IMG/VR virus record: IMGVR_UViG_3300034175_000069
Strand: one strand, 5' to 3'
Origin: a virus
Lineage: Duplodnaviria; Caudoviricetes
DNA: 64,000 nucleotides
The position numbers and the translations under genes were made by a program. The notes below the pieces were generated by a model. The model was not told the DNA's origin, searched no databases, and worked only from the letters and a program-made list of their open reading frames with translations. Positions within the stretch are counted from its first letter, which is position 1. Every line of letters begins with the position of its first letter. Positions 1 to 64,000 of the stretch are shown here, one piece after another.

Positions 1-18
1 AAGGGGCGGGGGCTGCCC

Positions 19-342
19 GTGGGGGCCCGGGAGTCGAGGGCCCATGCGACGCAGGTCTGGGAGGCGGCACGGGCGGAGGTGGCGGCGAAGGCGGCCGTGC
101 TGGAGGTGGTGACCAGGGAGGCGGGAGCGGCGGCGCTCCAGGGGCAGATCGACCTGGTGCTGATCACGGCGGTGGCCGGGCACCTGGGGAGGTGCGAGCT
201 GTGCTGGCGGAAGTGGGTGGACGGGTACCGGCCGGGGGACCTGCTGACGGCGGTCATCCGGTCGGGACCGGCCGGGGACATCTTCAAGGCGGTCGAGCGG
301 GAGACGAGGGCCCAGGCCCGGAAGCAGGGGAGGTCGCCGTGA
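19..342 (+). CDS. hypothetical protein (start uncertain, possibly 5'-truncated)
   Basis: GC3-biased ORF; CxxC (CELC); no family recognised. Confidence 0.4.
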   Translation: MGARESRAHATQVWEAARAEVAAKAAVLEVVTREAGAAALQGQIDLVLITAVAGHLGRCELCWRKWVDGYRPGDLLTAVIRSGPAGDIFKAVERETRAQARKQGRSP

Positions 343-503
343 GCTGGAGGAGGCCGCTGCCGGGGAGGTGGTCGGGGGCCTGGAGGAGGGCTGGTGCGGC
401 GATCGAGATGCTCAGCCTCGCGCGCGTACATGCGCGCGGGCGCGTAGGCACGCGCAGACGGGCGACCCCCGCCGAAAGATCTTGAACTCGGTGAGCGTTT
501 CTA

Positions 504-539
504 GTTGAGTTTGTTGACACGTCAGCCGATACTCAGTGC
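504..539 (+). promoter_or_regulatory. Leaderless promoter: TTGAGT-17-GATACT-6-ATG with GTTGACA in the spacer
   Basis: GTTGAGT 504, GTTGACA 513-519, GATACT 528-533, ATG 540. Confidence 0.75.
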
Positions 540-1169
540 ATGACGCAGAACGAGGACTTCCAGCCCGTAACCAAGATCAGCATCATCAGCGCCGTGGTGG
601 CGCTGGCGTTCATCGCCCTGGTGCTGGCCATCTGGCCGACCAGCGGCGCGCAGACCGCAGCCGCTGCGCAGGCTCAGCCGACCCAGACCCTGGCCCAGAT
701 GACCGCAGAGCCGGTGGCCGAGCCGAGGGCCCAGGCGCAGATCGCCGCTCAGCCGTCCCAGCTGGCCGCTCCGGCCCTCGCAGCCCCTGCTGGGACCACG
801 GACATCCCCCAGGCGATCTCAGCCCGTCCTGCGGCGTCTGAGCCGGTTCAGCGCAACGGCGCTGGGACCTCGATCCCGACCACCGATGAGCTGCTGCCCG
901 CGACCAACCCCGTGCCGTTCGACGCCTGGGCCACCCCGGCCGACCAGGCCGAGGCGGCGCAGTACCGCGCCGAGCACCCGATCGCCTGCGCCGACTACGC
1001 GATGCTGACCGCCGAGGACGGCACCTGCGTGACCTCGGACTTCTACGCCGACCAGACGTTCCGCACCGACCCGGAGAGCAACCCCGCCGAGGTCATCCAG
1101 GAGGACGACCCCCGCTGGGACTGCGCCACGATGGGCAACCGGATCTGCGGGCCCCAGCCCCTCAACTGA
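540..1169 (+). CDS. Membrane-anchored or secreted hypothetical protein
   Basis: N-terminal hydrophobic helix (ISIISAVVALAFIALVLAIW), Ala/Pro/Gln linker, Cys-containing C-terminus (EDDPRWDCATMGNRICG). Confidence 0.75.
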   Translation: MTQNEDFQPVTKISIISAVVALAFIALVLAIWPTSGAQTAAAAQAQPTQTLAQMTAEPVAEPRAQAQIAAQPSQLAAPALAAPAGTTDIPQAISARPAASEPVQRNGAGTSIPTTDELLPATNPVPFDAWATPADQAEAAQYRAEHPIACADYAMLTAEDGTCVTSDFYADQTFRTDPESNPAEVIQEDDPRWDCATMGNRICGPQPLN

Positions 1170-1180
1170 TCAACCCGCTC

Positions 1181-1212
1181 AGAAGCCCGTCAGCATCAGC
1201 TGACGGGCTTCT
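1181..1212. terminator. Bidirectional terminator hairpin between convergent genes
   Basis: Perfect 14-bp inverted repeat AGAAGCCCGTCAGC-atca-GCTGACGGGCTTCT. Confidence 0.8.
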
Positions 1213-1236
1213 GGCATGTCCGGGCCCGGAACCCCC

Positions 1237-1413
1237 TCAGAGGCCGGGAGCGGGCGGCTCAGGCGGCGCGCTGGCCCCCTCATCACGTCCACGTGCCCAG
1301 CGCACACCGCGCCAGAAGCCGTGGGCCCAGGACAGGCTCCAGCCCGCGAACGCGGCCAGCATCACCGAGCCCGCCCACATCAAGATCCCGAAGCTGGACA
1401 GCAGCACGTCCAT
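1237..1413 (-). CDS. small membrane protein (58 aa)
   Basis: Hand translation MDVLLSSFGILMWAGSVMLAAFAGWSLSWAHGFW...; TGATG coupling to the upstream gene. Confidence 0.6.
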   Translation of the reverse strand: MDVLLSSFGILMWAGSVMLAAFAGWSLSWAHGFWRGVRWARGRDEGASAPPEPPAPGL

Positions 1414-1730
1414 CAGTCCCGCTCCCCCATGCGCCGTCTGCGCTCAGCCCTGGTCTCCCGGCCGGGCTGATAACCGGGGTTATCAGCAGGGTCTGGGACA
1501 GCATCACGAACGTGTGGGACAGCGTTCAGCCGGGCCTGGACAGGGATCTCAGCGGTCTTCGAGTCAGCCCCAGCTGCGTCAACCGCTGGGAGAACGTGCA
1601 GGTCAGGGCCGGTTGACACGGGCTGATCGGCGCTCGAACGCTCATCAGCTGAACGGCGTGCGAAGAAGCCGATCAGCACGCCCAGGCCGAGACATCCCCA
1701 GCAGATCAGGACCCAGGCGATCGTGTTCAC
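1413..1730 (-). CDS. small membrane protein
   Basis: GTG start; MNTIAWVLICWGCLGLGVLIGFFARR forms a transmembrane helix. Confidence 0.65.
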   Translation of the reverse strand: MNTIAWVLICWGCLGLGVLIGFFARRSADERSSADQPVSTGPDLHVLPAVDAAGADSKTAEIPVQARLNAVPHVRDAVPDPADNPGYQPGRETRAERRRRMGERD

Positions 1731-1897
1731 CGGCCGATGCTGTCCAGCTCGCGCCAGAGCTGGTCCATCGACTCGATGTCCGCCCTCGGCCGCCTGGAGC
1801 GGTTGAGCTTCACCAGGCGGTGCGTGAACCACAGCAGCGCGCCCACCACAGCCGCCCAGACGGCCGCCACGACCCCCACGATCAGCCCTACGCCCAC
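1727..1897 (-). CDS. small membrane protein (56 aa)
   Basis: Hand translation MGVGLIVGVVAAVWAAVVGALLWFTHRLVKLNR...; GTGA overlap. Confidence 0.6.
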   Translation of the reverse strand: MGVGLIVGVVAAVWAAVVGALLWFTHRLVKLNRSRRPRADIESMDQLWRELDSIGR

Positions 1898-2364
1898 GGG
1901 TTGCCCCAGTCCTCCGGATCGCTGGGAGCGCCAGGGTGGCCCTCACCCTCGCTCATCGGCATCAGCTCGGCCTCAACGATCTCGCCCTCGTCGTCATCGA
2001 GCAGACCGAGCGCATCAGCCATCGCGCCGGTCTGCTCAGCGCTGGACATCAGCGCCTGCGTCGGGCCCTTCAGGTCCTTCAGCCGCTTCCTGATCACCTC
2101 AGCGGGCGACAGCTGGGTGGTCAGGCCGTAGTCCTCGGCCTCCTGCGGCACCACCCTGAAGTGGACCTCCTTCGGCGGGGCCAGGCCGACCCTGTCCAGG
2201 ATGGCCGTGGCCGCCTGGACCCTGGCCACCTCGGACTTGCCGTTCTCAGCGATGTCAACCAGGGCAGATGCCGCCACCGGTGCGCCGCCCGCCAGCACCT
2301 TCCACGCGGTCTGGATGTGCTCGGGCCCGCCCTGGACAGCCGGGGACTTCGAGGGCTCAGCCAT
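1888..2364 (-). CDS. Terminase small subunit-like helical protein (tentative)
   Basis: Motif AASALVDIAENGKSEVARVQAATAILDRVG resembles the 'R..AA..ILDR.G' motif of many phage TerS-like proteins. Confidence 0.45.
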   Translation of the reverse strand: MAEPSKSPAVQGGPEHIQTAWKVLAGGAPVAASALVDIAENGKSEVARVQAATAILDRVGLAPPKEVHFRVVPQEAEDYGLTTQLSPAEVIRKRLKDLKGPTQALMSSAEQTGAMADALGLLDDDEGEIVEAELMPMSEGEGHPGAPSDPEDWGNPWA

Positions 2365-2430
2365 CGCTCATCAGCTCATCGCTCATCAGCTCATCAGCGC
2401 TCATCAGCTCATCAGCCGCGCTCATCGGCC
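2357..2430 (-). repeat. Short tandem repeat (CTGATGAGC/GATGAG); reads as micro-ORF MSAADELMSADELMSDELMSDG (2357-2425)
   Basis: Plus strand reads gctcatcagctcatcgctcatcagctcatcagcgctcatcagctcatcagcc. Confidence 0.8.
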
Positions 2431-2442
2431 CACCCTCATCAG

Positions 2443-2910
2443 TCACCAGCCCAGCACGCCCTGTGCCCAGCATCCCCCACCGCAGGCGCGGCAGCTCAAC
2501 TCCAGAGCAGGCCGCCCTCGCCGTGTGCGCCGCGTGGCCGGGCCGACAGCCACCTCCCGGCACCGGCACTTGCCCCACGCGATCTCGGCGTCCTGGGGCT
2601 TCCCAGCGGGCAGCATCCGCCAGGCCACGCCGGGGGCCGTGCCCACCAGCACCAGGCCCTGCCGCCCCTCCAGGCGGGCCAGCCCCGCCACCTTGGCCAT
2701 GCGCTGGAAGTGCGGGCCCTTGACCTCCAGCCAGGCGCGCGCCCCCGGCAGCTGGAAGTCCGGCAGGTACCAGCCGCCCCCTGGCAGCACCACGCGCCGG
2801 GGCTCGTAGGCCCAGGGGACCCCTGCCAGGTCCAGGCAGCGGGCCCAGCGGGCCTCCAGGGCGGAGCGGAGCAGGACCCCCCGGTGCAGGGTGGGGCGGG
2901 CGTCGTGCAC
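2443..2910 (-). CDS. PD-(D/E)XK nuclease-like protein
   Basis: RSALEARWA...WAYEP...YLPDF...WLEVKG motifs; GTG start at 2910 inferred. Confidence 0.8.
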   Translation of the reverse strand: MHDARPTLHRGVLLRSALEARWARCLDLAGVPWAYEPRRVVLPGGGWYLPDFQLPGARAWLEVKGPHFQRMAKVAGLARLEGRQGLVLVGTAPGVAWRMLPAGKPQDAEIAWGKCRCREVAVGPATRRTRRGRPALELSCRACGGGCWAQGVLGW

Positions 2911-3181
2911 GGAGGGGTGACGCCGGGCAGGGGTGGGTGCTCGCACGAATCCGAGTGTGCCTGTGCTCGTGTGCTCCGACTGGGACTCCCGAATCCGGCT
3001 ATGGTCAGTTGATCTTGATTTGGAATGGTTTGGATCTTGGTTTTTACTCGGCCACCCCCCTCCGCAGCGGGACCCCGAAAACATGATGATCTTGATCGCG
3101 TCCCCCTCCGCCATGTCAACCGCCAGGAATGCAGAGGGCCCCTCCTCCATCCCGGAGAAGGGGCCCTGACCAGCAGTTCTC

Positions 3182-3688
3182 TCAGCCCTTGTCCCAGGGG
3201 ATCACCCCCAGCGACGCCGTGAAGCACCCGGTGATCAGCGGCGCTCCACCCAGGAACGCTCCCGCCACCCCGACGGCGCAGGCACCCGCCGTCTTGCGGA
3301 CCGCCTTCGGCAGCAGCTTGAACTTCTTGCAGTTCACCTCGACCGACATGCCGCCGGTCCCGGCGACCACCAGCCAGCAGTGCAGCCGGTTCTTCACCAC
3401 CGTCACGTAGCCGTTGGACGGCACCCCGGATGCCACCGTCTGGATCTCCGGCGACCCGAGATCCGTCTCCCCGACGACGACCTGCTCCACGCCCTGCGAC
3501 TGCCCGCCCAGCTCTGCCGGGCTCGACCCCCAGAACCCCCGACTCAGGAAAGCCACCGCCAGGATCAGCACCAGCACGACCGCCAGCCGCCACCTCGATC
3601 CGCTGGCCCAGCCCTTCCTCCCCCGGCGATCGGGAGGGTCCTCGGGCTCCGGTCCCAGCTCCAGCACGTCCTGCTTCCGCTCCGCCAT
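3182..3688 (-). CDS. membrane protein, hypothetical
   Basis: TM helix WRLAVVLVLILAVAFL and a hydrophobic Gly/Ala-rich C-terminus. Confidence 0.7.
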   Translation of the reverse strand: MAERKQDVLELGPEPEDPPDRRGRKGWASGSRWRLAVVLVLILAVAFLSRGFWGSSPAELGGQSQGVEQVVVGETDLGSPEIQTVASGVPSNGYVTVVKNRLHCWLVVAGTGGMSVEVNCKKFKLLPKAVRKTAGACAVGVAGAFLGGAPLITGCFTASLGVIPWDKG

Positions 3689-3770
3689 CAGATCCCACCC
3701 ACCTGCCGCCCGCTCCCGTCGAACGGGATCCGGTCAGGTTGACAGCGCGTGCCGCTCTGGTCCACCACTC

Positions 3771-5802
3771 TCAGGACGGGGACGGCGACGGCGGATGCAG
3801 GTCACCCAGGATCAGCTCCTCGATCTTCTCGGCCAGGTCCACGTTCAGCGCGATCCCGGCCGAGATCCGGGACGTGCGGTAGACCCCGCAGCCCCGGCAG
3901 ACCATCCACAGGCTCCAGGCCTGGTCCATCGGGTACTGCTCGGACTCCTCCGGCCCCTGCCAGCCGACCTCGACCGGATGCCCCGCCCCGCTGACGCTCA
4001 CGACCGCAGGTGCCCCCGCGCCCTGGCCAGCTCCACGGACCTGACCCGCGCCTCCGCCATCCACGCCAGATCCGCCTCTCCGACCTCCATCCCGAGCGCG
4101 ATCAGCGGCCTCCCGGGAATCCCCGAGTCCACGAACACCTCGACATCCCGCCCCTTGCCGCTCAGCGGCTTCTTCACGGCTTCCTCCCCCTCGGTGGCGG
4201 TCCCGGGATCTTGTCCTGGACCTTCAGCGCGGGCGCGTTCCTGACCTTCCGCTGCCCGCCGCCGCTCCGCCGGGATCCGGGCAGCGCACCGATCAGCGCC
4301 AGCAGCAGCAACAGCGACACCGCGAGGCAGACGGCGCTCACCGCTGCCCCCGCAGCGCGCCGACCATCATCGCCACCACGACCTCCTTGGCCTGGACCTC
4401 CGTCCAGCCTTCCGCCATCAGGCCCTGGACCTGCCCCTTCATCACGTCCGAGAGCCCCGACAGGGTCTGCTTCAGCTGCTCGGCCATCGCCAGCAGTTCC
4501 ATCTCGTCCATCAGAACTCCTCCTCCCCCTCCTCGCCGGTCACGCACAGCCGTTCCCGCACCGACACGCAGCTGGCGATGCACCGGCCGTCCCCGGTGAA
4601 CGGGCAGAAGATCTGCTCCTCGCCAGCTCCGGTGTCAACCGCCTCCCCGCCGACCCGGCACTCCCGCGCCTTGCACTTGCCGATCAGGTAGCCGTGCCGA
4701 CACAGCTTCTTCGGCGGCCGGGGAACGGGGCGGCTCACCGGCCCATCACCCTGTCCCAGCGGGTCCGCCACAGCAGAGCGCGCTCCGCCGACAGCGGCCC
4801 ACCCAGGCCGCTGGGGCTGGAGCCGTAGTCGTAGCTGCCCTCGCAGACCCAGCACCCCATCTTCGGCGGGCTGGAGTTGCACACCGGGCAGTACTTCCAG
4901 GCCAGCCGGTAGCGCCCCACCCAGTACCGCAGCCAGCGCTTCATCTGCCCGACCTCCGATGCCGTTGCTGCTGCCGCTCCAGCACGTCCCGGACCACCCC
5001 GGGCTGCCAGGACCCCGGGTCCAGCAGCACCCCCGCCACCCTGCGCCCGAGCACGGCCAGCGCGTCCGGCGGTTCGGCGGGGCAGTCCAGCAGGTGCTGG
5101 GCCTGGCTGGCGTGCCCGCGCGGGCAGCTCTCCCAGCTGCTCACTCCGCGACCCCGTCCAGGGCGGCGCGGATCTCGGCCGCCACGACCGGGCCGTTGAG
5201 GGTCCAGTCCTCGTCGTCCCAGCGGTCGGCCAGCTCCCGCACCCGCCGCAGCGCCTCCGTGTCAGCAGCCCGTTGGGCGGCGATCACCTCGGACAGGTTG
5301 ACCAGGCTGGCGTGGATGCCCTGCTCCAGGTCGTCGCGGTCAGCCCGGTGGTAGAGACCGGCGACCCGGTCAGCCTCGGCCGCGAAGTCGATGGGGCCGT
5401 CGTCCTGCTGCGCCTCGGCCGGGGGCTCGGACGGCCGGGTGACAGGCTTCGGCTCCCCGCACGTCCGGCAGTAGTACGGGCGGTCGGTGCCGTTCCACCA
5501 GACGTGCTGGTGCCCGCTCTCCTCCGCGACGCTCACGAGGGGTCCACGTCCAGCACCTGGGCCAGCTCCACCGGCAGCTGCCCCTGGTACTTCTCCAGCA
5601 GCACCGCGATCCGGTACCGCAGCGACACCAGCTCCAGCGCCTGGGCCGCCACCAGCTCCGCAGCGACGTGCGCGATCACGTCCTCCCCGAGCCGCACCTG
5701 CCCGCAGCGGCACCCCGAGAACGGCCCGTCCTCCGAGCGCATCACGGGGTGGTGCGCCAGCAGCACCGGCCGCAGCGCCTCGATCTCGGCCCGGCTGCTC
5801 AC
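3771..5802 (-). other. Translationally coupled run of about 9 small hypothetical genes (3771-4001, two in about 4000-4340, 4338-4511, 4511-4738, 4735-4944, 4941-5144, 5141-5536, 5533-5802)
   Basis: GTGA/ATGA/TGATG overlaps and GC3 bias; several carry CxxC motifs (CRGC, CPVC/CWVC, CRTC). Confidence 0.65.
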
Positions 5803-6194
5803 TCGCCCACCCCCATCCGGTAGCCGTCGTCCAGGCCCTCGCGGTAGGTCCGCTTCTCCTGGCCCGTCCACGGCAGCGCCAGGCCGTCCCCCGGACGCCG
5901 GGGCACGACGTGCGCGTGCAGGTGCATCACGGTCTGGGTGGCCACCGAGCCCACACTGGTGATCAGGTTGTAGCCGTGCGCGCCCTGCCCGGCCGCGAAC
6001 GCCGCCGCCCGAGCCATCACCAGGCCGGTGGTCACCGGATCCTCCAGGGCGTCAGCCACGTGCCGTTTCGGGATCACCAGCGTGTGCCCCAGCGACACCG
6101 GGTTCAGCGGCACGATGGCCAGGGCGTCCCCCCAGTCGCAGAGCACGTCCGCCTCGGCCCGCCCCGCCGCGATCTCGCAGAACACGCAGCTCAT
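5799..6194 (-). CDS. HIT family (histidine triad) nucleotide hydrolase
   Basis: CVFC N-terminus, GHTLVIPKRH, and histidine triad HLHAH. Confidence 0.92.
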   Translation of the reverse strand: MSCVFCEIAAGRAEADVLCDWGDALAIVPLNPVSLGHTLVIPKRHVADALEDPVTTGLVMARAAAFAAGQGAHGYNLITSVGSVATQTVMHLHAHVVPRRPGDGLALPWTGQEKRTYREGLDDGYRMGVGE

Positions 6195-8257
6195 CGCGTG
6201 CTCACCCACGGGCCGACCTTCACAGTGCGCTCCATCAGCGTGATCTCCAGGTCTGCTGTCTGCTCGGTGCCACCCAGCCACTGGTCGGCGGCCTCCCGGT
6301 TGCGCTGGACCACCAGCTCCCCGACCTGCTGGGAGGGCACCCAGAACCAGATCGCGTACTCCACCCGCTCGTGCGGGAGGTTGTCCGGCCCGGTGGCCGT
6401 CCCCGCAGTGCTCACCGCGCCACCTCCCGATCGCGCTGGGCCTGCGCCTGGATCGCGGCGTCCTGGGCCCGGATCCGGCGTCCTGCCGCCCCGCCGTCGG
6501 TGCTCCGGTCCGCTGTCACCGCGCCCAGCAGCTGCCCCAGCGCCCGCAGCATCCGGTAGGCCACCCAGGCCAGCCAGACGATCAGCAGGTCCAGCCCGGT
6601 GACGGGTGTGTCCAGCAGCTCCCGCACGCCGCTCACCGGAACAGCTCCGGCAGCTCGGACATCAGGGCCCGCGCTGTCTGCCGGTACCGCTGCCGGGTCT
6701 CCTCCAGCTGGCTGCGCCAGCTGTGCGGCCCGCCGAACTCCCCGTGCAGCCAGTGCGCCAGCTTCTCCACCGGCACGGTGTCATCAGCCTCCAGCACCTC
6801 CGGGGCCTGACCCGTGTCAACCGTGCTCAGCTTCATCTCTCCCCCTCCATCCGCCTCGACCGGGTGCTCCCGGTCCATGTGCTCGAAGATCAGCTCCGAG
6901 GTGGGCGGCCCCCAGGGGACGCCGCAGGCCCGGGTGTTGCACTGCCAGCACCACCAGACCCCGGGCATCCCCACGTCCCCGGCCTGCGGGGTCAGACCGC
7001 CGGGACCCACTCCTCCAGCAGCTCCGCCAGCCAGCCGGGCATCTGGTCCACCGGCCGGTCTCCGGGTCCCCGGTGCCGGACCAGGTCCCCCAGGTAGCGG
7101 ATCGGCGTCTGGCCGCCCCCGGCGGTCCCGGTCCGCACGGCGTTGCCGTGCCGGTCGGCGAAGATGACCCAGGACAGCCGCCAGGCCCCCGTCCCCTCGG
7201 CACGCCACCACTGGGCGGTGACCTCCCTGACCGGCAGCCCGCCGGTCACCGTGCGGGGCAGCTCCCAGTTCCCCTCCGGCTCCAGCCGGATCTCCCGGGT
7301 GACCTGCTCCAGCACGAGGTGGCTCATGCCTTCCAGGGTCGCTCACGCGCTCTGCTGCCTCTCGCTGAGCACCGGCACGTCCCGGTTGAGCTGCCGGGCG
7401 CGCTGCCGCCGGATGGCCTCCTCGCGGAGGTCCGTCTTGTCCGTGGGGTCGATGACGGTGAAACCCGGGACCTTCGTGTAGTGCCGGTTGTCCAGCTCGA
7501 AGGTCCCCGGCTCGACGTAGTCGGTGCGGACCTTCGGGCACGACGTGCAGCGCAGCTTCACCACCCAGACCTCCCGGCCGACCGGTGAGAACCGGTTGAC
7601 AGGGCCCTGCTCCCAGCTGTGCCCGTAGGCCTTGCAGCGCAGGACGCCGTCGGAGAGGTCCGTGACCGACTGGACGTAGTACTTGCTCCGTGCGGTCCGG
7701 CTCATCCGGGCACGTCCATGCCCAGCGCCGCCCGCAGCTCGGCCACTCCGACCACGGGCACCTGGTCCGTGCTGACCTCCCGGACCAGTGCCTCGACCCG
7801 GGCCAGCTTGAACTCGGACTCCTCGGCGCGGTCGATGTGGCCGTCCCGCTGGTTGACAAGGTCCCGGACGCCGCGCAGGCCCAGCGGGTAGTCGATCCCG
7901 GCTGCGTGGAGGATCTGGTTCAGCGCCTCCTCCCGCTCCTCCCGCGCCTCGGCCATCGCACCGGCGATGTCGGCGATGTCCAGGGAGTGCCCCAGGGCCC
8001 GCTGCGTCTGCACCAGGTCCCGGGCGCGGTTCTCCTCGGCTGCGGTGGGCTCAGCCACCCGGGGCCTCCTCCACCTTGGCCGCGCAGGTCACGCAGGACC
8101 GTGCGATGACCGAGCCCCCGGGGCCGTCGGGCCCCTGGGGCTGGCCGCACAGGGCGGTGCCCTTCTGCTTCGGGTCCGGGATGTGCAGGCCGCCGTCCAG
8201 GCCCTGGACCCAGCGGGCCAGCTCGGCGGGCTCGGGGGCACGGTGCTTGCCGCCCAT
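6191..8257 (-). other. Coupled small hypothetical genes (6191-6415, 6412-6636, 6633-6836, about 6830-6990, 6992-7327, 7343-7705, 7702-8058, 8051-8257)
   Basis: Overlapping start/stop codons and GC3 bias; 7343-7705 has C..GH.W...CxxC and is probably Zn-binding. Confidence 0.65.
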
Positions 8258-8286
8258 CAGATGCTCGTGTCAGGTGTGTGCGTCAT
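8257..8286 (-). CDS. 9-aa leaderless leader peptide MTHTPDTSI
   Basis: ATG lies 6 nt after the -10 box CATAGT; its TGA overlaps the ATG of 8051-8257. Confidence 0.55.
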   Translation of the reverse strand: MTHTPDTSI

Positions 8287-8323
8287 GCCGTGACTATGGC
8301 AGATGCTGTCAACTGTGTCAACG
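8287..8323 (-). promoter_or_regulatory. Leaderless promoter with tandem GTTGACA
   Basis: Minus strand reads gTTGACAcagttgacagcatctgcCATAGTcacggcATG. Confidence 0.8.
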
Positions 8324-8333
8324 AGACATGCGA

Positions 8334-8370
8334 AAGGCCCGCTCCCCGGGGTCAGGGGGAAGCGGGCCTT
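8334..8370. terminator. Terminator-like hairpin
   Basis: AAGGCCCGCT...AGCGGGCCTT inverted repeat just downstream of gene 8392-8691. Confidence 0.7.
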
Positions 8371-8391
8371 CGGTGAGCGTAGATGCTCAGG

Positions 8392-8691
8392 TCAGGGCTG
8401 CGTGCGCAGCCACTCGGCGAATCCCTCGGTGTCGCCGTCCCAGCTGCCCAGGCCGAAGCTCAGGCTGGGCTTGTCACCGATCAGGCGGCCGGTCGGGGTG
8501 ATCACGACGAAGTCCCGGTCGGTGGCGATCATCTGGGCGGTGACCTCGGCGGCGGGAACCTCGCGCCGCTGGAACGGGCCGTTGAGGTAGGCCAGGGCCT
8601 CCTCGGTGGTGTTCGCCCCGGCGGCGATGGCGCGGGCCATCAGGTCGTCGTCGGTGGTCAGGTCGGCTGCGGTGTAGCTCGTCTGCGTCAT
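8392..8691 (-). CDS. hypothetical protein (MTQTSY...), leaderless
   Basis: Start at 8691 preceded by TTGACA-17-TTTACT-6 (8692-8727). Confidence 0.7.
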   Translation of the reverse strand: MTQTSYTAADLTTDDDLMARAIAAGANTTEEALAYLNGPFQRREVPAAEVTAQMIATDRDFVVITPTGRLIGDKPSLSFGLGSWDGDTEGFAEWLRTQP

Positions 8692-8750
8692 GGAGAAAGT
8701 AAAGCACCCCGTGTCAACAGTGTCAACACGGGGTGCTTCGGCGTGGCGTG

Positions 8751-9446
8751 TCAGCCCTCGATGGCCTCGACGGTCTCGCCCTCCAGGACCGGCAGCTCCA
8801 GCAGGCCGCTGGCCTGACCGGCCTCCAGGCCCAGGTGCGCGGCGTGCTGGGAGACCATCGCCTCGATGTCGGCGCGGGCCTTCTGCACGACGTTCTCGGT
8901 GTCCTCGCGCAGCACCTTGGAGGCGTAGCCGACGTTGGCCTCGGCGTTCTCCAGCGCGAAGTGCAGGTCGCGCAGCGCGTCGTTGCGCACCTTGGCCGGG
9001 GCCTTGTCCTTCAGCGCCTGCTCGTAGGTGGCCATCGCCTTCTTGGCCCGGCCGAACATCCGCTCGGCCGCGCCCTTGACCGCGTCCATCGACTTGGCCA
9101 GCCGGGGTGCGAAGGGCAGCTCGGGGAGCTGACCCTGGCCACGCACCCAGCGCAGCGTGGCCGGGACGCCGGAGGTGTTCATCGAGGACACGAAGCTGGC
9201 CCACTGGGCCTCGCTCAGCTCGACCTCGATCAGCTGCTTGCTGCCGCCGTGGATCCAGTCGTGGTTGTTCTCCCGCTTGCGGGTGGCTGCCTCGATCGTG
9301 ATCCGGATGGTGGTGCCGTGCTTGATGTCGGAGTCGAACAGCACCACGCCGGGGGTGCTGGTGACCCGGGCAGCCCGGATCATCCCGAAGGCTGGGTGCT
9401 CCTCCGCGCCGTACTGGTTGACAGTGGGCTCGACGGTCTCGCGCAT
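8751..9446 (-). CDS. phage hypothetical protein
   Basis: Clean GC3-biased ORF (HPAFGMI...SEAQWASFVSSMN); TGATG coupling to the upstream gene. Confidence 0.75.
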   Translation of the reverse strand: MRETVEPTVNQYGAEEHPAFGMIRAARVTSTPGVVLFDSDIKHGTTIRITIEAATRKRENNHDWIHGGSKQLIEVELSEAQWASFVSSMNTSGVPATLRWVRGQGQLPELPFAPRLAKSMDAVKGAAERMFGRAKKAMATYEQALKDKAPAKVRNDALRDLHFALENAEANVGYASKVLREDTENVVQKARADIEAMVSQHAAHLGLEAGQASGLLELPVLEGETVEAIEG

Positions 9447-9823
9447 CAGTTGATCACCCCGGCCGCGCGCAGCTCGGTGCGCAGGTCGCGGACATCGTCG
9501 CTGGCGTGGTTGGCCAGCAGGTAGCCGTCCTCCAGGGTCTTCAGGTAGCTGTTCTGCCGCTCCCGGGCCCGCTCCACGGTCAACTCCATGTCCTCGGTCA
9601 GCTGCTGCCGCTGCCCGGTGCTCAGGACCGTGTAGCCCAGCTGAGCGGCCAGGTCCTTCAGCAGCTGCTCGGCGGAGGCCCGCAGGGTCAGGACGGTCAT
9701 GTCCGGATCGCCCAGCGTGCCTTCCAGCTTCAGCTGGAAGGTCTCGGCCGGGGTGCCCGCGTAGGCGGTGGAGACGAAGATCGTCTCGGCGGCGATGGTG
9801 GGAGTGGTGCTGGTCTGCGTCAT
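9446..9823 (-). CDS. hypothetical protein (MTQTST...), leaderless
   Basis: Promoter TTGACA-17-CATACT-6-ATG at 9824-9859. Confidence 0.75.
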   Translation of the reverse strand: MTQTSTTPTIAAETIFVSTAYAGTPAETFQLKLEGTLGDPDMTVLTLRASAEQLLKDLAAQLGYTVLSTGQRQQLTEDMELTVERARERQNSYLKTLEDGYLLANHASDDVRDLRTELRAAGVIN

Positions 9824-9878
9824 GGGAGAAGTATGCACCCTGATGTCAACAGTGTCAACAACCTTCGTGCGTGTTGTG

Positions 9879-10106
9879 TCAACCGGTGACGGGCGGCAGC
9901 ACCAGGAACAGCAGGCCGACCAGCACGAGGGTGGCGGCGATGACCGCCAGGAAGATCCAGCCGCGACGGACCAGCTCCTGCTCGGCCTTGCTCGGCGGGA
10001 CCGGGGGCTTGCGGGTCTGGGCCGGGATGAGCGATGTCCGGGGAGCCGCCTGGGGCGCTGGCCGGACGGCGGGCGGGGGAACGGGTGGGAGGGAGTGTCG
10101 GGGCAC
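9879..10106 (-). CDS. small membrane protein
   Basis: Pro-rich N-terminus and C-terminal TM helix WIFLAVIAATLVLVGLLFLVL. Confidence 0.55.
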   Translation of the reverse strand: MPRHSLPPVPPPAVRPAPQAAPRTSLIPAQTRKPPVPPSKAEQELVRRGWIFLAVIAATLVLVGLLFLVLPPVTG

Positions 10107-10171
10107 GGTCTCTCAACACAGCGAAGACCCGCACCCATCCTTCGGGTGCGGGTCCTCGGCGTGTCAACTGC

Positions 10172-11245
10172 TCAACGGTGGAGTGCGTACACCTTGTCGG
10201 TCACGACCAGCGGCTTGTCCTTCGGGCCCTTCACGAACGGCGCGATCCAGATCCGGGCCCGGTAGACACCGGGACCCATCTCCTGCGCCAGCGGGTGGTT
10301 GGGCCCGCAGGCCTGCCAGCGCCAGAAGCCACGGACCACCCAGCGGTGCGACCACTCCACCAGGGACTCGCCCTCGGACTTCTTGCTCTCGCGGTTGCGC
10401 AGCTGGATGACCGTGACCCGGTCCGGGATCCCGGCCCGCCCAGCCCGCTTGCGCCGGGACCTGTCAACCGGGGCGTCGGAGGTGTCGGTGATGGTCTGGC
10501 CCAGCAGCAGCCAGAAGGCGTGCATCAGGCGCATCGGGTTCGTGTACTGGTGCGGCACGTCCCCCTCGGCCAGGATCTCCGCCCGCTTGGCCTCGTCCGG
10601 TTCCACGGCGGCCGGACCCAGGCGGGTCTGGTCGTAGGCGGTCTCCGCCCCGATGAAGCCCCAGCGGCCCAGCAGCCGGTCCAGTGCCTCCACCTCGCCG
10701 GGACCCGGCGGGTTGCCGCTGCTGTCCACCGAGGTGGGCAGCAGCCGGTAGATGTCGTCGGGCTCCTCGCGGTGGTCGTTGAACAGGTAGATCACCGTGG
10801 CCTCGAAAGGCTCGCCCTTGTCGTGCCGGGGCTCGGCGTAGTTGGCCAGCACCGGCACCCAGACCGCCCAGCTGACCAGCATCTTCCGGCCGCGCACGTC
10901 GTAGAACGGCAGACCGCCCTCGAACCGGGCGATGCCCGATCGGGTCGGCATGATCGTCCGGTCGATCCGGTCCAGGTCGTCCAGCTGGCTGGCCGCGTAC
11001 TGCACGACCGTGCCCATCTCCGCGCTGACGTGGTAGGCCTCGGCCTTCGGCAGCGTGATCCGCAGGGCCTCGACCACGGCGGCCGACTGGGACTGGATCA
11101 GAGACTTCGGGGTGGCCTGCTTCAGCGGGTTGAACGGGGCCTTCAGGTCCAGGCTGACCTGGTGCCGCCAGGCCCGGCGGATGACCGGGTTCTCCAGCCG
11201 GACCATCAGGTCGGCCTTGTGGTCCAGCACCTCGGGAGCACGCAT
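10172..11245 (-). CDS. actinophage hypothetical protein
   Basis: C-terminal HRWVVRGFWRWQ...IWIAPFVKGP motif, which I recall from actinophage proteins of unknown function. Confidence 0.75.
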   Translation of the reverse strand: MRAPEVLDHKADLMVRLENPVIRRAWRHQVSLDLKAPFNPLKQATPKSLIQSQSAAVVEALRITLPKAEAYHVSAEMGTVVQYAASQLDDLDRIDRTIMPTRSGIARFEGGLPFYDVRGRKMLVSWAVWVPVLANYAEPRHDKGEPFEATVIYLFNDHREEPDDIYRLLPTSVDSSGNPPGPGEVEALDRLLGRWGFIGAETAYDQTRLGPAAVEPDEAKRAEILAEGDVPHQYTNPMRLMHAFWLLLGQTITDTSDAPVDRSRRKRAGRAGIPDRVTVIQLRNRESKKSEGESLVEWSHRWVVRGFWRWQACGPNHPLAQEMGPGVYRARIWIAPFVKGPKDKPLVVTDKVYALHR

Positions 11246-11804
11246 CAGCTCTCCACCACCTTCGCGGCCTTGGCCAGTTCCTCGGACTCGGTCAGGGGCA
11301 GTCCGCGCCCGAAGTCGTGCAGCACCTCCACGACACCGCTCCGCCGGGACGTGCACTCCAGGGAGCGGCTACCGGTCCGGGCGTAGCGCCAGCCCGGGGA
11401 CTCCCAGCGGGAGTTGACGTACCGGCGGCCGGGCGTGCGCCGTTCGCGGGTGAGCAGCGCCCGCTCCACCGTGCCGATCGTCTCGCCGTCCAGGCGGACC
11501 TGGTAGCGCGGCAGCTTGATCGGCTCGCGCTTGTGTACGGCATCGCGGGTGCTGGTCAGCACCAGCTCCACGGTGTGGTCCATCAGCGGGTCTCCTCCCA
11601 GTTCGTGACGGTGCGGCTCTCGACCAGCACCCGGTGGACGCTGGACCCGTAGACCCGGTGGTTGATCCCCCAGCCGTGCGTGCGGGCGGCGTCCTCGGTC
11701 GGGAACGGGCCGTTCGGGTGTGCTGCGACCCGCCGCTGCGCAGGCTGACGGCAGTACGTGCACGGGTCCTCCGTGCACTCGATGACCGCCTGGAACTCCT
11801 CCAT
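11245..11804 (-). other. Two small hypothetical genes (11245-11583, 11583-11804)
   Basis: TGATG coupling; the second has CTYC. Confidence 0.6.
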
Positions 11805-12421
11805 CAGAGGAAGTCCGTCGTGATGATCCGAGCGCCCATCCGCTGCATGTCGTCCAGCGCCACCTTCGTGGTGCCCTCCGCGACCCCGGCGGTCAGGTTC
11901 TTGATCACCCGGACCTCGGCCAGGCCCGACAGCTGGAGGGCGTCCAGCGTGGACTGGTAGACGCAGTAGTCGGTGGCCAGGCCGACCACGTCCATGCTGG
12001 TCACGTTGTAGCGGCCCAGGTTCCAGCTCATCGGCTGGCGGGTCAGCGCGCCCTCACCCTGGAAGGCCGAGTAGTCCGGCCGACCCATGCCCTTGACGAT
12101 CTCGACCCACCGGCCCAGGCGGCCGGACAGGGTCGGGATCAGGTCGGGGTGGTAGTCCGCCCCGGCGGTGTTCCGCACGCAGTGCACCGGCCACGTGTGG
12201 ACGTAGTCGGGGTCCTCACCCTCGGGGGCGAAGTGCCCGCCGTTGGTGTCCGGCAGGGCGTTGTGCACGTCCCGGCTGGCGAACACCATCGGGTAGAGCC
12301 CCGGGCGGGTGTCCAGCAGCTGGGCGATCCCAGCGGCGACGGCGTTGCCGCCCTCGACGGCGAGTGCGCCGCCCTCACAGAAGTCTCGCTGCACGTCCAC
12401 GATCAGCAGTGCTCGGGCCAT
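11804..12421 (-). CDS. pncA: Nicotinamidase/pyrazinamidase (isochorismatase family)
   Basis: LLIVDVQRDFCEGGALAV, RDVH, WPVHC, KG...YSAF, GLATDYCV catalytic motifs. Confidence 0.93.
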   Translation of the reverse strand: MARALLIVDVQRDFCEGGALAVEGGNAVAAGIAQLLDTRPGLYPMVFASRDVHNALPDTNGGHFAPEGEDPDYVHTWPVHCVRNTAGADYHPDLIPTLSGRLGRWVEIVKGMGRPDYSAFQGEGALTRQPMSWNLGRYNVTSMDVVGLATDYCVYQSTLDALQLSGLAEVRVIKNLTAGVAEGTTKVALDDMQRMGARIITTDFL

Positions 12422-12430
12422 CTCGGTCTC

Positions 12431-12547
12431 CTAGTTGCTCAGGGCCCGCAGGCGTCGTGCCTGGAGCCGCCACATCAGCAGCGCGGTACGGATCTGGCCC
12501 ATCTGCGGGGCGGTTGCCTCGGTCTGGAAGATCCCGTTCTGCGTCAT
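12431..12547 (-). CDS. 38-aa leaderless protein MTQNGIFQTEATAPQMGQIRTALLMWRLQARRLRALSN
   Basis: Promoter TTGACA-17-CATACT-6-ATG at 12548-12583; its stop is followed by the RBS of pncA. Confidence 0.6.
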   Translation of the reverse strand: MTQNGIFQTEATAPQMGQIRTALLMWRLQARRLRALSN

Positions 12548-12592
12548 GGGGAAAGTATGCACTCTAGTGTCAACAGTGTCAACGAACTAGAG

Positions 12593-13448
12593 CTAGGGCG
12601 TGTCGGTCACGACGTACTCGGGGCCCGTGACCCAGCGCTTGGCCATCCGCAGCGCCCGGCCGGGGTACTGCGGGCGGAGCCGGTTCCAGTGCCGGTTGGC
12701 CTCGAACTGGTCGCTGGTCCAGCGGTAGGCGGGGATCCAGTCCCCGGCTGAGTTCAGGTACTCCACGCGGTACTCGGCCGCGAAGCTGGAGGTGTCCAGC
12801 AGCCGCATCGTGTTGGCGGCCACCACGAACTCGGCCGCGTTCCGGGCGGCCAGGCGCGGATCGCCCAGGAAGCTGGCCACCGGTTCGTCGTCCTGCGGGT
12901 TGCCGGTGCCCGCGCCCTCGTAGACGTGCTCGGGCCGGTGCGTGCCGACCCGGAAGACCCCGGACGCGGTCACGAGATGCCCGCTGCCACGGTGAAGATC
13001 AGTCCGGCCGTGCAGAGCCCGAGGTAGAACGCCTGATGGGAGGACTGCGGACGGCGGGCGAAGATGCCCATCAGGATCAGGAAGGAGATCGCCAGGAGAA
13101 CGGTGGGCATCAGACACCCACCAGCACGCCGGGCTGGCCCTCGATGACCACCCGGAAGGACTGGACCTGCTCGGTGCGGACGCGCTTGATCTGGCTGTAG
13201 CGGGCCTCGGGGCCCTCCCAGGCGGTGTACTGCTCCCACCGGCCGCCGGTCCGCCACTCGATGCACGAGCGGCCAGCGGGCTCGGCCTCCACGATCAGGG
13301 GCGTGCCGTCCTCGTCCAGGGCGGTGAAGGCGCGCTGCTCGGCCCACTGCTCGGCCTGCCAGCGGAAGCGGGTCTCGAAGGTGGTCCACGGGTCGGACAG
13401 GCGGTCCTTGCCCAGGACACGGAACACGGTGGTTCGGGTCTGCGTCAT
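12593..13448 (-). other. Three small genes (12593-12973, 12970-13110 membrane peptide, 13110-13448 MTQTRT...)
   Basis: Coupled overlaps; 13448 is preceded by TTGCGC-17-TAGAGT-6. Confidence 0.65.
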
Positions 13449-13504
13449 GCCCTCACTCTAGTTGACAATGTTGAGCTGCGCAAGACATACATCCGTGTGT
13501 CAAC
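13449..13504. promoter_or_regulatory. Divergent promoter region between the left arm and the central block, with two motif copies
   Basis: GTTGACA 13461 and TGTCAAC 13498; candidate -10 boxes on both strands. Confidence 0.65.
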
Positions 13505-13762
13505 ATGGAAGGCATGAGCATGAAGAACGGAGACGCAGCCATCGCCGTCGAGTGGGCGGCCAAGGGCTGGGTCGCCTACATCAACGAGATGACCGCTGGA
13601 CTCCCTGCAACTCACCCGGTCGATCTGCGGATCCGGGCCGCTGCCGAGTACGCCGGGTTCGGGAAGCTGCCGACCTGGCTGGAGGACGCCGTCCGCGTGC
13701 GGCTGTCCGCCCAGCGCGGTGAGGCCCTGGTGCGCCAGCTGGGGGCCCGGCGGGCCGGGTGA
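13505..13762 (+). CDS. hypothetical protein
   Basis: GC3-biased ORF, first gene of the plus-strand block. Confidence 0.6.
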   Translation: MEGMSMKNGDAAIAVEWAAKGWVAYINEMTAGLPATHPVDLRIRAAAEYAGFGKLPTWLEDAVRVRLSAQRGEALVRQLGARRAG

Positions 13763-13798
13763 ACAACTGGTTGACACGGAATCTGCGACACTCGCGCC

Positions 13799-14188
13799 AT
13801 GACCGATCCCGATCCCGACAAGGACCCCGCCGACATCCCGCCGCACCTGGCCGAGCCGCCGATGGCGGAGATGGTGCCCCGGCCCATCGAGGTCTCGCCG
13901 ATCCACTTCCGGGCGCACGGCCGGTGCTACGCCGCCTTCGTCGTGGACGTGATCAGCGAGGACCCGATGTCCCCGGAGTTCCTGGTGGACGCCGTCGTCT
14001 TCGCACCGCGCGATCGTGCGCGCAAGGACCGGTTCAGCAACGCCAGCAAGCTGCCGGGCTCGGTCCGGTGGGCGAACAACCTGCACTACGCGCTGCCCGC
14101 CGCCGACGGGACCTGGCAGGACACGACCTGGCACTACCCGGGCCGCCAGTGCCTGCCGGAGGTGGTGCTCCGTGGCGCAGACGCCTGA
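13799..14188 (+). CDS. hypothetical protein, leaderless
   Basis: GTTGACA 13770, GACACT 13787-13792, 6 nt, then ATG. Confidence 0.7.
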   Translation: MTDPDPDKDPADIPPHLAEPPMAEMVPRPIEVSPIHFRAHGRCYAAFVVDVISEDPMSPEFLVDAVVFAPRDRARKDRFSNASKLPGSVRWANNLHYALPAADGTWQDTTWHYPGRQCLPEVVLRGADA

Positions 14189-14474
14189 GCCCCTGGAGGG
14201 GCTGATCGTGGAGCCCCCGGCCGGTCCCACGGTCATGCGCAAGGCCCACCAGGACGCCATGCGCAAGACCAGCGCGATGGTGAAGGCGCACCTGAAGGAT
14301 CCGGAGGAGGTCGAGGACTTCGTCCGGGCGACCGTGCTCAGCTACCTGGCCGAGTGGTCGGTGATCTACACGCAGGGCGCTCGGGAGGCGGCGGAGACCA
14401 CCTCCCGGGTGATCCTCCAGATCCGCCAGGACACGGTCCAGCAGATGACCGACGAGCTGCGGCCGAAGGACTGA
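14172..14474 (+). CDS. hypothetical protein
   Basis: GTG start inferred; helical sequence with GC3 bias. Confidence 0.6.
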   Translation: MAQTPEPLEGLIVEPPAGPTVMRKAHQDAMRKTSAMVKAHLKDPEEVEDFVRATVLSYLAEWSVIYTQGAREAAETTSRVILQIRQDTVQQMTDELRPKD

Positions 14475-14542
14475 GCTGCGTGCCCCGGCCGTGGAGCCGA
14501 ACTTGACCGGCCGGGGCGCGCTCAGTCTGCCAGGATGCCCGC

Positions 14543-14812
14543 ATGGCCTTGGGCATCCAGGAGATCGTCCGGCGCATGGGGTTCCACCCGGCGACCGTGA
14601 CCACCATCCCGATCTTCGAGGAGAACAGGCACCAGGCCATCGAGTTCGCGCTGTACCTGGACGAGACCCTGCCCGACGGCCGGGACAAGTCCCTGGCGCT
14701 GACCGCCCTCCAGGAGTGCCTGATGTGGGCGAACGCGGCGGTGGCCTGCGTCAGCCCGCTGGAGGACAAGCACCTGCCCCATGACCTGCCGCCCGGCGAG
14801 CACCTGGGGTAA
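14543..14812 (+). CDS. Acb2/Tad1-like helical hairpin protein (putative immune-signal sponge)
   Basis: RRMGFHP...LPDGRDKSLALTALQECLMWANAAVA matches my recollection of the F.YH.P...P.GREKSLA.T.LEE..MWANAAIA family pattern. Confidence 0.65.
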   Translation: MALGIQEIVRRMGFHPATVTTIPIFEENRHQAIEFALYLDETLPDGRDKSLALTALQECLMWANAAVACVSPLEDKHLPHDLPPGEHLG

Positions 14813-14834
14813 GCCCAGCACGACCCGGTAGCTT

Positions 14835-16529
14835 ATGGGTGATCAGCCCGTTGCCCCGCGTTATCTGGAGGACCGAGTGGGTGCCACTCCCGGCCTTGGC
14901 TTGACCTGGCCCGAGATGACCGATCCGGCAGACGGGCCAGATGCCTTCTCGGATCTCGCCGGTCAGGTCGAGAGCTACGTGCTCAACCGCACCCCGGTCA
15001 CCGGTGTCAACCACTACCCGATCCACGACTGGGGCTCGGGCAACGTCCTGCCCGAGAACGCCCGGGTCGGGGACACCTTCTGGCACACCGGGCTGAAGTG
15101 CCGCCTCTGGAACGGCGGATCGACCACCGTCGGGACGGTCACGACGCCGATCTGGCACCAGGCCACGCTGGCCCGGGTAGCCGACCGCGCCGCGCGCCTG
15201 GTCATCTCGGCGAGCTACCCGACGGTCATCTTCGGCGGCTACCAGGTCCAGCAGATTGACGATGGGTCGATCTGGAGCTGGTCCGGTACCGACTGGAAGG
15301 CCGTCGGAGCCGGAGCTGGCGGGGGCGGGGGCAGGCCGGTCCAGGAGACCCTGACCGTCCCCTACGCCTACGACGCTGGAGCCAACCAGTTCACCGGGCC
15401 GAACCCTCCACCGACCGGGGTCCAGCCAGCGATTCCGCCCTTCTCCACTGTCGCCCCTTCTGTGGGCGTCTACGACAACAAGATGTGGGTGTTCGGCAGC
15501 TCGAACACCTACACCAGTGGCGGCGTGACCGGCGGGCTCTGCGCGTACTACGACTTCGCGGCGAACACCTGGACGATGCGGCAGTCCATGCCGACGGTCC
15601 GTTACGGGATGGCCGGAGCGTGGAGTGGCGGGAAGTTCTACGCCATCGCTGGCTACAACGGGGCCAACCGGAACGATATGTACGACCCGGTCACCAACAC
15701 CTGGCTGGCCAAGGCGTCGATACCAACCGCTGTCAACTACCCCGCCGTAGCAGAACTCGACGGCAAGATCTACGTCATCGGTGGCTCCACGAACACCAGC
15801 TACAGCGGTGCATCGAACCTCGTCCAGGTCTACGACACGGTGACCAACACCTGGGAGACCAGGGCGACGATGCCGACCCTCCGGAGTCGGTGCGCCGCCT
15901 TCGTCTACGGCGGCAAGATCTATGTGTTCGGCGGGCTGAGCAACGGATCGTCCACGCTTGGTGTGCTGGAGATGTACGACCCGGCCACCAACATCTGGGT
16001 GGGCAAGGCCGCAGGCCCGAGCACGTACATGCACAGCCTGCTGGTGCACACAGCGCCTGCGGGTGCACCGATCACCACGCCGATGGTCTATGTGTTCGGC
16101 GGTCCTGATTACCCGAACTACATCAGCACCTACAACCCGGTGACGAACATCTGGCAGAGCCTGGGATGGCTGGTCAGCACCTCCTATCTGTTCTCGGTCG
16201 CCACCAGTGGTCCTACGCAGCGCTACGTTCAGAACGGCGGAGCGGCCGTCTACGGCCAGCGGTTCTGGTTCATCGGTGGAGACGGCAACGCCCCTGGCAA
16301 CGCCTTCTGGTGGTACCGGTGGTACGGCTGGAAGGCGAACCCGATCCGGACCCTGGATGGTCCGTCGATTCTTGCCATCATGGAGCCCAACATCACGCTC
16401 CGGAACAACCAGACCCTCTACGAGGGCTCGATCGTTGCCGGGATCCTCAACCAGACCATGACGCCCTACGGGGAGCGGATCCAGAACCGCGACATCGACG
16501 TGCTCAACATCGTCAACGCCGGAGGCTGA
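14835..16529 (+). CDS. Kelch-repeat beta-propeller protein, probably virion/tail-associated
   Basis: Repeated GG...YD(P/T)xTNxW units (GKIYVIGG, GKIYVFGG, MVYVFGG); N-terminal LGLTWPEMTDPADGPDAFSDLA resembles actinophage minor tail proteins. Confidence 0.85.
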   Translation: MGDQPVAPRYLEDRVGATPGLGLTWPEMTDPADGPDAFSDLAGQVESYVLNRTPVTGVNHYPIHDWGSGNVLPENARVGDTFWHTGLKCRLWNGGSTTVGTVTTPIWHQATLARVADRAARLVISASYPTVIFGGYQVQQIDDGSIWSWSGTDWKAVGAGAGGGGGRPVQETLTVPYAYDAGANQFTGPNPPPTGVQPAIPPFSTVAPSVGVYDNKMWVFGSSNTYTSGGVTGGLCAYYDFAANTWTMRQSMPTVRYGMAGAWSGGKFYAIAGYNGANRNDMYDPVTNTWLAKASIPTAVNYPAVAELDGKIYVIGGSTNTSYSGASNLVQVYDTVTNTWETRATMPTLRSRCAAFVYGGKIYVFGGLSNGSSTLGVLEMYDPATNIWVGKAAGPSTYMHSLLVHTAPAGAPITTPMVYVFGGPDYPNYISTYNPVTNIWQSLGWLVSTSYLFSVATSGPTQRYVQNGGAAVYGQRFWFIGGDGNAPGNAFWWYRWYGWKANPIRTLDGPSILAIMEPNITLRNNQTLYEGSIVAGILNQTMTPYGERIQNRDIDVLNIVNAGG

Positions 16530-16534
16530 CAGCT

Positions 16535-16993
16535 ATGACCACGCCCACTGCCACCGACCCCACCGCGCCCACCGTGGCCGACGTGCGGAACGCGCTGGAC
16601 TCCCTGTCCGACGAGCAGCGTCCCGACGGTGAGATCACCGACGCCCAGATCACCGCTGCGATCGAGGCGGTGGATCCGGCGGCGATCATCGCGGCCGAGG
16701 ACGCTCATTGGACGGTGCAGCTCTGGGACCGCCGGTCGCCGATCAACGACGCCAAGGCCGAGCAGATCTTCGCCTCCCGGGACGACATCCCGGGGGTCGG
16801 GGATGTCGTGCTGGTGCTCCGGGACGACCAGGTCACCATGCTCCAGCCGCACCTGCCCAACGTCGCTGGCATCCAGCCGATCCCGGTTGGCCGAGGAGCT
16901 GCGGTGGGGGAGGAGCTGCGCCAGGAGCTGGCCCGGAACCGGGCGTCCGCCGAGGTCATCCAGGGGATCCTCACGCACTTCGGCGTGAGCTGA
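16535..16993 (+). CDS. hypothetical protein
   Basis: ATG at 16535 directly after the Kelch gene; GC3 bias. Confidence 0.7.
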   Translation: MTTPTATDPTAPTVADVRNALDSLSDEQRPDGEITDAQITAAIEAVDPAAIIAAEDAHWTVQLWDRRSPINDAKAEQIFASRDDIPGVGDVVLVLRDDQVTMLQPHLPNVAGIQPIPVGRGAAVGEELRQELARNRASAEVIQGILTHFGVS

Positions 16994-17000
16994 GCCGTTC

Positions 17001-17339
17001 GTGATCGAGCACTCGCGCACGCTGGCTCCCGGCTGGACCGAGGAGCAGCTGGAGCTGACCGAGGCGCACGTCCGGGAGCACCTGGCGTCGATTGCCGACG
17101 CCGACGACGACCCGAGCACCCAGGCCGAGGACGTGCGGTTGACGCGGCGGCGGGAGGAGGACGGCGGGCTGACCATCGTCGGCTACCTCGATGCCGAGCC
17201 GAACGCCCCGTACCTCCAGCCCGGGTACGACCCGGACGCCGAGGCCCGTCCCGACTGGTTGACATGGACCCCGGCGGACCAGCCGGACTGGGATCCGCAC
17301 GCCGCTGACCCGGCCGAGCCCGAGGAGCCCTCGAAGTGA
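17001..17339 (+). CDS. acidic hypothetical protein
   Basis: GC3-biased ORF with a GTGA overlap onto the lysin gene. Confidence 0.65.
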   Translation: MIEHSRTLAPGWTEEQLELTEAHVREHLASIADADDDPSTQAEDVRLTRRREEDGGLTIVGYLDAEPNAPYLQPGYDPDAEARPDWLTWTPADQPDWDPHAADPAEPEEPSK

Positions 17340-18154
17340 GCCTGGTCTTCGCCCGCGCCCTGGCGGAGTTCATGTCCGCGCACGGCGTCCAGGTCACCTG
17401 GGAGCCCGGCGCGGAAGTGCGGGGCAACGGCCAGGTGTCGGCCTACCAGGGCGTCTCGGTCCACCACACGGCGACGGCGTCCTCCACGAAGTCCCCCGGG
17501 GTGCTCACCGCCGGGCGGCCGGACCTCTCCGCCCCGCTGTGCAACTCATCGGGCCCCTCGGACGGCCGGTTCCACATCGTGGCGGTCAACCCGGCCAACC
17601 ACGCCGGTGCCTCTGGTGGCTGGGACACCGCGCCGCTGCCGAAGACCGGGCTGTTCAACAAGCTCATGTGGGGCCACGAGACGGTCTACGAGGGCACGAA
17701 GCCCATGAACGACGCCCAGTACCGGACCGCCACGATCCTCGGTGCCGGTGTCTGCCGTCTGCTCGGCCACGACTACGACCCGCGCTGGGTGAAGTTCCAC
17801 CAGGGCACTTCCGTCACCGGCAAATGGGACCCGGGCTACGCCTCGGGGAAGACCTACGACATCAACGAGTTCCGCTCCAAGGTGCTCATCGTGATGAAGG
17901 GCCAGGCTCCGGCCCCGGTCCAGATCAAGACTTCGGAGGACGACACGATGTACATCAGCTGCGCCAAGAAGAACGTCACCGCCATCTACTCCGGCGGCAT
18001 CCTCACCGGGCTGGCATCGGCGGGGGAGATCAAGAGCATGGAGGGCGAGGTGGCCGCTGGCCGCGCTGCCCGGCAGTGGGTCGAGGACTTCACCTTCGAC
18101 GCCCTGGACCGCCGGTCCAAGCTGCTCACCGGAGAGATCAAGCCCTCCACCTGA
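17336..18154 (+). CDS. Endolysin, N-acetylmuramoyl-L-alanine amidase (type 2)
   Basis: VHHTAT, GRPDL..PLCN, ANHAG, GHE, FH...KWDPG motifs typical of actinophage amidases. Confidence 0.88.
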   Translation: MSLVFARALAEFMSAHGVQVTWEPGAEVRGNGQVSAYQGVSVHHTATASSTKSPGVLTAGRPDLSAPLCNSSGPSDGRFHIVAVNPANHAGASGGWDTAPLPKTGLFNKLMWGHETVYEGTKPMNDAQYRTATILGAGVCRLLGHDYDPRWVKFHQGTSVTGKWDPGYASGKTYDINEFRSKVLIVMKGQAPAPVQIKTSEDDTMYISCAKKNVTAIYSGGILTGLASAGEIKSMEGEVAAGRAARQWVEDFTFDALDRRSKLLTGEIKPST

Positions 18155-18498
18155 TCGAGGGAAGCGCCTCGTTCGGCGAGGTGGCACACTGAGTCACGTC
18201 GGACGGCCGCTGCGTTGCGACTCGGGCCCCCCAACTGCGTCTGTAGGGGGGCCCGACCCATGTCCAGGCCCAGGTCAGCGCACCGGGGACGGCTGGGTCA
18301 GGCGCAGCTTCAGCAGCGGCTCCCGCTCCGTCCGGTGCCGGATGATCCGCTCCCCGGTCGCCACGTCCGTCACATCGACTCCGTCGGGGATGATCAGTGC
18401 CAGGCCGACCACGACACCGTGCTGCTGACTCCGAGGCAGTCTCATTCGTTCCCCCTGCGAGTGTGGATCCTGTTGACAATCAAGATTATTCTTACCGC

Positions 18499-18756
18499 AT
18501 GACTGAGTCTCAACCAACTAGGCCCGCCGTGCCACCGACGCCGAAGACCCGTCCGGCCCCAGGCACGGCGGTGGTCCGGCGAGGCTCCGAGGACACCGGC
18601 GTCGTGGTCGAGACCGACGACTGGTACGACACCCTGCGGATCCGGGGGAAGGCGCTCAGCACGCAGGTGCTGGTCGAGTGGGAGCGCGGCGAGAATCCGG
18701 TCCGGCTCTGGGAACTGCTCTCTGACCTGGACTTTCCCGCAGATACCAAGTCGTGA
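18499..18756 (+). CDS. hypothetical protein (SH3/KOW-like pattern), leaderless
   Basis: GTTGACA 18472, 8 nt, TATTCT, 6 nt, ATG 18499. Confidence 0.65.
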   Translation: MTESQPTRPAVPPTPKTRPAPGTAVVRRGSEDTGVVVETDDWYDTLRIRGKALSTQVLVEWERGENPVRLWELLSDLDFPADTKS

Positions 18757-18820
18757 TGATGACGCTGGCCTGATCCTGGGTACCGGAACTCCGGGGGACG
18801 GATCAGCGTCAGGGGATCAG

Positions 18821-19093
18821 GTGCCAGAGCACGTCCGGATCAACGTCCACGACATCACACCGCGCACCGCGCCGCCCTACATCCGCGTCACGCACGCCGA
18901 GCGCATGGGCCCCGACGTGCTGTCAGGCTCCGGGAGCCTGCTGCTGGTCGGCCCGCTGGGCGTGAACTACTACATCGAGCGGGCCGACAGCGACTCCGTC
19001 TACCTCCGCCGCTTCGACATGCCCTCCAGCACGGGTCACAAGTCGGTCACGATCAAGGATCGGGCGGGGGCCTGGAGCTTCATCCGGACCTAG
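18821..19093 (+). CDS. hypothetical protein
   Basis: GC3-biased ORF upstream of TerL. Confidence 0.55.
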   Translation: MPEHVRINVHDITPRTAPPYIRVTHAERMGPDVLSGSGSLLLVGPLGVNYYIERADSDSVYLRRFDMPSSTGHKSVTIKDRAGAWSFIRT

Positions 19094-19173
19094 AAGTCGG
19101 CGGGCAGCTGTGCGCTCAGGTAGTTCACGCCCGAAGGATCTGCACGCACGCTGCGTGCCAGTAGCCTGGCAGC

Positions 19174-20781
19174 GTGTCAACCGCTGATCTGTCCCTGGAG
19201 CAGATCGTCTCGCTGCTGTCCGAGGAGGAGCAGGAAGCGGTCCTCACCGACATGGAGCTGGACGAGCTGCCCTGGGACTGGGGCTGGACCGGCCGCCCCA
19301 GCCAGATCCTCCCCGTCGAGCCGATCGGCCACGGCGAGGACTGGGAGCTGGCCCTGCTGAACGCCGGTCGTGGCTTCGGGAAGACCCGCGCCGGGGCCGA
19401 GTACATCCGGGACGTGGACAAGAAGTGGTCCACCCTGCACCGGGACCCCGGCCAGCAGCTGCGTGTGGCCCTGCTCGGCCGCACGGCCGGGGACGTGCGC
19501 GACACCATCCTGAACGGCCCCTCCGGCCTGCTGCGGATCTACCCGCCGTCGGAGCTGGACAAGGTCGAGTGGATCTCCAGCCAGCGCCGTGTCAACCTCC
19601 CGGGCGGCGGCTTCGCGCTGTGCTTCTCGGCCGAGGAGCCCGACCAGCTCCGTGGCCCGGCGTTCCACGTCGGCTGGGGCGACGAGCTGGCGGCATACAA
19701 GCAGGTCAAGGGCGAGGGTGAGTTGGACGCCTGGACCAACCTCCGGATCGCCGTCCGTCTCGGGATGCTGCCCCAGGTCATCGCCACGACCACGCCGAAG
19801 CGGGTCAAGATCCTGCGTGAGCTGATCGCCGAGATCAAGGAGAACCCGGGGTCGATGCTGCTGCGCACCGGCAAGACCACGGACAACATCCACCTGGCCC
19901 AGTCCTACCTCCAGACCCTGTTCAACCTCTACGGCGGTACCACGCTGGGGGCTCAGGAGCTGGACGGCCTGATGCTGGACGAGGTCAAGGGTGCGACCGT
20001 CTCGATGAAGGTCATCGAGGACAACCGGGTCACCGCCGTGCCGCACCAGCGCCCCGGGACCAACTGGCTGCGCGTGGTCTCGGTGGACCCCTCGGTCGCC
20101 GAGAAGCCGAACGACGAGTGCGGCATCACGGTCATCTACGCCCCGGCCACGATGCCGATCCTCCAGCGCCACGCCTACGTGGTGGACGACCTCTCGCTGA
20201 AGGGCTCCCCGACGGTCTGGGCGGACGTGGTGGTCCGCGCCGCGATCAAGCACCGCGCCACCATCGTGGTGGAGAACAACCAGGGCGGCGGCCTGGTCCG
20301 GCGGCTGATCAAGGAGCGCGCGTCGGCCATGAACGTGGCACCGCCGCCGATCCGCGATGTCTGGTCCTCCCGCTCCAAGGCCGTCCGCGCGGAGCCGATC
20401 GGGGCCGCCTACGAGCGCGGCCGGGTGCACCACCTGAACACCCTGGTCGAGCTGGAGGACCAGCTGTCGGCCTGGACGCCGGAGGACCGGGGCTACTCCC
20501 CTGACCGCCTGGACGCCGTCGTGCACGGCCTGTCCGCGCTGCTGTTCCCCGAGTCGATGACCAAGGGCGGCGGGATTTCCGGAGCTGCCCAGTCGCACTC
20601 GCCGGTCGGCGTGCAGATCCCCCGGGTCGGGTCGGCCATCGCCCGCCGGAGCGGCCTGCGGATCGACACCTCCCGCGCCGTCCAGCGCACGTCCGCCTTC
20701 CGCTCCGGTGCCCCGGGCATGGGAGCGCCCCGCCGGACGCTGCCCGCCCGCCTCATCCCGCCAGGAGGCTCCAGCCAGTGA
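19174..20781 (+). CDS. terL: Terminase large subunit
   Basis: Walker A AGRGFGKT, Walker B WGDE, TTTP coupling motif, nuclease VSVDPS, and SPDRLDA. Confidence 0.95.
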   Translation: MSTADLSLEQIVSLLSEEEQEAVLTDMELDELPWDWGWTGRPSQILPVEPIGHGEDWELALLNAGRGFGKTRAGAEYIRDVDKKWSTLHRDPGQQLRVALLGRTAGDVRDTILNGPSGLLRIYPPSELDKVEWISSQRRVNLPGGGFALCFSAEEPDQLRGPAFHVGWGDELAAYKQVKGEGELDAWTNLRIAVRLGMLPQVIATTTPKRVKILRELIAEIKENPGSMLLRTGKTTDNIHLAQSYLQTLFNLYGGTTLGAQELDGLMLDEVKGATVSMKVIEDNRVTAVPHQRPGTNWLRVVSVDPSVAEKPNDECGITVIYAPATMPILQRHAYVVDDLSLKGSPTVWADVVVRAAIKHRATIVVENNQGGGLVRRLIKERASAMNVAPPPIRDVWSSRSKAVRAEPIGAAYERGRVHHLNTLVELEDQLSAWTPEDRGYSPDRLDAVVHGLSALLFPESMTKGGGISGAAQSHSPVGVQIPRVGSAIARRSGLRIDTSRAVQRTSAFRSGAPGMGAPRRTLPARLIPPGGSSQ

Positions 20782-21566
20782 CCGCCCCACCGCCTCCCAC
20801 CGGTCCCCAGACGCCCCCTCAGCAGCCCGCCACGACCCAGCCAGCCGGGCTGGAGGCAGCCGCTACCGCCGCTGCCCAGGAGGAGGAGATCAGCGCTCTG
20901 GGCCCGGCGCTGGCTGCCTTCGTGGTCTCCGTGCTGGCCTTCGCCCGAGCAGGCGGCCGGGTGGCCGGGCTGCCGTCCACGATCGCCAAGAAGATCGGCT
21001 ACGACGCGATCATCATCGCGGCGCTCACCGCCGTGGCCATGCGCGCGCTGGACCACCAGCGGACCTTCAGCGGTCCCCGCGCCGCCGAGGAGCTGTGGGA
21101 GCACAGCGACCAGGCCGTGGTGGCCGGGGTCGAGGCGGGGCTGGAGACGCTGGCCCAGGCGGCCAAGCACATCGCCCGCTCCGCGCGCGCCGACGAGGCC
21201 ACCGGCGGATCCCCGGGGGTCTCCCTGCCGGGTGAGCCCTACGACCCCGACGCCGCTGAGCACGCCAAGAGCTACGCCGACCCCGAGCAGATCGCGCTGC
21301 CGGTCGTGCAGAGCACCCGGCACGCGGCCCAGCTGGCTGCCGCCGAGGCTGCGGGCTGGACCCGGAAGACCTGGGTGGACATGCACGACAACCGGGTGCG
21401 GGCCAGCCACGCCTTCCTCGGGTCGCCGAAGTACGAGTACCACGCGGTTCCGATTCTGGAGCCGTTCGTGACCATCGACGGCAACAAGCTCTGGTACCCC
21501 GGCGACACCTCCGCTCCCCCGCACGAGTGGATGCGCTGCCGCTGCTGGCTGAAGCTGACCAGGTAG
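20778..21566 (+). CDS. MuF-like (phage Mu gpF / SPP1 gp7) minor head protein
   Basis: C-terminal KTW...DNRVRASH...PF...YPGD...CRC motif. Confidence 0.85.
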   Translation: MTAPPPPTGPQTPPQQPATTQPAGLEAAATAAAQEEEISALGPALAAFVVSVLAFARAGGRVAGLPSTIAKKIGYDAIIIAALTAVAMRALDHQRTFSGPRAAEELWEHSDQAVVAGVEAGLETLAQAAKHIARSARADEATGGSPGVSLPGEPYDPDAAEHAKSYADPEQIALPVVQSTRHAAQLAAAEAAGWTRKTWVDMHDNRVRASHAFLGSPKYEYHAVPILEPFVTIDGNKLWYPGDTSAPPHEWMRCRCWLKLTR

Positions 21567-21605
21567 GGACACATCTGGTTGACACGGACTGACAGACTGG
21601 CGATC

Positions 21606-21812
21606 GTGCCGCCCTCCCGTCGCTCTCAGCTGCTCATGTACTCCCGGCGTCTGCGCTACTGGCTCTGGCAGTTCAGCTGGTTCGGGATCTTCGCCGTGCT
21701 GTTCGGACTGCTGGCGGTCGGGCTGTCACTGCACGAAGCACCCATCGGCCAGGTCGTGGCGGCGGGCTTCGCCGCCGTCACGCTGGCCATCCTTTCGACC
21801 AAGGAGACCTGA
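21606..21812 (+). CDS. two-TM membrane protein (holin candidate)
   Basis: Two hydrophobic helices; GTTGACA-8-CAGACT-7-GTG promoter geometry. Confidence 0.6.
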   Translation: MPPSRRSQLLMYSRRLRYWLWQFSWFGIFAVLFGLLAVGLSLHEAPIGQVVAAGFAAVTLAILSTKET

Positions 21813-22126
21813 TGACCCAGATCGAGTTCACCGAGTCCGAGCCCACCGAGCCCGAGTTCGAGGTCCGCCGGGCGATGAAGAAGCCGGTGGAGATCCAGTC
21901 GGTCAAGGCCACCACCGACAACCTGCGCGAGATCGTGGAGTGGATCGAGGGGAACAACCACGCCGCCGTCCTCGGTGAGGGCCAGCTGATCATCCAGACG
22001 CTGGAGGGCCCGTTCACCGTGCGCCCCGGCGACTACGTCATGCGCGGCATCCGAGGGGAGTTCTACCGGTGCGACGCAGAGATCTACTCGGAGAGCTACG
22101 ACGATCTGGGCCCGGCCGAGTCCTGA
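21812..22126 (+). CDS. phage protein (KKPV...TLEG...GD...GEFY.C family)
   Basis: MKKPVEIQ...IQTLEGPFTVRPGDYVMRGIRGEFYRC. Confidence 0.75.
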   Translation: MTQIEFTESEPTEPEFEVRRAMKKPVEIQSVKATTDNLREIVEWIEGNNHAAVLGEGQLIIQTLEGPFTVRPGDYVMRGIRGEFYRCDAEIYSESYDDLGPAES

Positions 22127-22584
22127 TGGCCGCCATCTCTGACGTGTTCGCCGAGGCCCTGACCAAGGTGATCACCGACCGGCTGAGGCCCGAGCAGGCC
22201 AGCCGCCTGGCCGCTCTGGTGGCTGCGCGCGGTGCGCGTCCGAACACCGATGCCTCGGACCAGATCCAGCTGGCGCACTTCATCCTCACGGGCAGCGGGG
22301 ACATGCCTTCAATCGAGGAGCTTCAGCGTCTGGAGGCCCTGGAGTTCTCCAGGCGAGGCACGGACGAGAGCTACACCGTCGAGCTGGGCGGCCAGCACTT
22401 CACGAAGGCCCAGTGGGAGGCCGTCCAGGTCTACGCCCAGGGCACGACCGCCGAGACAGCGCCGCTGGCCGAGGTGGCGATCGAGGAGCACCCCGACGAT
22501 CCCGGTCCGGCGGCTCCGCCGGACTTCGATGCCGTCCCGCCCGCGCCCCGCGCCGGTGAGGGGTGGCAGGGTCACGCCCCGTGA
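22126..22584 (+). CDS. hypothetical protein
   Basis: TGATG coupling and GC3 bias. Confidence 0.65.
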   Translation: MAAISDVFAEALTKVITDRLRPEQASRLAALVAARGARPNTDASDQIQLAHFILTGSGDMPSIEELQRLEALEFSRRGTDESYTVELGGQHFTKAQWEAVQVYAQGTTAETAPLAEVAIEEHPDDPGPAAPPDFDAVPPAPRAGEGWQGHAP

Positions 22585-22772
22585 GCCTGTTCCCCTTCCG
22601 GTGTTCGGCCTGCGGGACCGTCCACTACATCAACCGGGCGCTGGCCGTGGAGTGCCCGGTGGAGGCCTGCAAGGCCAAGGTCGGCCAGCCCTGCCGGGAT
22701 CTCCGGACCAAGGAGGAGGCGGGGAAGACCCGGCTCCAGCCGCACCCCGAGCGAGAGGCGCTGCTGCCATGA
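22581..22772 (+). CDS. small zinc-finger protein
   Basis: CSAC and CPVEACKAKVGQPC...H motifs. Confidence 0.65.
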   Translation: MSLFPFRCSACGTVHYINRALAVECPVEACKAKVGQPCRDLRTKEEAGKTRLQPHPEREALLP

Positions 22773-23134
22773 CGTTCCGCCGCAAGGGTGGGGGTGTCCC
22801 CGCTGCAAGCGTGGGGGTCACCCCGCTGCAAGCACTGACCCTCGGGCTGGCCACGGCCCGGTTGACACAGCTGGTGGTGGACGACGAGATCACCGAGCCG
22901 GGCCGGAAGGCCGTCCGCCGGGCCTACCAGGCTGCCGCACCCGGCTCCCAGCGAGAGACAGCGCTGGACTTGGCGGACACCGTGCTCAACTGCCACGCCT
23001 GCTCATCGGTCTGGGCCGGTGGCGCGGTCGTGACAGCCGAGCTGACCGGGGTGGGACGCTTCCTGGTGCGGGTGCTGGCGCTGAGCCAGGCTGCCCTGGC
23101 CGTGAAGGCCGTGATCGAGAGGATCGACCGATGA
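22769..23134 (+). CDS. DUF1360-like membrane protein
   Basis: LATARLTQLVVDDEITEP.R...CHACSSVW pattern. Confidence 0.75.
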   Translation: MTFRRKGGGVPAASVGVTPLQALTLGLATARLTQLVVDDEITEPGRKAVRRAYQAAAPGSQRETALDLADTVLNCHACSSVWAGGAVVTAELTGVGRFLVRVLALSQAALAVKAVIERIDR

Positions 23135-23517
23135 CCGCCAGCATCACCCTGATCGCCGACATCTACCCGGCGTCGATCATCGACGGCCGGACCGGTGCCC
23201 GGCCCGAGGGCGTCCCGGCCAAGGCCAAGATCCGGGTCATCCTGGCCACCACCGAGATCAAGGTGGCCTGGGCCGCGCCGGGCGGCGGGGTCGAGAGCCT
23301 GACCATCCCGCTGACCTTCGAGGAGACGGCCGAGGCCGACCACAACGGCGGCACCGTCGGGACCTACGAGATCAAGCGCGCGGGCGGGTGTTCGTGCGAC
23401 AAGATGCTGAAGCGCTGGAACCCCTACGCCGGGCAGCCGACAGCCCAGGTCGTTCGGTCCACGCCCAGCTCACGGACGGAGTCCTGGGGTCTGCCCCAGA
23501 AGTACAAGCGGCTCTGA
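23131..23517 (+). CDS. hypothetical protein
   Basis: Coupled ORF containing GGCSC. Confidence 0.65.
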   Translation: MTASITLIADIYPASIIDGRTGARPEGVPAKAKIRVILATTEIKVAWAAPGGGVESLTIPLTFEETAEADHNGGTVGTYEIKRAGGCSCDKMLKRWNPYAGQPTAQVVRSTPSSRTESWGLPQKYKRL

Positions 23518-23567
23518 GTCCAGGCCTTGTCAACCGCACCCGGTGACTCTGCCGCTACGCTGCCGTC

Positions 23568-25214
23568 ATGGCTGGTGGGGTTCTCCGACGGAAGCGTGAC
23601 GCCGCCCCCGAGGAGGGCCTGACCGCCGGAGCGCAGGTGGTCAAGCTCCCGGAGCGCCAGGCATCGGCTGCCCGGTACAGCAAGCCCCGGGCCATCGTCG
23701 CCTCCGCCGAGCGGGTGGACCTGGACACCGCCTGGCAGGAACGATCGCGGGCGTCCTACGCCGCCTGGCAGTCCGAGGCCTGGACCGGCTACGAGCGCGT
23801 GGGCGAGATCCACTACGGCTTCAACCTGGTCTCCAGCGTGCTGTCCCGGCTGCGGGTCTTCCCCGCAGCGCTGGTTGACACCGAGGAAGCCCCGATGGGG
23901 GCCCAGGACGCGGCCGAGAAGGGCCTGGTCAGCACGGACCTGGCGCAGGACGCCGAGGAGATCATGCGGGAGATCTCCGGCCCGGCCTTCGCCGGTCTGG
24001 TCCGCAGCTTCGGCCTGAACATGAACGTCCCCGGCGAGTGCTACCTGATCCGCCTGGTGGGCGAGGACAAGGACAAGCGCAAGACGGTCCAGTGGAAGAT
24101 CGTCTCCACCGACGAGCTGGTCGTGGACGCCACCGGCGCAGTGCTCCGCCCGATCCGGGGCGAGACGACGCAGCAGAAGGTGCTCCCGAAGAACACCTAC
24201 ATCGGCCGGATCTGGCGCTCCCACCCGCGCTACTCCGGTGAGCCCGACAGCTCCATGATCGGCGTCGCCGACGCGGTCGAGGAGCTGCTGATCCTCCAGC
24301 GCCTGGTGCGCTCTGCGACCCGCACGCGGCTGAACAACGGCCTGCTGTTCCTGCCCGACGGCCTGCTGACCACGCGCATGGCGATGGCCCTGAACGGGCT
24401 GAACGAGGACGGCAGCCCGATCCCCGAGGATCAGCTGGCCGAGATGACCAACGATCCCGGCAACCAGCTGGTGGCCGACATCCTCCAGGCGATCGTCACG
24501 GCGGTCTCCGACGAGGGCGACGCCAGCGCGGTCGCGCCGATCATGGTCACCGGCGAGGGCGGCCTGGCCGAGCAGATCAAGCACATCACCTTCGAGCGCG
24601 GCTCCGACGAGTGGCTGGTCAGCCGCACCGAGCGCGCGCTGGAACGGATCCTCCAGGGCATCGACGTGCCCAAGGAGGTCGTCACCGGCCTGGCCAACGT
24701 CAAGTACTCCAACGCCCTGGTGATTGACGAGAACCTCTACAAGGCCAACATCGAGCCGCTGGCCCTGGTCCTCTCCGACGCCCTGACCGAGGTCTTCCTG
24801 CGGCCCATGTTGAGGGCCAAGGGGTATTCTGAGTCCGATCTCAACAGGATCGTCGTCTGGTACGACCCGAGCGAGATCGTCACCCGCCCGAACCAGGCCC
24901 AGGACTCCAGCGATGGCTACGACCGCTTCGTGCTCGGCCCGGGTGCCTGGCGGCGGGAGCACGGCTTCAGCGACCAGGACGCCCCGAGCGAGGCCGAGAT
25001 GGGCATGATGCTGCTGACCAGCGGCGCAGCCCTCCCGCCCGAGGTGCAGATGGCCCTGCTCCAGGCGATGCTGCCGAAGCTGCTGGGTGAGCAGCGTGAG
25101 AAGAACCTGGCGGAACAGCCGGTTCAGCAGCCCGACTCCGCCAGGAACATCCTGAGTCCAGCCCCCGAGTCCGTGAACGTCAGCGATGCAGCGACTGGAG
25201 TCAACGCCGCGTGA
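23568..25214 (+). CDS. Portal protein
   Basis: Size and position; WQSEAW.GY..VGEIHY, NLNVPGECYL, IWRSHPR...PDS and RLNNGLLFLP resemble cluster-B-like portals; leaderless promoter TACGCT-6-ATG. Confidence 0.85.
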   Translation: MAGGVLRRKRDAAPEEGLTAGAQVVKLPERQASAARYSKPRAIVASAERVDLDTAWQERSRASYAAWQSEAWTGYERVGEIHYGFNLVSSVLSRLRVFPAALVDTEEAPMGAQDAAEKGLVSTDLAQDAEEIMREISGPAFAGLVRSFGLNMNVPGECYLIRLVGEDKDKRKTVQWKIVSTDELVVDATGAVLRPIRGETTQQKVLPKNTYIGRIWRSHPRYSGEPDSSMIGVADAVEELLILQRLVRSATRTRLNNGLLFLPDGLLTTRMAMALNGLNEDGSPIPEDQLAEMTNDPGNQLVADILQAIVTAVSDEGDASAVAPIMVTGEGGLAEQIKHITFERGSDEWLVSRTERALERILQGIDVPKEVVTGLANVKYSNALVIDENLYKANIEPLALVLSDALTEVFLRPMLRAKGYSESDLNRIVVWYDPSEIVTRPNQAQDSSDGYDRFVLGPGAWRREHGFSDQDAPSEAEMGMMLLTSGAALPPEVQMALLQAMLPKLLGEQREKNLAEQPVQQPDSARNILSPAPESVNVSDAATGVNAA

Positions 25215-28200
25215 GCGACAGCCCGAAGTACACGACCGCGATCATCGCGGCGGTCCCGGCCAAGGCCGACCCCGTCAACGACGTGGTCATCGAGGACGCC
25301 CACGTCACGCTCCAGTTCCTGGGCGAGGCCGACAGCCTGTCGCCGGAGCAGATCAAGGACATCCAGGACGCCCTGGCCCTGATGGCCCCGAACCTCTACC
25401 CGTTCCCGGCGGACGTGGCCGGGACGGCCGAGCTGGGCCCGGACAAGGCCAAGGTGCTGCTGGTCCAGAGTGAGCCGCTGACCAAGCTGAAGGAGCTGCT
25501 GGGCACGGTCCCGGCGGTGTCAACCGCTGTCGCGGCGGCCGAGCAGTTCCCGAACTGGATCCCTCACCTGACCCTGGCCTACGGCGACGACGGCACGCAG
25601 GCCGACGGTGACGGCATCGAGCAGGTGACCATCGGCTCCCTGGAGCTGTGGCTGGCAGAGGAGCACCACGTGTACGAGCTGGCCAAGAGCGCACCCGGCC
25701 CGGTCGAGGAGGACAGCGAGGTCGCCAGCGTGATCGCGGCCGGACTCAAGAGCTTCGAAGAGGGCCTGCACCCGCGTGCGGCGGACGGCCGGTTCATCGA
25801 CAAGTTCGGGGTGGTCAAGTACCTCTCGCCGAAGGGCGGCTGGGAGTACGGCAAGGTCGAGGGGATCAACAAGGACGAGGACAGCGGGGCCATCCAGGTC
25901 ACGGTCACGCCCTCGGACCTGTCCGGGAAGATCACCGGCGCGGAGAGCAAGGTGCTCTCCCCGAAGCAGCTCTACCACGCACCGAAGGCCAAGGCGCACC
26001 TGACGATCGCGGCTCCCGGCTCCAAGAAGGTCGGCGGCCAGGGCGGGTCCAACCCCGGCGGGCTCTACACGATCCCAGTCGCCTTCCCGAAGGAGGGCAG
26101 CAACGGGCAGCCCGAGAAGTACTACGTCAAGCAGCCGAAGACCAAGTCCCACGGGGCCAACGAGGCGCTGGCCAACGACCTCTACGCCGAGGCCGGGGTG
26201 CCGGTCCCCGAGGTTGACATCGGCTCGGACGGCCAGATCTACAGCAAGATCATCGAGGGCAAGCAGGACATGGCTGCCCAGCTGAACAACCCCGAGTGGA
26301 CCGACCAGATCCAGCGGAACTTCGCCGTGGACGCCTGGCTCGGGAACCGCGACGTGTTCGGCATGACCTACGACAACGTCCTCACCGACGAGCACGGCAC
26401 CGCCTGGCGCATCGACAACGGCGGGGCCCTGCTCTACCGCGCGATGGGCGAGAAGAAGACCGACTTCGGCTCCCAGGTCACCGAGCTGGACGCCTTCCGT
26501 CAGGGCAAGAAGGCCAAGATCTTCGGCCCCTCGATGACCAAGGCGCAGGAGCTGGATGGGGCCGAGCGCGTGGTGGCCATCTCGCCCTCGCGCATCGAGG
26601 AGATGGTGGCCGACGCCGGGCTGCCGAAGTCCCTGGCCGACACCCTGAAGGCCCGCCGCCAGTACATCGCCAACTACTACGGGCTGGAGCTGCCCGAGAC
26701 CAAGAAGGCCGACGAGGCCCAGGAGGGCTCCAGCGCGCCGCTGGTGGACCCGGCCGACATCTCGGCGACCAAGGGCAAGGCCCGGGGCTGGTTCAAGACC
26801 ACGCTGGCGCAGGCCGCCTTCGTGCTCCAGACCGGGGACAAGGTCGAGTTCGGCGACGGCAAGCGGGTCGATCCGGGCGTGGACGACGACGGCAGCCCGC
26901 TGTCGATGATCGGCGCGGCGGCCCAGCTGCTGGGCTGGCAGAACGAGCACGGCGCGAACGCCGAGATCTTCGTCTACAAGGGCAAGGTCACCGCCGGGAT
27001 CCCCCGGCCGAGCCACGGCCAGAAGCTGGCCACCGCCGACCTGGCCGACCAGCGCTGGCAGCGCGGCGACACGATCACCAGCCCGCTGGGCAACGACGCC
27101 AAGATCCTCGGCTGGAACTCCGACACCGGCGCGGTGCTGATCCAGTACCCCAACCAGCAGCCGCAGCTGCTGGACTCCAAGGGCACGAACGCCAACGCCG
27201 GGCCCTGGACGGTCAAGAGATGGGACCCACCGGCCCAGGAAGACCTGGACCTCTCGGCCCCTGAGTCGGCCACCCCGGAGGCTCAGGCCCCGGCTCCCGC
27301 GCCCACGCCGATGGTCGAGGACGTGCCCGCGCCGGACACCGTCCCGCCGACCGCTGAAGACCTCGGGATCGTCATCCCGACGCCGGGCAAGACGGGTCAG
27401 GCCGCTGAGGCTGAGACCGCGATCAAGGCCGACCTGGACCAGCCCCTGCCCGCCGGTACCGGCGCTCCCGCTCCCGCCAAGACCTCCGCCAAGGGCGGGG
27501 CCAAGACGATGGTCCTGGGCGACGGCACCGAGGCCGCCCCGGGCGCTGAGGTGGTCAGCAAGAAGGACGGGAAGACCTACAAGTTCGTCAAGCCGAAGGG
27601 CCAGTACTCGGTCGTCACCGACCCGAACGGCGACGACCCGGACAAGCTGCTGCTGAAGCTCGCGTCCACCATGACGCAGCCCGGCAAGGAGCCCACGGCC
27701 GACGCGGGCGCGATCGAGGCCCCGAAGACCGCTACCGGGGAGATCCCGGCGCTGGGCATGATGGCCGTCTCCAAGGACGGGCACGCCGGTGAGATCACGC
27801 TGATCTCCCCGGATGGCAAGTTCGTCTTCATCACCGACGCGAACGGCGTCCGCAAGCGCAAGAGCACGGGCACGGTCACGATCACCTCCGCCCCGCAAGC
27901 GGTTGACACGACCCCGAAGGCCGCGCCCGGCCCGCTGAAGGACTACGGCGCGGCTCCCGACCTGAAGGCGGCCAAGGAGGCCTTCCCCGGGCTGGACTAC
28001 GACCCGGCTGAGGATCTGGACGCCGGGGACATGGTCATCGTCGGCTACGCCGATGGCAGCTTCGGCAAGGAGCCCTACACCGGCCAGCCGCTGGACAGCC
28101 TGCTCCAGAACACCGGGGGCAAGGTCGCCAACCACGGCACGGTGAAGGACTACACCGGCCCGATCTCCACCCAGCAGCTGGTCCAGGCGTCGGCGGTCAA

Positions 28201-31200
28201 GAACAACAGCACGACCTTCGAGGTCGTCTGGGGCGGCACGATCGGCTTCACGGACGGCACGGTGGGCCCGAGCGGCGGGCTGGTCATCTGGGGTGTTGAG
28301 AACGGGATGCCGGACCCCGGCTACGCCTTTGAGCTGCCGAAGGAGGGGCAGAACGTCCACATCCTCGGCTCGGAGGAGAACTTCGCGCTGGCGCTGCCCG
28401 GCGGCACGGGCTTCCAGGCCAACGATGGCTGGACCGGCACCGCCTCTCCGGCTCCGCTGTACGGCGACGAGGCCAAGACCCCGGCCGAGTGGTCCGGCCA
28501 GATCTCCGTCGGCCAGGAGATCAGCCTGGACGGCCAGAACTGGCTGACGGTCACGAACGTCATGGCCTCCGACTCCCTCCAGGTGGAGGACAGCAACGGG
28601 GCGACGGCCTACCTGGCTTCCTCCTCCCCGGCCACCTACGTGCTGAAGGCCCCGCCGATGAAGGACGCGGACGCGCCTTCCCCGGCCTTCGACCCGGCCA
28701 ACGACACGACCCCGGACATCCCGGGTGCGGACGAGACCACGACCACCGGGCCGCCGACCAAGAAGCCCAGTGAGCTGGTCAGCGGTGACGTGGTGGTGGC
28801 CTTCGACGGCACCTACGCGATCATCGAGCAAGCCGAGAAGGAGGACGGCTTCGGCGGCTGGAACCTCACGTCCCTGGGCACCTTCGAGACGGAGTGGGCA
28901 CCCAGCTCGGCCGACCTGAAGTACCAGGGCAACATCAAGGCCGGGTCGGTGGATGTCCCGATCGGTGCCTTCGCCGGGCAGTTCTACCCGGGCGTGAACT
29001 TCCAGCCCGGTCCGGACCACGACATGACGGTGGTCTCCTACCCGTCCCTCCAGGACAACGGCAACCAGAAGTTCGCCGTGATGATCAACGGCGACCCCGA
29101 GAACCTGGCGATCGTGCAGGTCGGCCCGGGTGCCGGAGCGGACATCGGGCCGGACGCGGTGATGGGCGTCTACCTCGCGCCCTTCCAGACCTCGGCCGAG
29201 AGCGGCGTGGACACGGGCAAGGTCAACGACCTGTTCGACGCCAGCGTGACGGTCGATCAGACCCCGCCGGACCACTACTGGGCGATGTCTGACCAGGGCA
29301 TCGACTTCGGCAACGCGCAGTACCCGATCTACGCCAGCGGCAGTGGCGGCTACTACCGGATCGGCCCGAACGGCGGGCAGGTCTGGAACGCCGCGCAGCT
29401 GGAGTGGGAGTCCTCCAGCACGACCGTCACCGGCATGGACAAGGTCTGGGACGGCAAGCCTTTCGAGGGCAAGCTGAAGATCCCCGAGGGCACGAGCCTC
29501 TCGCTGTACGGCGCGGGCTCGGCGGACTACAAGCCTGACGCGGGCGAGGCCGTCGCCCTCATCACGCTGCCCGGCACTTCCGGCGCGCTGATCGTCTCCC
29601 CGTCCGGCAGCTTCTCACCGGGGTCGAAGGTCTACACGGTCAAGGGCGACGGCTCCGGGGTCTACTCCCCCGGCTACAACGTCGAGGACCTGGGCCCCGG
29701 CCAGATCACCGTCATCCACGACCCCTTCGGTCCGGTTGACACGGGTCCGGCGCTGGTCCACCACCAGGGCCCGCTGGCTCCGACCTTCCTGGCGAACAAG
29801 CTCAACGACTACGGCTACACCCCGGCCGACGGGGAGACCTTCCTGATCGCGCAGATGCCCTCCGGGGGCATGTCGGTGCTGACCAAGCAGTCCGACGGCA
29901 CCTACAAGAAGATCGGCTACTCCGGCCTGGGTCAGAAGACCTGGACGCTGGACGAGGTCATCGAGCAGGGCAACGACGTCGGGGCGGACTTCTACACCTG
30001 GACGCATGTCCCCGAGGGTGAGAACGGGCCGACCGTGGTTGCCGGGCTGCCCGGGGACTACGCGCCGTTCATCCCGGGCGAGGGCCAGGCGGTCCTGAAG
30101 TCCACGATGCCCAACGGCAAGGTGAGCATCTACCTCCAGCAGCAGCCCGGCGGCGGCTGGTACCTGATGTCCCCGGACGGGACGATTGACGAGTCCTCGG
30201 ACGCGATCAAGAGCAACCACGTCGTCCAGATGAAGCTGTCGGGCAAGGGCTCCAGCAGCCAGAAGTACGAGCTGCTGCACCCGACCGAGGGCGGCACGAA
30301 GGCCACGCCGGACGCCCCGCCGACCTTCAGCAACCAGTCCACCTCGTTCACCCCGGCCCCGGGGCAGAAGGTCGTGCAGCTGCTCAGCTACGAGGGCGAC
30401 GACGACCCTTGGTTCTTCGTGCAGAGCACGCCGGGTGGCGAGTGGGCTCCGGCCCCGACCAACCCCGAGGCCGGGGCTCCGCTGGGCGACTCCGGGATGC
30501 AGGCCTACCTGGCCAAGTCCCTGGCTGCTCAGCCGGGCGCTGCCGGGTCCAAGTACACGCTGGTCTACGACGGCACCGGCAGCGCGGCTGCTCCGGCGGT
30601 TGACACCGAGGACACCCCGACGCCGGACTTCGAGGGGTACATCCCGCAGACCGGCGACAAGGTCATCTCCTACGCGCCGAACGGCACGACGGACCCGTAC
30701 TTCTACGTCCAGCAGGGCGGCGAGGGCCCGTACAAGATGGCCGTCGGGGGCCAGCTCTCCAGCTCCACGGTGATGCAGGCCAGCGAGATCCCGACCAACC
30801 TGGGCCCGGAGTTCGGCAACGACTTCCACCAGGAGTGGCCGCTGCCCGAGACGACCCCGGCCGCTCCGGCCGGTGGTGGCGTCTTCGACGGCTACCAGAG
30901 CGACCCCGGCGACAACGTCGTCTCCTTCACCGGCCCCACCGGCGGGACCACCACGGTGGTCAAGAAGGACGGCACCTGGCAGCCGATCGTCAACGGCCAG
31001 CTGGAGGCCGATGACGCCTACAGCCAGGACACGATGGAGTGGGCGGCCAGCCAGTCCGGCTACACCGTCAACGTCCTCCAGGGCTCGCTGAAGGGCGTCC
31101 CGGGCGAGGGTGCACCGCTGGACACCGGTGGGGAGCACTACGCCGGGGTCAGCGTCGCCACGACGCTGTCCAAGGACGCGGTCACCACCCAGGACGCCTC

Positions 31201-33973
31201 GCAGCTCAGCCCGACCGCGATGGACAAGCTGGACGGCCTGAAGCTGGCCGTCGGTCAGTCGGCCTGGGTTGCTGGCAACTCCGTCTTCGTGCGGAACAGC
31301 ACGGGCGAGTGGTTCTACGCCTACACGGACGGGTCGCTGGACCTGGCTCCCACGTTCAGCGACGACGCGGACATGGCGGCCTTCTTCGGCAACACCACCG
31401 CCCCGGCCCCGGTCAAGGTCATCGTCACCGCCCCGACGGCGGCCCCGGCTCCCCCGGCGGCCAACCTCTACGCCGGTCCGGCCATCTCCGGCTGGGCTGC
31501 TGAGGGGCTGCCCGACCCCACCGGCTTCGGTCACCTGGCCAGCTCGGCCGATGCGGTCGGGATGAAGGCGGGCGACTGGCTCTACGTCCAGGGCCTGACC
31601 GGCGGCGGCAACAGCGGCCTGTTCATTCAGCTGCACTCGGACGTGGACCCGGCCACCGGCGGGGACGTGGTCAAGCTCAGCCAGTGGGCGGCCGTGAAGG
31701 ACGGCCAGGTCCAGCCGATCAAGAAGCCCAGCGGCACGCTGGACTTCACCAGCTTCAGCCTGGTCGCGGCGGACTCGATCTACGCGCAGGGCAGTGCGGG
31801 CACCGCGCCTGCGCCGACCGTGCCTGCCACCCCCACCGCGAACGCCCCCATCGCGTCTGTGCCGTCCGCTCCCGAGGCCCCGGCCACTCCGGCCTACCCC
31901 GGCGCTCAGAAGCCCTCTCAGGAGGACATCAACGCCTGGGGCGGGTCGCTGACCAAGGACGGGCACATCCCGACCTCGGGCATGTACGTCACGGGCAAGG
32001 GCCCGATGTCGGGCAAGGTCATCTCGGTCTCGAAGGACAAGACCAAGGCGGTCGTGCTCACCTCGGACGGGAAGAAGACCACCCGCCTGATCGAGGCCCT
32101 GAAGACCGACAAGTCGGCGAACTACAAGGCCTACGCGGCCCCGGTCACGCTGAAGGACATCCCCGGCGGGATGCCGCTGGCGGTTGACACGCCTGGAGAG
32201 GCGCTGGCCAAGACCGCGAAGGACGGGAAGTTCCGGGCCATCCTCACGGCGGCTCCGGGCGTCAGCGGCGGCCAGATGGTCGTCACGAAGACCACCGGCC
32301 CGTCGGGCAAGACCTACAACCGGGTGCACCTGACCCTGACCCCCGCCCAGCGGGAGCAGCTGGTCGCGTCGCTGGCGGGCTCCGGGGAGAAGGGCGACTG
32401 GGTCACCAGCTCCAAGATGTCGCAGGCGGTCGCCGCCGGTGACCTGCTGCCGATGCGGAAGTCCTCCACGGACAACCCGGACGGGACCCCGCGCTGGAAG
32501 GTGGACCCCGCCCAGGTGCCGCCGACCCACGAGGTCACCGGCGTGGTGGACGACCCGGCCGCCAGCGGCGTCAAGATCGTCACGCTGAAGGACCGGAACA
32601 CCGGCGAGGAGATCACCAGCCGGTTCCACCCCGGCAAGAGCCTGACGGTCTACGCCTGGGACGAGAACAAGCCGAAGAAGATCACCGCCGGTGCCTTCTC
32701 GGTCGGCGAGATCGCCAAGGCCCAGGGCTGGTCCCTGGTCACCGATGGCGGGATCTCGGCGGTCAAGGGCGGTGCGGAGAACGGCTCGCTCTACAACGAG
32801 CCCGGCTCGGCCGTGACCAAGAGCGCGCTGGGCCAGGTCTCGCACAGCTGGAAGACGCTGCGCAACGTCTCGGAGGACGGCGTCGTCATCGAGACGGTGG
32901 ACCCGAAGGGCAGCAACGGGCACTCGACCACCGGCGTCACGGTGATCACGCTGCCCGAGGGTGTGGACGAGAAGTCCCTGGGCGCGGCGCTGGCCAAGAT
33001 GGGGATCGACTACTCCCCGATGACCCAGGACTCGGCCAAGGACAACGTGCGGGGCGCGCTCCGCACGCTGCTGAGCCTGGACACCCACGACGTGGACACC
33101 CCGAAGCACTACACCGACGAGATGCTGTTCTCCCAGGCCGGGAAGACGATGGGCATCACCGACCTGGGCTGGCAGGACGTGCTGGTCGGGGTGGACGAGT
33201 CCACCGGCAAGACCAGCTTCTTCTGGTCGGACCGGGCGCGGAACGCGCTCGCCGCGAAGGCCAAGTACAACCTGGTCTACCGGGCGGCCACCACGGCCAA
33301 CGCCGCGCAGATCGTGTCAACCGTGAAGTACGGCTCGGCCAGTTCGATCCTGAAGAAGACCACCGGGATGCTGGACGGCTCCGGCTCGGTCGGGAACGGT
33401 GCCTCGGCCAGCTCGGACAACGCCAACCACGCCGGGCACGGGTCCTACGCCTCGGCCAGCACGGTCAACAAGCTGCCCAGCTCCAACGCCTCGGCCAGCT
33501 ACAAGACCGCCGGGATGATGATCTACCACCGTCCCGAGGCGGTCCTGGGCCGGATCATGGACTTCCGGGTGGCCAACCACGACGCCTTCGGGATGGGCCA
33601 CGGCCAGGGTGCCGACCACCTGGCCCACGCCACCTCGATGTCCTCGGTGAAGGACTACTTCCTCGGCGGCGGGCTGCCGACGGAGGCGGTCGGCTTCATC
33701 GCCGTGCAGAGCGCTGAGGAGCGGCTGAAGGCGATCGAGCAGCTGAAGAAGGACGGCTTCGAGATGATCAACGGCCGCCCGATCGAGGACATCGTCATCA
33801 CGAAGCAGAAGGCCGCGACGATGACCCCCGACGACCTGCCGCCGGTCACGATCCCGGCCAACGCCCGGCCGATCCTGGACCTGCCGGTCTCCTACGACAC
33901 CGCTGCCCCGGCGGCGAGTGCTCCGGCCGCTGCTGCTCCCGTCACCGCTACCGCTGGAGATGCTGTCGCATGA
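25211..33973 (+). CDS. Giant (2920 aa) multidomain head-associated protein: 2H phosphoesterase, HPRxxxGRF motif, HipA/PI3K-like kinase, repeats, unknown C-terminal domain
   Basis: HVTL...HLTL pair; LHPRAADGRF; GGQGGSNPGG, YYVK, NEAL, DAWLGNRD, NVL, IDNGG; strong GC3 bias throughout. Confidence 0.85.
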   Translation: MSDSPKYTTAIIAAVPAKADPVNDVVIEDAHVTLQFLGEADSLSPEQIKDIQDALALMAPNLYPFPADVAGTAELGPDKAKVLLVQSEPLTKLKELLGTVPAVSTAVAAAEQFPNWIPHLTLAYGDDGTQADGDGIEQVTIGSLELWLAEEHHVYELAKSAPGPVEEDSEVASVIAAGLKSFEEGLHPRAADGRFIDKFGVVKYLSPKGGWEYGKVEGINKDEDSGAIQVTVTPSDLSGKITGAESKVLSPKQLYHAPKAKAHLTIAAPGSKKVGGQGGSNPGGLYTIPVAFPKEGSNGQPEKYYVKQPKTKSHGANEALANDLYAEAGVPVPEVDIGSDGQIYSKIIEGKQDMAAQLNNPEWTDQIQRNFAVDAWLGNRDVFGMTYDNVLTDEHGTAWRIDNGGALLYRAMGEKKTDFGSQVTELDAFRQGKKAKIFGPSMTKAQELDGAERVVAISPSRIEEMVADAGLPKSLADTLKARRQYIANYYGLELPETKKADEAQEGSSAPLVDPADISATKGKARGWFKTTLAQAAFVLQTGDKVEFGDGKRVDPGVDDDGSPLSMIGAAAQLLGWQNEHGANAEIFVYKGKVTAGIPRPSHGQKLATADLADQRWQRGDTITSPLGNDAKILGWNSDTGAVLIQYPNQQPQLLDSKGTNANAGPWTVKRWDPPAQEDLDLSAPESATPEAQAPAPAPTPMVEDVPAPDTVPPTAEDLGIVIPTPGKTGQAAEAETAIKADLDQPLPAGTGAPAPAKTSAKGGAKTMVLGDGTEAAPGAEVVSKKDGKTYKFVKPKGQYSVVTDPNGDDPDKLLLKLASTMTQPGKEPTADAGAIEAPKTATGEIPALGMMAVSKDGHAGEITLISPDGKFVFITDANGVRKRKSTGTVTITSAPQAVDTTPKAAPGPLKDYGAAPDLKAAKEAFPGLDYDPAEDLDAGDMVIVGYADGSFGKEPYTGQPLDSLLQNTGGKVANHGTVKDYTGPISTQQLVQASAVKNNSTTFEVVWGGTIGFTDGTVGPSGGLVIWGVENGMPDPGYAFELPKEGQNVHILGSEENFALALPGGTGFQANDGWTGTASPAPLYGDEAKTPAEWSGQISVGQEISLDGQNWLTVTNVMASDSLQVEDSNGATAYLASSSPATYVLKAPPMKDADAPSPAFDPANDTTPDIPGADETTTTGPPTKKPSELVSGDVVVAFDGTYAIIEQAEKEDGFGGWNLTSLGTFETEWAPSSADLKYQGNIKAGSVDVPIGAFAGQFYPGVNFQPGPDHDMTVVSYPSLQDNGNQKFAVMINGDPENLAIVQVGPGAGADIGPDAVMGVYLAPFQTSAESGVDTGKVNDLFDASVTVDQTPPDHYWAMSDQGIDFGNAQYPIYASGSGGYYRIGPNGGQVWNAAQLEWESSSTTVTGMDKVWDGKPFEGKLKIPEGTSLSLYGAGSADYKPDAGEAVALITLPGTSGALIVSPSGSFSPGSKVYTVKGDGSGVYSPGYNVEDLGPGQITVIHDPFGPVDTGPALVHHQGPLAPTFLANKLNDYGYTPADGETFLIAQMPSGGMSVLTKQSDGTYKKIGYSGLGQKTWTLDEVIEQGNDVGADFYTWTHVPEGENGPTVVAGLPGDYAPFIPGEGQAVLKSTMPNGKVSIYLQQQPGGGWYLMSPDGTIDESSDAIKSNHVVQMKLSGKGSSSQKYELLHPTEGGTKATPDAPPTFSNQSTSFTPAPGQKVVQLLSYEGDDDPWFFVQSTPGGEWAPAPTNPEAGAPLGDSGMQAYLAKSLAAQPGAAGSKYTLVYDGTGSAAAPAVDTEDTPTPDFEGYIPQTGDKVISYAPNGTTDPYFYVQQGGEGPYKMAVGGQLSSSTVMQASEIPTNLGPEFGNDFHQEWPLPETTPAAPAGGGVFDGYQSDPGDNVVSFTGPTGGTTTVVKKDGTWQPIVNGQLEADDAYSQDTMEWAASQSGYTVNVLQGSLKGVPGEGAPLDTGGEHYAGVSVATTLSKDAVTTQDASQLSPTAMDKLDGLKLAVGQSAWVAGNSVFVRNSTGEWFYAYTDGSLDLAPTFSDDADMAAFFGNTTAPAPVKVIVTAPTAAPAPPAANLYAGPAISGWAAEGLPDPTGFGHLASSADAVGMKAGDWLYVQGLTGGGNSGLFIQLHSDVDPATGGDVVKLSQWAAVKDGQVQPIKKPSGTLDFTSFSLVAADSIYAQGSAGTAPAPTVPATPTANAPIASVPSAPEAPATPAYPGAQKPSQEDINAWGGSLTKDGHIPTSGMYVTGKGPMSGKVISVSKDKTKAVVLTSDGKKTTRLIEALKTDKSANYKAYAAPVTLKDIPGGMPLAVDTPGEALAKTAKDGKFRAILTAAPGVSGGQMVVTKTTGPSGKTYNRVHLTLTPAQREQLVASLAGSGEKGDWVTSSKMSQAVAAGDLLPMRKSSTDNPDGTPRWKVDPAQVPPTHEVTGVVDDPAASGVKIVTLKDRNTGEEITSRFHPGKSLTVYAWDENKPKKITAGAFSVGEIAKAQGWSLVTDGGISAVKGGAENGSLYNEPGSAVTKSALGQVSHSWKTLRNVSEDGVVIETVDPKGSNGHSTTGVTVITLPEGVDEKSLGAALAKMGIDYSPMTQDSAKDNVRGALRTLLSLDTHDVDTPKHYTDEMLFSQAGKTMGITDLGWQDVLVGVDESTGKTSFFWSDRARNALAAKAKYNLVYRAATTANAAQIVSTVKYGSASSILKKTTGMLDGSGSVGNGASASSDNANHAGHGSYASASTVNKLPSSNASASYKTAGMMIYHRPEAVLGRIMDFRVANHDAFGMGHGQGADHLAHATSMSSVKDYFLGGGLPTEAVGFIAVQSAEERLKAIEQLKKDGFEMINGRPIEDIVITKQKAATMTPDDLPPVTIPANARPILDLPVSYDTAAPAASAPAAAAPVTATAGDAVA

Positions 33974-34842
33974 CCGCGCCCGTGCAGTTCCCCAACCCCG
34001 CGATGGTGGAGACCACCTACCGGGTGACGACCGACCCGGTCACCGACACCGAGGAGGACCGGGTGCGCCTCCAGCCGGTCGGTGGCCTGGTCGCCGGTCT
34101 CGCCGACACCGGCGGCTGGAGCGTCGGCTGGGACGAGGACGGGGGCGACTACATCTCGGGTGTCATCCTGACCTCGGTGGAGGATCAGGGTGACTGGATC
34201 GTGGGCGTCTCGGACAACGGGCAGGCCTTCCGGTTCCGGGACCTGGACCCCTACGACGCAGTGACGATGTCGGCGGCTGGAGTTCCCCAGCCGCTGTCGG
34301 TGGTGCAGGCAGAAGTGATCCGAGGGGGAGTCTTGGCGAGTCAGCTGGACGCAGTCGTGGCACCGGACAACACGGTGGCCACCCTGATGCTGGAGACGGG
34401 TCTGGGCACCTACGTGCGCTACGCCGGGGACTGGCAGTTGCTCAGCAGCGACACCGGGGCCCTGGAGGACATGAGCCTGGTGGCAGTCGGTGCGGCGGCC
34501 CTGGATGTCTGGGACGCCGCTGACGCGGCCAGCCACACGATCTCGGTCTTCGACCTCCCGGTGCCCAGCGCTGACGGCCCGGACATCGACCCGACCACGG
34601 ACGTGGACGTGGAGACCACGGCGGCCATCGCGGCCAGCGGCGTGCAGATCCCGCAGATCGTCCGGACCGAAGACCTGGACCTCGGCATCCGCTACGCCAA
34701 CACCCACCCGGCCGCGCGCTGGTACGTCACCAAGCGGGCTCGCGCGCTCAGCGCCTCCGCTCGGATCCCGGCGCACTGGAACGTGGCTCCAGTGGCCGTG
34801 ACGCCCCCTTTCTCGATGGCCGGGCGGGAGATGGAGATGTAG
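33970..34842 (+). CDS. head-region hypothetical protein
   Basis: ATGA overlap; C-terminal helical motif (DLDLGIRYA...RWYVTKRARAL...IPAHW) resembles a domain in the protease protein. Confidence 0.75.
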   Translation: MTAPVQFPNPAMVETTYRVTTDPVTDTEEDRVRLQPVGGLVAGLADTGGWSVGWDEDGGDYISGVILTSVEDQGDWIVGVSDNGQAFRFRDLDPYDAVTMSAAGVPQPLSVVQAEVIRGGVLASQLDAVVAPDNTVATLMLETGLGTYVRYAGDWQLLSSDTGALEDMSLVAVGAAALDVWDAADAASHTISVFDLPVPSADGPDIDPTTDVDVETTAAIAASGVQIPQIVRTEDLDLGIRYANTHPAARWYVTKRARALSASARIPAHWNVAPVAVTPPFSMAGREMEM

Positions 34843-34985
34843 TCCAGCTGGACTGCCCGGCGGCCATCCGATCGGCCGCTGGACTGTTCGCCGGACTGGC
34901 CGCTGCCGGGCAGCGACCACCCGATGGGATGTACCTGGCCATCGTTGCTGCCGCACGTGTCAACGGGATGCTGCATGATCCTGCT

Positions 34986-36362
34986 GTGCTGACAGCCGCC
35001 AAGTGGCAGGACTGGCTGCACCCGCGCGGCAAGGACGGGCGCTTCATCGAGAAGCAGAGCTTCGTCAACGTCTTCGCCAGCGAGAACGCGCTGCTGTCCG
35101 ACCGCACTGCGGTGCGCCGCCGGGCCAAGATCAGCGACCTCCGTCCCGAGGGTGCCTACGTCGCCTACCAGGACGTGGAGGGCAACCCGATCCCGTCCGA
35201 CGACGCGGCTGGCTTCCCCGCGCTGATCCCGGTCGAGCAGCTGTCCACGAAGGTCTCCACCGCGCCCAAGGCGCTGGCCCACCTCCAGCCCGGCGAGTCC
35301 GCGCGCAAGGAGGTCCAGGACGCCCTGGTCCCGGCGATGAGCCAGGACGACTACGACGTGAAGATCGCCGAGATCAACGCCCAGATCCACGAGAAGCACC
35401 CCGAGCAGGCGGCGATCGTGTCAACCGGCCAGGGGGCCATCACCGACGCCGAGATGGAGAGCCACCTGGGCTTCATCGCCGAGGTGCACAGCCAGTACCT
35501 GGAGGGCGAGGGCCTGGGCTACGACTCGGCCTTCAAGGACAGCTTCGGCCTGTGGTCGGAGGAGTGGCAGCAGATCTTCGACGCGGTCGTGGACGAGGTC
35601 TACGACGAGGTCACGGTCAACCAGTCCAAGCCGAAGAACCGCCGCGCCATCATGCTCGGCGGGCTGCCGGGGGCCGGGAAGTCCTCCACCCTGGATGCGA
35701 TGGCGCAGAGCGGGTCCTTCCGCAAGGACGAGTGGATCACGATCAACCCGGACCTGTTCAAGGACAAGATGTTCGAGCGGGGGCTGCACCCGGACATCGA
35801 GGGCCTGGCCCCGGCCGAGACGGCCAGCTTCGTGCACGCCGCCAGCTCCGAGATGAGCTACATGCTGGAGCAGCTGCTGAGCGTCGAGGGCTACAACCTG
35901 ATCTTCGACATCACGATGGGCGGCACGGCGCGCGCCGGGCAGAAGCCGAACTACGAGCAGGTCACCGACCACCTGGGCAACTGGGACTACGTCGTGGACG
36001 GCGTCTTCGTGGACGTGGACCCGGGCACCTCCCGGGAGCGGGTGGCGCTGCGCCACCAGCAGGGCCTGGACGCACTGCGCACGGGGCGCTCCCGGCGGCC
36101 GGACGATCCCGAGATCGTCAACGGCGGCCGGGTCGTGCCGGACTCCGTCATCGCGGACAACATCCTGGACGAGAACGACCCCGACGCCCAGCGCTACAAC
36201 TCGGCGAACGCCCGGAACTTCGACCAGATGAAGGCCACGTTCGTGCGGTGGGCGGAATGGGACAACACCGGCAAGAAGCCGGTCTTCATCGGCGGCAGTG
36301 GCACTGGTCCCGATGACACCGAGGGCACCCCCGGCTTCTATCCCGAGGAGCAGGCCGCATGA
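34986..36362 (+). CDS. Zeta-toxin-like P-loop kinase with an N-terminal HPRxxxGRF motif
   Basis: IMLGGLPGAGKSS Walker A, INPDLFK, IFDIT, FVDVD...SRERV...R; leaderless GTG after CATGAT-6. Confidence 0.85.
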   Translation: MLTAAKWQDWLHPRGKDGRFIEKQSFVNVFASENALLSDRTAVRRRAKISDLRPEGAYVAYQDVEGNPIPSDDAAGFPALIPVEQLSTKVSTAPKALAHLQPGESARKEVQDALVPAMSQDDYDVKIAEINAQIHEKHPEQAAIVSTGQGAITDAEMESHLGFIAEVHSQYLEGEGLGYDSAFKDSFGLWSEEWQQIFDAVVDEVYDEVTVNQSKPKNRRAIMLGGLPGAGKSSTLDAMAQSGSFRKDEWITINPDLFKDKMFERGLHPDIEGLAPAETASFVHAASSEMSYMLEQLLSVEGYNLIFDITMGGTARAGQKPNYEQVTDHLGNWDYVVDGVFVDVDPGTSRERVALRHQQGLDALRTGRSRRPDDPEIVNGGRVVPDSVIADNILDENDPDAQRYNSANARNFDQMKATFVRWAEWDNTGKKPVFIGGSGTGPDDTEGTPGFYPEEQAA

Positions 36363-36673
36363 CCGCACCCGCAGATCTGACGACCGGTCAGAACGTCCAG
36401 CCGGTACGCGATGCCCTGGAGGCGCTGCGCGCTGGCACGGGCGACTACGAAGCGGTCAGGAAGGCCGTCGGATTGGCGCGGTTCGCCATTCGGCCGCCGC
36501 TGCGCACGCTGGAGGAGATCGGCCGGAACTGGGACTACGTCCCGATCCCGGACAGCTTCACGGATACTGTCAGTGTCGCGCGGTGGCAGAAAGTGCTGAC
36601 GCCTGAGCAGGAGAGGGAGCTGAAGGGCTTGGCCAAGTTCATCGCTCCCGCACCCCAGGACCAGGAGAGCTGA
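36359..36673 (+). CDS. hypothetical protein
   Basis: ATGA overlap with the zeta-like gene (possible partner or antitoxin; unproven). Confidence 0.65.
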   Translation: MTAPADLTTGQNVQPVRDALEALRAGTGDYEAVRKAVGLARFAIRPPLRTLEEIGRNWDYVPIPDSFTDTVSVARWQKVLTPEQERELKGLAKFIAPAPQDQES

Positions 36674-36675
36674 CC

Positions 36676-39216
36676 ATGCCGCTGATGATGTCGGGGTTCG
36701 ACCTTCAGCACCGTCCCACCCGGACGATGCGCGAAGCAGCCCGAGGCTCCAGCGATCCGGTCTCCGCCCTCGTGTCAACCGGCCAGGTCCGGTCGTGGGA
36801 CCTGCTGACCCTGAAGTCCTCCTCGATCCCCGGAGCTTCCGACTGGGCCGAGCGCACGCTGGACGCGGTCGTTGCAGCCGCTGCAACGAGTGCGACCAAG
36901 CCGCTGGACTGCGCCGACTGCGAGGACGTGGGCTTCTACGGCATCGCGGACGCCGAGGACACCGACAAGCTGGTCGGCCTGCTGCGCCGGGTGGGCGAGA
37001 ACGGCTACGAGCAGCTGGTGGCCGGAGCCTGGCGGCCTTACGAGACCCGCTACGACCAGCACGTGGAAGTCCTCTCCCGGGACCTGGCCGGAGATCTGGC
37101 CGAGGCGTTGACCGCCGGTGCCACCGGCCTGGTCCGCCGGTACTTCTGGCCGATCGCCTTCCTGCCGCCCGAGCGCCTGATCGCTGCGGGACCAGCACCC
37201 GAGGAGGTGCTGAGCACTCCGCCGAAGGCAGCCACCGAGGACGTGACGGCCGGTCCCGAGGACGGCTGGACCGAGTACGCGATCGTGGACGAGCTGGACA
37301 CCGGCGCGGTGCTGGAGCTGATCCGGCTGCGTCCGGGGCCCGAGCTGCTGGCCTACCGCAACGGCAAGTGGGACGAGGCTCCCGAGGTGCTGGCCCAGCT
37401 CCAGGGCGTCCAGCCTCCACCCCTGGTTGAGCTTGACCAGGCCCAGCTGGACAACGTCCTGGAGCAGATCGGCCAGGGTCAAGGTGAGGCTGAGGGTTCC
37501 GAGGACAGCGGGGATCCGGGCGAAGGCCTGGACGAGGCCGACAAGACCGAGCCGGTCGCGGCGGCCGGGGAGAAGAAGCACACGCTGCCCGAGGGCGCGT
37601 TCCCCATCGACAACCGCGACGACCTGAAGAAGGCCGTCAAGGCGCTCGGCCGGGCGACGAACAAGAACGCCGCGAAGCGGCACATCATCAAGCGGGCCCG
37701 GGAGCTGAACGCTGTCGGCGTGCTTCCCGAGGACTGGGGGATCACGGCCGGAGCGAAGGGCGCGCTGGTCGCTGACGCCCCGCTGACGGTCTCCCCTGAC
37801 CCGCGCGCCGAGAAGCTGCGCCGCTACTGGACCAGTGGCAAGGGCGCGGCCAAGATCCGCTGGGGGACGCCGGGCGACTGGACCCGGTGCTACCGCCAGC
37901 TGCGCAAGTACATGGGCGTGCGGGCCAAGGGCTACTGCCAGAACCTGCACAAGCGGGCCACGGGTCAGTGGTCCGGAGCCCGTGGGAACCGGACCGCAGG
38001 AGCGGTCGCAGCATCTGGGCGACCCGCTCAGGCCGTGCTGTCGATAGAAGCTGCGCTGGTCGCAGCGATGTCAACCGGCCGCTGGATCGGCCCGGGAGGA
38101 GAGAGCATGACCACGACCCTGAAGGACGGCATCTACGCCGAGGCAGGCAACGAGGGTGGCCTGCTCCGGACCCTCACCGCTGCGGGGTTCCCCGTGGCAC
38201 CGCCGGACGACTGGTTCGCTGACCCTCAGCTGGAGGGTCCGACTCCGCTCACGGTGGACGACGACGGCCGGGTCTACGGCCACATCGCCACCCGGGACGT
38301 GGCGCACATCGGCCTGCCCGGCCGGGTGCACGCGCCGAAGTCCCGCACCGACTACGCCTACTTCAAGACCGGCCAGCTGGTGACCGCCAGCGGCAAGCGG
38401 ATCAACGTCGGGCAGCTGACCCTGGCTGGCGGCCACGCGCCCCTCCAGGCCGACGCTGCGGCGGCCGTGGCCCACTACGACAACACGGCCAGCGCGGCGG
38501 CCGATGTCAACTGCGGCGACGACAAGTGGGGCATCTGGGTGGCCGGGTCGATCCGGCCGGAGGTCACCCCGAACCAGCTCCGCGTGCTCCGTGCGAGTGC
38601 GCCGTCCGGCGACTGGCGGCCGATCAACGGCAACCTGGAGCTGGTCGCCTGCTGCCAGGTCAACGTCCCCGGCTTCCCGGTCACCCGGGCGCGCGTGGCC
38701 AGCGGCGCGATCATGTCGCTGGTGGCCGCCGGTTCCCGGCCGCTCTACGCGATGCGCCTGGCCATGCTGGCCGACGCCGCTGTGGCCGAGCGCCTGACCG
38801 CGCTGGAGGCCCACGTTTACGGTGTAAGCGACGGCCCGGACCTGGTGGGCGACGAGTCTGTCGTGGCCGACGGTGAGCCGGTGGACGCCGATGCTTCCGT
38901 CACGACCGAAACGGACACCGCCGAGGAGGTCGAGGAGGAGGAGACTCCGGCCCCCGAGGAGAAGCCCGTCTCCGAGGCTGTCCAGCGTGCTCGCGCGCTG
39001 GCCGCCGAGCGCCGGGCGGCTGCCGCTGCCACTGAGGAGGTCCCGGCCGAGGAGGCTCCGGCCGTCGAGGCCGAGACCCCAGCCGAGGAGAACGTGGCCG
39101 AGCTGACCCCCGACGAGCAGGAGCGGGCCGACCGCCTGGCCGCGCTGCGTGCTCGCGTGCACGGCGGTGACAAGCAGCCGGTCGCCGCGTCCGCAGGTGA
39201 CCCGGGAAAAGCCTGA
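36676..39216 (+). CDS. Capsid maturation protease fusion protein (cluster-B-like)
   Basis: GRVYGHIA...YAYFKTG...GGHA...HYDNT...GIWVAG...SGDWR...LELVA...VNVPGFP; KIRWGTPGDWTRC...C..LH module; acidic scaffold-like C-terminus. Confidence 0.8.
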   Translation: MPLMMSGFDLQHRPTRTMREAARGSSDPVSALVSTGQVRSWDLLTLKSSSIPGASDWAERTLDAVVAAAATSATKPLDCADCEDVGFYGIADAEDTDKLVGLLRRVGENGYEQLVAGAWRPYETRYDQHVEVLSRDLAGDLAEALTAGATGLVRRYFWPIAFLPPERLIAAGPAPEEVLSTPPKAATEDVTAGPEDGWTEYAIVDELDTGAVLELIRLRPGPELLAYRNGKWDEAPEVLAQLQGVQPPPLVELDQAQLDNVLEQIGQGQGEAEGSEDSGDPGEGLDEADKTEPVAAAGEKKHTLPEGAFPIDNRDDLKKAVKALGRATNKNAAKRHIIKRARELNAVGVLPEDWGITAGAKGALVADAPLTVSPDPRAEKLRRYWTSGKGAAKIRWGTPGDWTRCYRQLRKYMGVRAKGYCQNLHKRATGQWSGARGNRTAGAVAASGRPAQAVLSIEAALVAAMSTGRWIGPGGESMTTTLKDGIYAEAGNEGGLLRTLTAAGFPVAPPDDWFADPQLEGPTPLTVDDDGRVYGHIATRDVAHIGLPGRVHAPKSRTDYAYFKTGQLVTASGKRINVGQLTLAGGHAPLQADAAAAVAHYDNTASAAADVNCGDDKWGIWVAGSIRPEVTPNQLRVLRASAPSGDWRPINGNLELVACCQVNVPGFPVTRARVASGAIMSLVAAGSRPLYAMRLAMLADAAVAERLTALEAHVYGVSDGPDLVGDESVVADGEPVDADASVTTETDTAEEVEEEETPAPEEKPVSEAVQRARALAAERRAAAAATEEVPAEEAPAVEAETPAEENVAELTPDEQERADRLAALRARVHGGDKQPVAASAGDPGKA

Positions 39217-40634
39217 GCCTGGCCCCACGCCAGGCACCAGCGCTGCTGGCTGCCCCGGGCCAGTCCGCCAAGGAGCGGGCGGCTGAGGCTCAGTCCAAGG
39301 CCGCCCAGCACATCGCCAAGGGCAACCCCGGCAGCGGGCCCATCCCGAAGAAGGCCGGGCGGAAGGTCGCCACCGAGGCCGGGGTCAAGCGCTACGGCCT
39401 GCCCATCGGCACGCCCCTGGGACAGGGCAAGGCGAAGAACGAGAAGGACGCCTACGACCGGTTCATGTCCCAGAGCACCCCGGCCGAGCTGACCAAGGCC
39501 GCCCAGTGGATGTCCAACGGGGACCTGGCGCTCACGGCCAAGGCGGTCTTCTCCACCCCGCACGGGAACGAGCGGAACGAGGCGGCCCGGATGGCGCTGG
39601 TCCGGGAGCTGGCCAACCGTGGGATCGACCCGCACACGCTGGGCTACGACGGTGGCTACGTCCCGCTCAACCCGAAGCCGAAGAAGGACCCCACCCTCCC
39701 GGCCGAGGTGAAGGCCAAGAAGGATGCCAACCCGGGCAACCTGGGAGAGGTCCAGCTGAAGTCCGGGCTGGACGCCGAGAAGCTGCCCGACGCCGACCTG
39801 GCCGCGCTGACCGAGGCGGGCTGGAAGGGCGTGCCCGGCGACGACAAGGAGGCGGTCTACCCGCCTGCGGACGTGCTGCCGATCAACAGCTCCAAGCTCA
39901 GCGACGCGACCAAGTCCCAGCTGATCAAGGCTGGCTGGAAGCTCGGGGGCAAGGGCGAGTTCGAGCAGCTGACGCCGCCGCAGGACCGGTTGACAGCGGC
40001 CCGGGACAAGCTCGCCAAGGCGGCCGAGAAGGACACCGGACCGGCCGGGATCAACGAGGTCCAGCTGCGCTCGCAGGTGGACGCCGATGATCTGCCCGAG
40101 GCTGACCGGCAAGCGCTGCTGAAGGCCGGGTGGAAGGGCGCTCCCGACGACAAGAAGGAGGCGCTGTACCCGCCAGCCGACACCGCACCGCTGAGCACGG
40201 CGGGGATCAGCGACGAGACGAAGTCCAAGCTGATCAAGTCGGGCTGGAAGATCTCGGGCCAGGGCACCGACGAGACCCTGGTCCCGCCGAAGGACCGGGT
40301 GACAGCCGAGCGGGACCGGGTGACCAAGGCGGTCGAGACCGAGGCCAAGCGGGCGGCTTCCGCTGCCGAGGCCGAGGCCAAGAAGCAGGCGGCGGCGGCA
40401 GCTGCGGCCCAGAAGGCGGCGGACAAGGCGGCGGCGGCTGCGGCGAAGTCCGGGGCTACCCCGGCCCAGACCGATGCCTCAGACGCGGCCATGTCGGAGG
40501 CGCAGGCGGCCGTGACCACGGCGCGCAAGGCCTACGACGATGCGGTGACTGCGATCGGGGACGCCCTCTCCAAGGGCGAGATCAACGAGCAGGAGGCGCA
40601 GGACCGCCGGAACGCCCTGGGCAGGAAGCCCTGA
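39204..40634 (+). CDS. -1 frameshift extension of the protease (about 474 extra aa); includes ORF 39465-40634
   Basis: Slippery G GGA AAA at 39204-39210; the -1 frame is open from 39201 with coding-like codons and RKVATEAGVKRYGLPIGTP well before the first ATG. Confidence 0.75.
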   Translation, partial: GKSLSLAPRQAPALLAAPGQSAKERAAEAQSKAAQHIAKGNPGSGPIPKKAGRKVATEAGVKRYGLPIGTPLGQGKAKNEKDAYDRFMSQSTPAELTKAAQWMSNGDLALTAKAVFSTPHGNERNEAARMALVRELANRGIDPHTLGYDGGYVPLNPKPKKDPTLPAEVKAKKDANPGNLGEVQLKSGLDAEKLPDADLAALTEAGWKGVPGDDKEAVYPPADVLPINSSKLSDATKSQLIKAGWKLGGKGEFEQLTPPQDRLTAARDKLAKAAEKDTGPAGINEVQLRSQVDADDLPEADRQALLKAGWKGAPDDKKEALYPPADTAPLSTAGISDETKSKLIKSGWKISGQGTDETLVPPKDRVTAERDRVTKAVETEAKRAASAAEAEAKKQAAAAAAAQKAADKAAAAAAKSGATPAQTDASDAAMSEAQAAVTTARKAYDDAVTAIGDALSKGEINEQEAQDRRNALGRKP

Positions 40635-40652
40635 CAGCCGGTTGACACGACG

Positions 40653-40690
40653 AAGGGCCCCGCACCAGAGGTGCGGGGCCCTTTCGTTTG
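40653..40690 (+). terminator. Intrinsic terminator (probably bidirectional)
   Basis: AAGGGCCCCGCACC-aga-GGTGCGGGGCCCTT followed by TCGTTTGT; lies between convergent genes. Confidence 0.85.
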
Positions 40691-40696
40691 TGCAGG

Positions 40697-41089
40697 TCAG
40701 AAGGGAGGAGTGTCGTCCTTCGGCTTATCGGCCTGCTCGGGCTCGGTGGCCAGCGCGTTCCCGCTCAGCTGGGCCACCAGATCCTGGAAGGTCAGCGCCT
40801 CCATCTGCTTCTGCTCGCTGTCGGCGACCTTCTCCACCTCCGGAGCGGCAGCCGCCGCGTCCTTGGCCGCCTTGTAGGCGTCGAAGTCCCGGGTGGACAC
40901 GATCTCCCGGGCCTCCTTGGCCTTCTCCAGCGCCTCGGTCAGGAGCGAGATCTGCTTGTCCAGGATCTGGACCTGCTGTTCCTGCGTCGCGCCGGGCAGG
41001 CCCTTGGTCAGCTGGAAGATCCAGAAGGCGCGCTTGCGGATCGAGTGGCGGAGCTTGCGGACGTTGCGGTCGGTGCGGGGAGCGGTCAT
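40697..41089 (-). CDS. coiled-coil hypothetical protein (reverse-strand insert)
   Basis: ATGA coupling to 41086-41325; helical heptad character. Confidence 0.7.
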   Translation of the reverse strand: MTAPRTDRNVRKLRHSIRKRAFWIFQLTKGLPGATQEQQVQILDKQISLLTEALEKAKEAREIVSTRDFDAYKAAKDAAAAAPEVEKVADSEQKQMEALTFQDLVAQLSGNALATEPEQADKPKDDTPPF

Positions 41090-41325
41090 GGCTGGTCCTC
41101 GTTCTTCTTCTCGGGGTCAGGAGCGGTCACTGCGGCTACGACGATGGCGGTCCCGAAGATCAGGACGACGCCGAGCACCGGGGAGGCGGAGGCGATCAGC
41201 GCTACGACGATGATCCAGCCGACGAGCTGCCACCACCGGTCCGCCTTCGTCTTCGGCTTGCGATCGGTGGCCCCGCCGACCATGACGGGCCCGATCTTCA
41301 CTCCCCAGATGTCCTTGTCGGTCAT
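41086..41325 (-). CDS. membrane protein, leaderless (reverse-strand insert)
   Basis: Two TM segments; tandem GTTGACA promoter (41347/41356) with AATACT-6-ATG. Confidence 0.7.
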   Translation of the reverse strand: MTDKDIWGVKIGPVMVGGATDRKPKTKADRWWQLVGWIIVVALIASASPVLGVVLIFGTAIVVAAVTAPDPEKKNEDQP

Positions 41326-41495
41326 GGGAGAAGTATTGCATGGCCCTGTCAACACTGTCAACTAGGACTTGCCGCGATTCTCGTTGACCACCCGATCGGG
41401 TACTGTCCCGACCGAAGCGACGACGCACGGTGACCACTCCCGCGCGATGACCCTTCCGGTGATGTAGAGCCCCTTCCCACCGGAGGCATCCCTTC

Positions 41496-43091
41496 ATGGA
41501 CCCCCTCGCCGACTTCCAGGGAGACCTGGACCGTCTGGCCGACCTCACCGACGAAGAACTCTCCGCCCTGGAGAGCCGTCTGGTCGAGGCGTTCGACGCT
41601 GCCGACTCCGGCGGTGACGACGCAGCTGCTGGTCAGCTGGCCGACGCTCTGGACTCCGTCCGCAACGAGATCGGGCAGCGCTCCGACGCTCCGCCCGCCG
41701 AGCCGGTGGCTGCTGCCGCCGACACCGCCACCACCGACCCCGCCCCGACCAGCCAGGAGAGCACCCCCGTGACCGCTTCCACCGTCGTCAACGACGTCGA
41801 GCCCGAGGTCCCGGAGGGCCGGGCTCCCGTCGTCTCCAGCACCAGCGCTGTTGTCGCTGGCGCGAACCTGGGCGGGTACGACTCCGGCCAGGTCATCCCA
41901 GACCTGAACCGCATGTCCAAGGCGATGGCCGACCGCATCTCCACCCTGGGCCGCGTCGGCGGTGCCGACGGGGAGCAGGTGCTGGTGGCCTCGATCCGCA
42001 GCAACATCCCCGACGACCGCTTCCTGAAGTACGGGGACGCGATGGGGAACCGCGAGAAGATCGACGCCGCGACCAACCTGGACGCCATCACGGCGGCCGG
42101 TGGCTGCTGCGCCCCGCTGGACACCCGCTACGACCTGTTCGGCATCGGCGACACCGTCCGGCCGGTCAAGGCCAGCCTGGCGGGCTTCGGCGCTGACCGG
42201 GGCGGCATCCGCTTCTTCGAGGGTCCGACCCTGGACCAGATCGGCGCGGCTGTCGGCTTCTGGACCTGCGCCGACGACGCGGCCGTGGACGCCGACGACG
42301 AGGCGACCTGGAAGGTCTGCGCCCGTGTCAACTGCCCCGACGAGTCCGAGGCCCTGGTCCAGGCGGTCACGCTCTGCCTGACCTTCGGCGTCATGCAGTC
42401 CCGGGTCTTCCCGGAGATGGTCACGGCCAACAACAAGCTGGCCCTGGTCGCCCAGGCCCGCCTGTCGGAGTCGGCGCTGCTCTCCCAGATCCGCGCGCAG
42501 TCCAAGAAGGTCACCGGCGGCACCGTGGAGGCCGGTCTCGGCTTCCTGCGCACGCTGCTGGACACCGCTGACCGGGCCATCGCCTACTACCGCGACCGGC
42601 ACCGCATCGCGGCGAACGTGCCGCTCAGCGCCCGCTTCCCGGTCTGGATGATCCAGGCGATCGACGCCGACATGGTCCGGCAGCCGCCCTCGACCGCGCA
42701 GATGGCCGACAACTTCGGCATGAGCGTGGACGAGATCGAGTCCTTCTTCCGGGACCGCAACGTCAACGTCGCCTGGACCTTGGACTCCCACGTCCCGGGC
42801 ACCAACGGCGGTGGCTTCTACGGCAACGTCGCGGACGGCGGGGTCCTCCCGGCCTTCCCGGAGACCGTGCAGTGGTCGCTCTCCATCGAGGGCAGCTTCC
42901 TGTTCCTCGACGGCGGCCAGCTGGACCTCGGCATCGTCCGCGACAGCACGCTGGTCCGGACCAACGACTACCAGACCTTCACGGAGACCTTCGAGTCGGC
43001 CGTCCGGACCGGTGGTGAGGCCCTGTGGGTCACCACGCCGGTGGCCACCACGGGTCGCTACGCCGGGCCCATCACCTACCCGGCCGTCTGA
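41496..43091 (+). CDS. Major capsid (hexamer) protein with N-terminal scaffold/delta domain
   Basis: Acidic helical N-terminus, then ITAAGGCCAPLDTRYDL...RGGIRF and DGGQLDLGIVRDSTL...NDY..F.E.FE, as in cluster-B-like capsids; RBS GGAGG. Confidence 0.9.
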   Translation: MDPLADFQGDLDRLADLTDEELSALESRLVEAFDAADSGGDDAAAGQLADALDSVRNEIGQRSDAPPAEPVAAAADTATTDPAPTSQESTPVTASTVVNDVEPEVPEGRAPVVSSTSAVVAGANLGGYDSGQVIPDLNRMSKAMADRISTLGRVGGADGEQVLVASIRSNIPDDRFLKYGDAMGNREKIDAATNLDAITAAGGCCAPLDTRYDLFGIGDTVRPVKASLAGFGADRGGIRFFEGPTLDQIGAAVGFWTCADDAAVDADDEATWKVCARVNCPDESEALVQAVTLCLTFGVMQSRVFPEMVTANNKLALVAQARLSESALLSQIRAQSKKVTGGTVEAGLGFLRTLLDTADRAIAYYRDRHRIAANVPLSARFPVWMIQAIDADMVRQPPSTAQMADNFGMSVDEIESFFRDRNVNVAWTLDSHVPGTNGGGFYGNVADGGVLPAFPETVQWSLSIEGSFLFLDGGQLDLGIVRDSTLVRTNDYQTFTETFESAVRTGGEALWVTTPVATTGRYAGPITYPAV

Positions 43092-43135
43092 TCCCCCTCG
43101 CTGAGGCTGGTTGACAGAGAGAGGAGGGACAGATC

Positions 43136-44290
43136 GTGCCTGGTTACGTGCAGGACAACGCCGCTTCAGTCCGAGGCCGCGCGCTTCGGGTGACGCAGCT
43201 GGGGTCCGACGGTGCACCCATCACCGGATCCTCGTGTGACGTGTACCTGACCGGCGGCTTCATCTCGTTCCAGTTCACCCCGGAGTACTCCGAGGGCGAC
43301 GAGATCGAGATCAAGAACGCCGCTGGAGAGACCTGCGTCTACTACAAGCTCCCCGACACCCTGAAGAACGTCGGGCTGAGCATGAGCATCTGCGACCCGG
43401 ACCCCGTCCTGACGCAGATGCTGGTCGGTGGTGAGGTGCTGACCGCTGGTGGCACCTCCACCTTCGCCCCCTCGGGGACCGACGCCGGGGACATGGTGGC
43501 CATCGGCTACGCCTCCGAGCTGGCCGGTGCCGTGGCCAACCCGAACGGCGTGGCCGTGGAGGTCTGGGCCGACGCGGTGGTCAACGGGCGCTCTGCGTCC
43601 CGCGCCCCGTTCTGGCACTACCTGTTCCCGTCGGCGCAGTTCCGGCTGGACGGCGACCGGGTCATCGAGAACGGCAACCTGGCCACGGCCTTCGCAGGCA
43701 CGGGCACGGGCAACGAGGCCTTCGGCTCCGGTCCGAACCTGGACCTGGCCGGAGTCACCCCGGCTCCGCCCGCTGGTGCCTTCGACTGGCGCTTCCCGGC
43801 CCACACGGACCGGCCCTTCCTCTACACGCGCAGCTTCTTCGCGCCGCTGGGGCTGAAGGGTCAGTTCGACAACCTCGGGATCCCGATCGTGCGGATCACC
43901 GCTGGGGATCCGGGCGTCTTCAGCCCGGTCAACGCCACGCGACCGGCCGATCTGGCCGACCTCCAGTCGCAGGGCGCTCTGGGCAGCACCACCGCCTGGG
44001 ACCCCAACGAGTTCGTCACGCTGCGGGACAACACCGAGGCGTACTGGGACGGGGCCGCCTGGGTCGCCGGTCGGGCTCCGGCTCCGGCCATCGTGGCCAC
44101 CGGCGCGACGGCGGGCACGCCGGGCATGTTCACGCCTCCGGGCGCGGACGCTCCGGCCGACCTCGATGCGCTGGAGGATGTCGTCGCCACGCCGACCACT
44201 GCCTGGACCGTCGGGCAGCGGATCGTCCTGGCGGACGGTACGACGGCACACTGGAACGGCACCGCCTGGGTTGCGGGCTCCGCGACCTGA
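43136..44290 (+). CDS. Major tail (tube) protein with two C-terminal accessory repeats
   Basis: RGRALRVT...GF.S....EY.EGDEIE.KNA.G..C and CDPDP motifs; duplicated about 65-aa AG.PG.F.P...P.DL..L...W...W.G.AW..G unit. Confidence 0.85.
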   Translation: MPGYVQDNAASVRGRALRVTQLGSDGAPITGSSCDVYLTGGFISFQFTPEYSEGDEIEIKNAAGETCVYYKLPDTLKNVGLSMSICDPDPVLTQMLVGGEVLTAGGTSTFAPSGTDAGDMVAIGYASELAGAVANPNGVAVEVWADAVVNGRSASRAPFWHYLFPSAQFRLDGDRVIENGNLATAFAGTGTGNEAFGSGPNLDLAGVTPAPPAGAFDWRFPAHTDRPFLYTRSFFAPLGLKGQFDNLGIPIVRITAGDPGVFSPVNATRPADLADLQSQGALGSTTAWDPNEFVTLRDNTEAYWDGAAWVAGRAPAPAIVATGATAGTPGMFTPPGADAPADLDALEDVVATPTTAWTVGQRIVLADGTTAHWNGTAWVAGSAT

Positions 44291-44349
44291 TCGGGCCGGG
44301 GTTCGCCCCGGTTGACATGGCATGACCAGCGAAGGCGGAGGGTGTTCGG

Positions 44350-45063
44350 ATGCTCTGGGTTGACCCCACCGACCCCTCCGTCTTCGCTGCCGTCACGGGG
44401 CAGGCGGCACCTGAGACCGCACCGGCCGAGCCGGACGAAGACCTGGTCCTGGCCCTGGCTGTTGCCAGCGAGATCCTGACGCTGGCGACCGGGCACCTGA
44501 TCCACCCGGCCGGGACGCAGGTGGAGGAGATGATCTCCACGCCGAACGTCCGCCGGATCTCGCCGGTCTACGGGCCGGTCCTCGAAGTCCTCGGCATCAA
44601 CGTGGTGGACCCGCTCAGCGGCTCTGAGAGCCCGATCCGGAAGACCTACCGGCTCGTGGGCTCCACCATCCACTTCTTCGGCTCAGCGGGCGCTGTGCCG
44701 GGCTGGCGCGGCGGCTCTGCCTGCGGCGCGTCCGGGCAGCAGATCCTGCGGGTCGAGTACCGCTTCGGCTCCACCCTCACCCGGGGCGCTCGCAACGCGC
44801 TGCTGGCCTACGCCCGCCAGCTCTACCTGTCCTTCATCGAGGACGGCGAGTGCCAGCTGCCCGACCGGGTCACCAGCCTCACGCGCGAGGGCATCAGCAT
44901 GGAGCTGATCACCCCGCAGGACTACCTGGACAAGGGCCGCACCGGGCTGCCGACCGTGGACGCCTGGCTGTCCCAGATCAACCCGAAGCGCGCGCTGCGG
45001 CCGTCGGGGGTCTACACCCCGGACTCACCTCCAGGCGTCGGTGTGCGGCTGCGGAGGGCCTGA
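44350..45063 (+). CDS. Head-to-tail adaptor
   Basis: ASEIL..ATG; C.LP.RVTS.TREG.S; G.TG...VD.W....NP...V..PD motifs. Confidence 0.75.
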   Translation: MLWVDPTDPSVFAAVTGQAAPETAPAEPDEDLVLALAVASEILTLATGHLIHPAGTQVEEMISTPNVRRISPVYGPVLEVLGINVVDPLSGSESPIRKTYRLVGSTIHFFGSAGAVPGWRGGSACGASGQQILRVEYRFGSTLTRGARNALLAYARQLYLSFIEDGECQLPDRVTSLTREGISMELITPQDYLDKGRTGLPTVDAWLSQINPKRALRPSGVYTPDSPPGVGVRLRRA

Positions 45064-45066
45064 GCC

Positions 45067-45621
45067 ATGACCTACGCCCGGACCGACCCGTTCGCGGCCG
45101 ACCGGCTGGCTGAGGCCGATGCTGCGGCTGCCGCGATGATCGAGGCGGCCGAGGCCGGTGCCAGCACCGGGCCTTCGACCCTCTCCAGCATGGGTGAGGC
45201 CTTGCTGGAGATCGTGAAAGCCGCCGCCCTTGCCAAGGGCACCCCGCTCCCGGCCAGGCAGTCGGTCTACATGGCCCCGATCCCGGCCGACTGTGAGCAG
45301 GTCGCCGTGCTGTTCACCGGCTGGAACCCCACCCCGGCCGCCGACGGGCCGACCATCTGCAAGCCGTGGCGCTGGATGGGCAGCTACTCGGTGATCATCA
45401 CCCGCTGCACACCCGCCGTGCAGAAGGGCAAGACCCCGCCCTCGATGGAGATGATGATCGAGGCCGCGCGCCTGGCCAGCTCGGACGCCGAGATCCTGCT
45501 GGAGGCTGTCAACCGGCTGGACGAGATCGGCTCGGACATCTCGGTGGTCACGAACGCTCCCTCCGGCGGCTTCCAGACCGTCGAGCTGAACGTCCAGCTG
45601 CTGGCGGTCGGCACCTTCTGA
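45067..45621 (+). CDS. Head-tail joining / tail terminator-like protein
   Basis: Position and DCEQ...I.RC pattern. Confidence 0.55.
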   Translation: MTYARTDPFAADRLAEADAAAAAMIEAAEAGASTGPSTLSSMGEALLEIVKAAALAKGTPLPARQSVYMAPIPADCEQVAVLFTGWNPTPAADGPTICKPWRWMGSYSVIITRCTPAVQKGKTPPSMEMMIEAARLASSDAEILLEAVNRLDEIGSDISVVTNAPSGGFQTVELNVQLLAVGTF

Positions 45622-46043
45622 TGGCCCGGACCAAGGTCGAATGGGTCCCCGACGAGGCAGCCATCAAGGAGTTCGCCGGGTGGACCGGGCCCGTGGGCCA
45701 GTCGGTCAACCGCCTGGCGATGGAGGCCGTCTTCCGGATCCGTGGCCTGGCCAACCGGCGCTCGGGCGTGATGACTGCCGGGATGCACTACAAGAAGGGC
45801 ACCTGGTCCCGGGGGATCCAGTTCGATGCGGGCTCCGACGTGGGCTACACGCTGTTCGTGGACCAGGGGACCAAGCCGCACCCGATCAAGCCGAAGAACC
45901 CCGGTGGGGTGCTGACCTTCTACTGGCCCAAGGTCGGCCGGGTCGTGCACTTCAAGTCCGTCCAGCACCCCGGCAACAAGCCCTACAAGTTCCTGGAGCG
46001 CGGCCTGGAGGCCGCCCTGAGCATGTGGGAGCGCGGCGGTTGA
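45621..46043 (+). CDS. HK97 gp10-like neck/tail-completion protein
   Basis: Y..FV..GTKPH.I.P...L.F....VF...V.HPG..P..FL motif; its stop codon lies inside a GTTGACA copy. Confidence 0.75.
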   Translation: MARTKVEWVPDEAAIKEFAGWTGPVGQSVNRLAMEAVFRIRGLANRRSGVMTAGMHYKKGTWSRGIQFDAGSDVGYTLFVDQGTKPHPIKPKNPGGVLTFYWPKVGRVVHFKSVQHPGNKPYKFLERGLEAALSMWERGG

Positions 46044-46092
46044 CATGACCGGCTGACAGACTGCAAGCGCACGTGCACGCCCCGCTGATGAG

Positions 46093-46590
46093 ATGGAGAT
46101 GTCGATGCCACGCAAGACGTTCAGGGTCGCTGCGGCGGTCGAGCCGATCAGCTTCGACCTGGAGGGCCCGATCCGGGGGATCCAGAACTTCCCCTGCCGC
46201 GACCGGATGGCCGCCGGTTCGCTGATGCGCTTCGCCGAGATGTTCTCCTCGATCAAGGACGAGGCCGAGGGCTCTCCCGAGGCCGCCTCCGACGGCGCGA
46301 AGGCCATCCCCGCGATCCGCCAGTTCTTCGACTCCGCCCTCCAGAAGGAGGGCCGCTCCCGCTTCTGGGACATGATCAACGACGACGACGAGGGCATCCC
46401 GCTGGACACCCTGGTCGAGGTCGCTGGCTGGCTCGCGGAGGTGTACTCGGGTGGACGCCCTACTGGGACGAACTCCGGCAGTACATCGGAGGGGACCTCA
46501 ACTGGCGACGGTTCTCCGGCTACGCCCTCAGCCGGGGACATCGTCGAGTACTCACGACCCTCACAGCTGACGAGTTCTACGACCTCGTAG
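46093..46590 (+). CDS. Tail assembly chaperone
   Basis: Position before the tape measure; conserved ...WL.EVYSG.RPT segment. Confidence 0.8.
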   Translation: MEMSMPRKTFRVAAAVEPISFDLEGPIRGIQNFPCRDRMAAGSLMRFAEMFSSIKDEAEGSPEAASDGAKAIPAIRQFFDSALQKEGRSRFWDMINDDDEGIPLDTLVEVAGWLAEVYSGGRPTGTNSGSTSEGTSTGDGSPATPSAGDIVEYSRPSQLTSSTTS

Positions 46591-46745
46591 AGCACTGGCT
46601 GGAGGAGAGGTCGATCGAGGACAAGGAACAGCACGACGCCCGGGATCGGGTCAGGGTCAACCTGGCCAGGGCCACGAAGGTGGCCGAGCAGATGGCCTCG
46701 GGTGAGGACGTGAGCGACGTGCCGCCCCACCTGCTGGGGAGGTAG
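46456..46745 (+). CDS. -1 frameshifted extension of the tail assembly chaperone
   Basis: Start-less -1 frame PYWDELRQYIGGDLNWRRFSGYALSRG...DEFYDLVEHWL... with GC3 bias, ending at TAG 46745. Confidence 0.7.
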
Positions 46746-46818
46746 CAGGACCGGCGGGGCTCGGTTGACACGGGCCCCGCCGGACGGGACAAGCCGTACA
46801 GGACAGGGGGGTGCGCGG

Positions 46819-49800
46819 GTGGCAATCGTCGGGACAGCGTTCGTCCGGCTGAAGGTCATCGGCGACACCCTGGCCAACGACATCGGCAAGTCCGTCAAGC
46901 AGTCCGTCGATGCCTCCTCCGCCGACCTGGACAAGGCCGGGGAGGACGTAGGCAAGAAGGTCAGCGACAGCACCGGCAAGGCGCTGGGCGACGGCATCAA
47001 CGAGAAGATGGGCCCGCTCGCGGACTCCATCGGCGACCAGATCGGTCGCCGCATGGGCGAGAACATGAACAAGAGCCTGCGGGTCAAGGTCGTCTCGGCC
47101 GTGACCAACAGCTTCGAGTCCGCCAAGACCGAGGTCCAGGGCTTCGGCGAGAAGTTCAAGCCCTCCATCGACAAGTTCACGACGGACTTCAAGAAGCAGA
47201 CCGAGGGCGGCCTGAAGAAGGCGCTCTCCGGGTCGCTGTTCGCCATGCTCGGCACGGCGATCACCGTGCTGCCCTCGATGGTCGCCTTCGGTGGCGCGGT
47301 CGCCGGTGCACTGGTGTCAACCGTCATCACCGGGCTGGCAGCGCTGGGTCCAGCGGTAGCCGGTGGCGCGCTCGCGGCGGTAGGCGGGCTCGCTGCGATC
47401 ACCATCAGCATGGGCCTGCTGAAGGCCGCGATGGACGTGCAGTCCCCCGCGATGGAGGTCTTCCGGGGCAACCTGCTGAACCTGAAGACGGCGTTCGCCG
47501 AGCCCGTGGCCGCTGGCCTGGCGACAGCTGCGCCCGCGCTCCAGCAGATGTCCGACCAGCTGTTCCCTGCCCTGAACCTCCAGCTGGAGACCCTGGGCTT
47601 CGTCGCGGCCGGGATCATCCAGGACTTCGCCGACATGGCCACCACCTCGGCCAACGTCGAGCGGCTGAACACCGTCCTGGCCAACAACAACACCTTCGTG
47701 GCCGGGGCCGGGGCCGGGATGGTCGGCTTCGCCCAGGCCGCGCTGATCCTGTTGTCCCACCTGGGCCCGGTGACCGACTTCCTGGGCCAGGGGATCCAGG
47801 ATCTGGGCGAGTGGGCCGCCCGGACGATGGGTGCCGCTGAGGCCACCGGTGCCCTGGACGGCTTCATCACCCGATCGTTCGACGCGCTGCGCTACTTCGT
47901 CGGCATCCTGTGGGACTTCGGCGCGGGCGTGGTCAACGTCTTCAAGGCCGCCTTCGGGGCCAGCGGCGGGATGCTGACCAACCTGCACGACGTGGCCGCG
48001 TCGTTCCGGGCATGGACCGGGGACGAGACCAACCAGACCCGGATGACCGCCTTCTTCGAGAAGATGCGGGACATCGCGGGGCAGGTGCTGGACATCTTCA
48101 TCCCGCTCGGCAAGGCCGGGCTGGGGGCCCTGGAGGACACCGACCTCACCGCCGTGACCCAGGGCCTGGACGGGCTGAAGGCTCTCGGCCCGCCGATCGC
48201 GCAGATGTTCAACAGCATCAAGGACGCCGCTGGCCCGGCGCTGATGGACACCTTCCTGAACCTGGTCCAGGTCATCACGCAGCTGGCCGATAGCGGCGTG
48301 CTCTCAGCTCTGACCGGCGCGTTCTCCAACCTGCTGGCGATCATCTCCGCCGTGCTGGCCATCCCCGGGGTGGGTCAGCTGCTGGCCTTCGTGGCCGGGC
48401 TCGCGGTGATGATGAAGACGGTCATGCTGGTCGTGAACGTCCTGAAGCTGCTCTGGCCTGCGATCCAGCTGATCATCGGCATCATCCGGGTGCTGGCTGC
48501 CGTCTTCGGTGGCATCCCGCTGGCCATCGCGGCTGTCGTGATCGCCCTGGTCTGGTTCCTGACCCAGACCGAGACCGGGCGCGCGATCCTGGCTGCCGCC
48601 TGGAACGCCATCAAGGTGGCCATCAGCGCGGCCATCGACGGACTGGTCATCGCTTTCAACTGGCTGGTCGAGGCCTTCACGACCGCCTGGAACGCGATCA
48701 CGAGCTTCCTGAGCGGGCTGGGCGGCTGGTTCGCCGGGGTCTTCGCCACGATCGGCGCGGCCATCTCCACCGCGTGGAACGCCGCGCTGGCCTTCATCTC
48801 CGGGCCGATCGGCGCGATCCGGGACTTCATCGTCTCGGTCTTCAACGGGATCCTGGGCTTCATCCAGATGATCTTCAACGCCTACCTGCTGGTCATCACG
48901 ACGGTCTTCACGGCGATCTGGGGCTTCATCCAGCCGATCCTGACGGCCATCGGCGGCTTCTTCGTCGCGGTCTTCAACGGGATCATGGCCGTGGTCCAGG
49001 GCTTCGTGAACGTGCTCTACGAGATCTGGATCCGGGTCTTCCCGCTGCTGCTGCTGCCGATCCGGATCTTCTACGGCGTCGTGATCTTGATCTGGCAGGA
49101 ACTGTCGGCCGCCGTGACCGCCGTGGTCCAGGTGCTCTGGGACTGGATCCAGGCCGCCTGGACCGCGATCTACGACGCGGTGAGCGCGACGGTGCAGGCC
49201 ATCTCGGACTTCGTCATCGGGGTCTGGAACGCGATCTGGGGCTTCCTCCAGCCGATCATCCAGGCGATCTGGGACTTCATCGTCTCGGCCTGGAACGGGA
49301 TGAAGGACGCCGTCGGGGCAGCGATCCAGGCGATCAGCGATGTCGTCCACTCGGTCTGGGATGCGATCTCCGGCTTCATCAACACCGTCGTCGGCGCGAT
49401 CGTGGACTTCGTCCAGGGCCGCTGGGAGATCATGCGCGGCAACATCGAGACCGCGCTGAACGCGATCAAGGGCGTTGTCGAGTCGATCTGGAACGGGATC
49501 TCCGGCTTCATCGGGACCGTCATCGGTGGGATCTCCACTGCGATCTCCACGGTCTGGACCGGCATCTCCACTGCGATCAGCACCGCGATGGGGACCGCCA
49601 AGTCCACCATCGAGACGGTCTGGGGCAACATCGAGGGCTTCATCCAGGGCGCTCTGGACCGGATCAAGGGCCTGATCAACGCGGTCTGGGGCACGATCGG
49701 CGACATCGGCGAGGGCATCCTGGACGGCCTGAAGACGGCGGCCAACGGGATGATCAGCACGGTGAACGGCGTGATCAGCGGCCTGAACGCCGCCATCGGC

Positions 49801-50136
49801 GTGGCCAACATGCTGCCCGGTGCGGACATCCCGACCATCCCGAAGATCCCGCTGCTGGCCAAGGGCGGAACCATCTCCCCGCTGGGTGGCGGCACGCTGG
49901 CGATGATCGCCGAGGCCGGACGGCCGGAGCGCGTCGAGCCGCTGGACTCCTCGGGCTTGTCAACCAGAGACCGGGCGATCATCAACCTCCTGGCCGACGG
50001 TTCTGGCGGGGGCAGCGGCGGCACGGACGTGCGCGTCTACATCGGTGAGCGGGAGCTGACGGAGATCATCGACGTGGTGGTGGAGGACCGAGAGGACTCC
50101 TTGGCAGGTCGCGTGCTGACCGGGACGAAGGGGTAG
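46819..50136 (+). CDS. Tape measure protein
   Basis: About 1105 aa, MAIVGTAFVR start, Trp/Ile 11-residue repeats, C-terminal IP.LA.GG...A.I.EAG.PE...PL. Confidence 0.93.
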   Translation: MAIVGTAFVRLKVIGDTLANDIGKSVKQSVDASSADLDKAGEDVGKKVSDSTGKALGDGINEKMGPLADSIGDQIGRRMGENMNKSLRVKVVSAVTNSFESAKTEVQGFGEKFKPSIDKFTTDFKKQTEGGLKKALSGSLFAMLGTAITVLPSMVAFGGAVAGALVSTVITGLAALGPAVAGGALAAVGGLAAITISMGLLKAAMDVQSPAMEVFRGNLLNLKTAFAEPVAAGLATAAPALQQMSDQLFPALNLQLETLGFVAAGIIQDFADMATTSANVERLNTVLANNNTFVAGAGAGMVGFAQAALILLSHLGPVTDFLGQGIQDLGEWAARTMGAAEATGALDGFITRSFDALRYFVGILWDFGAGVVNVFKAAFGASGGMLTNLHDVAASFRAWTGDETNQTRMTAFFEKMRDIAGQVLDIFIPLGKAGLGALEDTDLTAVTQGLDGLKALGPPIAQMFNSIKDAAGPALMDTFLNLVQVITQLADSGVLSALTGAFSNLLAIISAVLAIPGVGQLLAFVAGLAVMMKTVMLVVNVLKLLWPAIQLIIGIIRVLAAVFGGIPLAIAAVVIALVWFLTQTETGRAILAAAWNAIKVAISAAIDGLVIAFNWLVEAFTTAWNAITSFLSGLGGWFAGVFATIGAAISTAWNAALAFISGPIGAIRDFIVSVFNGILGFIQMIFNAYLLVITTVFTAIWGFIQPILTAIGGFFVAVFNGIMAVVQGFVNVLYEIWIRVFPLLLLPIRIFYGVVILIWQELSAAVTAVVQVLWDWIQAAWTAIYDAVSATVQAISDFVIGVWNAIWGFLQPIIQAIWDFIVSAWNGMKDAVGAAIQAISDVVHSVWDAISGFINTVVGAIVDFVQGRWEIMRGNIETALNAIKGVVESIWNGISGFIGTVIGGISTAISTVWTGISTAISTAMGTAKSTIETVWGNIEGFIQGALDRIKGLINAVWGTIGDIGEGILDGLKTAANGMISTVNGVISGLNAAIGVANMLPGADIPTIPKIPLLAKGGTISPLGGGTLAMIAEAGRPERVEPLDSSGLSTRDRAIINLLADGSGGGSGGTDVRVYIGERELTEIIDVVVEDREDSLAGRVLTGTKG

Positions 50137-50139
50137 GTC

Positions 50140-51726
50140 GTGGCTGGTCAGGAAGCTGTTGTCGCACGTGCTGATCTGATGCGCGGGATGATCCGGGTGC
50201 TCGGCCAGGGTGTCCCGGCCGGTCAGGTGCGGCTCACCCGCTCGGAGAAGACCGGCGGTGCCCCGGTGCTCATCCGGAGCGGGGACTTCACGCAGGAGGA
50301 GACCGGGGGCTTCATCCGGCAGGACCCGGAGCCGCCGTTCGGCCGGGAGCTGATCTACCAGGCGACCCTGGAGGTCGCCAACCGCCACCTCCAGTCCAAC
50401 CGGATCCTGAACCCGAAGGCCACGAACGGCACGGACAACTGGTTGACAGGGACCGGCCGGACGATCGCGCAGGAGACCGCCCCCGAGCTGGCGCTCGGCG
50501 GGTCGATCAGGACTTCGTTCCGGATCAGCCGCAACGACCCCGGGATGCGGACCGGCACGCTGGCCGACCGGACGCTGGCCACCACCCTCCCGGCGGACTT
50601 CGGGCCCGGCCGCTGGTTCTTCTCCGGCCGGATCCGCTACACGAACCCCGACATCTGGCTGTGGAACGACGTGAAGGGCCAGGGGACCTGGGGGGACCTC
50701 CGGGGGCGGGGAACCTGGCAGCAGGTCGCCACGGGTACCAACAGCGGCAACCTGCCCTTCGTGACCGTCTGGGCCGCCGTGCTGTCCCCGGTGGGCGCAG
50801 TGGTCGTCGCGCCCTTCCAGGTGCTCGGCGTGCGCGCGAACGGCGCGGGCAACTGGCTGTCCTTCCAGGCCTGGGTGGACGTGCCGAAGTCGGCCCCGGC
50901 CGGGTCCCGGCTGGTCCTGCTCCACGGCCAGGCGCTCCGTGAGTACTTCACCTCGTGGTGGCTGACCACGGTCATGGTCACGCCGGAGTCCGAGATGTCC
51001 CTGGGCGCTGCGCTGACCTACTTCGACGGCGACAGCGCCGTCCCGGTGAACTCCGGGGCCTACTTCGCACCCGGGTACAACTGGGCCACCGTCACCCGCG
51101 ACGCCACGATGGCCTGGAACGGGACCCCGAACGCCAGCGTCTCGGTCTTCACCGGGCCGTCGGTCATCTCCTCCAAGACCTCGGTCACGGTCACCCGGCC
51201 TTCGCGCAGGGATCTGCCACTGAAGCTGCCGGTCTACCTGTCCGACCCGGTGTCGGCCACCCTCGGGGTCTGGTTCGAGCTGCTGGGTCTCGCGCCGCTG
51301 TCCTTCACCGCGCGGGCGACCCTCTACGACGTGCTCAACCGTGGGGCCAAGGTCGCCGTCAGCCAGCGGCGGGCCTGGGCGTCGGGGCAGTTCACCTTCC
51401 TGACCAAGACGCTGGCCGAGGCCGCCGAGGCCGAGCGCATGTTCGACCCCGGCCGGATCCTTTTCTTCCGCAACCCGGACGTGCGGTTCCCGGAGTCGGA
51501 CTGGTACCTGCACATCGGGGACGTGACCAGCGACCGGATCGGGCCGCACTTCGGGCCCAACCCCGAGCGGGTCTGGGTCGTGCCGTTCGTGCGGGTCGAG
51601 CGCCCGGTGGGCCTGATCGAGGCCGCCTCGGTGGCCACCTGGACCACGGTCAAGCAGGTCTACGACACGTGGGGTGCGCTGAAGGACGAGGGCCTGTGGG
51701 CCGATGTCTCGCTGGGTTCTGCATGA
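50140..51726 (+). CDS. Minor tail protein (distal tail/baseplate hub with inserted domain)
   Basis: Position after the tape measure; D.EPPFG...Y motif and C-terminal hub segment. Confidence 0.7.
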   Translation: MAGQEAVVARADLMRGMIRVLGQGVPAGQVRLTRSEKTGGAPVLIRSGDFTQEETGGFIRQDPEPPFGRELIYQATLEVANRHLQSNRILNPKATNGTDNWLTGTGRTIAQETAPELALGGSIRTSFRISRNDPGMRTGTLADRTLATTLPADFGPGRWFFSGRIRYTNPDIWLWNDVKGQGTWGDLRGRGTWQQVATGTNSGNLPFVTVWAAVLSPVGAVVVAPFQVLGVRANGAGNWLSFQAWVDVPKSAPAGSRLVLLHGQALREYFTSWWLTTVMVTPESEMSLGAALTYFDGDSAVPVNSGAYFAPGYNWATVTRDATMAWNGTPNASVSVFTGPSVISSKTSVTVTRPSRRDLPLKLPVYLSDPVSATLGVWFELLGLAPLSFTARATLYDVLNRGAKVAVSQRRAWASGQFTFLTKTLAEAAEAERMFDPGRILFFRNPDVRFPESDWYLHIGDVTSDRIGPHFGPNPERVWVVPFVRVERPVGLIEAASVATWTTVKQVYDTWGALKDEGLWADVSLGSA

Positions 51727-52847
51727 TCCCCGGGACCGCCCTGTTCAAGGACGCCTTGCGCTACTCCCGCACCGTCGTCACCGAGATGGACATCCTCTAC
51801 GGCGACCGCGTGCTGGAGAACGACGTGCCGGTGGTGACCGGGTCCGTGTCAACCGACCGGACCCGCAATACCCGGTACGAGGCGTCCGTCGAGATGGCCA
51901 TGTACCCCTGGGACTCCCTGCCGCTGAACGCCCTGGGCACCCGGGTGGAGCTGCGGTACGGGCTCTCCTCGATCGGGACCAAGGAGGTCGTCCCGGTCGG
52001 GGAGTACCAGGTCTTCGACTACAAGCGCACGAACCGGGGCTCGCTCTCCCTGACCCTGAAGGGCCTGGAGAACTACGTCATCGAGTCCACGTTCCTCTCG
52101 CCCCGGACGCCGCCCTACGGGATGTCCACGATCACCGCGATCAAGAACCTGGTCCGCGAGGTCGGGGCGCTGAAGAACGTCGAGTTCGTCGTCCTGTGCA
52201 GCCGGGACAAGAAGGTCCAGGCCACCGCGCCCTGGGACACCGACCGCTGGGCCGCGATCACGCAGCTGGCCACCTCGATCCAGGCCGAGGTCTGGGCCGG
52301 GCACGACGGCCGGTTCTACATCACCGACATGCCGGTGCTGTCCAAGCTGGTCAGCGCCTTCCAGGTCGCCGGTGGCGAGGGCGGGGTGCTGGTCGATGAG
52401 TCCCGGTCGAGCACCCGGGACCAGGTCTACAACGCCGTCTCGGTCTCCGGCACCTCCTCCGACACCGAGACCCCGCCGGTCTACGCCTACGCCTTCGACA
52501 ACCGGCCGGACAGCCCGACGTACTTCTACGGGCCCTACGGCCAGCGGGTCAGGTACTACTCCAGCCAGTTCTTCACCACGGCCGCGCAGTGCCAGAACTA
52601 CGCCAACCTGCTGCTGGGGGAGTCCCTGGCCACGAACAACACGCTGTCCATCGGGGCGCTGCCGATCCCGTTCCTGGAGGGCGGGGACGCCGTCCGGATC
52701 GTCTCCGAGCAGGACCCCGGCAGGGTCGAGACCTTCCTGATCCAGAAGACCGCGCTGGGCATGGGCACCGGGGCCTGGTCCGCTGACGTGCTGACCACGA
52801 ACGAGGACTTCAGCAACAACGACGGCCAGCAGAACGGGGTTGGCTGA
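51723..52847 (+). CDS. Minor tail protein (DUF5047-like)
   Basis: VSTDRT...R, VPVG.Y, W..I..LA.SI.AE.W....G.F, SR..VYNAV...G, FYGP.G. Confidence 0.8.
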   Translation: MIPGTALFKDALRYSRTVVTEMDILYGDRVLENDVPVVTGSVSTDRTRNTRYEASVEMAMYPWDSLPLNALGTRVELRYGLSSIGTKEVVPVGEYQVFDYKRTNRGSLSLTLKGLENYVIESTFLSPRTPPYGMSTITAIKNLVREVGALKNVEFVVLCSRDKKVQATAPWDTDRWAAITQLATSIQAEVWAGHDGRFYITDMPVLSKLVSAFQVAGGEGGVLVDESRSSTRDQVYNAVSVSGTSSDTETPPVYAYAFDNRPDSPTYFYGPYGQRVRYYSSQFFTTAAQCQNYANLLLGESLATNNTLSIGALPIPFLEGGDAVRIVSEQDPGRVETFLIQKTALGMGTGAWSADVLTTNEDFSNNDGQQNGVG

Positions 52848-53569
52848 TGCCTGACCTGGGAGCCCTCCTGGCCAGCCTGGGGGACAACGGGGCCACCCTG
52901 ACCAAGGGCCTGATCATCAGCGTCCAGACGGGCACGCTGACGGTCTCAGTGCGCGGCGGCCAGTTCACCCGGGTGCCCTACATGCAGGGTGCCTGGGTGC
53001 CGGTCGCTGGCCAGTACGTCTACCTGCTGGCCCAGCAGGACTTCGGGATGATCGCGCTCGGATCCCCGACCCCCACGGGCGGGGCGGCACCGGACCCGGG
53101 CATCCCGACGGTGCTGGCGATCGACCCGCTGACGATGTCCAACTGGCAGGTCTCCGATGCCTACCCGCAGGGCCACTGGGTGGACCTGGCCGGAACGCTT
53201 GTGCAGTCGGCCCAGCAGGCCAGCTCGGGCGTCTGGTTCTACAGCCCGGCCGCGCTGGCCGGGATGGCGAACCTCTCGCTCGGCCAGTTCGAGGTCGAGC
53301 TGATGGTGGAGTCCGGCGGCTTCGTGGAGCTGACCCTGCACAAGACGACGCCGGGCGGCCCGTCGCCGGTTGACACGGTCGAGCTGCCGGTGATGGAGCA
53401 GAGCCGGTCCTTCCCGGTCTCCGGCGTCGGCAACACCAGCTGGATCCCGCTGCCGCTGCACTGGTCGGAGCTGCTGTCCTCGGGGGTGGCCAGCGGGATC
53501 ATGGCCCGCTCGGTGCTCTACGACGCCCGCCTGTTCGGGCATGGAACGCTGCGGGTCACCTCTCTGTGA
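52847..53569 (+). CDS. Minor tail protein
   Basis: TGATG coupling; OB-fold-like N-terminus. Confidence 0.65.
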   Translation: MPDLGALLASLGDNGATLTKGLIISVQTGTLTVSVRGGQFTRVPYMQGAWVPVAGQYVYLLAQQDFGMIALGSPTPTGGAAPDPGIPTVLAIDPLTMSNWQVSDAYPQGHWVDLAGTLVQSAQQASSGVWFYSPAALAGMANLSLGQFEVELMVESGGFVELTLHKTTPGGPSPVDTVELPVMEQSRSFPVSGVGNTSWIPLPLHWSELLSSGVASGIMARSVLYDARLFGHGTLRVTSL

Positions 53570-53619
53570 CACCCTGAACACCGTGCGGCGCAGGCCGCCA
53601 GACTGAAGGAGAACCCCTG

Positions 53620-54405
53620 GTGAAGCTGCTGGACGCCGCCGAGGTCAAGCCCGGCACCGGAGACTGGACGCGCGGCTGGGACACCGAGCAGCGCGGCTGT
53701 GGAGGGCTCTCGATCTTCCTGTCCGAGTGCGACCCGGAGGTCACGGCCGATGTGGTCGGGGACGCGGAGAACCTGGATGCCGACGAGAACTGCGGCTACC
53801 GGGTGATCCCCTTCGGCTTCGTGGCCACGATGGTGCGCAACACCCGGGCAGCCCGGGACGACGACGAGCAGTGGCTGGCCAACACGCTGCGGGACAACGC
53901 CGAGATCCCCGTCAGCCGGGGCCTGCTGGTCCGTCAGGGCATCGCCGACACCTGGATCGGCAACCCGGACGTGGACGAGGTCCCAGCCCCGGCTCCGGGC
54001 GACAACGACGCCCTGGCCACGGCCATCACCGACGCGCGCCGGTTGTTCTTCGGCAAGACCTTCGGGCTCCAGCCGATCCTGCACACGAACCCGACCTCAG
54101 CCATCCGGCTGCGCAAGGCCGGTGTCATCGAGCTGGATCCGGCCAACGGCGAGGACCGCACGCCCTGGGGTGACCCGGTGGTCATCTCGGCGGGCTACTA
54201 CGACATCCCCGGGCTCTCCCCGGTGCCCCCGGCCTTCTTCACCGGCCCGATCGAGATCACGCTGTCCGATGTCAACGCGGAGGACATCGTCCGCTCGGTC
54301 CGCCGGAACAAGGTCATGTACCAGACCACGATGATGGCCGCGATCGACACCGCGCCGTGCGCGATGGTCCGGATCGGTGCTGCTCCCGGCCCGGTCGCCC
54401 CGTAA
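53620..54405 (+). CDS. Major capsid pentamer protein-like
   Basis: W..G....GC...C, PF..VA, L....E..V.R.L, RTP.G..VV...GY, TG...I...R..N pattern resembles cluster-B pentamer capsid proteins as I recall them. Confidence 0.6.
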   Translation: MKLLDAAEVKPGTGDWTRGWDTEQRGCGGLSIFLSECDPEVTADVVGDAENLDADENCGYRVIPFGFVATMVRNTRAARDDDEQWLANTLRDNAEIPVSRGLLVRQGIADTWIGNPDVDEVPAPAPGDNDALATAITDARRLFFGKTFGLQPILHTNPTSAIRLRKAGVIELDPANGEDRTPWGDPVVISAGYYDIPGLSPVPPAFFTGPIEITLSDVNAEDIVRSVRRNKVMYQTTMMAAIDTAPCAMVRIGAAPGPVAP

Positions 54406-54453
54406 CGGGTGAGACGGCCCGGCGCTGTTGAGTCCGGACGCTATTCTCAGGCC

Positions 54454-54759
54454 ATGACGAAGATCGAGTTGCGGGAGCCTCCGGCTCGGTCGGCACCCGG
54501 CCGTCGCCCGCTCATGCCGCTGGACGTGCGGATCCTGGAGATCGCCACCGAGGCCATGCGCCCAATGGAGATCACCCGGGTCCTGGCGGAGGAGGGCACC
54601 CACCCGGGCATCAACACCCAGCGGGTCGCCAGCCGCCTGAAGTCCCTCGTGGACCGAGGGATGATGACCCGGATCCGGCCAGCGGGCGGTCCGGCCAACG
54701 GGCCCGGCACCAGCCTGTACCGGGTCAAGACCGAGGGGGACAGCTCCAGCGATGGGTGA
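54454..54759 (+). CDS. Winged-helix DNA-binding protein, leaderless
   Basis: LDVRILEIA...PMEITRVL...TQRVASRLKSLVDRGMMTR...LYRV; promoter GTTGAGT-8-TATTCT-6-ATG. Confidence 0.75.
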   Translation: MTKIELREPPARSAPGRRPLMPLDVRILEIATEAMRPMEITRVLAEEGTHPGINTQRVASRLKSLVDRGMMTRIRPAGGPANGPGTSLYRVKTEGDSSSDG

Positions 54760-55282
54760 GGTAGGCCTGCGCACGGTCCGGGACGGCCAGCGCGTGCTGC
54801 GCTTCCAGGCCGCCGTGATCGGCGCGGCCACCTCCCAGCGCGGCAGCTCCCCGCGCTGGAGTGAGCTGGTCGTCTACCGGATGGTGGACGGCCACTACCT
54901 GATCTCGAAGATCGGGCGCTCCACCGTGGCCCACCAGCCGACCTGCCTGCGTGTCAACCACCGCATGGTGCCCTGGTCGAAGGCTGCCGCGTTCGGTGAG
55001 GACTCCGTCCAGCGGGTGCCGTGCCCGGACTGCCGCCCCGAGCTGGGCCACGGCATCGCGCCGGACACGATGCTGGAGGTCACCCGCTACCGCGCCATCC
55101 TCTGCCAGACAGCAGAAAGCGCCGCCGAGTCCCTGATGGGGGATCGGGCGGCGCTGCTCATGCCTCAGATCGTGCAGACGGTGCTGGCTCAGTGCTCGGA
55201 GTCGGACCCGAACTTCTCCAGGTACGCCGAGGCGGACACCGCGCTGCCCAGGGCCTGGGAGAACACGACCCGCACCCCGTAG
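54752..55282 (+). CDS. hypothetical protein (CPDC, possible Zn site)
   Basis: Overlaps the wHTH stop; GC3 bias. Confidence 0.7.
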   Translation: MGEVGLRTVRDGQRVLRFQAAVIGAATSQRGSSPRWSELVVYRMVDGHYLISKIGRSTVAHQPTCLRVNHRMVPWSKAAAFGEDSVQRVPCPDCRPELGHGIAPDTMLEVTRYRAILCQTAESAAESLMGDRAALLMPQIVQTVLAQCSESDPNFSRYAEADTALPRAWENTTRTP

Positions 55283-55584
55283 CCGCTCTGGACGCCCGCT
55301 GCGAACACCTCGCGGGTCTCGGGCTCCATGACGGTCTCCGAGAGCTTCAGGATCGTCCTGGCGGCGTCTGCGTCGAGGTCCCCGCCGTCGTCCAGCGTTT
55401 CGCACAGCGCGCGCAGGTCGGCGGGCACCGGTTCGGTGCAGACGGCCCGCAGGATCTCGGCCATTTCGTCAATCCCGACGCCGGTCCAGGGGGCGTTCTC
55501 CTTGGCCCAGAACCGCCACGAGGTGAAGTTCTCCTCGCGCCGGGTCCAGGTCTCGGGGTGGTTCGTGTGGACTGCGTAGGCCAT
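55189..55584 (-). CDS. hypothetical protein
   Basis: RBS GGAGG before ATG 55584; 3' end overlaps the convergent gene. Confidence 0.55.
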   Translation of the reverse strand: MAYAVHTNHPETWTRREENFTSWRFWAKENAPWTGVGIDEMAEILRAVCTEPVPADLRALCETLDDGGDLDADAARTILKLSETVMEPETREVFAAGVQSGYGVRVVFSQALGSAVSASAYLEKFGSDSEH

Positions 55585-55642
55585 CGGGAGGCCTCCTCTC
55601 TCGTCGTCGTGTAGTTGACATCGGCAAGAATACTCGATGCCT

Positions 55643-56285
55643 TTAGCGCTGGGTCTGCGGTTCACCCTTCCGGGCCACGCGGTAGGTCTGGGCGACCAGT
55701 GCCACCAGCGTCAGCGCCAGGCGCTCCAGGGCCCGCGTGCGCAGTGTGCCGGGCCCGTCCTGCTTCCGCCCGTGCTCGATGTCGCGGCGGACCTTCTTGC
55801 CCCAGTAGTCCAGGGACCAGACGCCCCAGTAGAGGTCGCTGCGGACGTTGGCCCACCAGCTGGGTCGCGGGGTGTCCGGCGTCCAGACGGTGCCGTAGTC
55901 GTGCATCCCGTTGACGACCGGCGGGGGTCCGTCCAGGCCCATGAGCTGCCAGGCGGGGATCTGCTTCTTGGCCATGTCAGGCCTCCTTGCCGGGTCGGCG
56001 ACCGACCACGTTGATGACGATGGGCGGGCGGGGTGCCACGACGAACTCGGCCAGCTCGGCGTCGTCCTCCACGACCCACAGCGGTTCCCCGCAGTCGTCG
56101 CAGATGAGCACGACGCGGGGGACGACCTCGTTGAGGCGGAGCCGCCCGTCGCCGGGAGCGTGAGAGGAGACGCGGGCGTGCAGCGTCCAGCTCACCTTCC
56201 CCTCGCACGTCGGATCCGGGCAGTGGTCAGGGGGGGAGTCAGTCGCGGCGGCGCGACGCTGAGCGGTGTCGAGAACAGCGGGCAT
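55643..56285 (-). other. Two small hypothetical genes (55643-55975, 55977-56285 with CPDPTC/CDDC)
   Basis: Adjacent GC3-biased ORFs. Confidence 0.6.
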
Positions 56286-56305
56286 GGCGGTCTCCTTCAG
56301 GGGTT

Positions 56306-56339
56306 GAGCCCGGCCCCGGCGTGAACCGGGACCGGGCTC
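56306..56339 (-). terminator. Terminator-like hairpin after 56353-57051
   Basis: GAGCCCGG(C)CCCGG...CCGGG(A)CCGGGCTC imperfect inverted repeat. Confidence 0.55.
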
Positions 56340-56352
56340 GGGGTGGAGTGGA

Positions 56353-57051
56353 TCAGGACCAGTAGGTGGCGCAGACCGGGCCGATGCCGTTGGCGACCGA
56401 GACCGGGTCGGTGAGCGTCGCGCCGCAGCGGACGCAGAACCCGACCGCCTTGCCCTTGGCGGCGGCCTGGTCCTGGCTCAGCGGCTTGATGCCCGCCTGC
56501 ACAGCGGCGACCAGCGCGCCGGGGACCCAGATGGTCTTCGTGACCTCGGTCTTGTTGTAGCCCTTGCCCGCGTAGGGCACGAAGGTGGCCTCGATCTTGG
56601 CGGCCTTCGTGGTGCTCCCGGCGGTGCCGTAGGCCTTCTTCCAGCTGCCCTTCTTCTTGCCGTCCCAGGTGGTGGTGATGTGCAGCTGGCGGAGGATCGG
56701 GTAGGCGTCCTTGCCGGTGATGTCCCAGTAGAACAGCGTGCCGTCCACCTCGTAGTAGCCGAAGGCCGGGCACTCGGTGAGGACCGGAGCGGCCGGGATG
56801 ACCGGCTGAGCCACAGCGCCGGTGAAGACGGGGATCTGGATCAGCTTGGCGGTGGGCTGCGTGGTCTTGATCGGCGCGGCCAGCAGCGCGGTGATCCACT
56901 CGCTGGCCTGGCCCTTCTGGCACCCGCCGAGGCGGCTGACGAAGCGGTACTTCTCGCACACGTCGGGCAGGTCGCGCTTGACTACCAGGTCGTTCAGGAA
57001 GCTGATCTGGGCGGCGGTGGCGGGCTCGGTGGGGTTCTTGATCTGCGGCAT
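56353..57051 (-). CDS. DUF6011-containing protein, leaderless
   Basis: C-terminal G.C.RCG..LTDP.S...GIGPVC; N-terminal AT..QI.FL..L...R; promoter TTGACA-17-CATACT-6. Confidence 0.8.
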   Translation of the reverse strand: MPQIKNPTEPATAAQISFLNDLVVKRDLPDVCEKYRFVSRLGGCQKGQASEWITALLAAPIKTTQPTAKLIQIPVFTGAVAQPVIPAAPVLTECPAFGYYEVDGTLFYWDITGKDAYPILRQLHITTTWDGKKKGSWKKAYGTAGSTTKAAKIEATFVPYAGKGYNKTEVTKTIWVPGALVAAVQAGIKPLSQDQAAAKGKAVGFCVRCGATLTDPVSVANGIGPVCATYWS

Positions 57052-57108
57052 GAGAGAAGTATGCACCCTCGTGTCAACAGTGTCAACAAGCAACACGCCG
57101 GAACGGCA

Positions 57109-57140
57109 GAAGCCCCCCGATCGAGTGATCGAGGGGCTTC
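57109..57140 (-). terminator. Terminator-like hairpin
   Basis: GAAGCCCC...GATC...GATC...GGGGCTTC inverted repeat. Confidence 0.6.
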
Positions 57141-57159
57141 CGTCACAGCTGGATCGAGG

Positions 57160-57510
57160 TCAGTCCGCGCACTCCCGGCAGAGGCACGGGGCCATGCACC
57201 CGGAGCAGAAGAAGACATCCCGGGCGTGCGGGTCCTCGAAGACGGTGCAGGCGCATCCGCCCGCCCCGCAGGACCGGCACACCCGGGCGAAGGCGCTGGT
57301 CTCCCGGGTCTCGCTGGCCTCGGTGCCGCACTCGGTGCAGCAGACGCCGTCCACGAACAGGAGGGCGTCGGCCAGCGTGCCGCCGAACTCGTCGCGGGCC
57401 TCCTCGACGGAGACGACCGGGAAGCGGTGCAGGTTGACCAGGCCGGTGCTGACGGCCATGACGACCATCGCGTGCCGGACTTCGGGCTGGGGGAGCAGTG
57501 TCTGCGTCAT
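57160..57510 (-). CDS. Cys-rich (four CxxC) hypothetical protein MTQTLL..., leaderless
   Basis: CTEC, CRSC, CSGC, CREC; tandem-motif promoter at 57531/57540. Confidence 0.75.
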   Translation of the reverse strand: MTQTLLPQPEVRHAMVVMAVSTGLVNLHRFPVVSVEEARDEFGGTLADALLFVDGVCCTECGTEASETRETSAFARVCRSCGAGGCACTVFEDPHARDVFFCSGCMAPCLCRECAD

Positions 57511-57556
57511 GGGAGAAGTATGCGCTTCCCTGTCAACAGTGTCAACACTGACACGC

Positions 57557-58034
57557 TCAGTCCGGCCAGGGGTTGCTCCGGACCCAGTGCCGCGCCCCGA
57601 GGACGTTCCCGGCGATCAGCACGACCAGCAGGACCACGGCGGCGAACCACGCGGGCCAGCTGAGCAGTGCCTGCCCGAGGACCCCGCCCATCAGCCAGAC
57701 CGGGCAGGCCGCGTTGATCACCTCGGCCTGCCAGGCGTGCAGTCCTTCGGCGTAGTCGTCCGCGTCGCTGTACGGCACCTCACCAGTGTGTGCTCCACCG
57801 GTGCATCTCGAAGGGACCGATCAGCGCCAGCAGCTGGTCCGGGTGCTCCCGAGCCCAGTGCACGACGGTTGACACGCCAGGGATGGTCTCCGCGATGCTG
57901 TCCGACGGCCTCACAGTCTCGATCCCGCTTCCCGTCCAGAACATCGGCATGGTCCCGTGAGGCAGGCAGACAAGCCACGGCTCAGCGAACGGGTCGTAGG
58001 TCCAGTCGCAGAACACGCACTCCCCGAGGTTCAC
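57557..58034 (-). other. Two small genes (57557-57778 membrane protein; 57780-58034 with CVFC)
   Basis: Adjacent ORFs with TM and Cys motifs. Confidence 0.55.
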
Positions 58035-58103
58035 CGAGCCGCCCTCCGAACGCCGGAAGACCCGGCCAGCGGGTGCTGACCGGGTCTCGGGCGGTGCGAG
58101 GTC

Positions 58104-58442
58104 TCAGGCACCGTGGCCCATGAAGACCGAGCCCTGGAAGACGGCCCAGTGGGCCAGGCTCGTGTCCAGGGTCCCGGCCTTCTCGGCCGCCCGGATCTCG
58201 GTCAGGGCGAACTCGCAGGCGTTGCGCCAGCGGTCGGTGCGGCCCAGGGCGTAGCCCTCGGTGCTCATCCGCTGGGCGACCTCGACCATCTTCTCCAGCG
58301 GGTACGCGGGCATCTCGATGCCTGCCTGCTTGCTGTGGAAGGCCAGGATGTCGTGGTCAGCCATCGCGGCGGTGCAGTCCTTGATGAAGGCCATGCGCTT
58401 GTCGGTGGCGGAGAGCTTGGGGGCAACTGCTGTCTGCGTCAT
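58104..58442 (-). CDS. hypothetical protein MTQTAV..., leaderless
   Basis: Tandem-motif promoter at 58464/58473 with CATACT-6-ATG. Confidence 0.75.
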   Translation of the reverse strand: MTQTAVAPKLSATDKRMAFIKDCTAAMADHDILAFHSKQAGIEMPAYPLEKMVEVAQRMSTEGYALGRTDRWRNACEFALTEIRAAEKAGTLDTSLAHWAVFQGSVFMGHGA

Positions 58443-58487
58443 GGGCTAAGTATGCACACGTCGTGTCAACAGTGTCAACACATCAGC

Positions 58488-59407
58488 TCAGCGTGTCTGG
58501 AGGCAGGCGCGGCAGCCGCACATCGGGCAGGGATCCCCGGCCACCCAGAACTCCACGGCCAGCAGGCAGACCCGGCAGACCTGGTCGATCGACGGGGGCC
58601 GGGAGACCACCTCGTGCTTGTTCGCGTCGTCTCCGCACCAGGTGCGCTCGACGTGCGGGCAGAAGACGTGGATGCCTTCGTCGTCCTCGTCCGCCGGTGT
58701 GTCAACCGGCCGGGCGATCACCTCGGTGGAGGACATGACTCAGGATGGCACGCACTCTGAGAATGGCCCGACCGCGTTCCGGAGCTGGCGTCCGCCAGGT
58801 GAACTGGAGGTCGTACCGCTCGTGCAGGCTCATGCGACCACGTCCATCCGGTACTCGCCGTCGTCGGTGTCCGTGCACGGTCGCAGGGTCACCATCCGGT
58901 AGTTCAGGTTGTCGCCCGGCGTGAAGCCGCCCTCCAGGCGCTGGCCGAGCACCCAGACCGCCCGGCAGACCATCTCGTCGTTCAGCCGCTCGATCAGCGG
59001 GTGCCGAAGGCTGTAGGACCCGCCCGCGCGGAAGGTCACCAGGTGCTCGCGCTCGTGGTCAGCCAGGATCTCGTGCGCCGCTGACCGGCGCGGGCACTCC
59101 TCGGCGTCGCACTGGATCCGGTACTGGGAGGAGACGGACAGGGACTCCTCGCCGCAGGCTGGACAGAAGGCTCCCTCGATGCTGATCACGGCTTCCTGTG
59201 TAGCAGGGGCGGCCGACGACCTCAGAAGGGGACGCCGTTCTCCACCTGGACGGCCAGGCCCTGCAACCACTGGTTCAGCTGGTTCACCGTGACCAGCTCG
59301 ATCGTGCCGTCACCGGGCATCTTCAGGATCCCGGCGTTGATCTCGTCGGTGCGCTCTGTCAACCGGCGCAGCACACCGGCGATCTGGTCAGAGGTCAGCT
59401 CGTCCAT
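58488..59407 (-). other. Three small genes (58488-58736 Cys-rich, 58830-59189 with CPAC, 59222-59407)
   Basis: GC3-biased ORFs with Cys clusters. Confidence 0.6.
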
Positions 59408-59416
59408 CGGTTCTCC

Positions 59417-59983
59417 TCAGAGGTGGATCAGGCGGTTGACCAGGTAGATCACGTGCTCGGCGACCTGGTAGAGGCCGACGCCGAGCAGGGTCAGCAGGGC
59501 CAGCGGCACCACGAACCAGCCGGTGAGGATCGACATCAGGAGGACCAGGGGAGCGTCCCGCCACCATGAGCTGTCCCGGCGGGCGGGGTTGGCCAGCGCG
59601 CCCCAGCGGACGCCTGTCCAGTACATCCGGGCCAGCAGCGGCGGGGTGCCCAGGTCGCGCAGGAACTCGTAGAAGGCCTGGTCGGTGGATCGGGGACCGG
59701 CCATCGGGCCGTCCGGGTCGCGCTCGTCACGGGTGCGGCCCTCGCGGTAGCGCTTGTTCAGGTCGTTGCAGAGCATGTCGTGGAAGATCGCGGCCAGGTT
59801 GACACGGCGTCCGGCGTTGGCGATCAGGCCGCGCAGGACGAACGGCACCGACGCCAGGTCGGAGACGAACCCGGCCCACACGACGAACCGGCCCCACCTC
59901 GTGTCGCGGGACAGCTCCTGCGTCAGCTGGATCTGTCCATCGGCACGAAGCAGGACCGGCAGGTCTTGCGTCACCAGGGGCAC
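59417..59983 (-). CDS. DUF1353 family protein
   Basis: V.AGFVSDLASVP...AAIFHD.L...D..F...L...G...Y.GVR.G. Confidence 0.85.
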   Translation of the reverse strand: MPLVTQDLPVLLRADGQIQLTQELSRDTRWGRFVVWAGFVSDLASVPFVLRGLIANAGRRVNLAAIFHDMLCNDLNKRYREGRTRDERDPDGPMAGPRSTDQAFYEFLRDLGTPPLLARMYWTGVRWGALANPARRDSSWWRDAPLVLLMSILTGWFVVPLALLTLLGVGLYQVAEHVIYLVNRLIHL

Positions 59984-59997
59984 ACGGTCAGTGTCCC

Positions 59998-61114
59998 CTA
60001 CGTCAGATGGCGGCGATCGGTGACCGCCACGTCCTCCCACCCCTCGCCGCGCATCCCGAACAGGCCGGAGACCGACCGGCTGGTCTCGCCGAAGCGGTAC
60101 CAGCGGTGTGCGGCGGTCAGCGCCTCCCGGACGTTCCGCTCGCTCGCGGCCTTCTCGACGTGCCAGATCCGCTGGCAGCCACCGGCGCAGGCCAGCGTCC
60201 CGGTCCACTCCACGCTGGGCCGGTCCTCGCGGGACCAGATGTCCAGCTCCTCGGTGTGCAGGAACTCCCGGAAGTCCGGGGGCCAGAGCAGGTGCTGGAC
60301 CGCGCGGACGATGTCCTCGGTGTCCGGCTCGTCGTCCAGGTCGGTGGCCATCTGCTCGATCGCGCCATCGGAGGGCTCGGTCTTCCTCTGGATCTCGATG
60401 GCGAAGACCCGCCAGTCGATCTCGCCCTTGCCGTGGAAGGCCTTGCCCTCGCGCCAGACCTCGGCCAGAGCCTCGGCCATGCCCTTGGTCGTCGTCACGG
60501 CTTGGCCGCCAGCTGGTCGGCCATCTCCTTGCGGCGCTTCTCCCGGCGGGCCCGGCGCGCGGCCTTCTCCTTCTCCAGCCGCTCGTACTCCTCGGCCGAG
60601 ATGTAGCCGGAGCCGTCGCACTTCAGGCACTCCCGCTCGCACTCGGAGCAGAAGCCCTCGCCGTCGCACTTCGGGCAGGGCACGTCCCCGTCCTCCAGCG
60701 CCTCGTCGTAGGCGTTCAGGGGCGGGTTGACCAGCCGGACCTCCAGCAGCATCGGGCGCAGGCTCTCGGTGCCCAGGAGGGCCCACCAGGCCTCCTTCTC
60801 GTCCCAGGGGCCCGTGGCCACCCAGCGGCCCTCGTGAGCGCCCCAGACGCCGTAGGTGGCCATCTCCTGGCCATGCTCGTTCCGGCGCAGCTCAGTGGTC
60901 ATGGGGTCCTCTCCCAGCTGATCACGATGTCGTCGTCCTCGACCGTGACGGTCAGGGCGTTGTCGGGGATGTCCTCCCAGTCCACGCTCAGCTCGCTGGC
61001 CAGTGCACGTGCGGCTGCGCTGAGCGCCTTGGACAGCTCGGTGCCGTTGCTCGGGGTCCGCAGCAGGTAGCGCGTGCGGGTCACCGTGATCTGCTCCCGG
61101 CCGAACTCGGCCAT
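59998..61114 (-). other. Three coupled genes (59998-60498; 60495-60902 with DnaJ-type CxxCxGxG zinc finger; 60899-61114)
   Basis: GTGA/ATGA overlaps; CPKCDGEG...CLKCDGSG. Confidence 0.7.
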
Positions 61115-62226
61115 CAGTCGAAGCTCGGGGTCGTGTCAACCGTCACCGCAGCGTCACCGTCGTTCGGCACGAAGGTCAGCATCAGCCGCCGGGTGCCCGG
61201 CGGGACGGTCAGGGACAGCCCCCGGTGCTCGCCCTCGATGCTCGGCACGGCGTTGATCAGCTCGACGGCCAGGTTGTCCCGCTGCGTCACGACGTTGTCG
61301 AACTTCCGGCCCAGGTCGCTGTGCTCGGCCTGGAGGTGGCTGAACATCCGCCGGGCCTCGTCCCGCTCGTCCCGGAGCTGAGCCGCCTCGGAGTACTTGG
61401 CCGCCATCGCCGCCTGGGCGCGGTCGCGCACGTCAATGGCCTCATCCCGCTCGGCCTCGGCACGGGTCAGGGCACCGGCCATCTCCTCCAGCGCGCGCTG
61501 CTGCTCGTGCTGGCCGCGCAGGGCCTCGCTCCGCTTCACCTGGGCCTCGTCCAGCTGGTCCAGGGCCCTGTCCCGCTCGGCCAGCCAGCGCTTCACCGTG
61601 GTGTCCAGCAGGCCGATCAGATCCCCCTGGCTGAGAGCGGCCATCAGGCGCTTGGCGGGCTCGGTGTAGACCCGGCGCATCGCTCCTCGGCCGGACGGGC
61701 CTATGCCGTCGTCGGCCGCCCAGTCCCTGTCGAAGTCCAGACCGGTCATCGCACAGACGACCCGGTCCAGATAGACCGCGTCGATCTCGTGCTGGCGCTC
61801 GTCCTCGGCCTGCGCAGCCGACCACTCGGGGTCCTGGTCGCGGAGCTTCACCCGGGTCTCGGGAGTGGTTGACACGTCGCTGACCTGGGGGTTCTCCTGG
61901 TGGGAGAAGACGTGCGCGTTCTTCATGGCGTTGTGGTCCAGGCCGACCGTGTCGATGCCGTGATCGGTCTCCAGGTGCCCGGCCAGAACCGTGGCCGATC
62001 GGTCAGCGTGGAAGTCGGTCAGGCCGTGGTTGTGCTCGTGCGGGATCGGCAGCATGGGGGTCTCCTCGGGAGTGGCGGACTGGTGGGCCTTCAGGTGGGC
62101 CAGGTGGGCGTCGGACAGGCTCCAGAACATCGGGATGTCCGTGCCGTGCTCGTCCTTCAGGTGCCGGACCATCTGGCCCCAGCCCCAGTTGGCCGGGGTC
62201 ACGGCGTGGACGTGCTGCTCAGCCAC
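61114..62226 (-). CDS. hypothetical protein with His-rich N-terminal repeats and a coiled coil
   Basis: HLKDEHG/HLETDHG duplicated His motifs and a long heptad region. Confidence 0.7.
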   Translation of the reverse strand: MAEQHVHAVTPANWGWGQMVRHLKDEHGTDIPMFWSLSDAHLAHLKAHQSATPEETPMLPIPHEHNHGLTDFHADRSATVLAGHLETDHGIDTVGLDHNAMKNAHVFSHQENPQVSDVSTTPETRVKLRDQDPEWSAAQAEDERQHEIDAVYLDRVVCAMTGLDFDRDWAADDGIGPSGRGAMRRVYTEPAKRLMAALSQGDLIGLLDTTVKRWLAERDRALDQLDEAQVKRSEALRGQHEQQRALEEMAGALTRAEAERDEAIDVRDRAQAAMAAKYSEAAQLRDERDEARRMFSHLQAEHSDLGRKFDNVVTQRDNLAVELINAVPSIEGEHRGLSLTVPPGTRRLMLTFVPNDGDAAVTVDTTPSFD

Positions 62227-62575
62227 GGCGGCGGCGGATCAGCGTGACGCCCTCGGGCAGGCCCAGCTCCGGGCCGGGGATGTCGGAGTCGTCCCGGACG
62301 ATCCGCACGGCCTGGTGGGCCCCGTAGGTGTCCTCCACGGCGGCCAGGAACTCCCGGAGGTACTTGGCCTCGGGGATGGTGCCGATCTCGGCCAGCCAGG
62401 GCAGCTGGCGGGTCAGCTCCTCACGGACCTGGGCCTGGGCGAAGACGAACCGCTCGGTCGGGACCTGCTCACCGGTGAGGTCACGGATCAGGTCGAAGGT
62501 CGGGCCGACCGGGCCGATGACCTTGCCGGTCACGGCTGCGAGGACTGCTGGAGTGGGGTAGCTGCGCTGCGTCAT
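62219..62575 (-). CDS. hypothetical protein MTQRSY..., leaderless
   Basis: TTGACA-16-CATACT-6-ATG (62576-62610). Confidence 0.7.
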   Translation of the reverse strand: MTQRSYPTPAVLAAVTGKVIGPVGPTFDLIRDLTGEQVPTERFVFAQAQVREELTRQLPWLAEIGTIPEAKYLREFLAAVEDTYGAHQAVRIVRDDSDIPGPELGLPEGVTLIRRRRG

Positions 62576-62605
62576 GCCATGAGTATGGCAGCTTTGTCAT
62601 CTATG

Positions 62606-62788
62606 TCAACTAGATGGGGTTGCAGCTTCCCGCGCGGCGCGGCGTTGCTGCACCAGGTCCCGGGTCCGCACGTCGATCAGCGGCCTGCGGAGCACCTGGC
62701 TGAACATCTCGATCAGCGCCTGGTCGGCGTGGTCCCGGCGAGTCCGGAGGTAGGCCGAGAAGTCGGCCGGACCTGCGTCGTCACTCAC
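62606..62788 (-). CDS. small hypothetical protein
   Basis: GTGA overlap; its stop codon lies inside GTTGACA. Confidence 0.5.
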   Translation of the reverse strand: MSDDAGPADFSAYLRTRRDHADQALIEMFSQVLRRPLIDVRTRDLVQQRRAAREAATPSS

Positions 62789-63501
62789 GTCAGCAGGCCC
62801 TTGCGCTTGGCCTGCCACAGCTTCTCCTCATGCGGCAGGGCGGGCTTGATCCAGTCGCCGGAGTCGCACGCGATCAGGTCCCCGCCCATGTGCTCGGGGT
62901 CGTCCCAGTGCTGGCCGTGGAAGTGGCACCAGAGCCGGGAGGACGGCTTCTCCTCGGCGAACAGGTCGTCCTCGTCCGGCGGGATGTTCATCGTCGGGGC
63001 CCAGCCCTGGGCCAGCTTGTAGCCGTCCTTGGTGATCACGCCGTTCTCCCAGATGGTCTTCATGCCTGGGTCGGCCTTCCCCTGGGACAGGGTGGCGTCG
63101 TGGTGTGTCAACCACTTGGCTGCCAGCTGCTCGGCCACAGCGTCGGACTGCTCTGGGGTGGTGATCATCCCCACCGGGATCCCGTAGACCTGGGAGAGCT
63201 TCTCGGCGATGTCGGCGAAGACCGGGGAGATCTCGTGGTTGAAGGCGGCCATGCTCTCGCCCATCGCGGTGGCGGCCTCGCCGATCGACTTCATCTGCTC
63301 GGTGAGCACAGACGTGTCGAAGTTGAATGAGATCTCTGCTCCCGGGGGCAGCACGGTCAGCTCCTTGCCGTCCTCGCCGTACCAGGTGTCTGGAGCATCT
63401 GGCAGAACGAAGTCCAGGGGAGCGCAGAACCCGCCGCTGGCAAGAAGCATGTGCGACTCGTGCGGCTCCGGCGGGGTCCCGCACTTGCAGATGTCCGTCA
63501 T
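62785..63501 (-). CDS. hypothetical protein carrying a capsid-like ASGGFCAPLD motif
   Basis: ATG 63501 overlaps the upstream stop; motif read directly. Confidence 0.7.
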   Translation of the reverse strand: MTDICKCGTPPEPHESHMLLASGGFCAPLDFVLPDAPDTWYGEDGKELTVLPPGAEISFNFDTSVLTEQMKSIGEAATAMGESMAAFNHEISPVFADIAEKLSQVYGIPVGMITTPEQSDAVAEQLAAKWLTHHDATLSQGKADPGMKTIWENGVITKDGYKLAQGWAPTMNIPPDEDDLFAEEKPSSRLWCHFHGQHWDDPEHMGGDLIACDSGDWIKPALPHEEKLWQAKRKGLLT

Positions 63502-63767
63502 CGACGCCGCTCCTCCGCTGCTGCCCGCTCCGCCCGGTGGGCGAAGATCCCATCCTGGTACCGCTTCTCCAGCGGCGTCCGGGGCACTGCGCCCGTGCGC
63601 AGCTCTCCCCGGCGATCGGGTGTCAACCACTCCGAGAACGTGCCGTGCGTGCAGGTGCACAGCTTGGCCGAGAAGCAGTCGAGGTGGCGGCCCTGCTGGC
63701 ATCGGTCACAGATCCAGGGCTCGGTCTCGTTGTCACCGACGAGCTTCAGCACTGTTGCTTCCCCCAC
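63498..63767 (-). CDS. small Cys/His zinc-binding hypothetical protein
   Basis: CDRC...H..C...CTC.H; GTG start inferred. Confidence 0.55.
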   Translation of the reverse strand: MGEATVLKLVGDNETEPWICDRCQQGRHLDCFSAKLCTCTHGTFSEWLTPDRRGELRTGAVPRTPLEKRYQDGIFAHRAERAAAEERRR

Positions 63768-63779
63768 CCCGGCAGTATC

Positions 63780-63910
63780 GGGCGGCAGCGGGGAGGGGAG
63801 TCGCACCCCACGCCCAGCCTGCACTGACGGTTTCCTCGGCGGGACTAGCCGATGCAGTGGGACCGGTTGCCCGGTGCAGCCCCGCAGATGCTGCTTCGCC
63901 ACTGCCGCCC
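63780..63910 (-). ncRNA. Candidate 131-nt structured RNA (or structured 5' leader)
   Basis: 5' GGGCGGCAGU pairs with 3' GCUGCCGCCC; internal hairpins; begins exactly 6 nt after CATACT. Confidence 0.5.
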
Positions 63911-63937
63911 GGGTGAAGTATGCCCGGCGCACTCAAC
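63911..63937 (-). promoter_or_regulatory. Promoter GTTGAGT-8-CATACT-6 driving the RNA candidate
   Basis: Same geometry as the leaderless promoters elsewhere in the window. Confidence 0.6.
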
Positions 63938-63959
63938 ATCGGGAAGACACGGTGTGTCT

Positions 63960-63996
63960 GTTGACAGTGTTGACATGCTCATGCCATAGTCATCCC
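63960..63996 (+). promoter_or_regulatory. Leaderless promoter with tandem GTTGACA; its gene starts at ATG 63997 and runs out of the window
   Basis: gTTGACAgtgttgacatgctcatgcCATAGTcatcccATG. Confidence 0.75.
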
Positions 63997-64000
63997 ATGA

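Follow-up and report, generated by a model that had tools for sequence, protein, structure and literature searches.

A seven-base word under DNA-level selection recurs at even spacing in a soil phage genome and forms part of its early promoters

Dispersed sites that are read by one protein and that combine regulation with a function for the whole replicon include the KorB OB sites of RK2, the Noc and SlmA sites and the SopB centromeres of N15; each of these sets has between 4 and about 70 sites, which are palindromic, 13-16 bp in length and without an even spacing of 1 kb. Repressor-stoperator systems have been described in Cluster A mycobacteriophages (L5 gp71, TipsytheTRex), in Rhodococcus Cluster CA phages and in Streptomyces R4/phiJoe-like phages, where the reader is a monomer and the stoperators are 13-14 bp long, occur in 8-36 copies per genome, are located in short gaps between genes or at the ends of genes, and run one way relative to transcription (PMC9283540, PMC13313380, PMC10276819). 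The uptake sequences USS (Pasteurellaceae) and DUS (Neisseriaceae) are bacterial and chromosomal, and are read by the competence machinery in DNA uptake. They occur at about 1 copy per kilobase, in similar numbers in both orientations and more evenly than random, with preferred reading frames, placement at poorly conserved residues, enriched tripeptides and lineage dialects (PMC2817400).

The sequence analyzed here, hereafter the window, is a stretch of 64,000 nucleotides (IMG/VR record IMGVR_UViG_3300034175_000069) within contig C109, which has a length of 85,438 bp and a 142-bp overlap between its ends, giving a circular assembly of approximately 85.3 kb. The assembly of C109 represents a biocrust-metagenome bin, which was analyzed as assembled contigs, and all comparisons with "host" DNA refer to the bin-mate contigs only. 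This phage of approximately 85 kb from soil carries the word GTTGACA about once per kilobase, with the following copies in the window:

513-63975, 32 on the plus strand and 49 on the minus strand: 81 exact GTTGACA tags

The initial annotation of the window reported about 80 copies of GTTGACA/TGTCAAC where base composition predicted about 3. The exact count of 81 compares with 4.03 +/- 2.23 copies (largest value 10) in 100 dinucleotide-preserving shuffles. The whole contig contains 108 copies, as compared to 143 copies in the remaining 6.40 Mb of the assembly, which corresponds to a 57 times higher density in C109. Variants with one mismatch are at background level and show no enrichment, and TTGACA is preceded by G in all 108 cases in C109 and in 287 of 287 cases across three genomes. 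The single sites, about 62 of which are located in the window, share the extended consensus Y-G-GTTGACA-C-G-G, and the flank preferences hold in all reading frames as well as in intergenic DNA. GTTGACA is a different word from TGGGGCAG and TGTGGGCA. The repeated word is thus confirmed, and the observation is stronger than first described.

Slightly more than half of the sites in the contig (55/108) are situated wholly within predicted genes, and the density of sites is about 4-fold higher in intergenic DNA. The 55 intragenic copies remained far above background in a codon-preserving shuffle, with 4.4 +/- 1.9 copies expected when synonymous codons were shuffled within genes and 2.3 +/- 1.5 when codon order was shuffled. 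The codons used inside the word are rare in this genome, as had been noted, with GTT representing 2.9% of the valine codons and TCA 3.0% of the serine codons. In related phages, GTT was kept in 15 of 21 cases inside the word versus 3 of 35 outside, and TCA in 11 of 17 versus 1 of 9 (pooled Fisher P = 3e-8), showing a retention of these codons that is particular to the word. The positions of GTTGACA were kept in 50-69% of the cases, versus 21% for other 7-mers, in relatives with approximately 72% nucleotide identity. The intragenic copies display a strong reading-frame bias and are placed at variable residues; in 50 of 81 site-to-relative comparisons (41 against R1 and 40 against R2) the amino acid differs in the relative. 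From the shuffling of codons, the conservation of positions and the rare-codon retention in relatives, we conclude that selection on GTTGACA acts on the DNA itself, as was initially proposed.

Seven copies had been attributed to a single gene:

25211-33973, plus strand: gene for a 2920-aa protein with 7 tags, 5 of them on the coding strand, where they encode V-D-(T/I), and 2 on the opposite strand, encoding V-S-T

All seven were located, at positions 25518, 26213, 27902, 29735, 30599, 32183 and 33315. The copy described at the TerL start lies at 19175-19181 and adjoins the GTG start codon at 19174. Two further copies had been described as containing stop codons, which holds for the copy at 46039-46045 with the TGA stop of gene 45621-46043; the copy at 62604-62610 contains the stop only of a putative 70-aa minus-strand ORF (62606-62818).

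The spacing of the sites is far more even than random and is independent of orientation. Gaps in the whole contig average approximately 0.88 kb and reach at most 2.64 kb. The coefficient of variation (CV) of the spacing was 0.58, 0.55 and 0.69, as compared to 0.98 when sites were placed at random, and no more than 2 gaps were shorter than 200 bp versus 19.5 expected. The evenness is a property of the combined set, in which orientation acts as a random label: sites of each orientation alone are spaced no more evenly than half of the sites picked at random, and there are as many orientation runs as with random labels. Within genes, 27 sites have the same orientation as transcription and 28 the opposite, in agreement with the earlier statement that both orientations occur and are not aligned with transcription. 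No orientation switch was seen around the putative origin, and no clustering of sites at the ends.

The word had also been noted in promoters, and we find that early promoters are built from tandem copies of GTTGACA. Eleven exact tandem pairs constitute leaderless early promoters, and approximately 12 such promoters are present in total. The upstream copy forms the -35 element, the second copy, 9 bp downstream, sits in the spacer, and a CATACT-like -10 element follows 17 bp after the upstream copy. Three genomes share this architecture, GTTGACA-NN-GTTGACA-N8-CATACT-N6-ATGACGCAG. A sigma-70-type -10 element at 16-18 bp downstream is found for the tandem pairs only; among single sites, 1 of 86 has a TANNNT hexamer at this distance. 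The promoters and pairs in the window are:

504-542, plus strand: early promoter with the degenerate tandem GTTGAGT-tt-GTTGACA, a GATACT -10 element and a leaderless ATGACGCAG start at 540
8307-8322, minus strand: tandem pair (-35 copy and spacer copy), with a CATAGT -10 element, then ATGACGCAC
8712-8727, minus strand: tandem-tag leaderless early promoter upstream of gene 8392-8691
9844-9859, minus strand: tandem-tag leaderless early promoter upstream of gene 9446-9823
12568-12583, minus strand: tandem-tag leaderless early promoter
41347-41362, minus strand: tandem-tag promoter within the structural region, driving a pair of small genes on the minus strand, 41086-41325 (predicted membrane protein) and 40697-41089
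57072-57087, minus strand: tandem-tag leaderless promoter upstream of the DUF6011 gene
57531-57546, minus strand: tandem-tag leaderless early promoter upstream of gene 57160-57510
58464-58479, minus strand: tandem-tag leaderless early promoter upstream of gene 58104-58442
63960-63975, plus strand: tandem-tag leaderless promoter upstream of the gene starting at 63997

It is plausible that the promoters and the dispersed sites share a single binding protein.

Three to four complete relatives (82-90 kb) contain 84-112 copies of GTTGACA, as compared to 0-3 copies for reversed-word controls. Relative L184 is also GTTGACA-tagged, with 36 tags and no tandem promoters. In a sister lineage, with a capsid protein that is 51% identical, the word is instead G-AATGACA, which occurs in 17 copies per 21.9 kb versus 0.7 expected, with a spacing CV of 0.48 and with the same flanks, cgG...cgg, as GTTGACA. 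The promoters of the sister lineage have a different palindromic element, and G-AATGACA is kept out of them. No tag was found in other relatives with 45-46% capsid identity, and the tag therefore behaves as a trait that phage lineages gain or lose. New relative to the initial annotation are the evenness of the spacing, the promoters built from tandem copies and the dialect of the sister lineage.

By analogy, the pattern resembles stoperators, and even more so bacterial DNA uptake sequences. Many dispersed copies of an asymmetric word, a -35-like TGTCAA core and a copy overlapping the -35 element of an early lytic promoter are features in common with stoperators. The differences are a 7-bp core (approximately 12 bp with flanks), about 100 copies per 85 kb, equal orientations and even spacing, and the sites are indeed unlike those of L5 in both orientation and location, as had been pointed out. 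The uptake-sequence pattern is matched by the density of about one copy per kilobase, the two orientations, the evenness, the frame bias, the variable residues and the lineage dialects; unlike USS and DUS, however, GTTGACA is found in a phage genome, is shorter and doubles as a promoter element. The set may also be likened to the KorB, Noc, SlmA and SopB sites, as sites dispersed over a replicon for which one reader is proposed, and no ParB-like protein was detected in the phage.

Searches of the phage proteins against Pfam and PHROGs identified no repressor, sigma factor or methyltransferase. Two proteins were considered as possible readers of the word:

54454-54759, plus strand, directly after the tail genes: bare winged-helix (wHTH) protein of about 100 aa with a basic N-terminal arm
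56353-57051, minus strand: DUF6011 protein of 232 aa with a C-terminal CxxC...GIGPxC zinc ribbon

The wHTH protein, suggested earlier as a binder, has the only recognizable conserved DNA-binding fold, but there is no clean correspondence between its recognition helix and the word. It is only a weak candidate, because tag-less relatives have orthologues in the corresponding position and one relative has a quite different recognition helix, yet GTTGACA is present. The genes for the DUF6011 protein and for a 298-aa protein with a basic tail co-occur with the tags, in a comparison for which tag-less genomes were sampled within +/-10 kb only. The DUF6011 protein is encoded in every tag-bearing locus that covers the region and in 0 of the tag-less loci sampled. 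The comparison of its model with solved folds gave no match. The DUF6011 protein is regarded as a candidate, either for the reader or for a partner.

The exactness of the core is more typical of modification or restriction enzymes, or of Chi readers, than of most repressors, and GTTGACA could be the recognition site of a phage- or host-encoded modifying or nicking enzyme, acting by self-marking base modification or by site-specific single-strand interruptions as in T5, phiKMV and tf-like phages. Such a target is consistent with mismatch variants at background, with an asymmetric site like those of Type IIS, Type III or BREX-like enzymes, with orientation-independent spacing and with the different word in the sister lineage. 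However, the proteins that were scanned yielded no methyltransferase, glycosylase-type or HNH nickase domain, the complete avoidance of 17 palindromic hexamers suggests that the DNA is not generally protected by modification, and the fixed tandem pair in promoters suits an operator better. We consider an enzyme target unlikely, albeit the least unlikely of the alternatives. The specific proposal of a GTYRAC modification target is disfavoured, since GTTGACG and GTTGACT are near the bin-mate density, GTTGACC is 5-fold up and GTCGAC has 0 copies, versus 57-fold for GTTGACA. A little less probable is a molecular drive, of the kind that has been proposed for bacterial uptake sequences, by which packaging initiation or recombination biased towards word-bearing DNA would spread copies with little function of their own through co-infection and recombination. 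The point-by-point match to USS/DUS (PMC2817400) and the many sites at residues that differ in the relative agree with this, but a drive still needs a biased reader and addresses why copies accumulate, not what reads them, and the positional conservation despite the sequence divergence argues for purifying selection on individual sites. The phage genome also codes for a Prim-Pol and a DUF3987 helicase, for which the word might provide start sites of lagging-strand synthesis about every kilobase. Some primase-polymerases require multi-base template words, and a spacing of about 1 kb is that of Okazaki fragments. Priming is strand-specific, but only the combined set of both orientations is even, orientation does not switch around the putative origin, the helicase is also present in a tag-less relative and the tandem promoter pair is left unexplained; the probability of such priming sites appears low, below that of a drive.

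Marginally lower still is the probability of stoperator-type immunity, in which, as in Cluster A mycobacteriophages, a repressor acting at many sites blocks both initiation and elongation and silences the prophage. The asymmetric dispersed sites, the similarity of the core TGTCAA(C) to the TGTCAAG end of L5 and Rhodococcus Cluster CA stoperators (PMC9283540, PMC13313380) and the overlap of an operator with the -35 element of early promoters, of which there are approximately 12 tandem cases here, favour such a system. The balanced orientation, the mostly intragenic location, the 3-4 times higher density and the even spacing speak against it. No L5 gp71 homologue was found by phmmer against all ORFs of three genomes (best E-value 0.3), no integrase, ParA or ParB/partition domains among the proteins scanned, no integrated copy in 60 related genomes and no match to the promoter pattern in 185,579 species genomes. 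Host RNA polymerase is a very improbable reader. The core contains a perfect TTGACA, the same word is the -35 element of the early promoters, and the sites could thereby collect or titrate sigma-A holoenzyme, as was suggested for sigma region 4. This is disfavoured by the sister lineage, where AATGACA does not have the T with which the -35 hexamer begins and yet has the same density, spacing and flanks outside promoters, and also by the invariant G before TTGACA (287/287), the preferred CGG flank, the near absence of -10-like hexamers at promoter distance from single sites and the tags of L184, which has no tandem promoters. The least probable of all is that the sites are Chi-like and tame a host helicase-nuclease (RecBCD or AdnAB). 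Like GTTGACA, the word of Chi-enriched phages is short, exact, asymmetric and strongly over-represented, and Chi-rich phages are documented, but these (LLS, P1 and other lambdoid phages) are the ones without a Rec module (PMC12315714). The phage studied here has recombination-type genes of its own, for a PD-(D/E)XK nuclease, an AAA_24 protein and a RuvC-like protein. Moreover, the word of Chi-enriched phages is the host's Chi, polar and end-clustered, none of which applies to GTTGACA: the bin-mates show no enrichment, orientation is random, there is no clustering at ends, and sister lineages use different words.

The reading that we prefer, tentatively and at somewhat below an even chance, is that YG-GTTGACA-CGG, the full form of the single site, serves as a docking word specific to the lineage, for a reader encoded by the phage that has been co-opted for an operator role at early promoters. 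The data show selection at the DNA level, evenness of spacing, independence of orientation, the make-up of the promoters and the dialect; that a protein binds, which one, and to what end the genome is marked are inferred. Most likely, the reader is a sequence-specific DNA-binding protein of the phage, which would recognize one asymmetric site at a time and would mark the phage genome throughout, at about one site per kilobase, regardless of strand or gene. The genome-wide lattice looks like the original, conserved role, because the same lattice is formed in the sister lineage by a different word, G-AATGACA, outside its promoters. In the present lineage, GTTGACA coincides with the -35 hexamer of host sigma-A and was built into the approximately 12 leaderless early promoters; the same reader would therefore occlude the tandem promoters and turn the early genes off. 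If the docking-word reading is true, a protein should bind specifically to GGTTGACACGG over GAATGACACGG or one-mismatch oligonucleotides. The marking may serve to discriminate phage from host DNA for packaging or nuclease protection or, alternatively, may provide a row of roadblocks along the genome.

The heptamer GTTGACA (TGTCAAC on the other strand), here called the word or tag, forms a real, highly non-random and conserved lattice across this phage genome. The initial annotation had estimated about 80 genome-wide copies, far above expectation, and we found 81 exact copies in the window, as compared to 4.0 +/- 2.2 (maximum 10) in dinucleotide-preserving shuffles. The window belongs to contig C109 of a 6.48-Mb biocrust metagenome assembly, in which the word occurs 108 times on C109 and 143 times in the other 6.40 Mb. 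Whether the host shares the enrichment had been raised as a possible objection; the density is 57-fold lower in the other contigs (bin-mates), which are not proven to be the host. One-mismatch variants occur at background levels, with the exception of GTTGACC, which is 5-fold enriched (29 copies versus 5.8 expected from the bin-mate density) and may represent decayed or incipient tags. A G precedes TTGACA in all 108 cases on the contig, whereas from the bin-mate density another base would be expected in approximately 3 cases per genome. A literature search for GTTGACA in connection with phages found nothing relevant.

C109 is 85,438 bp long, and its initial 142 bp are repeated at the end; it thus assembles as a circle of approximately 85.3 kb. 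The phage is known from soil and biocrust metagenomes only. It encodes a full tailed-phage gene set, including the following (window coordinates unless marked as contig):

19174-20781, TerL
23568-25214, portal
25211-33973, + strand, 2920-aa head-module protein, N-terminus matching 2H/LigT-type phosphoesterases
34929-36362, + strand, 477-aa head-module protein with a Zeta-toxin-like P-loop kinase domain
41496-43091, major capsid
43190-44290, major tail
present on the contig, tape measure gene
replication module, PD-(D/E)XK nuclease, AAA_24, PolA, SNF2 helicase, Prim-Pol and DUF3987

The 2920-aa and 477-aa proteins are probably virion-associated enzymes. An 89-aa protein (14543-14812, + strand) matches the Acb2/Tad1 hairpin domain (E = 4e-18) and is likely to be a sponge for cyclic-nucleotide defence signals. 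Directly upstream of the Amidase_2 lysin (17336-18154) lies the gene for a 542-aa protein with Kelch beta-propeller repeats (14901-16529, + strand), and an isochorismatase-family protein (11804-12421, - strand), with a homologue in the tagged relative L184, lies amid the early genes. Seventeen palindromic 6-mers, including CCGCGG, GCCGGC, GGCGCC, CTGCAG, CGTACG, GTCGAC and GAATTC, have zero copies on the whole contig (5-165 expected from the bin-mate density). This pattern, which looks like heavy restriction-site avoidance, is mostly, not wholly, common to the relatives R1 and R2, R1 having 143 copies of GGCGCC. When 8 kb were compared by megablast with 50,697 phage records, none matched, and comparable word enrichment was not found in the nearest named phages by TerL (DSL-LC01, GodonK, GMA2, Cece and Sixama, approximately 45% identity).

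Selection on the word acts at the DNA level, as the initial annotation had proposed. The predicted genes contain 55 copies, as compared to 4.4 +/- 1.9 after the within-gene shuffle of synonymous codons that it had suggested as a check, and 2.3 +/- 1.5 after a shuffle of codon order. The intragenic sites use reading frames that avoid an in-frame TGA and mainly encode V-D-T, x-S-T, x-V-N or x-L-T. The word is present in 54 of the 245 amino-acid contexts able to hold it, showing that the genome is not saturated. Single sites have the flanks Y-G-GTTGACA-C-G-G in all frames as well as in intergenic DNA, so that the flanks, too, are a DNA-level feature. The described use of rare codons in both orientations was likewise confirmed: one third of the phage's GTT and TCA codons fall in the word, and the intragenic sites are split between the coding strand (27) and the opposite strand (28).

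Three near-complete relatives were identified in IMG/VR, namely R1 (86.5 kb, 95 copies of the word), R2 (89.6 kb, 84 copies) and R3 (82.7 kb, 112 copies of TTGACA), while reversed-word controls in the relatives gave 0-3 copies. Their capsid proteins are approximately 68-69% identical to that of the contig, and the nucleotide identity of R1 and R2 to the contig is approximately 72% over the alignable 50 kb. A G precedes TTGACA in 287 of 287 cases in the contig, R1 and R2 together. The retention of the motif in related phages, another check suggested at the outset, was evident: within alignable DNA, 50-69% of the sites are kept exactly in position, versus 21% for other 7-mers. Where the amino acid is unchanged, GTT is retained at 15 of 21 positions inside the word and at 3 of 35 outside, and TCA at 11 of 17 and 1 of 9, respectively (Fisher P = 3e-8 for both codons pooled). 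The relative has a different amino acid in 50 of 81 site-to-relative comparisons (41 with R1, 40 with R2), and the word thus often sits in variable parts of proteins.

The sites are also evenly spaced, a property absent from the initial annotation. With each tandem pair counted as one site, the gaps had a coefficient of variation (CV) of 0.58 in the contig, 0.55 in R1 and 0.69 in R2, as compared to 0.98 for random placement in each case (P <= 0.0002 for all three). The largest gap is 2.6 kb, versus approximately 4.5 kb expected, and just 2 gaps fall below 200 bp, versus 19.5 expected. This regularity emerges only when both orientations are taken together: considered separately, neither is spaced more evenly than a random half of the sites, and the orientation runs agree with random labelling. 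Evenness that does not depend on orientation argues against strand-specific reading of the word, whether as Chi, in lagging-strand priming or as polar stoperators.

Eleven exact tandem pairs are present on the contig, 9 of them in the window, in addition to some degenerate pairs. Their layout is GTTGACA-NN-GTTGACA-N7-8-(C/G)CATACT-N6-ATGACGCAG, in which the upstream copy is located 17 bp from a CATACT-like -10 element and the ATG follows approximately 6-7 nt past the -10, suggesting leaderless early promoters of the sigma-A type with a conserved M-T-Q start. A protein bound to the second copy, which falls within the promoter spacer, would occlude the polymerase. The tandem design is shared by R1 and R2. 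Of the approximately 86 single sites that remain beside the pairs, one has a TANNNT hexamer at promoter distance. Most genes that follow tandem-tag promoters (504-542, 8284-8322, 8689-8727 and others) open with a leaderless ATGACGCAG(A), encoding M-T-Q. Conservation of this start in three genomes suggests that the promoter design extends over the first nine bases of the transcript. Two small minus-strand genes (41086-41325 and 40697-41089), one encoding a predicted membrane protein, are located between the protease/scaffold region and the capsid gene and have their own tandem-tag promoter, suggesting an early-type cassette embedded in the late operon.

The most informative result came from the more distant relatives, found by a capsid-profile search of metagenomes. 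In the sister lineage S1 (capsid 51% identical; sequence pieces L159, L171 and L176, approximately 42 kb in total), TTGACA is almost absent and G-AATGACA is found in its place, with 17 copies in 21.9 kb versus 0.7 expected. These copies occur in both orientations, are evenly spaced (CV 0.48 versus 0.94 for random placement) and have the same cgG...cgg flanks as in the contig. The S1 early promoters consist of a TTGCTA-like -35, a TAGCACGTGCTA palindrome in the spacer and a TACCAT -10, with no tag in them, and their leaders have Shine-Dalgarno sites. In the S1 early region, 11 of 19 tags are located at gene junctions, where the ATG and TGA inside the word are used. The 12-bp palindrome TAGCACGTGCTA occupies the place where the present lineage has a tag copy and looks like a classical dimeric operator. 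Two more lineages carry GGTTGACA(CGG), one represented by L167, L168 and L170 and the other by L184, which has 36 copies in 15.6 kb and is without tandem promoters. No such word was found in similarly distant relatives (L161-L164, L166 and L181-L183). Only some lineages thus have the lattice, the word is changeable and the link to the -35 element is peculiar to the present lineage. A host sigma factor is therefore an unlikely reader of the word, and these observations point to a phage-encoded one.

A scan of approximately 100 proteins against Pfam and PHROGs identified no repressor, sigma factor, methyltransferase or integrase, no homologue of L5 gp71 was found, and four small basic proteins had no sequence match in the PDB. 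A protein atlas gave weak leads of the winged-helix type only. The winged-helix protein (54454-54759), suggested in the initial annotation as a possible binder, was modelled with a pLDDT of 84.8, and the model most resembles the DNA-binding domains of Fur, PerR, PadR and MarR (TM 0.6-0.7). Besides a conserved basic arm at its N-terminus the protein bears a GPxNGPG wing, and its helix-3 sequence TQRVASRLK is nearly invariant across 26 homologues; the 4 of these sampled for tags were all on GTTGACA-tagged contigs. Its homologues in IMG/VR are all members of the lineage, and the helix reads THDIAIRLR in the AATGACA lineage. The apparent covariation of QRVASRLK and HDIAIRLR with the word is, however, insufficient, since in wider searches the gene was found at the same position, past the last tail gene, in the tag-less L181-L183, and L184 combines a divergent helix, QHKVANRLL, with GTTGACA. 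We consider it unlikely that this protein is the reader. Two further proteins, the DUF6011 protein (56353-57051) and one of 298 aa whose tail is basic (contig 72951-73847, outside the window), were found in every tagged locus covering their region and in no sampled tag-less locus, the tag-less genomes being known only within 10 kb on either side of the winged-helix gene. Both genes are preceded by a tandem-tag promoter in this phage. This co-occurrence is a lead rather than a result. For the modelled DUF6011 protein (pLDDT 75), no similar fold was found among solved structures, and no mention of DUF6011 was found in a literature search.

Among known systems, stoperators are the nearest described mechanism. 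They are asymmetric TGTCAA-containing words that overlap the -35 and are read by a monomeric repressor, but they are polar, intergenic, 13-14 bp long, and present in 8-36 copies per genome of temperate phages (PMC9283540, PMC13313380, PMC10276819). This phage departs from four of the five defining features tested, and the contrast drawn earlier with the L5 sites, which are oriented with transcription, agrees with the equal strand distribution observed here. A sink for host RNA polymerase, proposed as titration of sigma region 4, fits the -35 position of the tag in the present lineage but not S1, where the word is AATGACA and the promoters have no tag. Chi-rich phages differ from this phage in every respect tested (PMC12315714). 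Stoperator-type immunity, the polymerase sink, Chi, an enzyme target, priming sites and accumulation by drive are less likely alternatives, each of which fails at least one test. In unrelated IMG/VR phages of 40-58% GC (L041, L067, L069, L081, L122 and L133), the 9-bp unit CTGTTGACA was observed between VapE-like primase-helicase and VRR-NUC genes, densely clustered in local arrays of 6-13 copies that lie in both orientations, many of them in 9-bp tandems. These arrays may represent a regulatory region or a replication origin. The tandem arrangement thus recurs elsewhere with the same unit, without a genome-wide lattice. In BLAST comparisons, these phages shared the SNF2 helicase alone with this phage, and no link by a common reader was established.

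Taken together, the likeliest reading, which we hold tentatively, is that the lattice is a lineage-specific docking word by which a phage-encoded reader marks the whole genome, the word serving also as an early-promoter operator in this lineage. As a pattern, the closest match by analogy is the uptake sequences of bacteria (USS/DUS), which occur approximately once per kb, equally in both orientations and more evenly than random, with a frame bias, placement at poorly conserved residues and dialects (PMC2817400). As to the purpose of the genome-wide marking, we infer one possible, rather doubtful answer, namely that the word is a 'self' tag with dialects, a viral counterpart of these sequences. 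A phage machine would then accept kilobase-sized DNA as phage only when the word of the lineage is present; this could be packaging initiation, a nuclease for degradation of host DNA or surveillance, or a genome-coating protein. Word and reader would co-evolve, one lineage having GGTTGACA, its sister GAATGACA and others no word at all.

The GGTTGACA and GAATGACA dialects and the tag-less relatives provide a natural experiment for the reader and its function. The tag may be used as a simple sequence signature to recognise and bin these soil phages, and the compact, strongly conserved tandem-tag leaderless promoter is a candidate regulatory part for high-GC hosts. The lattice is strong enough to alter codon use, and even protein sequence, at approximately 100 places. 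If it is read by a phage protein, it would represent a novel means of labelling an entire viral chromosome, distinct from the polar, intergenic stoperators tied to lysogeny.

Follow-up and report, generated by a model that had tools for sequence, protein, structure and literature searches.

A giant phage protein encoded next to the portal, with 2H phosphoesterase, CtkA/HipA-like kinase and ADP-ribosyltransferase-like domains, as a probable head-packaged polyvalent effector

The polyvalent proteins of phages lie among virion genes and have been predicted to be packaged and injected; their repertoire includes 2H phosphoesterase, ADP-ribosyltransferase (ART) and zeta-like kinase domains (PMC5512222; PMC9503650). 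The 2H domains have been found fused to MuF or portal domains, in proteins that are probably injected (PMC5512222; PMC9503650). The kinase described in the polyvalent-protein survey has no C-lobe and is found chiefly in Verrucomicrobia, Chlamydia and Bacteroidetes (PMC5512222). The giant protein described here resembles these proteins in having unrelated effector-type domains on a giant chain encoded amid portal, terminase and head genes, and of the 2H, ART and zeta-like kinase domains in the surveyed repertoire, the zeta-like kinase is here the product of a neighbouring gene (PMC5512222). It differs from the surveyed proteins (PMC5512222) in having no MuF, metallopeptidase or other hub domain, in a kinase that is not of the type lacking a C-lobe and matches no Pfam kinase model, and in a C-terminal ART-like domain that matches no Pfam ART model, including those that came from the survey. 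A MuF (PF04233) or portal fusion domain in the giant protein (P0001) was searched for with Pfam and PHROG, and no match was obtained. While the kind of protein is already known, the domain combination, two large families without a curated model and a recurrent short motif, named here the HPR motif, are new.

The DNA analysed (64,000 nucleotides; the window) is part of a contig of 85,438 bp (C109) from a 6.48-Mb assembly with ~70% G+C. The contig assembles as a circle because its termini share an overlap of 141 bp, and its gene content is that of a siphovirus. Judged by portal similarity, its nearest relatives in culture are phages of Microbacterium, Gordonia and Arthrobacter. The large terminase gene is followed by a MuF-like gene, a DUF1360 gene and the portal gene, and then by the giant gene, a gene for a 290-aa protein and a zeta-toxin-like kinase gene (Table 1). 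Further downstream lie a 104-aa gene, the gene for an 846-aa protein with PHROG matches of head-protease type, and the genes for the major head, major tail, adaptor, tape measure and tail proteins. The 2920-aa reading frame next to the portal, as given in the original prediction, was found to be genuine, with overlaps of 4 bases at both ends. Its GTG start overlaps the portal stop codon (GTGA) and has a GGAG sequence 11 bases on its 5' side, and its TGA stop codon shares bases with the start codon (ATG) of the 290-aa gene (ATGA). Family searches with the 290-aa protein (PHROG, Pfam and NCBIfam) gave no match; homologues of its gene were found 3' of the giant gene in the relatives L004 (46% identity) and L028 (30%).

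Table 1. Coordinates of the genes and of the regions of the giant protein in the window.
Feature	Residues (aa)	Position (nt)	Strand	Evidence or remark
Large terminase		19174-20781
MuF-like gene, separate from giant gene		20778-21566
Portal	548 aa	23568..25214	+	phrog_776 portal, E 2.5e-97
Giant polyvalent protein gene (P0001)	2920 aa	25211..33973	+	ORF and translation; relatives; alignment A1
2H phosphoesterase domain, LigT/ThpR-like	~8-170	25232..25720	+	HxT motifs, aa 31-34 and 119-122
HPR motif, LHPRAADGRFIDKF	186-199	25766..25807	+	Candidate tag common to cargo proteins of the head module
Small beta-rich extension N-terminal to kinase	~194-261	25790..25993	+	AF2 strands, pLDDT above 90
Atypical protein-kinase-like domain, CtkA/actin-fragmin kinase/HipA/PI3-4K-like	~262-500	25994..26710	+
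Conserved alpha/beta domain	~514-674	26750..27232	+	High pLDDT
Helix and two small SH3-like beta-barrels, conserved in A1	~730-890	27398..27880	+	Model, pLDDT above 90
Variable acidic Gly/Pro-rich region, no detectable repeats	~900-1436	27908..29518	+	Composition; few invariant columns (G, P, W)
Six tandem divergent ~85-95-aa modules	1437-1975	29519..31135	+	Self-BLAST, motif scan, HMM
C-terminal frame, part 1	~2231-2640	31901..33130	+	KOW/Tudor/SH3-like and EF-P domain-I-like beta-barrels
C-terminal ADP-ribosyltransferase-like domain	~2674-2872	33230..33826	+	Candidate triad R2691, Y2746, D2815
Coupled downstream gene	290 aa	33970..34842	+	ATGA overlap; conserved beside giant gene
Zeta-toxin-like P-loop kinase	477 aa	34929..36362	+	PF06414, E 3.7e-15
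Major head protein		41496-43091

Full-length relatives of the giant protein, about 30 in number, were found on metagenomic phage contigs of 85-90 kb, each of which probably represents an entire genome of this phage group. The search with the C-terminal region gave 18 relatives of 1728-3163 aa, and that with the kinase region gave more. The alignment of 14 full-length relatives (A1; 36-60% identity) showed seven conserved blocks spanning aa 1-170, 177-260, 270-500, 500-680, 730-890, 2230-2620 and 2640-2900, and poor conservation between aa 900 and 2220, where Gly, Pro and Trp account for most of the invariant columns. The gene order around the giant gene is repeated in the 90-kb relative L004, and portal homologues (36-50% identity) are located 5' of the giant gene in L001, L004, L028 and L029. 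The genes of two distant members of the family, P0082 (2432 aa) and P0160 (3160 aa), lie directly 3' of a portal homologue (36-40% identity), with a DUF1360 gene in front of the latter at both loci; in P0160 the frame elements are the same and ADPrib_exo_Tox and NUDIX domains stand between them. Many giant phage proteins have a constant frame in common, made up of the HPR motif, the kinase and the ~700 C-terminal residues, and the middle is variable.

Among cultured phages, gp66 of the Gordonia phage Phendrix (1479 aa), encoded directly 3' of the portal, carries the HPR motif and has only this and the kinase in common with the giant protein, and gp129 of the Yersinia phage fHe-Yen8-01 (2146 aa) has only the kinase domain (35% identity). 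The C-terminal frame is absent from both. When the middle and C-terminal parts were searched with tblastn against 50,697 phage records no match was obtained, and a literature search on "LHPR", fHe-Yen8-01 and CtkA in phages found nothing relevant. A note in the GenBank record of fHe-Yen8-01 annotates gp129 as "phage particle associated protein", the single experimental indication that a relative is part of the virion.

Because the giant gene adjoins the portal gene and joins 2H, kinase and ART-like domains, its product is most likely a head cargo delivered with the DNA, and we consider it probable that the giant protein is a polyvalent effector that is packaged in the head and ejected with these three enzyme domains. 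The gene context and the identities of the domains (from HMM matches, fold or conservation) are observed here: at least two unrelated effector domains (2H, kinase and ART-like) are found in one phage polypeptide, and this is encoded among the late/virion genes of a phage with portal and terminase. Injection of a polyvalent protein fits the position in the head module and the adjacency to the portal, which is kept down to 36% portal identity; it also fits the particle-associated note on the kinase-sharing Yersinia phage protein. Two points count against packaging: the giant protein has no MuF or portal fusion domain, and the cultured relatives have only the kinase domain in common with it. Alternatively, the protein could be a late-expressed intracellular enzyme that is not packaged and acts in the producing cell, for example against host defence, abortive infection or superinfection late in the cycle. 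This would agree with the lack of a MuF, portal or known capsid-targeting domain, and the note on particle association concerns a protein that shares nothing beyond the kinase domain. We regard this alternative as improbable, since the position in the head block and the coupling are conserved over wide divergence, a kinase-bearing phage protein is annotated as particle-associated, and the HPR motif, common to other head-module enzymes, suggests a common fate.

In the mechanism that we infer for the packaged effector, the giant protein would be made late, translationally coupled to the portal gene, in the siphovirus head module. It would be loaded into the procapsid and then ejected into the cell with the DNA, with proteolytic processing as a conceivable additional step, and one chain would thereby deliver three enzymes into the host. 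The expected reaction of the LigT/ThpR-type 2H domain would be the opening of 2',3'-cyclic phosphates or 2'-5' linkages; its substrates could then be the ends of cleaved RNA or the nucleotide second messengers that host defence employs. The CtkA/HipA-like atypical Ser/Thr kinase would phosphorylate a host target, and the ART-like domain of the H-Y-E class (here R-Y-D), with NAD+ as cosubstrate, would modify a macromolecule of the host. What happens in the first minutes of infection is decided by head-packaged effectors, few of which have been characterised; the giant protein ties three predicted host-directed chemistries to a single deliverable chain.

The N-terminal HVT/HLT pair had been assigned to a 2H phosphoesterase, and the family searches bore this out. 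The PF13563 model scored 37.4 bits (cut-off 27), both HVTL (aa 31-34) and HLTL (aa 119-122) lie inside the match, and at least 90% of the 14 orthologues retain H31, T33, H119 and T121. The family profile matched the Pyrococcus 2H protein PH0099 (PDB 1vdx; E 2e-5), with HVTL and HLTL aligned to its HITL motifs. The two HxT motifs and the above-threshold PF13563 match are features in common with LigT/ThpR phosphodiesterases and with the 2H-MuF/portal fusions of actinophages. The domain differs from the former in scoring under the cut-off of the ThpR equivalog model (TIGR02258, RNA 2',3'-cyclic phosphodiesterase; E 7.5e-8), the one match obtained from NCBIfam. PF13563 also matched 11 of 17 relatives. 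As the 2H domain is present in only 27 of the 173 collected proteins, it appears to be a clade-specific addition. In Arthrobacter and Microbacterium phages, proteins annotated "capsid maturation protease and MuF-like fusion" begin with this domain, in agreement with the published observation of 2H domains joined to MuF or portal domains (PMC5512222; PMC9503650). The actinophage fusions join the 2H domain to MuF or protease, whereas here it is joined to a kinase-bearing giant protein.

The link to the anti-CBASS enzyme Acb1 that had been suggested for this domain found no support beyond membership of the 2H superfamily. Its family model (PF23474) did not match the giant protein at E≤1, and gave only sub-threshold matches in 6 of the 17 relatives (best E 0.02). 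By analogy with Acb1 of T4, an anti-CBASS phosphodiesterase of the same superfamily, an anti-signalling role is conceivable. The host assembly was searched for a SMODS cyclase and none was found, a result that says little either way; a CBASS-directed role of the 2H domain is therefore without local support.

The kinase-like domain was found with all the motifs that had been listed for it (Gly-rich loop, YVK, NE, DAWLxNxD, DN and IDNGG), and these are near-invariant. Its key residues are the Gly-rich loop at 275-284, K307, E318, D374, N379, D381, D388-N389 and D402-G405. In 209 copies of the domain, G275-G284, K307, E318, D374/N379/D381/D388-N389 and D402 are near-invariant; among non-gap residues, conservation was 181/194 for K307, 183/190 for E318, 187/187 for N379 and 180/187 for D402. 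Because the catalytic residues are kept across the 209 copies, the domain is likely an active phosphotransferase, as predicted from the sequence conservation. A HMMER search with aa 181-560 against 1.84 billion cluster representatives gave 4101 proteins at E≤1e-3, most of them 1000-3500 aa long, and 2542 at E≤1e-10. Forty-five collected proteins have two to five kinase copies each.

The structure of aa 175-900 was predicted with AlphaFold2 from a 39-sequence alignment (mean pLDDT 86; above 90 in the kinase domain). The predicted model has a bilobal kinase fold, in which the Gly-rich loop would lie between strands 1 and 2, K307 at the end of strand 3 and E318 in the helix after strand 3; the DAWLxNxD-x6-DN loop is placed after the next long helix and D402-G-G after the last strand facing the N-lobe. 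In a Foldseek search of the model against PDB, the matches listed were almost all kinases, with VPS34 and PI4KIII-beta leading, and the closest structures to the kinase domain are protein Ser/Thr kinases. The HipA/PI3K-like identity proposed earlier is backed by this predicted fold and the conserved motifs. Since single-sequence and profile searches of the region against PDB found nothing, the kinase call is based on fold and motifs. The HipA families (PF07804/PF20613) did not match the giant protein, and gave sub-threshold matches only, in the relative P0044. Pfam searches of the giant protein, of 17 relatives and of another 15, more distant, proteins with the kinase gave no kinase family above threshold; the domain is covered by no Pfam or NCBIfam model and by no PHROG with a functional name. 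Although comparable in fold, CtkA of Helicobacter pylori (JHP0940; PDB 3akk), actin-fragmin kinase and HipA/HipT have no sequence-level relation to the phage kinase. The DAWLxNxD-x6-DN loop of the latter is without the His of DxH/DRH loops, and the phage kinase, unlike CtkA and HipA, is embedded in a giant protein, often in two to five copies. That the kinase is without a sequence-level link to any solved kinase counts against the reading as a packaged effector.

The domain is flanked by further conserved elements. The VIA alignments to actin-fragmin kinase and HipA also cover the small beta-rich extension on its N-terminal side. The alpha/beta domain that follows has the invariant residues R599, R618, D620, N636 and D672 in A1; an ESM Atlas search with aa 514-680 gave no lead.

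The stretch between the conserved blocks had been described as about 2000 aa of acidic Gly/Pro-rich repeats. The composition was as described, with a net charge of -7 to -21 per 200 aa and 20-24% Gly+Pro, but repeats were found only in the six modules at aa 1437-1975. Each module of ~85-95 aa begins with (G)Y-x-P-x-x-G-(D/E). An HMM built from the six modules matches its own copies by construction, and gave one weak extra match at aa 772-813. The rest of aa 900-2230 is variable and no repeats were detected in it. Profile matches of the repeats to designed beta-trefoils were weak (E 0.008-0.15) and were judged to be compositional. The six tandem beta modules of ~90 aa and the SH3-like barrels resemble displayed repeat arrays, and one relative has a weak SH3_3 match; such a beta-module array outside the head could make the protein a capsid surface decoration or an adhesin. 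We consider this highly improbable, because the three domains need cosubstrates or substrates of the cytoplasm (ATP, NAD+, and RNA or nucleotides) and no Ig-like, Big or carbohydrate-binding family was found by Pfam in the giant protein and its relatives. A surface decoration and an unpackaged late enzyme both fit the evidence less well than a packaged effector.

The C-terminal domain had been called basic. The net charge is +2 at aa 2601-2800 and -6 at aa 2801-2920, so the last ~250 residues do not bear this out, and the only basic stretch is aa 2201-2400 (+8). The tentative suggestion of an ART-like fold in this region fared better. The YRAAT and GSYAS strings that had been pointed out are present on predicted strands with the candidate ART residues R2691 and Y2746, and the three triad positions fall on strands predicted at 2688-2693, 2744-2750 and 2812-2819. 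In an alignment of 88 sequences, position 2691 on predicted strand 1 is His in 48 and Arg in 28, position 2746 on predicted strand 2 is Tyr in 51 and Phe in 37, and position 2815 on predicted strand 5 is Glu in 58 and Asp in 30. This H/R-Y/F-E/D pattern is the H-Y-[ED] signature of one ART class.

The closest shape to the last domain is that of DarT (DUF4433, PF14487), the DNA ADP-ribosyltransferase of the DarTG toxin-antitoxin system. The hhalign comparison with 12 DarT sequences from genomes of the same phylum, from which the DarT-bearing genome G057 was left out, gave a score of 29.4 (P 0.0012) with a probability of only 19%, and placed position 2815 on the catalytic Glu of DarT. The scores with 60 column-shuffled DarT alignments were 11.3 ± 2.1, with a maximum of 19.2. 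With relaxed thresholds the alignment was colinear over 163 columns, with all three DarT motifs in register. The structural similarity to DarT, the profile match and the H-Y-E-type triad together support an ART-like fold, and we are fairly confident that the last domain has it. The DarT HMM has no match in the genome of the window, though 19 of 301 genomes of the phylum match, and membership of the DarT family is thus not supported. The phage domain also differs from DarT in its R-Y-D triad in this clade, in having no DarG-like macrodomain partner, and in being the C-terminus of a 2920-aa protein; a DNA target is not implied. Pfam gave no ART family above threshold in the giant protein, 17 relatives and 15 distant kinase-bearing proteins. 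The ESM Atlas leads for the last domain, all below 0.9, were DUF3626, OspC and ART-PolyVal. Foldseek of the C-terminal model found no match in PDB at E≤0.001, and only small SH3-like phage proteins in BFVD. A word-based search for a stand-alone last domain returned only fragments of orthologues. This H-Y-E ART-like domain and the CtkA-like kinase, whose thousands of cluster representatives are covered by neither Pfam nor NCBIfam nor a functional PHROG, are the two large dark families of the giant protein.

The HMM of the last domain matched the extreme C-terminus of 93 of ~170 collected proteins. This constant position could mean a structural or assembly role, and counts against the effector reading. 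In the main rival explanation, the giant protein would have a chiefly structural role inside the head or in ejection, for example as a portal-associated core, a DNA-spooling or an ejectosome element; its constant frame would serve assembly or DNA delivery and its enzyme-like domains would be secondary or non-catalytic. In agreement with such a role, the frame keeps its position across distant phages while the middle varies, the many small KOW/Tudor/SH3-like barrels and the basic stretch could bind DNA, and the gene is tightly coupled to that of the portal, with the 290-aa partner gene conserved alongside. K307, E318, D381, N389 and D402 of the kinase and the acidic residue of the ART-like domain are kept in nearly all copies, which argues for catalysis and against a purely structural role, and we consider the structural explanation rather unlikely. 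The structural and effector roles are not mutually exclusive.

The LHPRAADGRF string that had been noticed near 25770 was found at aa 186-195 (nt 25766-25795). The segment LHPRAADGRFIDKF follows the 2H domain, ~10 residues after VIAAG, and the L, H, P, R, D, G and F of LHPRxxDGRF are invariant in the A1 orthologues. Of 165 kinase-bearing proteins, 110 have a single HPR motif, always on the N-terminal side of the first kinase domain and often within the first 70 residues. The contig has only one other copy, near the N-terminus of the zeta-like kinase, LTAAKWQDWLHPRGKDGRF (LHPRGKDGRF, nt 35019). The motif also occurs in head-module proteins of relatives, four in L004 and two in L028, each copy behind a similar h-x-A-(A/G) element. 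A tblastn search with a 25-aa HPR segment returned only the already known Gordonia phages, the query being too insensitive. The recurrence in relatives supports a shared role, for which head loading and protease processing are the candidates. More speculatively, the protein may represent a widespread but unannotated delivery chassis of actinobacterial phages, in which a short tag, h-x-A-(A/G)-x6-10-(L/K)HPRxxxG(R/K)F, marks diverse enzymes for loading into the head beside the portal and serves as a portable capsid-targeting signal, and the CtkA-like kinase with the C-terminal H-Y-E ART frame carries exchangeable inserts. The tagged enzymes would then be the giant protein, the zeta-like kinase and other head-module proteins, and the inserts would be the 2H domain here, and ADPrib_exo_Tox with NUDIX or extra kinase copies elsewhere. 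If the HPR motif is a loading signal, it would make phage cargo proteins easy to recognise in genomes and could be used to load chosen proteins into laboratory phage capsids. The zeta-like kinase gene with its HPR motif is also present in L004.

The giant portal-adjacent protein of this phage carries the motif LHPRAADGRF (HPR motif), and the same motif, as LHPRGKDGRF at 35019, was found in a zeta-toxin-like P-loop kinase encoded in the head module. The pair formed by this kinase gene and a 104-aa gene, motif included, is also present in the 90-kb relative L004. In the related phages L004 and L028, the motif (L/K)HPRxxxG(R/K/Q/M)F was found in two to four different head-module proteins per phage, and every copy in these two loci is preceded, by ~8–12 residues, by an h-x-A-(A/G) element. 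The motif together with this element could be a common loading or processing signal.

Some relatives of the giant protein carry multiple CtkA-like kinase domains per chain; five copies were found in P0028 (3416 aa), three in P0036 and two in P0039 (7004 aa). P0160, a distant member of the same portal-adjacent family in locus L029, has ADPrib_exo_Tox and NUDIX domains alongside its kinase and C-terminal domains, and its architecture thereby shows that effector inserts are exchanged inside one frame.

Among the other head-module genes, the MuF-like (head morphogenesis) gene stands separately, and thus the giant protein has no MuF domain of its own, though the phage has one. In L028 and L029, both distant loci, the equivalent position upstream of the portal is likewise taken by short DUF1360 genes. 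The PHROG families matched by an 846-aa protein carry differing labels (virion structural protein, portal or head maturation protease), and a Pfam search of this protein gave no match; it is probably the prohead protease joined to other parts.

Coordinates of head-module features in the window and in related loci (prefixed)
Feature	Position	Remark
MuF-like gene	20778-21566	directly 3' of terminase gene
DUF1360 protein gene	22232-23134	short distance upstream of portal
Zeta-toxin-like kinase	34929-36362	PF06414, E 3.7e-15
104-aa gene	36359-36673	overlaps end of zeta-like kinase gene
846-aa protein	36676-39216	strong PHROG matches at aa ~498-812
HPR-motif copies, L004	10607, 19344, 23415, 24056	
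HPR-motif copies, L028	8172, 18332	
P0160	L029:2511-11993	

The window corresponds to C109:5784-69783. The two ends of this 85,438-bp contig overlap by 141 bp, and therefore C109 is a complete phage genome, assembled circular, within a bacterial genome assembly. The contigs bearing relatives are 85–90 kb.

What the first reader, a model, noticed from the sequence alone, without database searches (positions are those of the whole stretch)
63780..63937. Promoter-defined 131-nt structured RNA with closed ends and a tRNA-like T-loop
On the minus strand, a promoter of the same family (GTTGAGT-8-CATACT-6) predicts +1 at 63910. That base is not an ATG but the first G of a 10-bp stem pairing the two ends (GGGCGGCAGU/GCUGCCGCCC). 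Inside are ACCGG-GCAA-CCGGU (GNRA tetraloop), UCGGC-7 nt-GCCGA, GCAG-CAU-CUGC, a CUGCAC/GUGCAG helix, and GGGG-UGCGACU-CCCC, one base from a tRNA T-loop (UUCGACU). It is not a canonical tRNA. It could be a tRNA-mimic or Y-RNA-like ncRNA (for example a decoy for anticodon nucleases or a protein sponge), or a structured leader controlling the gene starting at 63767.
Basis: partly seen in the sequence, partly recalled or inferred. Interest (0 to 1): 0.7.

Follow-up and report, generated by a model that had tools for sequence, protein, structure and literature searches.

The report
Conserved structured leader RNA in actinophage
A 131-nt non-coding RNA domain sits at the predicted transcription start of a phage early operon whose relatives start translation directly at the promoter; its end-closing helix is kept by compensatory changes in the one other phage that has it, but it is not a tRNA or Y RNA and its function is unknown.

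Summary
The promoter (box 63931-63937, -10 at 63917-63922, minus strand) belongs to a family of 17 sites on this 85-kb phage contig. In 12 of them an ATG lies exactly 6 nt after the -10. Here a 12-13 bp helix that pairs the ends of a 131-nt segment (63780-63910) begins at that position.

One homologue exists, in an 89.6-kb IMG/VR phage. It has the same promoter and the same 6-nt spacing, and the helix is intact: four of its 12 pairs differ and all still pair (three changed on both sides). Two internal blocks of 18-19 nt are nearly identical, while the flanking spacers are not alignable.

GC3 (72% against 85-93% in genes) and a 23-nt length difference argue against translation. Two other relatives have the same promoter joined directly to a leaderless start codon, so the element is an optional module.

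Rfam, ARAGORN and a purpose-built covariance model find no tRNA, Y-RNA or other family membership and no further copies. The interior fold is unresolved.

Best reading (about 0.4): an autonomous cis-acting 5' leader domain that protects the transcript's 5' end and makes translation Shine-Dalgarno-dependent. Expression was not tested. Interest is moderate.

The parts
63931..63937 (-). Promoter box (GTTGAGT), 8 nt upstream of the -10. This is the single-box class of the phage's promoter family.
   Evidence: The same box variant is kept at the orthologous promoter in G679, G680 and L078.
63917..63922 (-). -10 hexamer (CATACT)
   Evidence: In 12 of 17 family sites an ATG starts exactly 6 nt downstream.
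63910..63910 (-). Predicted transcription start (G, preceded by C), inferred by analogy. It was not measured.
   Evidence: Family spacing rule. Orthologous promoters in G680 and L078 have ATG or GTG at this position. A purine at +1 and a pyrimidine at -1 are typical of actinobacteria (PMC3898074).
63899..63910 (-). P1, 5' strand of the closing helix (RNA nt 1-12)
   Evidence: Pairing probability 1.00. Covariation with the homologue.
63780..63791 (-). P1, 3' strand of the closing helix (RNA nt 120-131)
63876..63894 (-). Conserved block A (RNA nt 17-35). It can form a 4- or 5-bp hairpin, or its 3' half can pair with block B.
   Evidence: 18 of 19 nt are identical in G679.
63862..63875 (-). 5-bp hairpin with GCAA tetraloop (RNA nt 36-49), in the variable region. 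G679 has two larger hairpins here.
63813..63861 (-). Central variable region (RNA nt 50-98). The predicted folds differ between the two homologues.
63795..63812 (-). Conserved block B (RNA nt 99-116), which includes the T-loop-like hairpin (4-bp stem, 7-nt loop)
   Evidence: 18 of 18 nt are identical in G679. Its 3' strand is contiguous with P1.
63753..63779 (-). Linker with a G-rich Shine-Dalgarno (about 63758-63770). Its sequence is not conserved in G679 apart from the presence of an SD.
63498..63752 (-). First gene of the operon: an 84-aa Cys-rich protein of unknown function (P0001), GTG start
   Evidence: GC3 85%. Public gene call of 84 aa. Homologues in G679, G680 and L078.
63960..64000 (+). 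Divergent tandem-box promoter (boxes at 63960 and 63969, -10 at 63985-63990) and leaderless ATG (63997) of an 80-aa gene (phrog_10733) that runs past the window end

Best explanation
The segment is a real, selectively maintained, non-coding RNA domain. It forms the first 131 nt of a roughly 158-nt leader on the early-operon mRNA that starts with the 84-aa gene at 63752.

Transcription is inferred to start at G 63910, from a promoter that drives leaderless mRNAs in relatives of this phage. From its first nucleotide the RNA pairs with nt 120-131, closing a multi-branched, self-contained domain. A short linker carrying a Shine-Dalgarno follows.

The mechanism I commit to, which is inferred and not shown, is an autonomous cis-acting leader module with three parts.
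1. The 5'-terminal helix hides the 5' end and so slows 5'-end-dependent decay by RNase J or RNase E.
2. The module converts the operon from leaderless to Shine-Dalgarno-dependent initiation.
3. The two strictly conserved internal blocks, one of them a T-loop-type hairpin stacked on the closing helix, give a tertiary fold or a binding site for a phage or host factor.
For: Promoter and start site
- 17 family sites lie on the contig, and 12 have an ATG exactly 6 nt after the -10.
- The orthologous promoter is conserved in G679, G680 and L078. In G680 and L078 an ATG or GTG sits at the position where P1 starts here.

Closing helix P1
- Pairing probability is 1.00 in both homologues.
- 12 of 12 pairs are kept although 4 pairs differ: 3 changed on both sides and 1 from G-U to G-C.
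- Random 4+4 substitutions keep all 12 pairs in only 2.8e-4 of trials.
- The G679 element folds with z = -3.5 to -3.7.

Non-coding
- GC3 is 72% against 85-93% in neighbouring genes.
- The homologues differ in length by 23 nt, and the conserved blocks fall in different relative frames.

Selection and autonomy
- Blocks A and B are 18/19 and 18/18 identical. The linker and promoter spacers are about 35-40% identical, and the neighbouring protein gene is about 66% identical at nucleotide level.
- The domain folds the same way with downstream sequence added, and the SD stays open.
- The gene after the element differs between the two phages.
- It is single copy in the genome.
Against:
- Only two instances exist, so nothing inside P1 is supported by covariation, and the two predicted interiors differ.
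- Fold energy for this copy is unremarkable, and the sense strand is only 3.5-4 kcal/mol better than the antisense strand.
- Compensatory change in a terminal inverted repeat would also be expected of a DNA-level element.
- A simple 5' stabiliser would not need 107 nt of interior or conserved internal blocks.
- Relatives manage without the element, so it is dispensable.
Confidence: 0.4

Rival explanations
1. Regulated or RNA-polymerase-directed leader. The conserved blocks bind a protein or small ligand, or the elongating polymerase as the HK022 put RNAs do. Binding would switch between two pairings (local hairpins, or block A paired with block B) to tune expression or read-through of the early operon.
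For: RNAalifold pairs block A with block B in a helix of about 10 bp, kept in both homologues with one A-U to G-U change. The alternative folds lie within 1-3 kcal/mol of the MFE. The element sits directly after an early promoter and works independently of which gene follows.
Against: There is no conserved expression platform: the linker is not conserved and the SD is predicted open. P1 is too stable to act as a switch helix. Further promoters lie at 62609, 58478, 57545 and 57086, and only one weak terminator-like site lies downstream, so antitermination is not obviously needed. Rfam gives no match.
Confidence: 0.2
2. Stable trans-acting small RNA. The closed 131-nt domain would be released from the 5' end of the transcript and act as a tRNA-like or Y-RNA-like decoy or sponge for a host factor, such as Rsr or a tRNA-targeting defence nuclease.
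For: Paired 5' and 3' ends and a conserved T-loop-type hairpin stacked on the end helix are typical of stable ncRNAs. The domain is autonomous and is found upstream of different genes. The host assembly encodes a TROVE/Rsr protein with tRNA-like/YrlA-like RNAs beside it.
Against: There is no terminator or conserved processing site after P1. Rfam gives no tRNA, tmRNA or YrlA match on the element at E up to 10, although the host's Y-like RNAs are detected the same way. ARAGORN is negative at usable thresholds. The covariance model R1 finds no host look-alike. The stack of helix plus hairpin is 18-19 bp, not the 12 bp of a tRNA minihelix.
Confidence: 0.15
3. DNA-level element. This would be a small insertion bounded by 12-bp terminal inverted repeats (MITE-like), or a pair of protein-binding half-sites, whose symmetry is maintained for reasons unrelated to RNA.
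For: The helix strands are the exact termini of the segment that is present in G000 and G679 and absent from G680 and L078. Inverted repeats co-vary at DNA level too. The sense and antisense strands fold about equally well.
Against: The element is single copy in the 6.5-Mb genome, and no copy was found in the 70 family genomes searched or in related phages. No transposase is nearby and no target duplication is shared by the two copies. One closing pair here is G-U, which is a mismatch at DNA level. The conserved internal blocks and the start exactly at +1 are left unexplained.
Confidence: 0.1
4. No function. The element would be a hitch-hiking piece of GC-rich spacer that happens to fold.
For: The fold energy is in the range of many arbitrary windows. 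Relatives lack the element. Only two copies are known.
Against: The compensatory changes in P1 have P of about 3e-4 under random substitution. Two near-identical blocks of 18-19 nt lie amid unalignable flanks.
Confidence: 0.1
5. Translated N-terminal extension. The open frame 63498-63932 would be read through the element.
For: That frame has no stop and is in phase with the 84-aa gene.
Against: GC3 is 72%. Frame is not conserved across the element between the homologues. The public gene call starts at 63752. The start codon at 63932 lies upstream of the predicted +1.
Confidence: 0.03

Closest known systems
5'-terminal stem-loop mRNA stabilisers (E. coli ompA leader, B. subtilis aprE leader, phage SP82 early-RNA stabiliser); from established knowledge
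   Same: A helix begins at or within a nucleotide of +1 and leaves no single-stranded 5' end. It acts in cis and is portable between downstream genes.
   Different: Those elements are simple hairpins. Here the helix is long-range and closes a 107-130-nt multi-branched interior with conserved blocks. No half-life data exist.
Riboswitch aptamer architecture (a P1 helix closing a multi-helix junction in a 5' UTR)
   Same: The domain lies in a leader, is closed by P1, has conserved internal segments and has possible alternative pairings.
   Different: P1 is 12 GC-rich pairs, too stable to switch. There is no conserved expression platform, no Rfam match, and the downstream genes give no hint of a ligand.
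HK022 put RNAs and lambda nut sites (promoter-proximal antitermination RNAs of phage early operons)
   Same: A structured RNA just downstream of an early phage promoter, acting independently of which gene follows.
   Different: There is no sequence or structural resemblance. Terminators to be overridden are not evident. Relatives with the same operon lack the element.
Bacterial Y RNA-like RNAs (YrlA, RF02553) and tRNA
   Same: Similar size (about 115-130 nt), paired termini, and a hairpin with a 7-nt U-N-C-R-A-type loop.
   Different: The loop has G where tRNA and YrlA have the invariant U55. There is no D-arm or anticodon-arm geometry and no CCA or discriminator shared by both copies. Covariance models do not match it, while the host's own YrlA-like RNAs do match.
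P1/P7 C4 antisense RNA (processed from the leader of its own target operon)
   Same: A small structured RNA encoded between an early or immunity promoter and the genes it precedes.
   Different: No conserved complementarity to downstream mRNA was found beyond generic G-rich SD against C-rich runs. There is no RNase P-type 3' end and no Rfam C4 match.

Membership tests
tRNA / tRNA-like (RF00005, ARAGORN) | Cloverleaf recognised by covariance or heuristic models: a 7-bp acceptor stem, D arm, anticodon arm and T arm at canonical spacing | tested here: not met
   Rfam at E up to 10 gives no tRNA match; the only related hit is Tymo_tRNA-like at 13 bits, E 7.2. ARAGORN finds none in the window at this place and none at default or -ps settings. 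At 80% threshold with introns it gives inconsistent calls in the two homologues.
tRNA / tRNA-like (RF00005, ARAGORN) | T loop U54-U55-C56-R57-A58 on a 5-bp stem directly abutting the 7-bp acceptor strand | tested here: not met
   The loop reads U-G-C-G-A-C-U, with G at position 55. The stem is 4 bp here and 6 bp in G679, and it is followed by a 12-bp closing strand with 3 or 1 intervening nt.
Y RNA-like (YrlA, RF02553) | Match to the family model, with a tRNA-like module plus an Rsr-binding stem and genomic linkage to rsr | tested here: not met
   The element gives no YrlA hit. The host rsr locus (TROVE) carries weak YrlA hits of 31-33 bits, below the family's 69-bit cut-off, together with tRNA-model hits. 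No rsr gene lies on the phage contig near the element.
Any Rfam 15 family (riboswitches, ribozymes, C4, 6S, 6C and others) | Score at or near the gathering threshold | tested here: not met
   The best hits in 63000-64000 have E of 0.44 or worse, all far below gathering, and none lies on the element except the noise hit noted above.
Structured cis-acting 5' leader | Lies between a promoter's +1 and the first start codon on the coding strand | tested here: met
   Promoter family census and orthologous leaderless promoters. The gene start at 63752 has an SD. The +1 is inferred, not measured.
Structured cis-acting 5' leader | Non-coding | tested here: met
   GC3 72%. No frame is conserved between the homologues.
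Structured cis-acting 5' leader | Structure supported by covariation | tested here: inconclusive
   P1 has 3 compensatory pairs and 1 half-compensatory pair, with none broken. With only two sequences the interior helices are invariant or not shared.
Structured cis-acting 5' leader | Transcribed, and affects expression or stability of the downstream genes | not testable with these tools
MITE-like mobile element | Multiple copies, terminal inverted repeats and target-site duplication | tested here: not met
   Terminal inverted repeats are present. The element is single copy by BLAST and by covariance model in its own genome, and no copy was found in the 70 family genomes or 3 related phages searched. 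The two copies share no target duplication.

The most novel reading that the evidence does not exclude
The two copies are the founding members of a new class of phage-made, T-loop-bearing small RNA. It would be transcribed from +1 of a promoter type otherwise reserved for leaderless mRNAs, released as a closed particle of about 130-155 nt, and act in trans on a host factor. One possibility is a decoy for the host's Rsr/Y-RNA machinery or for a tRNA-directed defence nuclease.
Probability: 0.1. Interest if true: 0.8.

Novelty: new member of a known kind. Interest (0 to 1): 0.45.

Why it matters
Structured RNAs of actinobacteriophages are almost uncharted. This one has a clean natural comparison: the same conserved promoter either abuts a leaderless start codon (two relatives) or is followed by this RNA module plus a Shine-Dalgarno (two phages).

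That makes a direct test possible of what a 5' structured domain adds to a leaderless-type transcription unit in a high-GC host, whether stability, timing or factor binding. The portable, promoter-flush, end-closed domain could also serve as a 5' insulator or stabiliser part for Actinobacteria.

If it proves to be a trans-acting decoy, it would add an RNA-based entry to phage counter-defence. With only two copies and no expression data, the present value is that of a well-supported candidate motif, not a mechanism.

Tried and rejected
Homologue hunting
- blastn against 50,697 phage records found nothing. DNA search of 70 genomes of the same family gave only chance-level hits.
- The two downstream proteins are orphans among 5.8 billion proteins, in IMG/VR and in 400 genomes of the class.
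- The divergent 80-aa protein has no relatives in genome contigs or phage records. A phrog_10733 hit in G010 is chromosomal and not syntenic.
- Its four database homologues lie in loci that lack the element.
- The scan that found relatives used the phage's tandem-box promoter as a pattern.
- Exact-pattern scans with the conserved blocks returned only the G679 contig, plus unrelated CRISPR repeats, a likely group II intron and coding DNA. These covered IMG/VR, metagenomes and genome contigs with the promoter pattern.
- Covariance model R1 found no further copy in the own genome, the 70 family genomes, G680/G681/G684 or about 110 fetched loci. The best non-self hits, E 0.24 and 0.59, have broken closing helices.
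- A protein-profile scan with the 84-aa gene family found the same two phages again.

Ideas dropped
- RNA anti-CRISPR mimic: the 13-14-nt identity to a CRISPR repeat covers half a repeat in antisense orientation.
- CCA end: 'ACCA' follows P1 only in G679.
- Target duplication: a second -10-like hexamer follows P1 only in G000.
- SD sequestration by the C-rich strand of block B: not predicted in either homologue.

Not obtained
- Negative tallies include the unpublished genome G018. No positive claim rests on it.

Full report
CONTEXT

The window is bases 5784-69783 of an 85,438-bp contig (C109) in a 6.48-Mb, 70% G+C assembly. The contig is a phage genome.
- It carries a large terminase at 19174-20781. 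The best matches in phage records are actinophages at 43-46% identity.
- Its closest environmental relatives are complete 82-90-kb IMG/VR phages.

The element lies in a roughly 245-nt divergent intergenic region.
- To its right, an 80-aa gene (phrog_10733) starts at 63997 on the + strand. It is a leaderless mRNA from a tandem-box promoter and ends at a bidirectional terminator beyond the window.
- To its left, on the minus strand, runs an operon that begins with an 84-aa Cys-rich protein (GTG 63752) and a 238-aa protein. Both are database orphans.

THE OBSERVATION

All stated features are present.

The promoter claim rests on a family that I censused on the contig. The family is a 7-nt box, then 8-9 nt, then a -10 with at least 5 of 6 matches to CATACT. 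There are 17 such sites, and 12 have an ATG beginning exactly 6 nt after the -10, so they give leaderless transcripts. This geometry agrees with mapped actinobacterial promoters: a dominant -10, a purine at +1 and a pyrimidine at -1 (PMC3898074).

The site at 63917-63937 fits the single-box class, but G 63910 stands where the start codon would be. From that base a 12-bp helix pairs with 63780-63791, extending to 13 bp with the preceding C.

Thermodynamics alone would not carry the finding. The z-score is -1.8 to -2.0, and the segment ranks only in the top 2.5-3.9% of arbitrary windows after G+C correction. Helices of this quality, however, start at only 3.8e-4 of positions. Coincidence with a predicted +1 is therefore roughly a 1-in-1000 event, before allowing for post-hoc choice among about 17 promoters.

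COMPARATIVE EVIDENCE

Ordinary homology searches failed. Scanning IMG/VR for the phage's own tandem-box promoter found three relatives.

One relative carries a homologue of the element.
- G679 (IMGVR_UViG_3300025875_000006; the same contig appears in the metagenome set) has it at C1:18738-18891.
- It has the same box, the same -10 and the same 6-nt distance to the first base of a 12-bp closing helix. Its length is 154 nt, and it folds with z about -3.5.

In the closing helix, four of the twelve pairs differ between the two phages and all twelve still pair. Three pairs changed on both sides and one changed from G-U to G-C. In a simulation of four random substitutions per strand, all twelve pairs survive in only 2.8e-4 of trials.

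Conservation inside the element is uneven.
- Two blocks are nearly identical: RNA nt 17-35 (18 of 19) and nt 99-116 (18 of 18, the T-loop-like hairpin).
- The central region has indels of 12, 10 and 1 nt.
- The linker to the start codon and the promoter spacers are essentially unalignable.
- The neighbouring divergent gene is only about 45% identical in protein and about 66% in DNA.

This pattern indicates selection on the element itself rather than recent common descent of the whole region.

NOT CODING

The frame that is open from 63932 into the 84-aa gene has GC3 of 72%, against 85-93% for neighbouring genes. The 23-nt length difference puts the two conserved blocks in different relative frames in the two phages. 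The public gene call is the 84-aa form.

AN OPTIONAL MODULE

Two further relatives keep the orthologous promoter but join it directly to a start codon.
- In G680 an ATG lies 6 nt after the -10.
- In the metagenome contig L078 a GTG does.

Homologues of the 84-aa gene lie downstream in all four. The gene immediately after the element differs between G000 and G679.

The divergent 80-aa gene is present with or without the element. L078, L079 and L080 have it at 75-77% identity without the element, and G680 has neither. The two are therefore not a fixed pair.

The element is single copy in its own genome. It was not found in the 70 genomes of the same family or in other related phages, by BLAST or by a covariance model built from the two copies.

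WHAT IT IS NOT

- Rfam 15 at E up to 10 gives nothing on the element.
- ARAGORN gives nothing at default or lowered settings. With introns allowed at 80% of threshold it returns different, mutually inconsistent 'tRNAs' in the two homologues.
- As a positive control for the Y-RNA idea, the host assembly does encode a TROVE/Rsr protein. Beside it lie tRNA-like RNAs that the same Rfam scan flags as tRNA (39-63 bits) and weakly as YrlA. They have canonical UUCGA T loops. The phage element resembles none of them, by Rfam or by R1.
- The conserved hairpin loop meets the minimal U...A T-loop pattern but has G where tRNAs have U55. Together with the closing helix it would form an 18-19-bp stack, not the 12-bp tRNA minihelix.

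WHAT REMAINS OPEN

Only P1 is established. The predicted interiors differ between the homologues. Block A and block B can each form a local hairpin or pair with one another in a helix of about 10 bp that both copies keep. The alternatives lie within 1-3 kcal/mol. The sense strand folds only 3.5-4 kcal/mol better than the antisense strand. Together with one G-U pair in P1, this is only weak evidence that selection acts on the RNA rather than on a DNA inverted repeat. Expression could not be examined.

MECHANISM

The domain keeps its fold when downstream sequence is added, and it leaves the Shine-Dalgarno accessible. The linker is not conserved, and P1 is far too stable to act as a switch helix. 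These points fit an autonomous module better than a riboswitch-type regulator.

The reading I favour (0.4) is a cis-acting leader with three features.
- It buries the transcript's 5' end in a helix from +1. By established knowledge of 5'-terminal stem-loops, this protects against 5'-end-dependent RNases.
- It replaces leaderless initiation with SD-dependent initiation.
- Its conserved blocks probably provide a tertiary fold or a factor-binding site.

The rivals and their confidences are:
- regulated or polymerase-directed leader, 0.2;
- released trans-acting decoy RNA, 0.15;
- DNA-level inverted-repeat insertion, 0.1;
- no function, 0.1;
- translated extension, 0.03.

VERDICT

This is a genuine, previously undescribed structured RNA candidate. 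It is well anchored by promoter geometry and by compensatory changes in its closing helix. It is known from only two phages, and its function is unknown. Its kind (a structured leader RNA) is known, but the family is new. Interest is moderate.

Noticed in passing
whole contig; e.g. window 8286, 9823, 12547, 41325, 57051, 57510, 58442, 63997: There is a strikingly uniform promoter family: two 7-nt GTTGACA boxes 2 nt apart, then 8-9 nt, the -10, 6 nt and an ATG. Many of the leaderless genes begin Met-Thr-Gln. GTTGACA also recurs many times inside coding regions, often as CGGTTGACACG, which recalls the stoperator sites of mycobacteriophage L5-type repressors.
   Followed up: partly
The transcript from it would be non-coding.
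   Followed up: no
window 55614-55641 (+): A single-box promoter of the same family has no start codon at +1. It points antisense into the minus-strand genes, so it may give an antisense or leadered transcript.
   Followed up: no
G000 contig C2:156706-157722 and L223:2641-3164 (-): The host assembly has a TROVE/Rsr (Ro60-like) gene. Beside it is a cluster of one canonical tRNA and three tRNA-like RNAs of about 125 nt with large insertions. They give weak YrlA hits and so form a bacterial Y-RNA locus.
   Followed up: partly
window 16467-16557 (-): ARAGORN calls a 91-nt tRNA-Arg(CCG) that overlaps long open frames. Its length is unusual for tRNA-Arg, so it may be a false call or an odd phage tRNA.
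   Followed up: no
L042, L047, L050, L052, L053, L058, L059, L071, L073, L075, L076 (soil metagenome contigs): A conserved structured sequence starts GUGCGAC directly after a gene's stop codon and shares the 18-nt block B string by chance. It is probably the 5' part of a group II intron family.
   Followed up: no
L078:2163-2283 (-): In this relative the orthologous promoter drives a leaderless 41-aa CxxC...CxxC mini-protein (GTG start) that the source's gene caller did not call.
   Followed up: no
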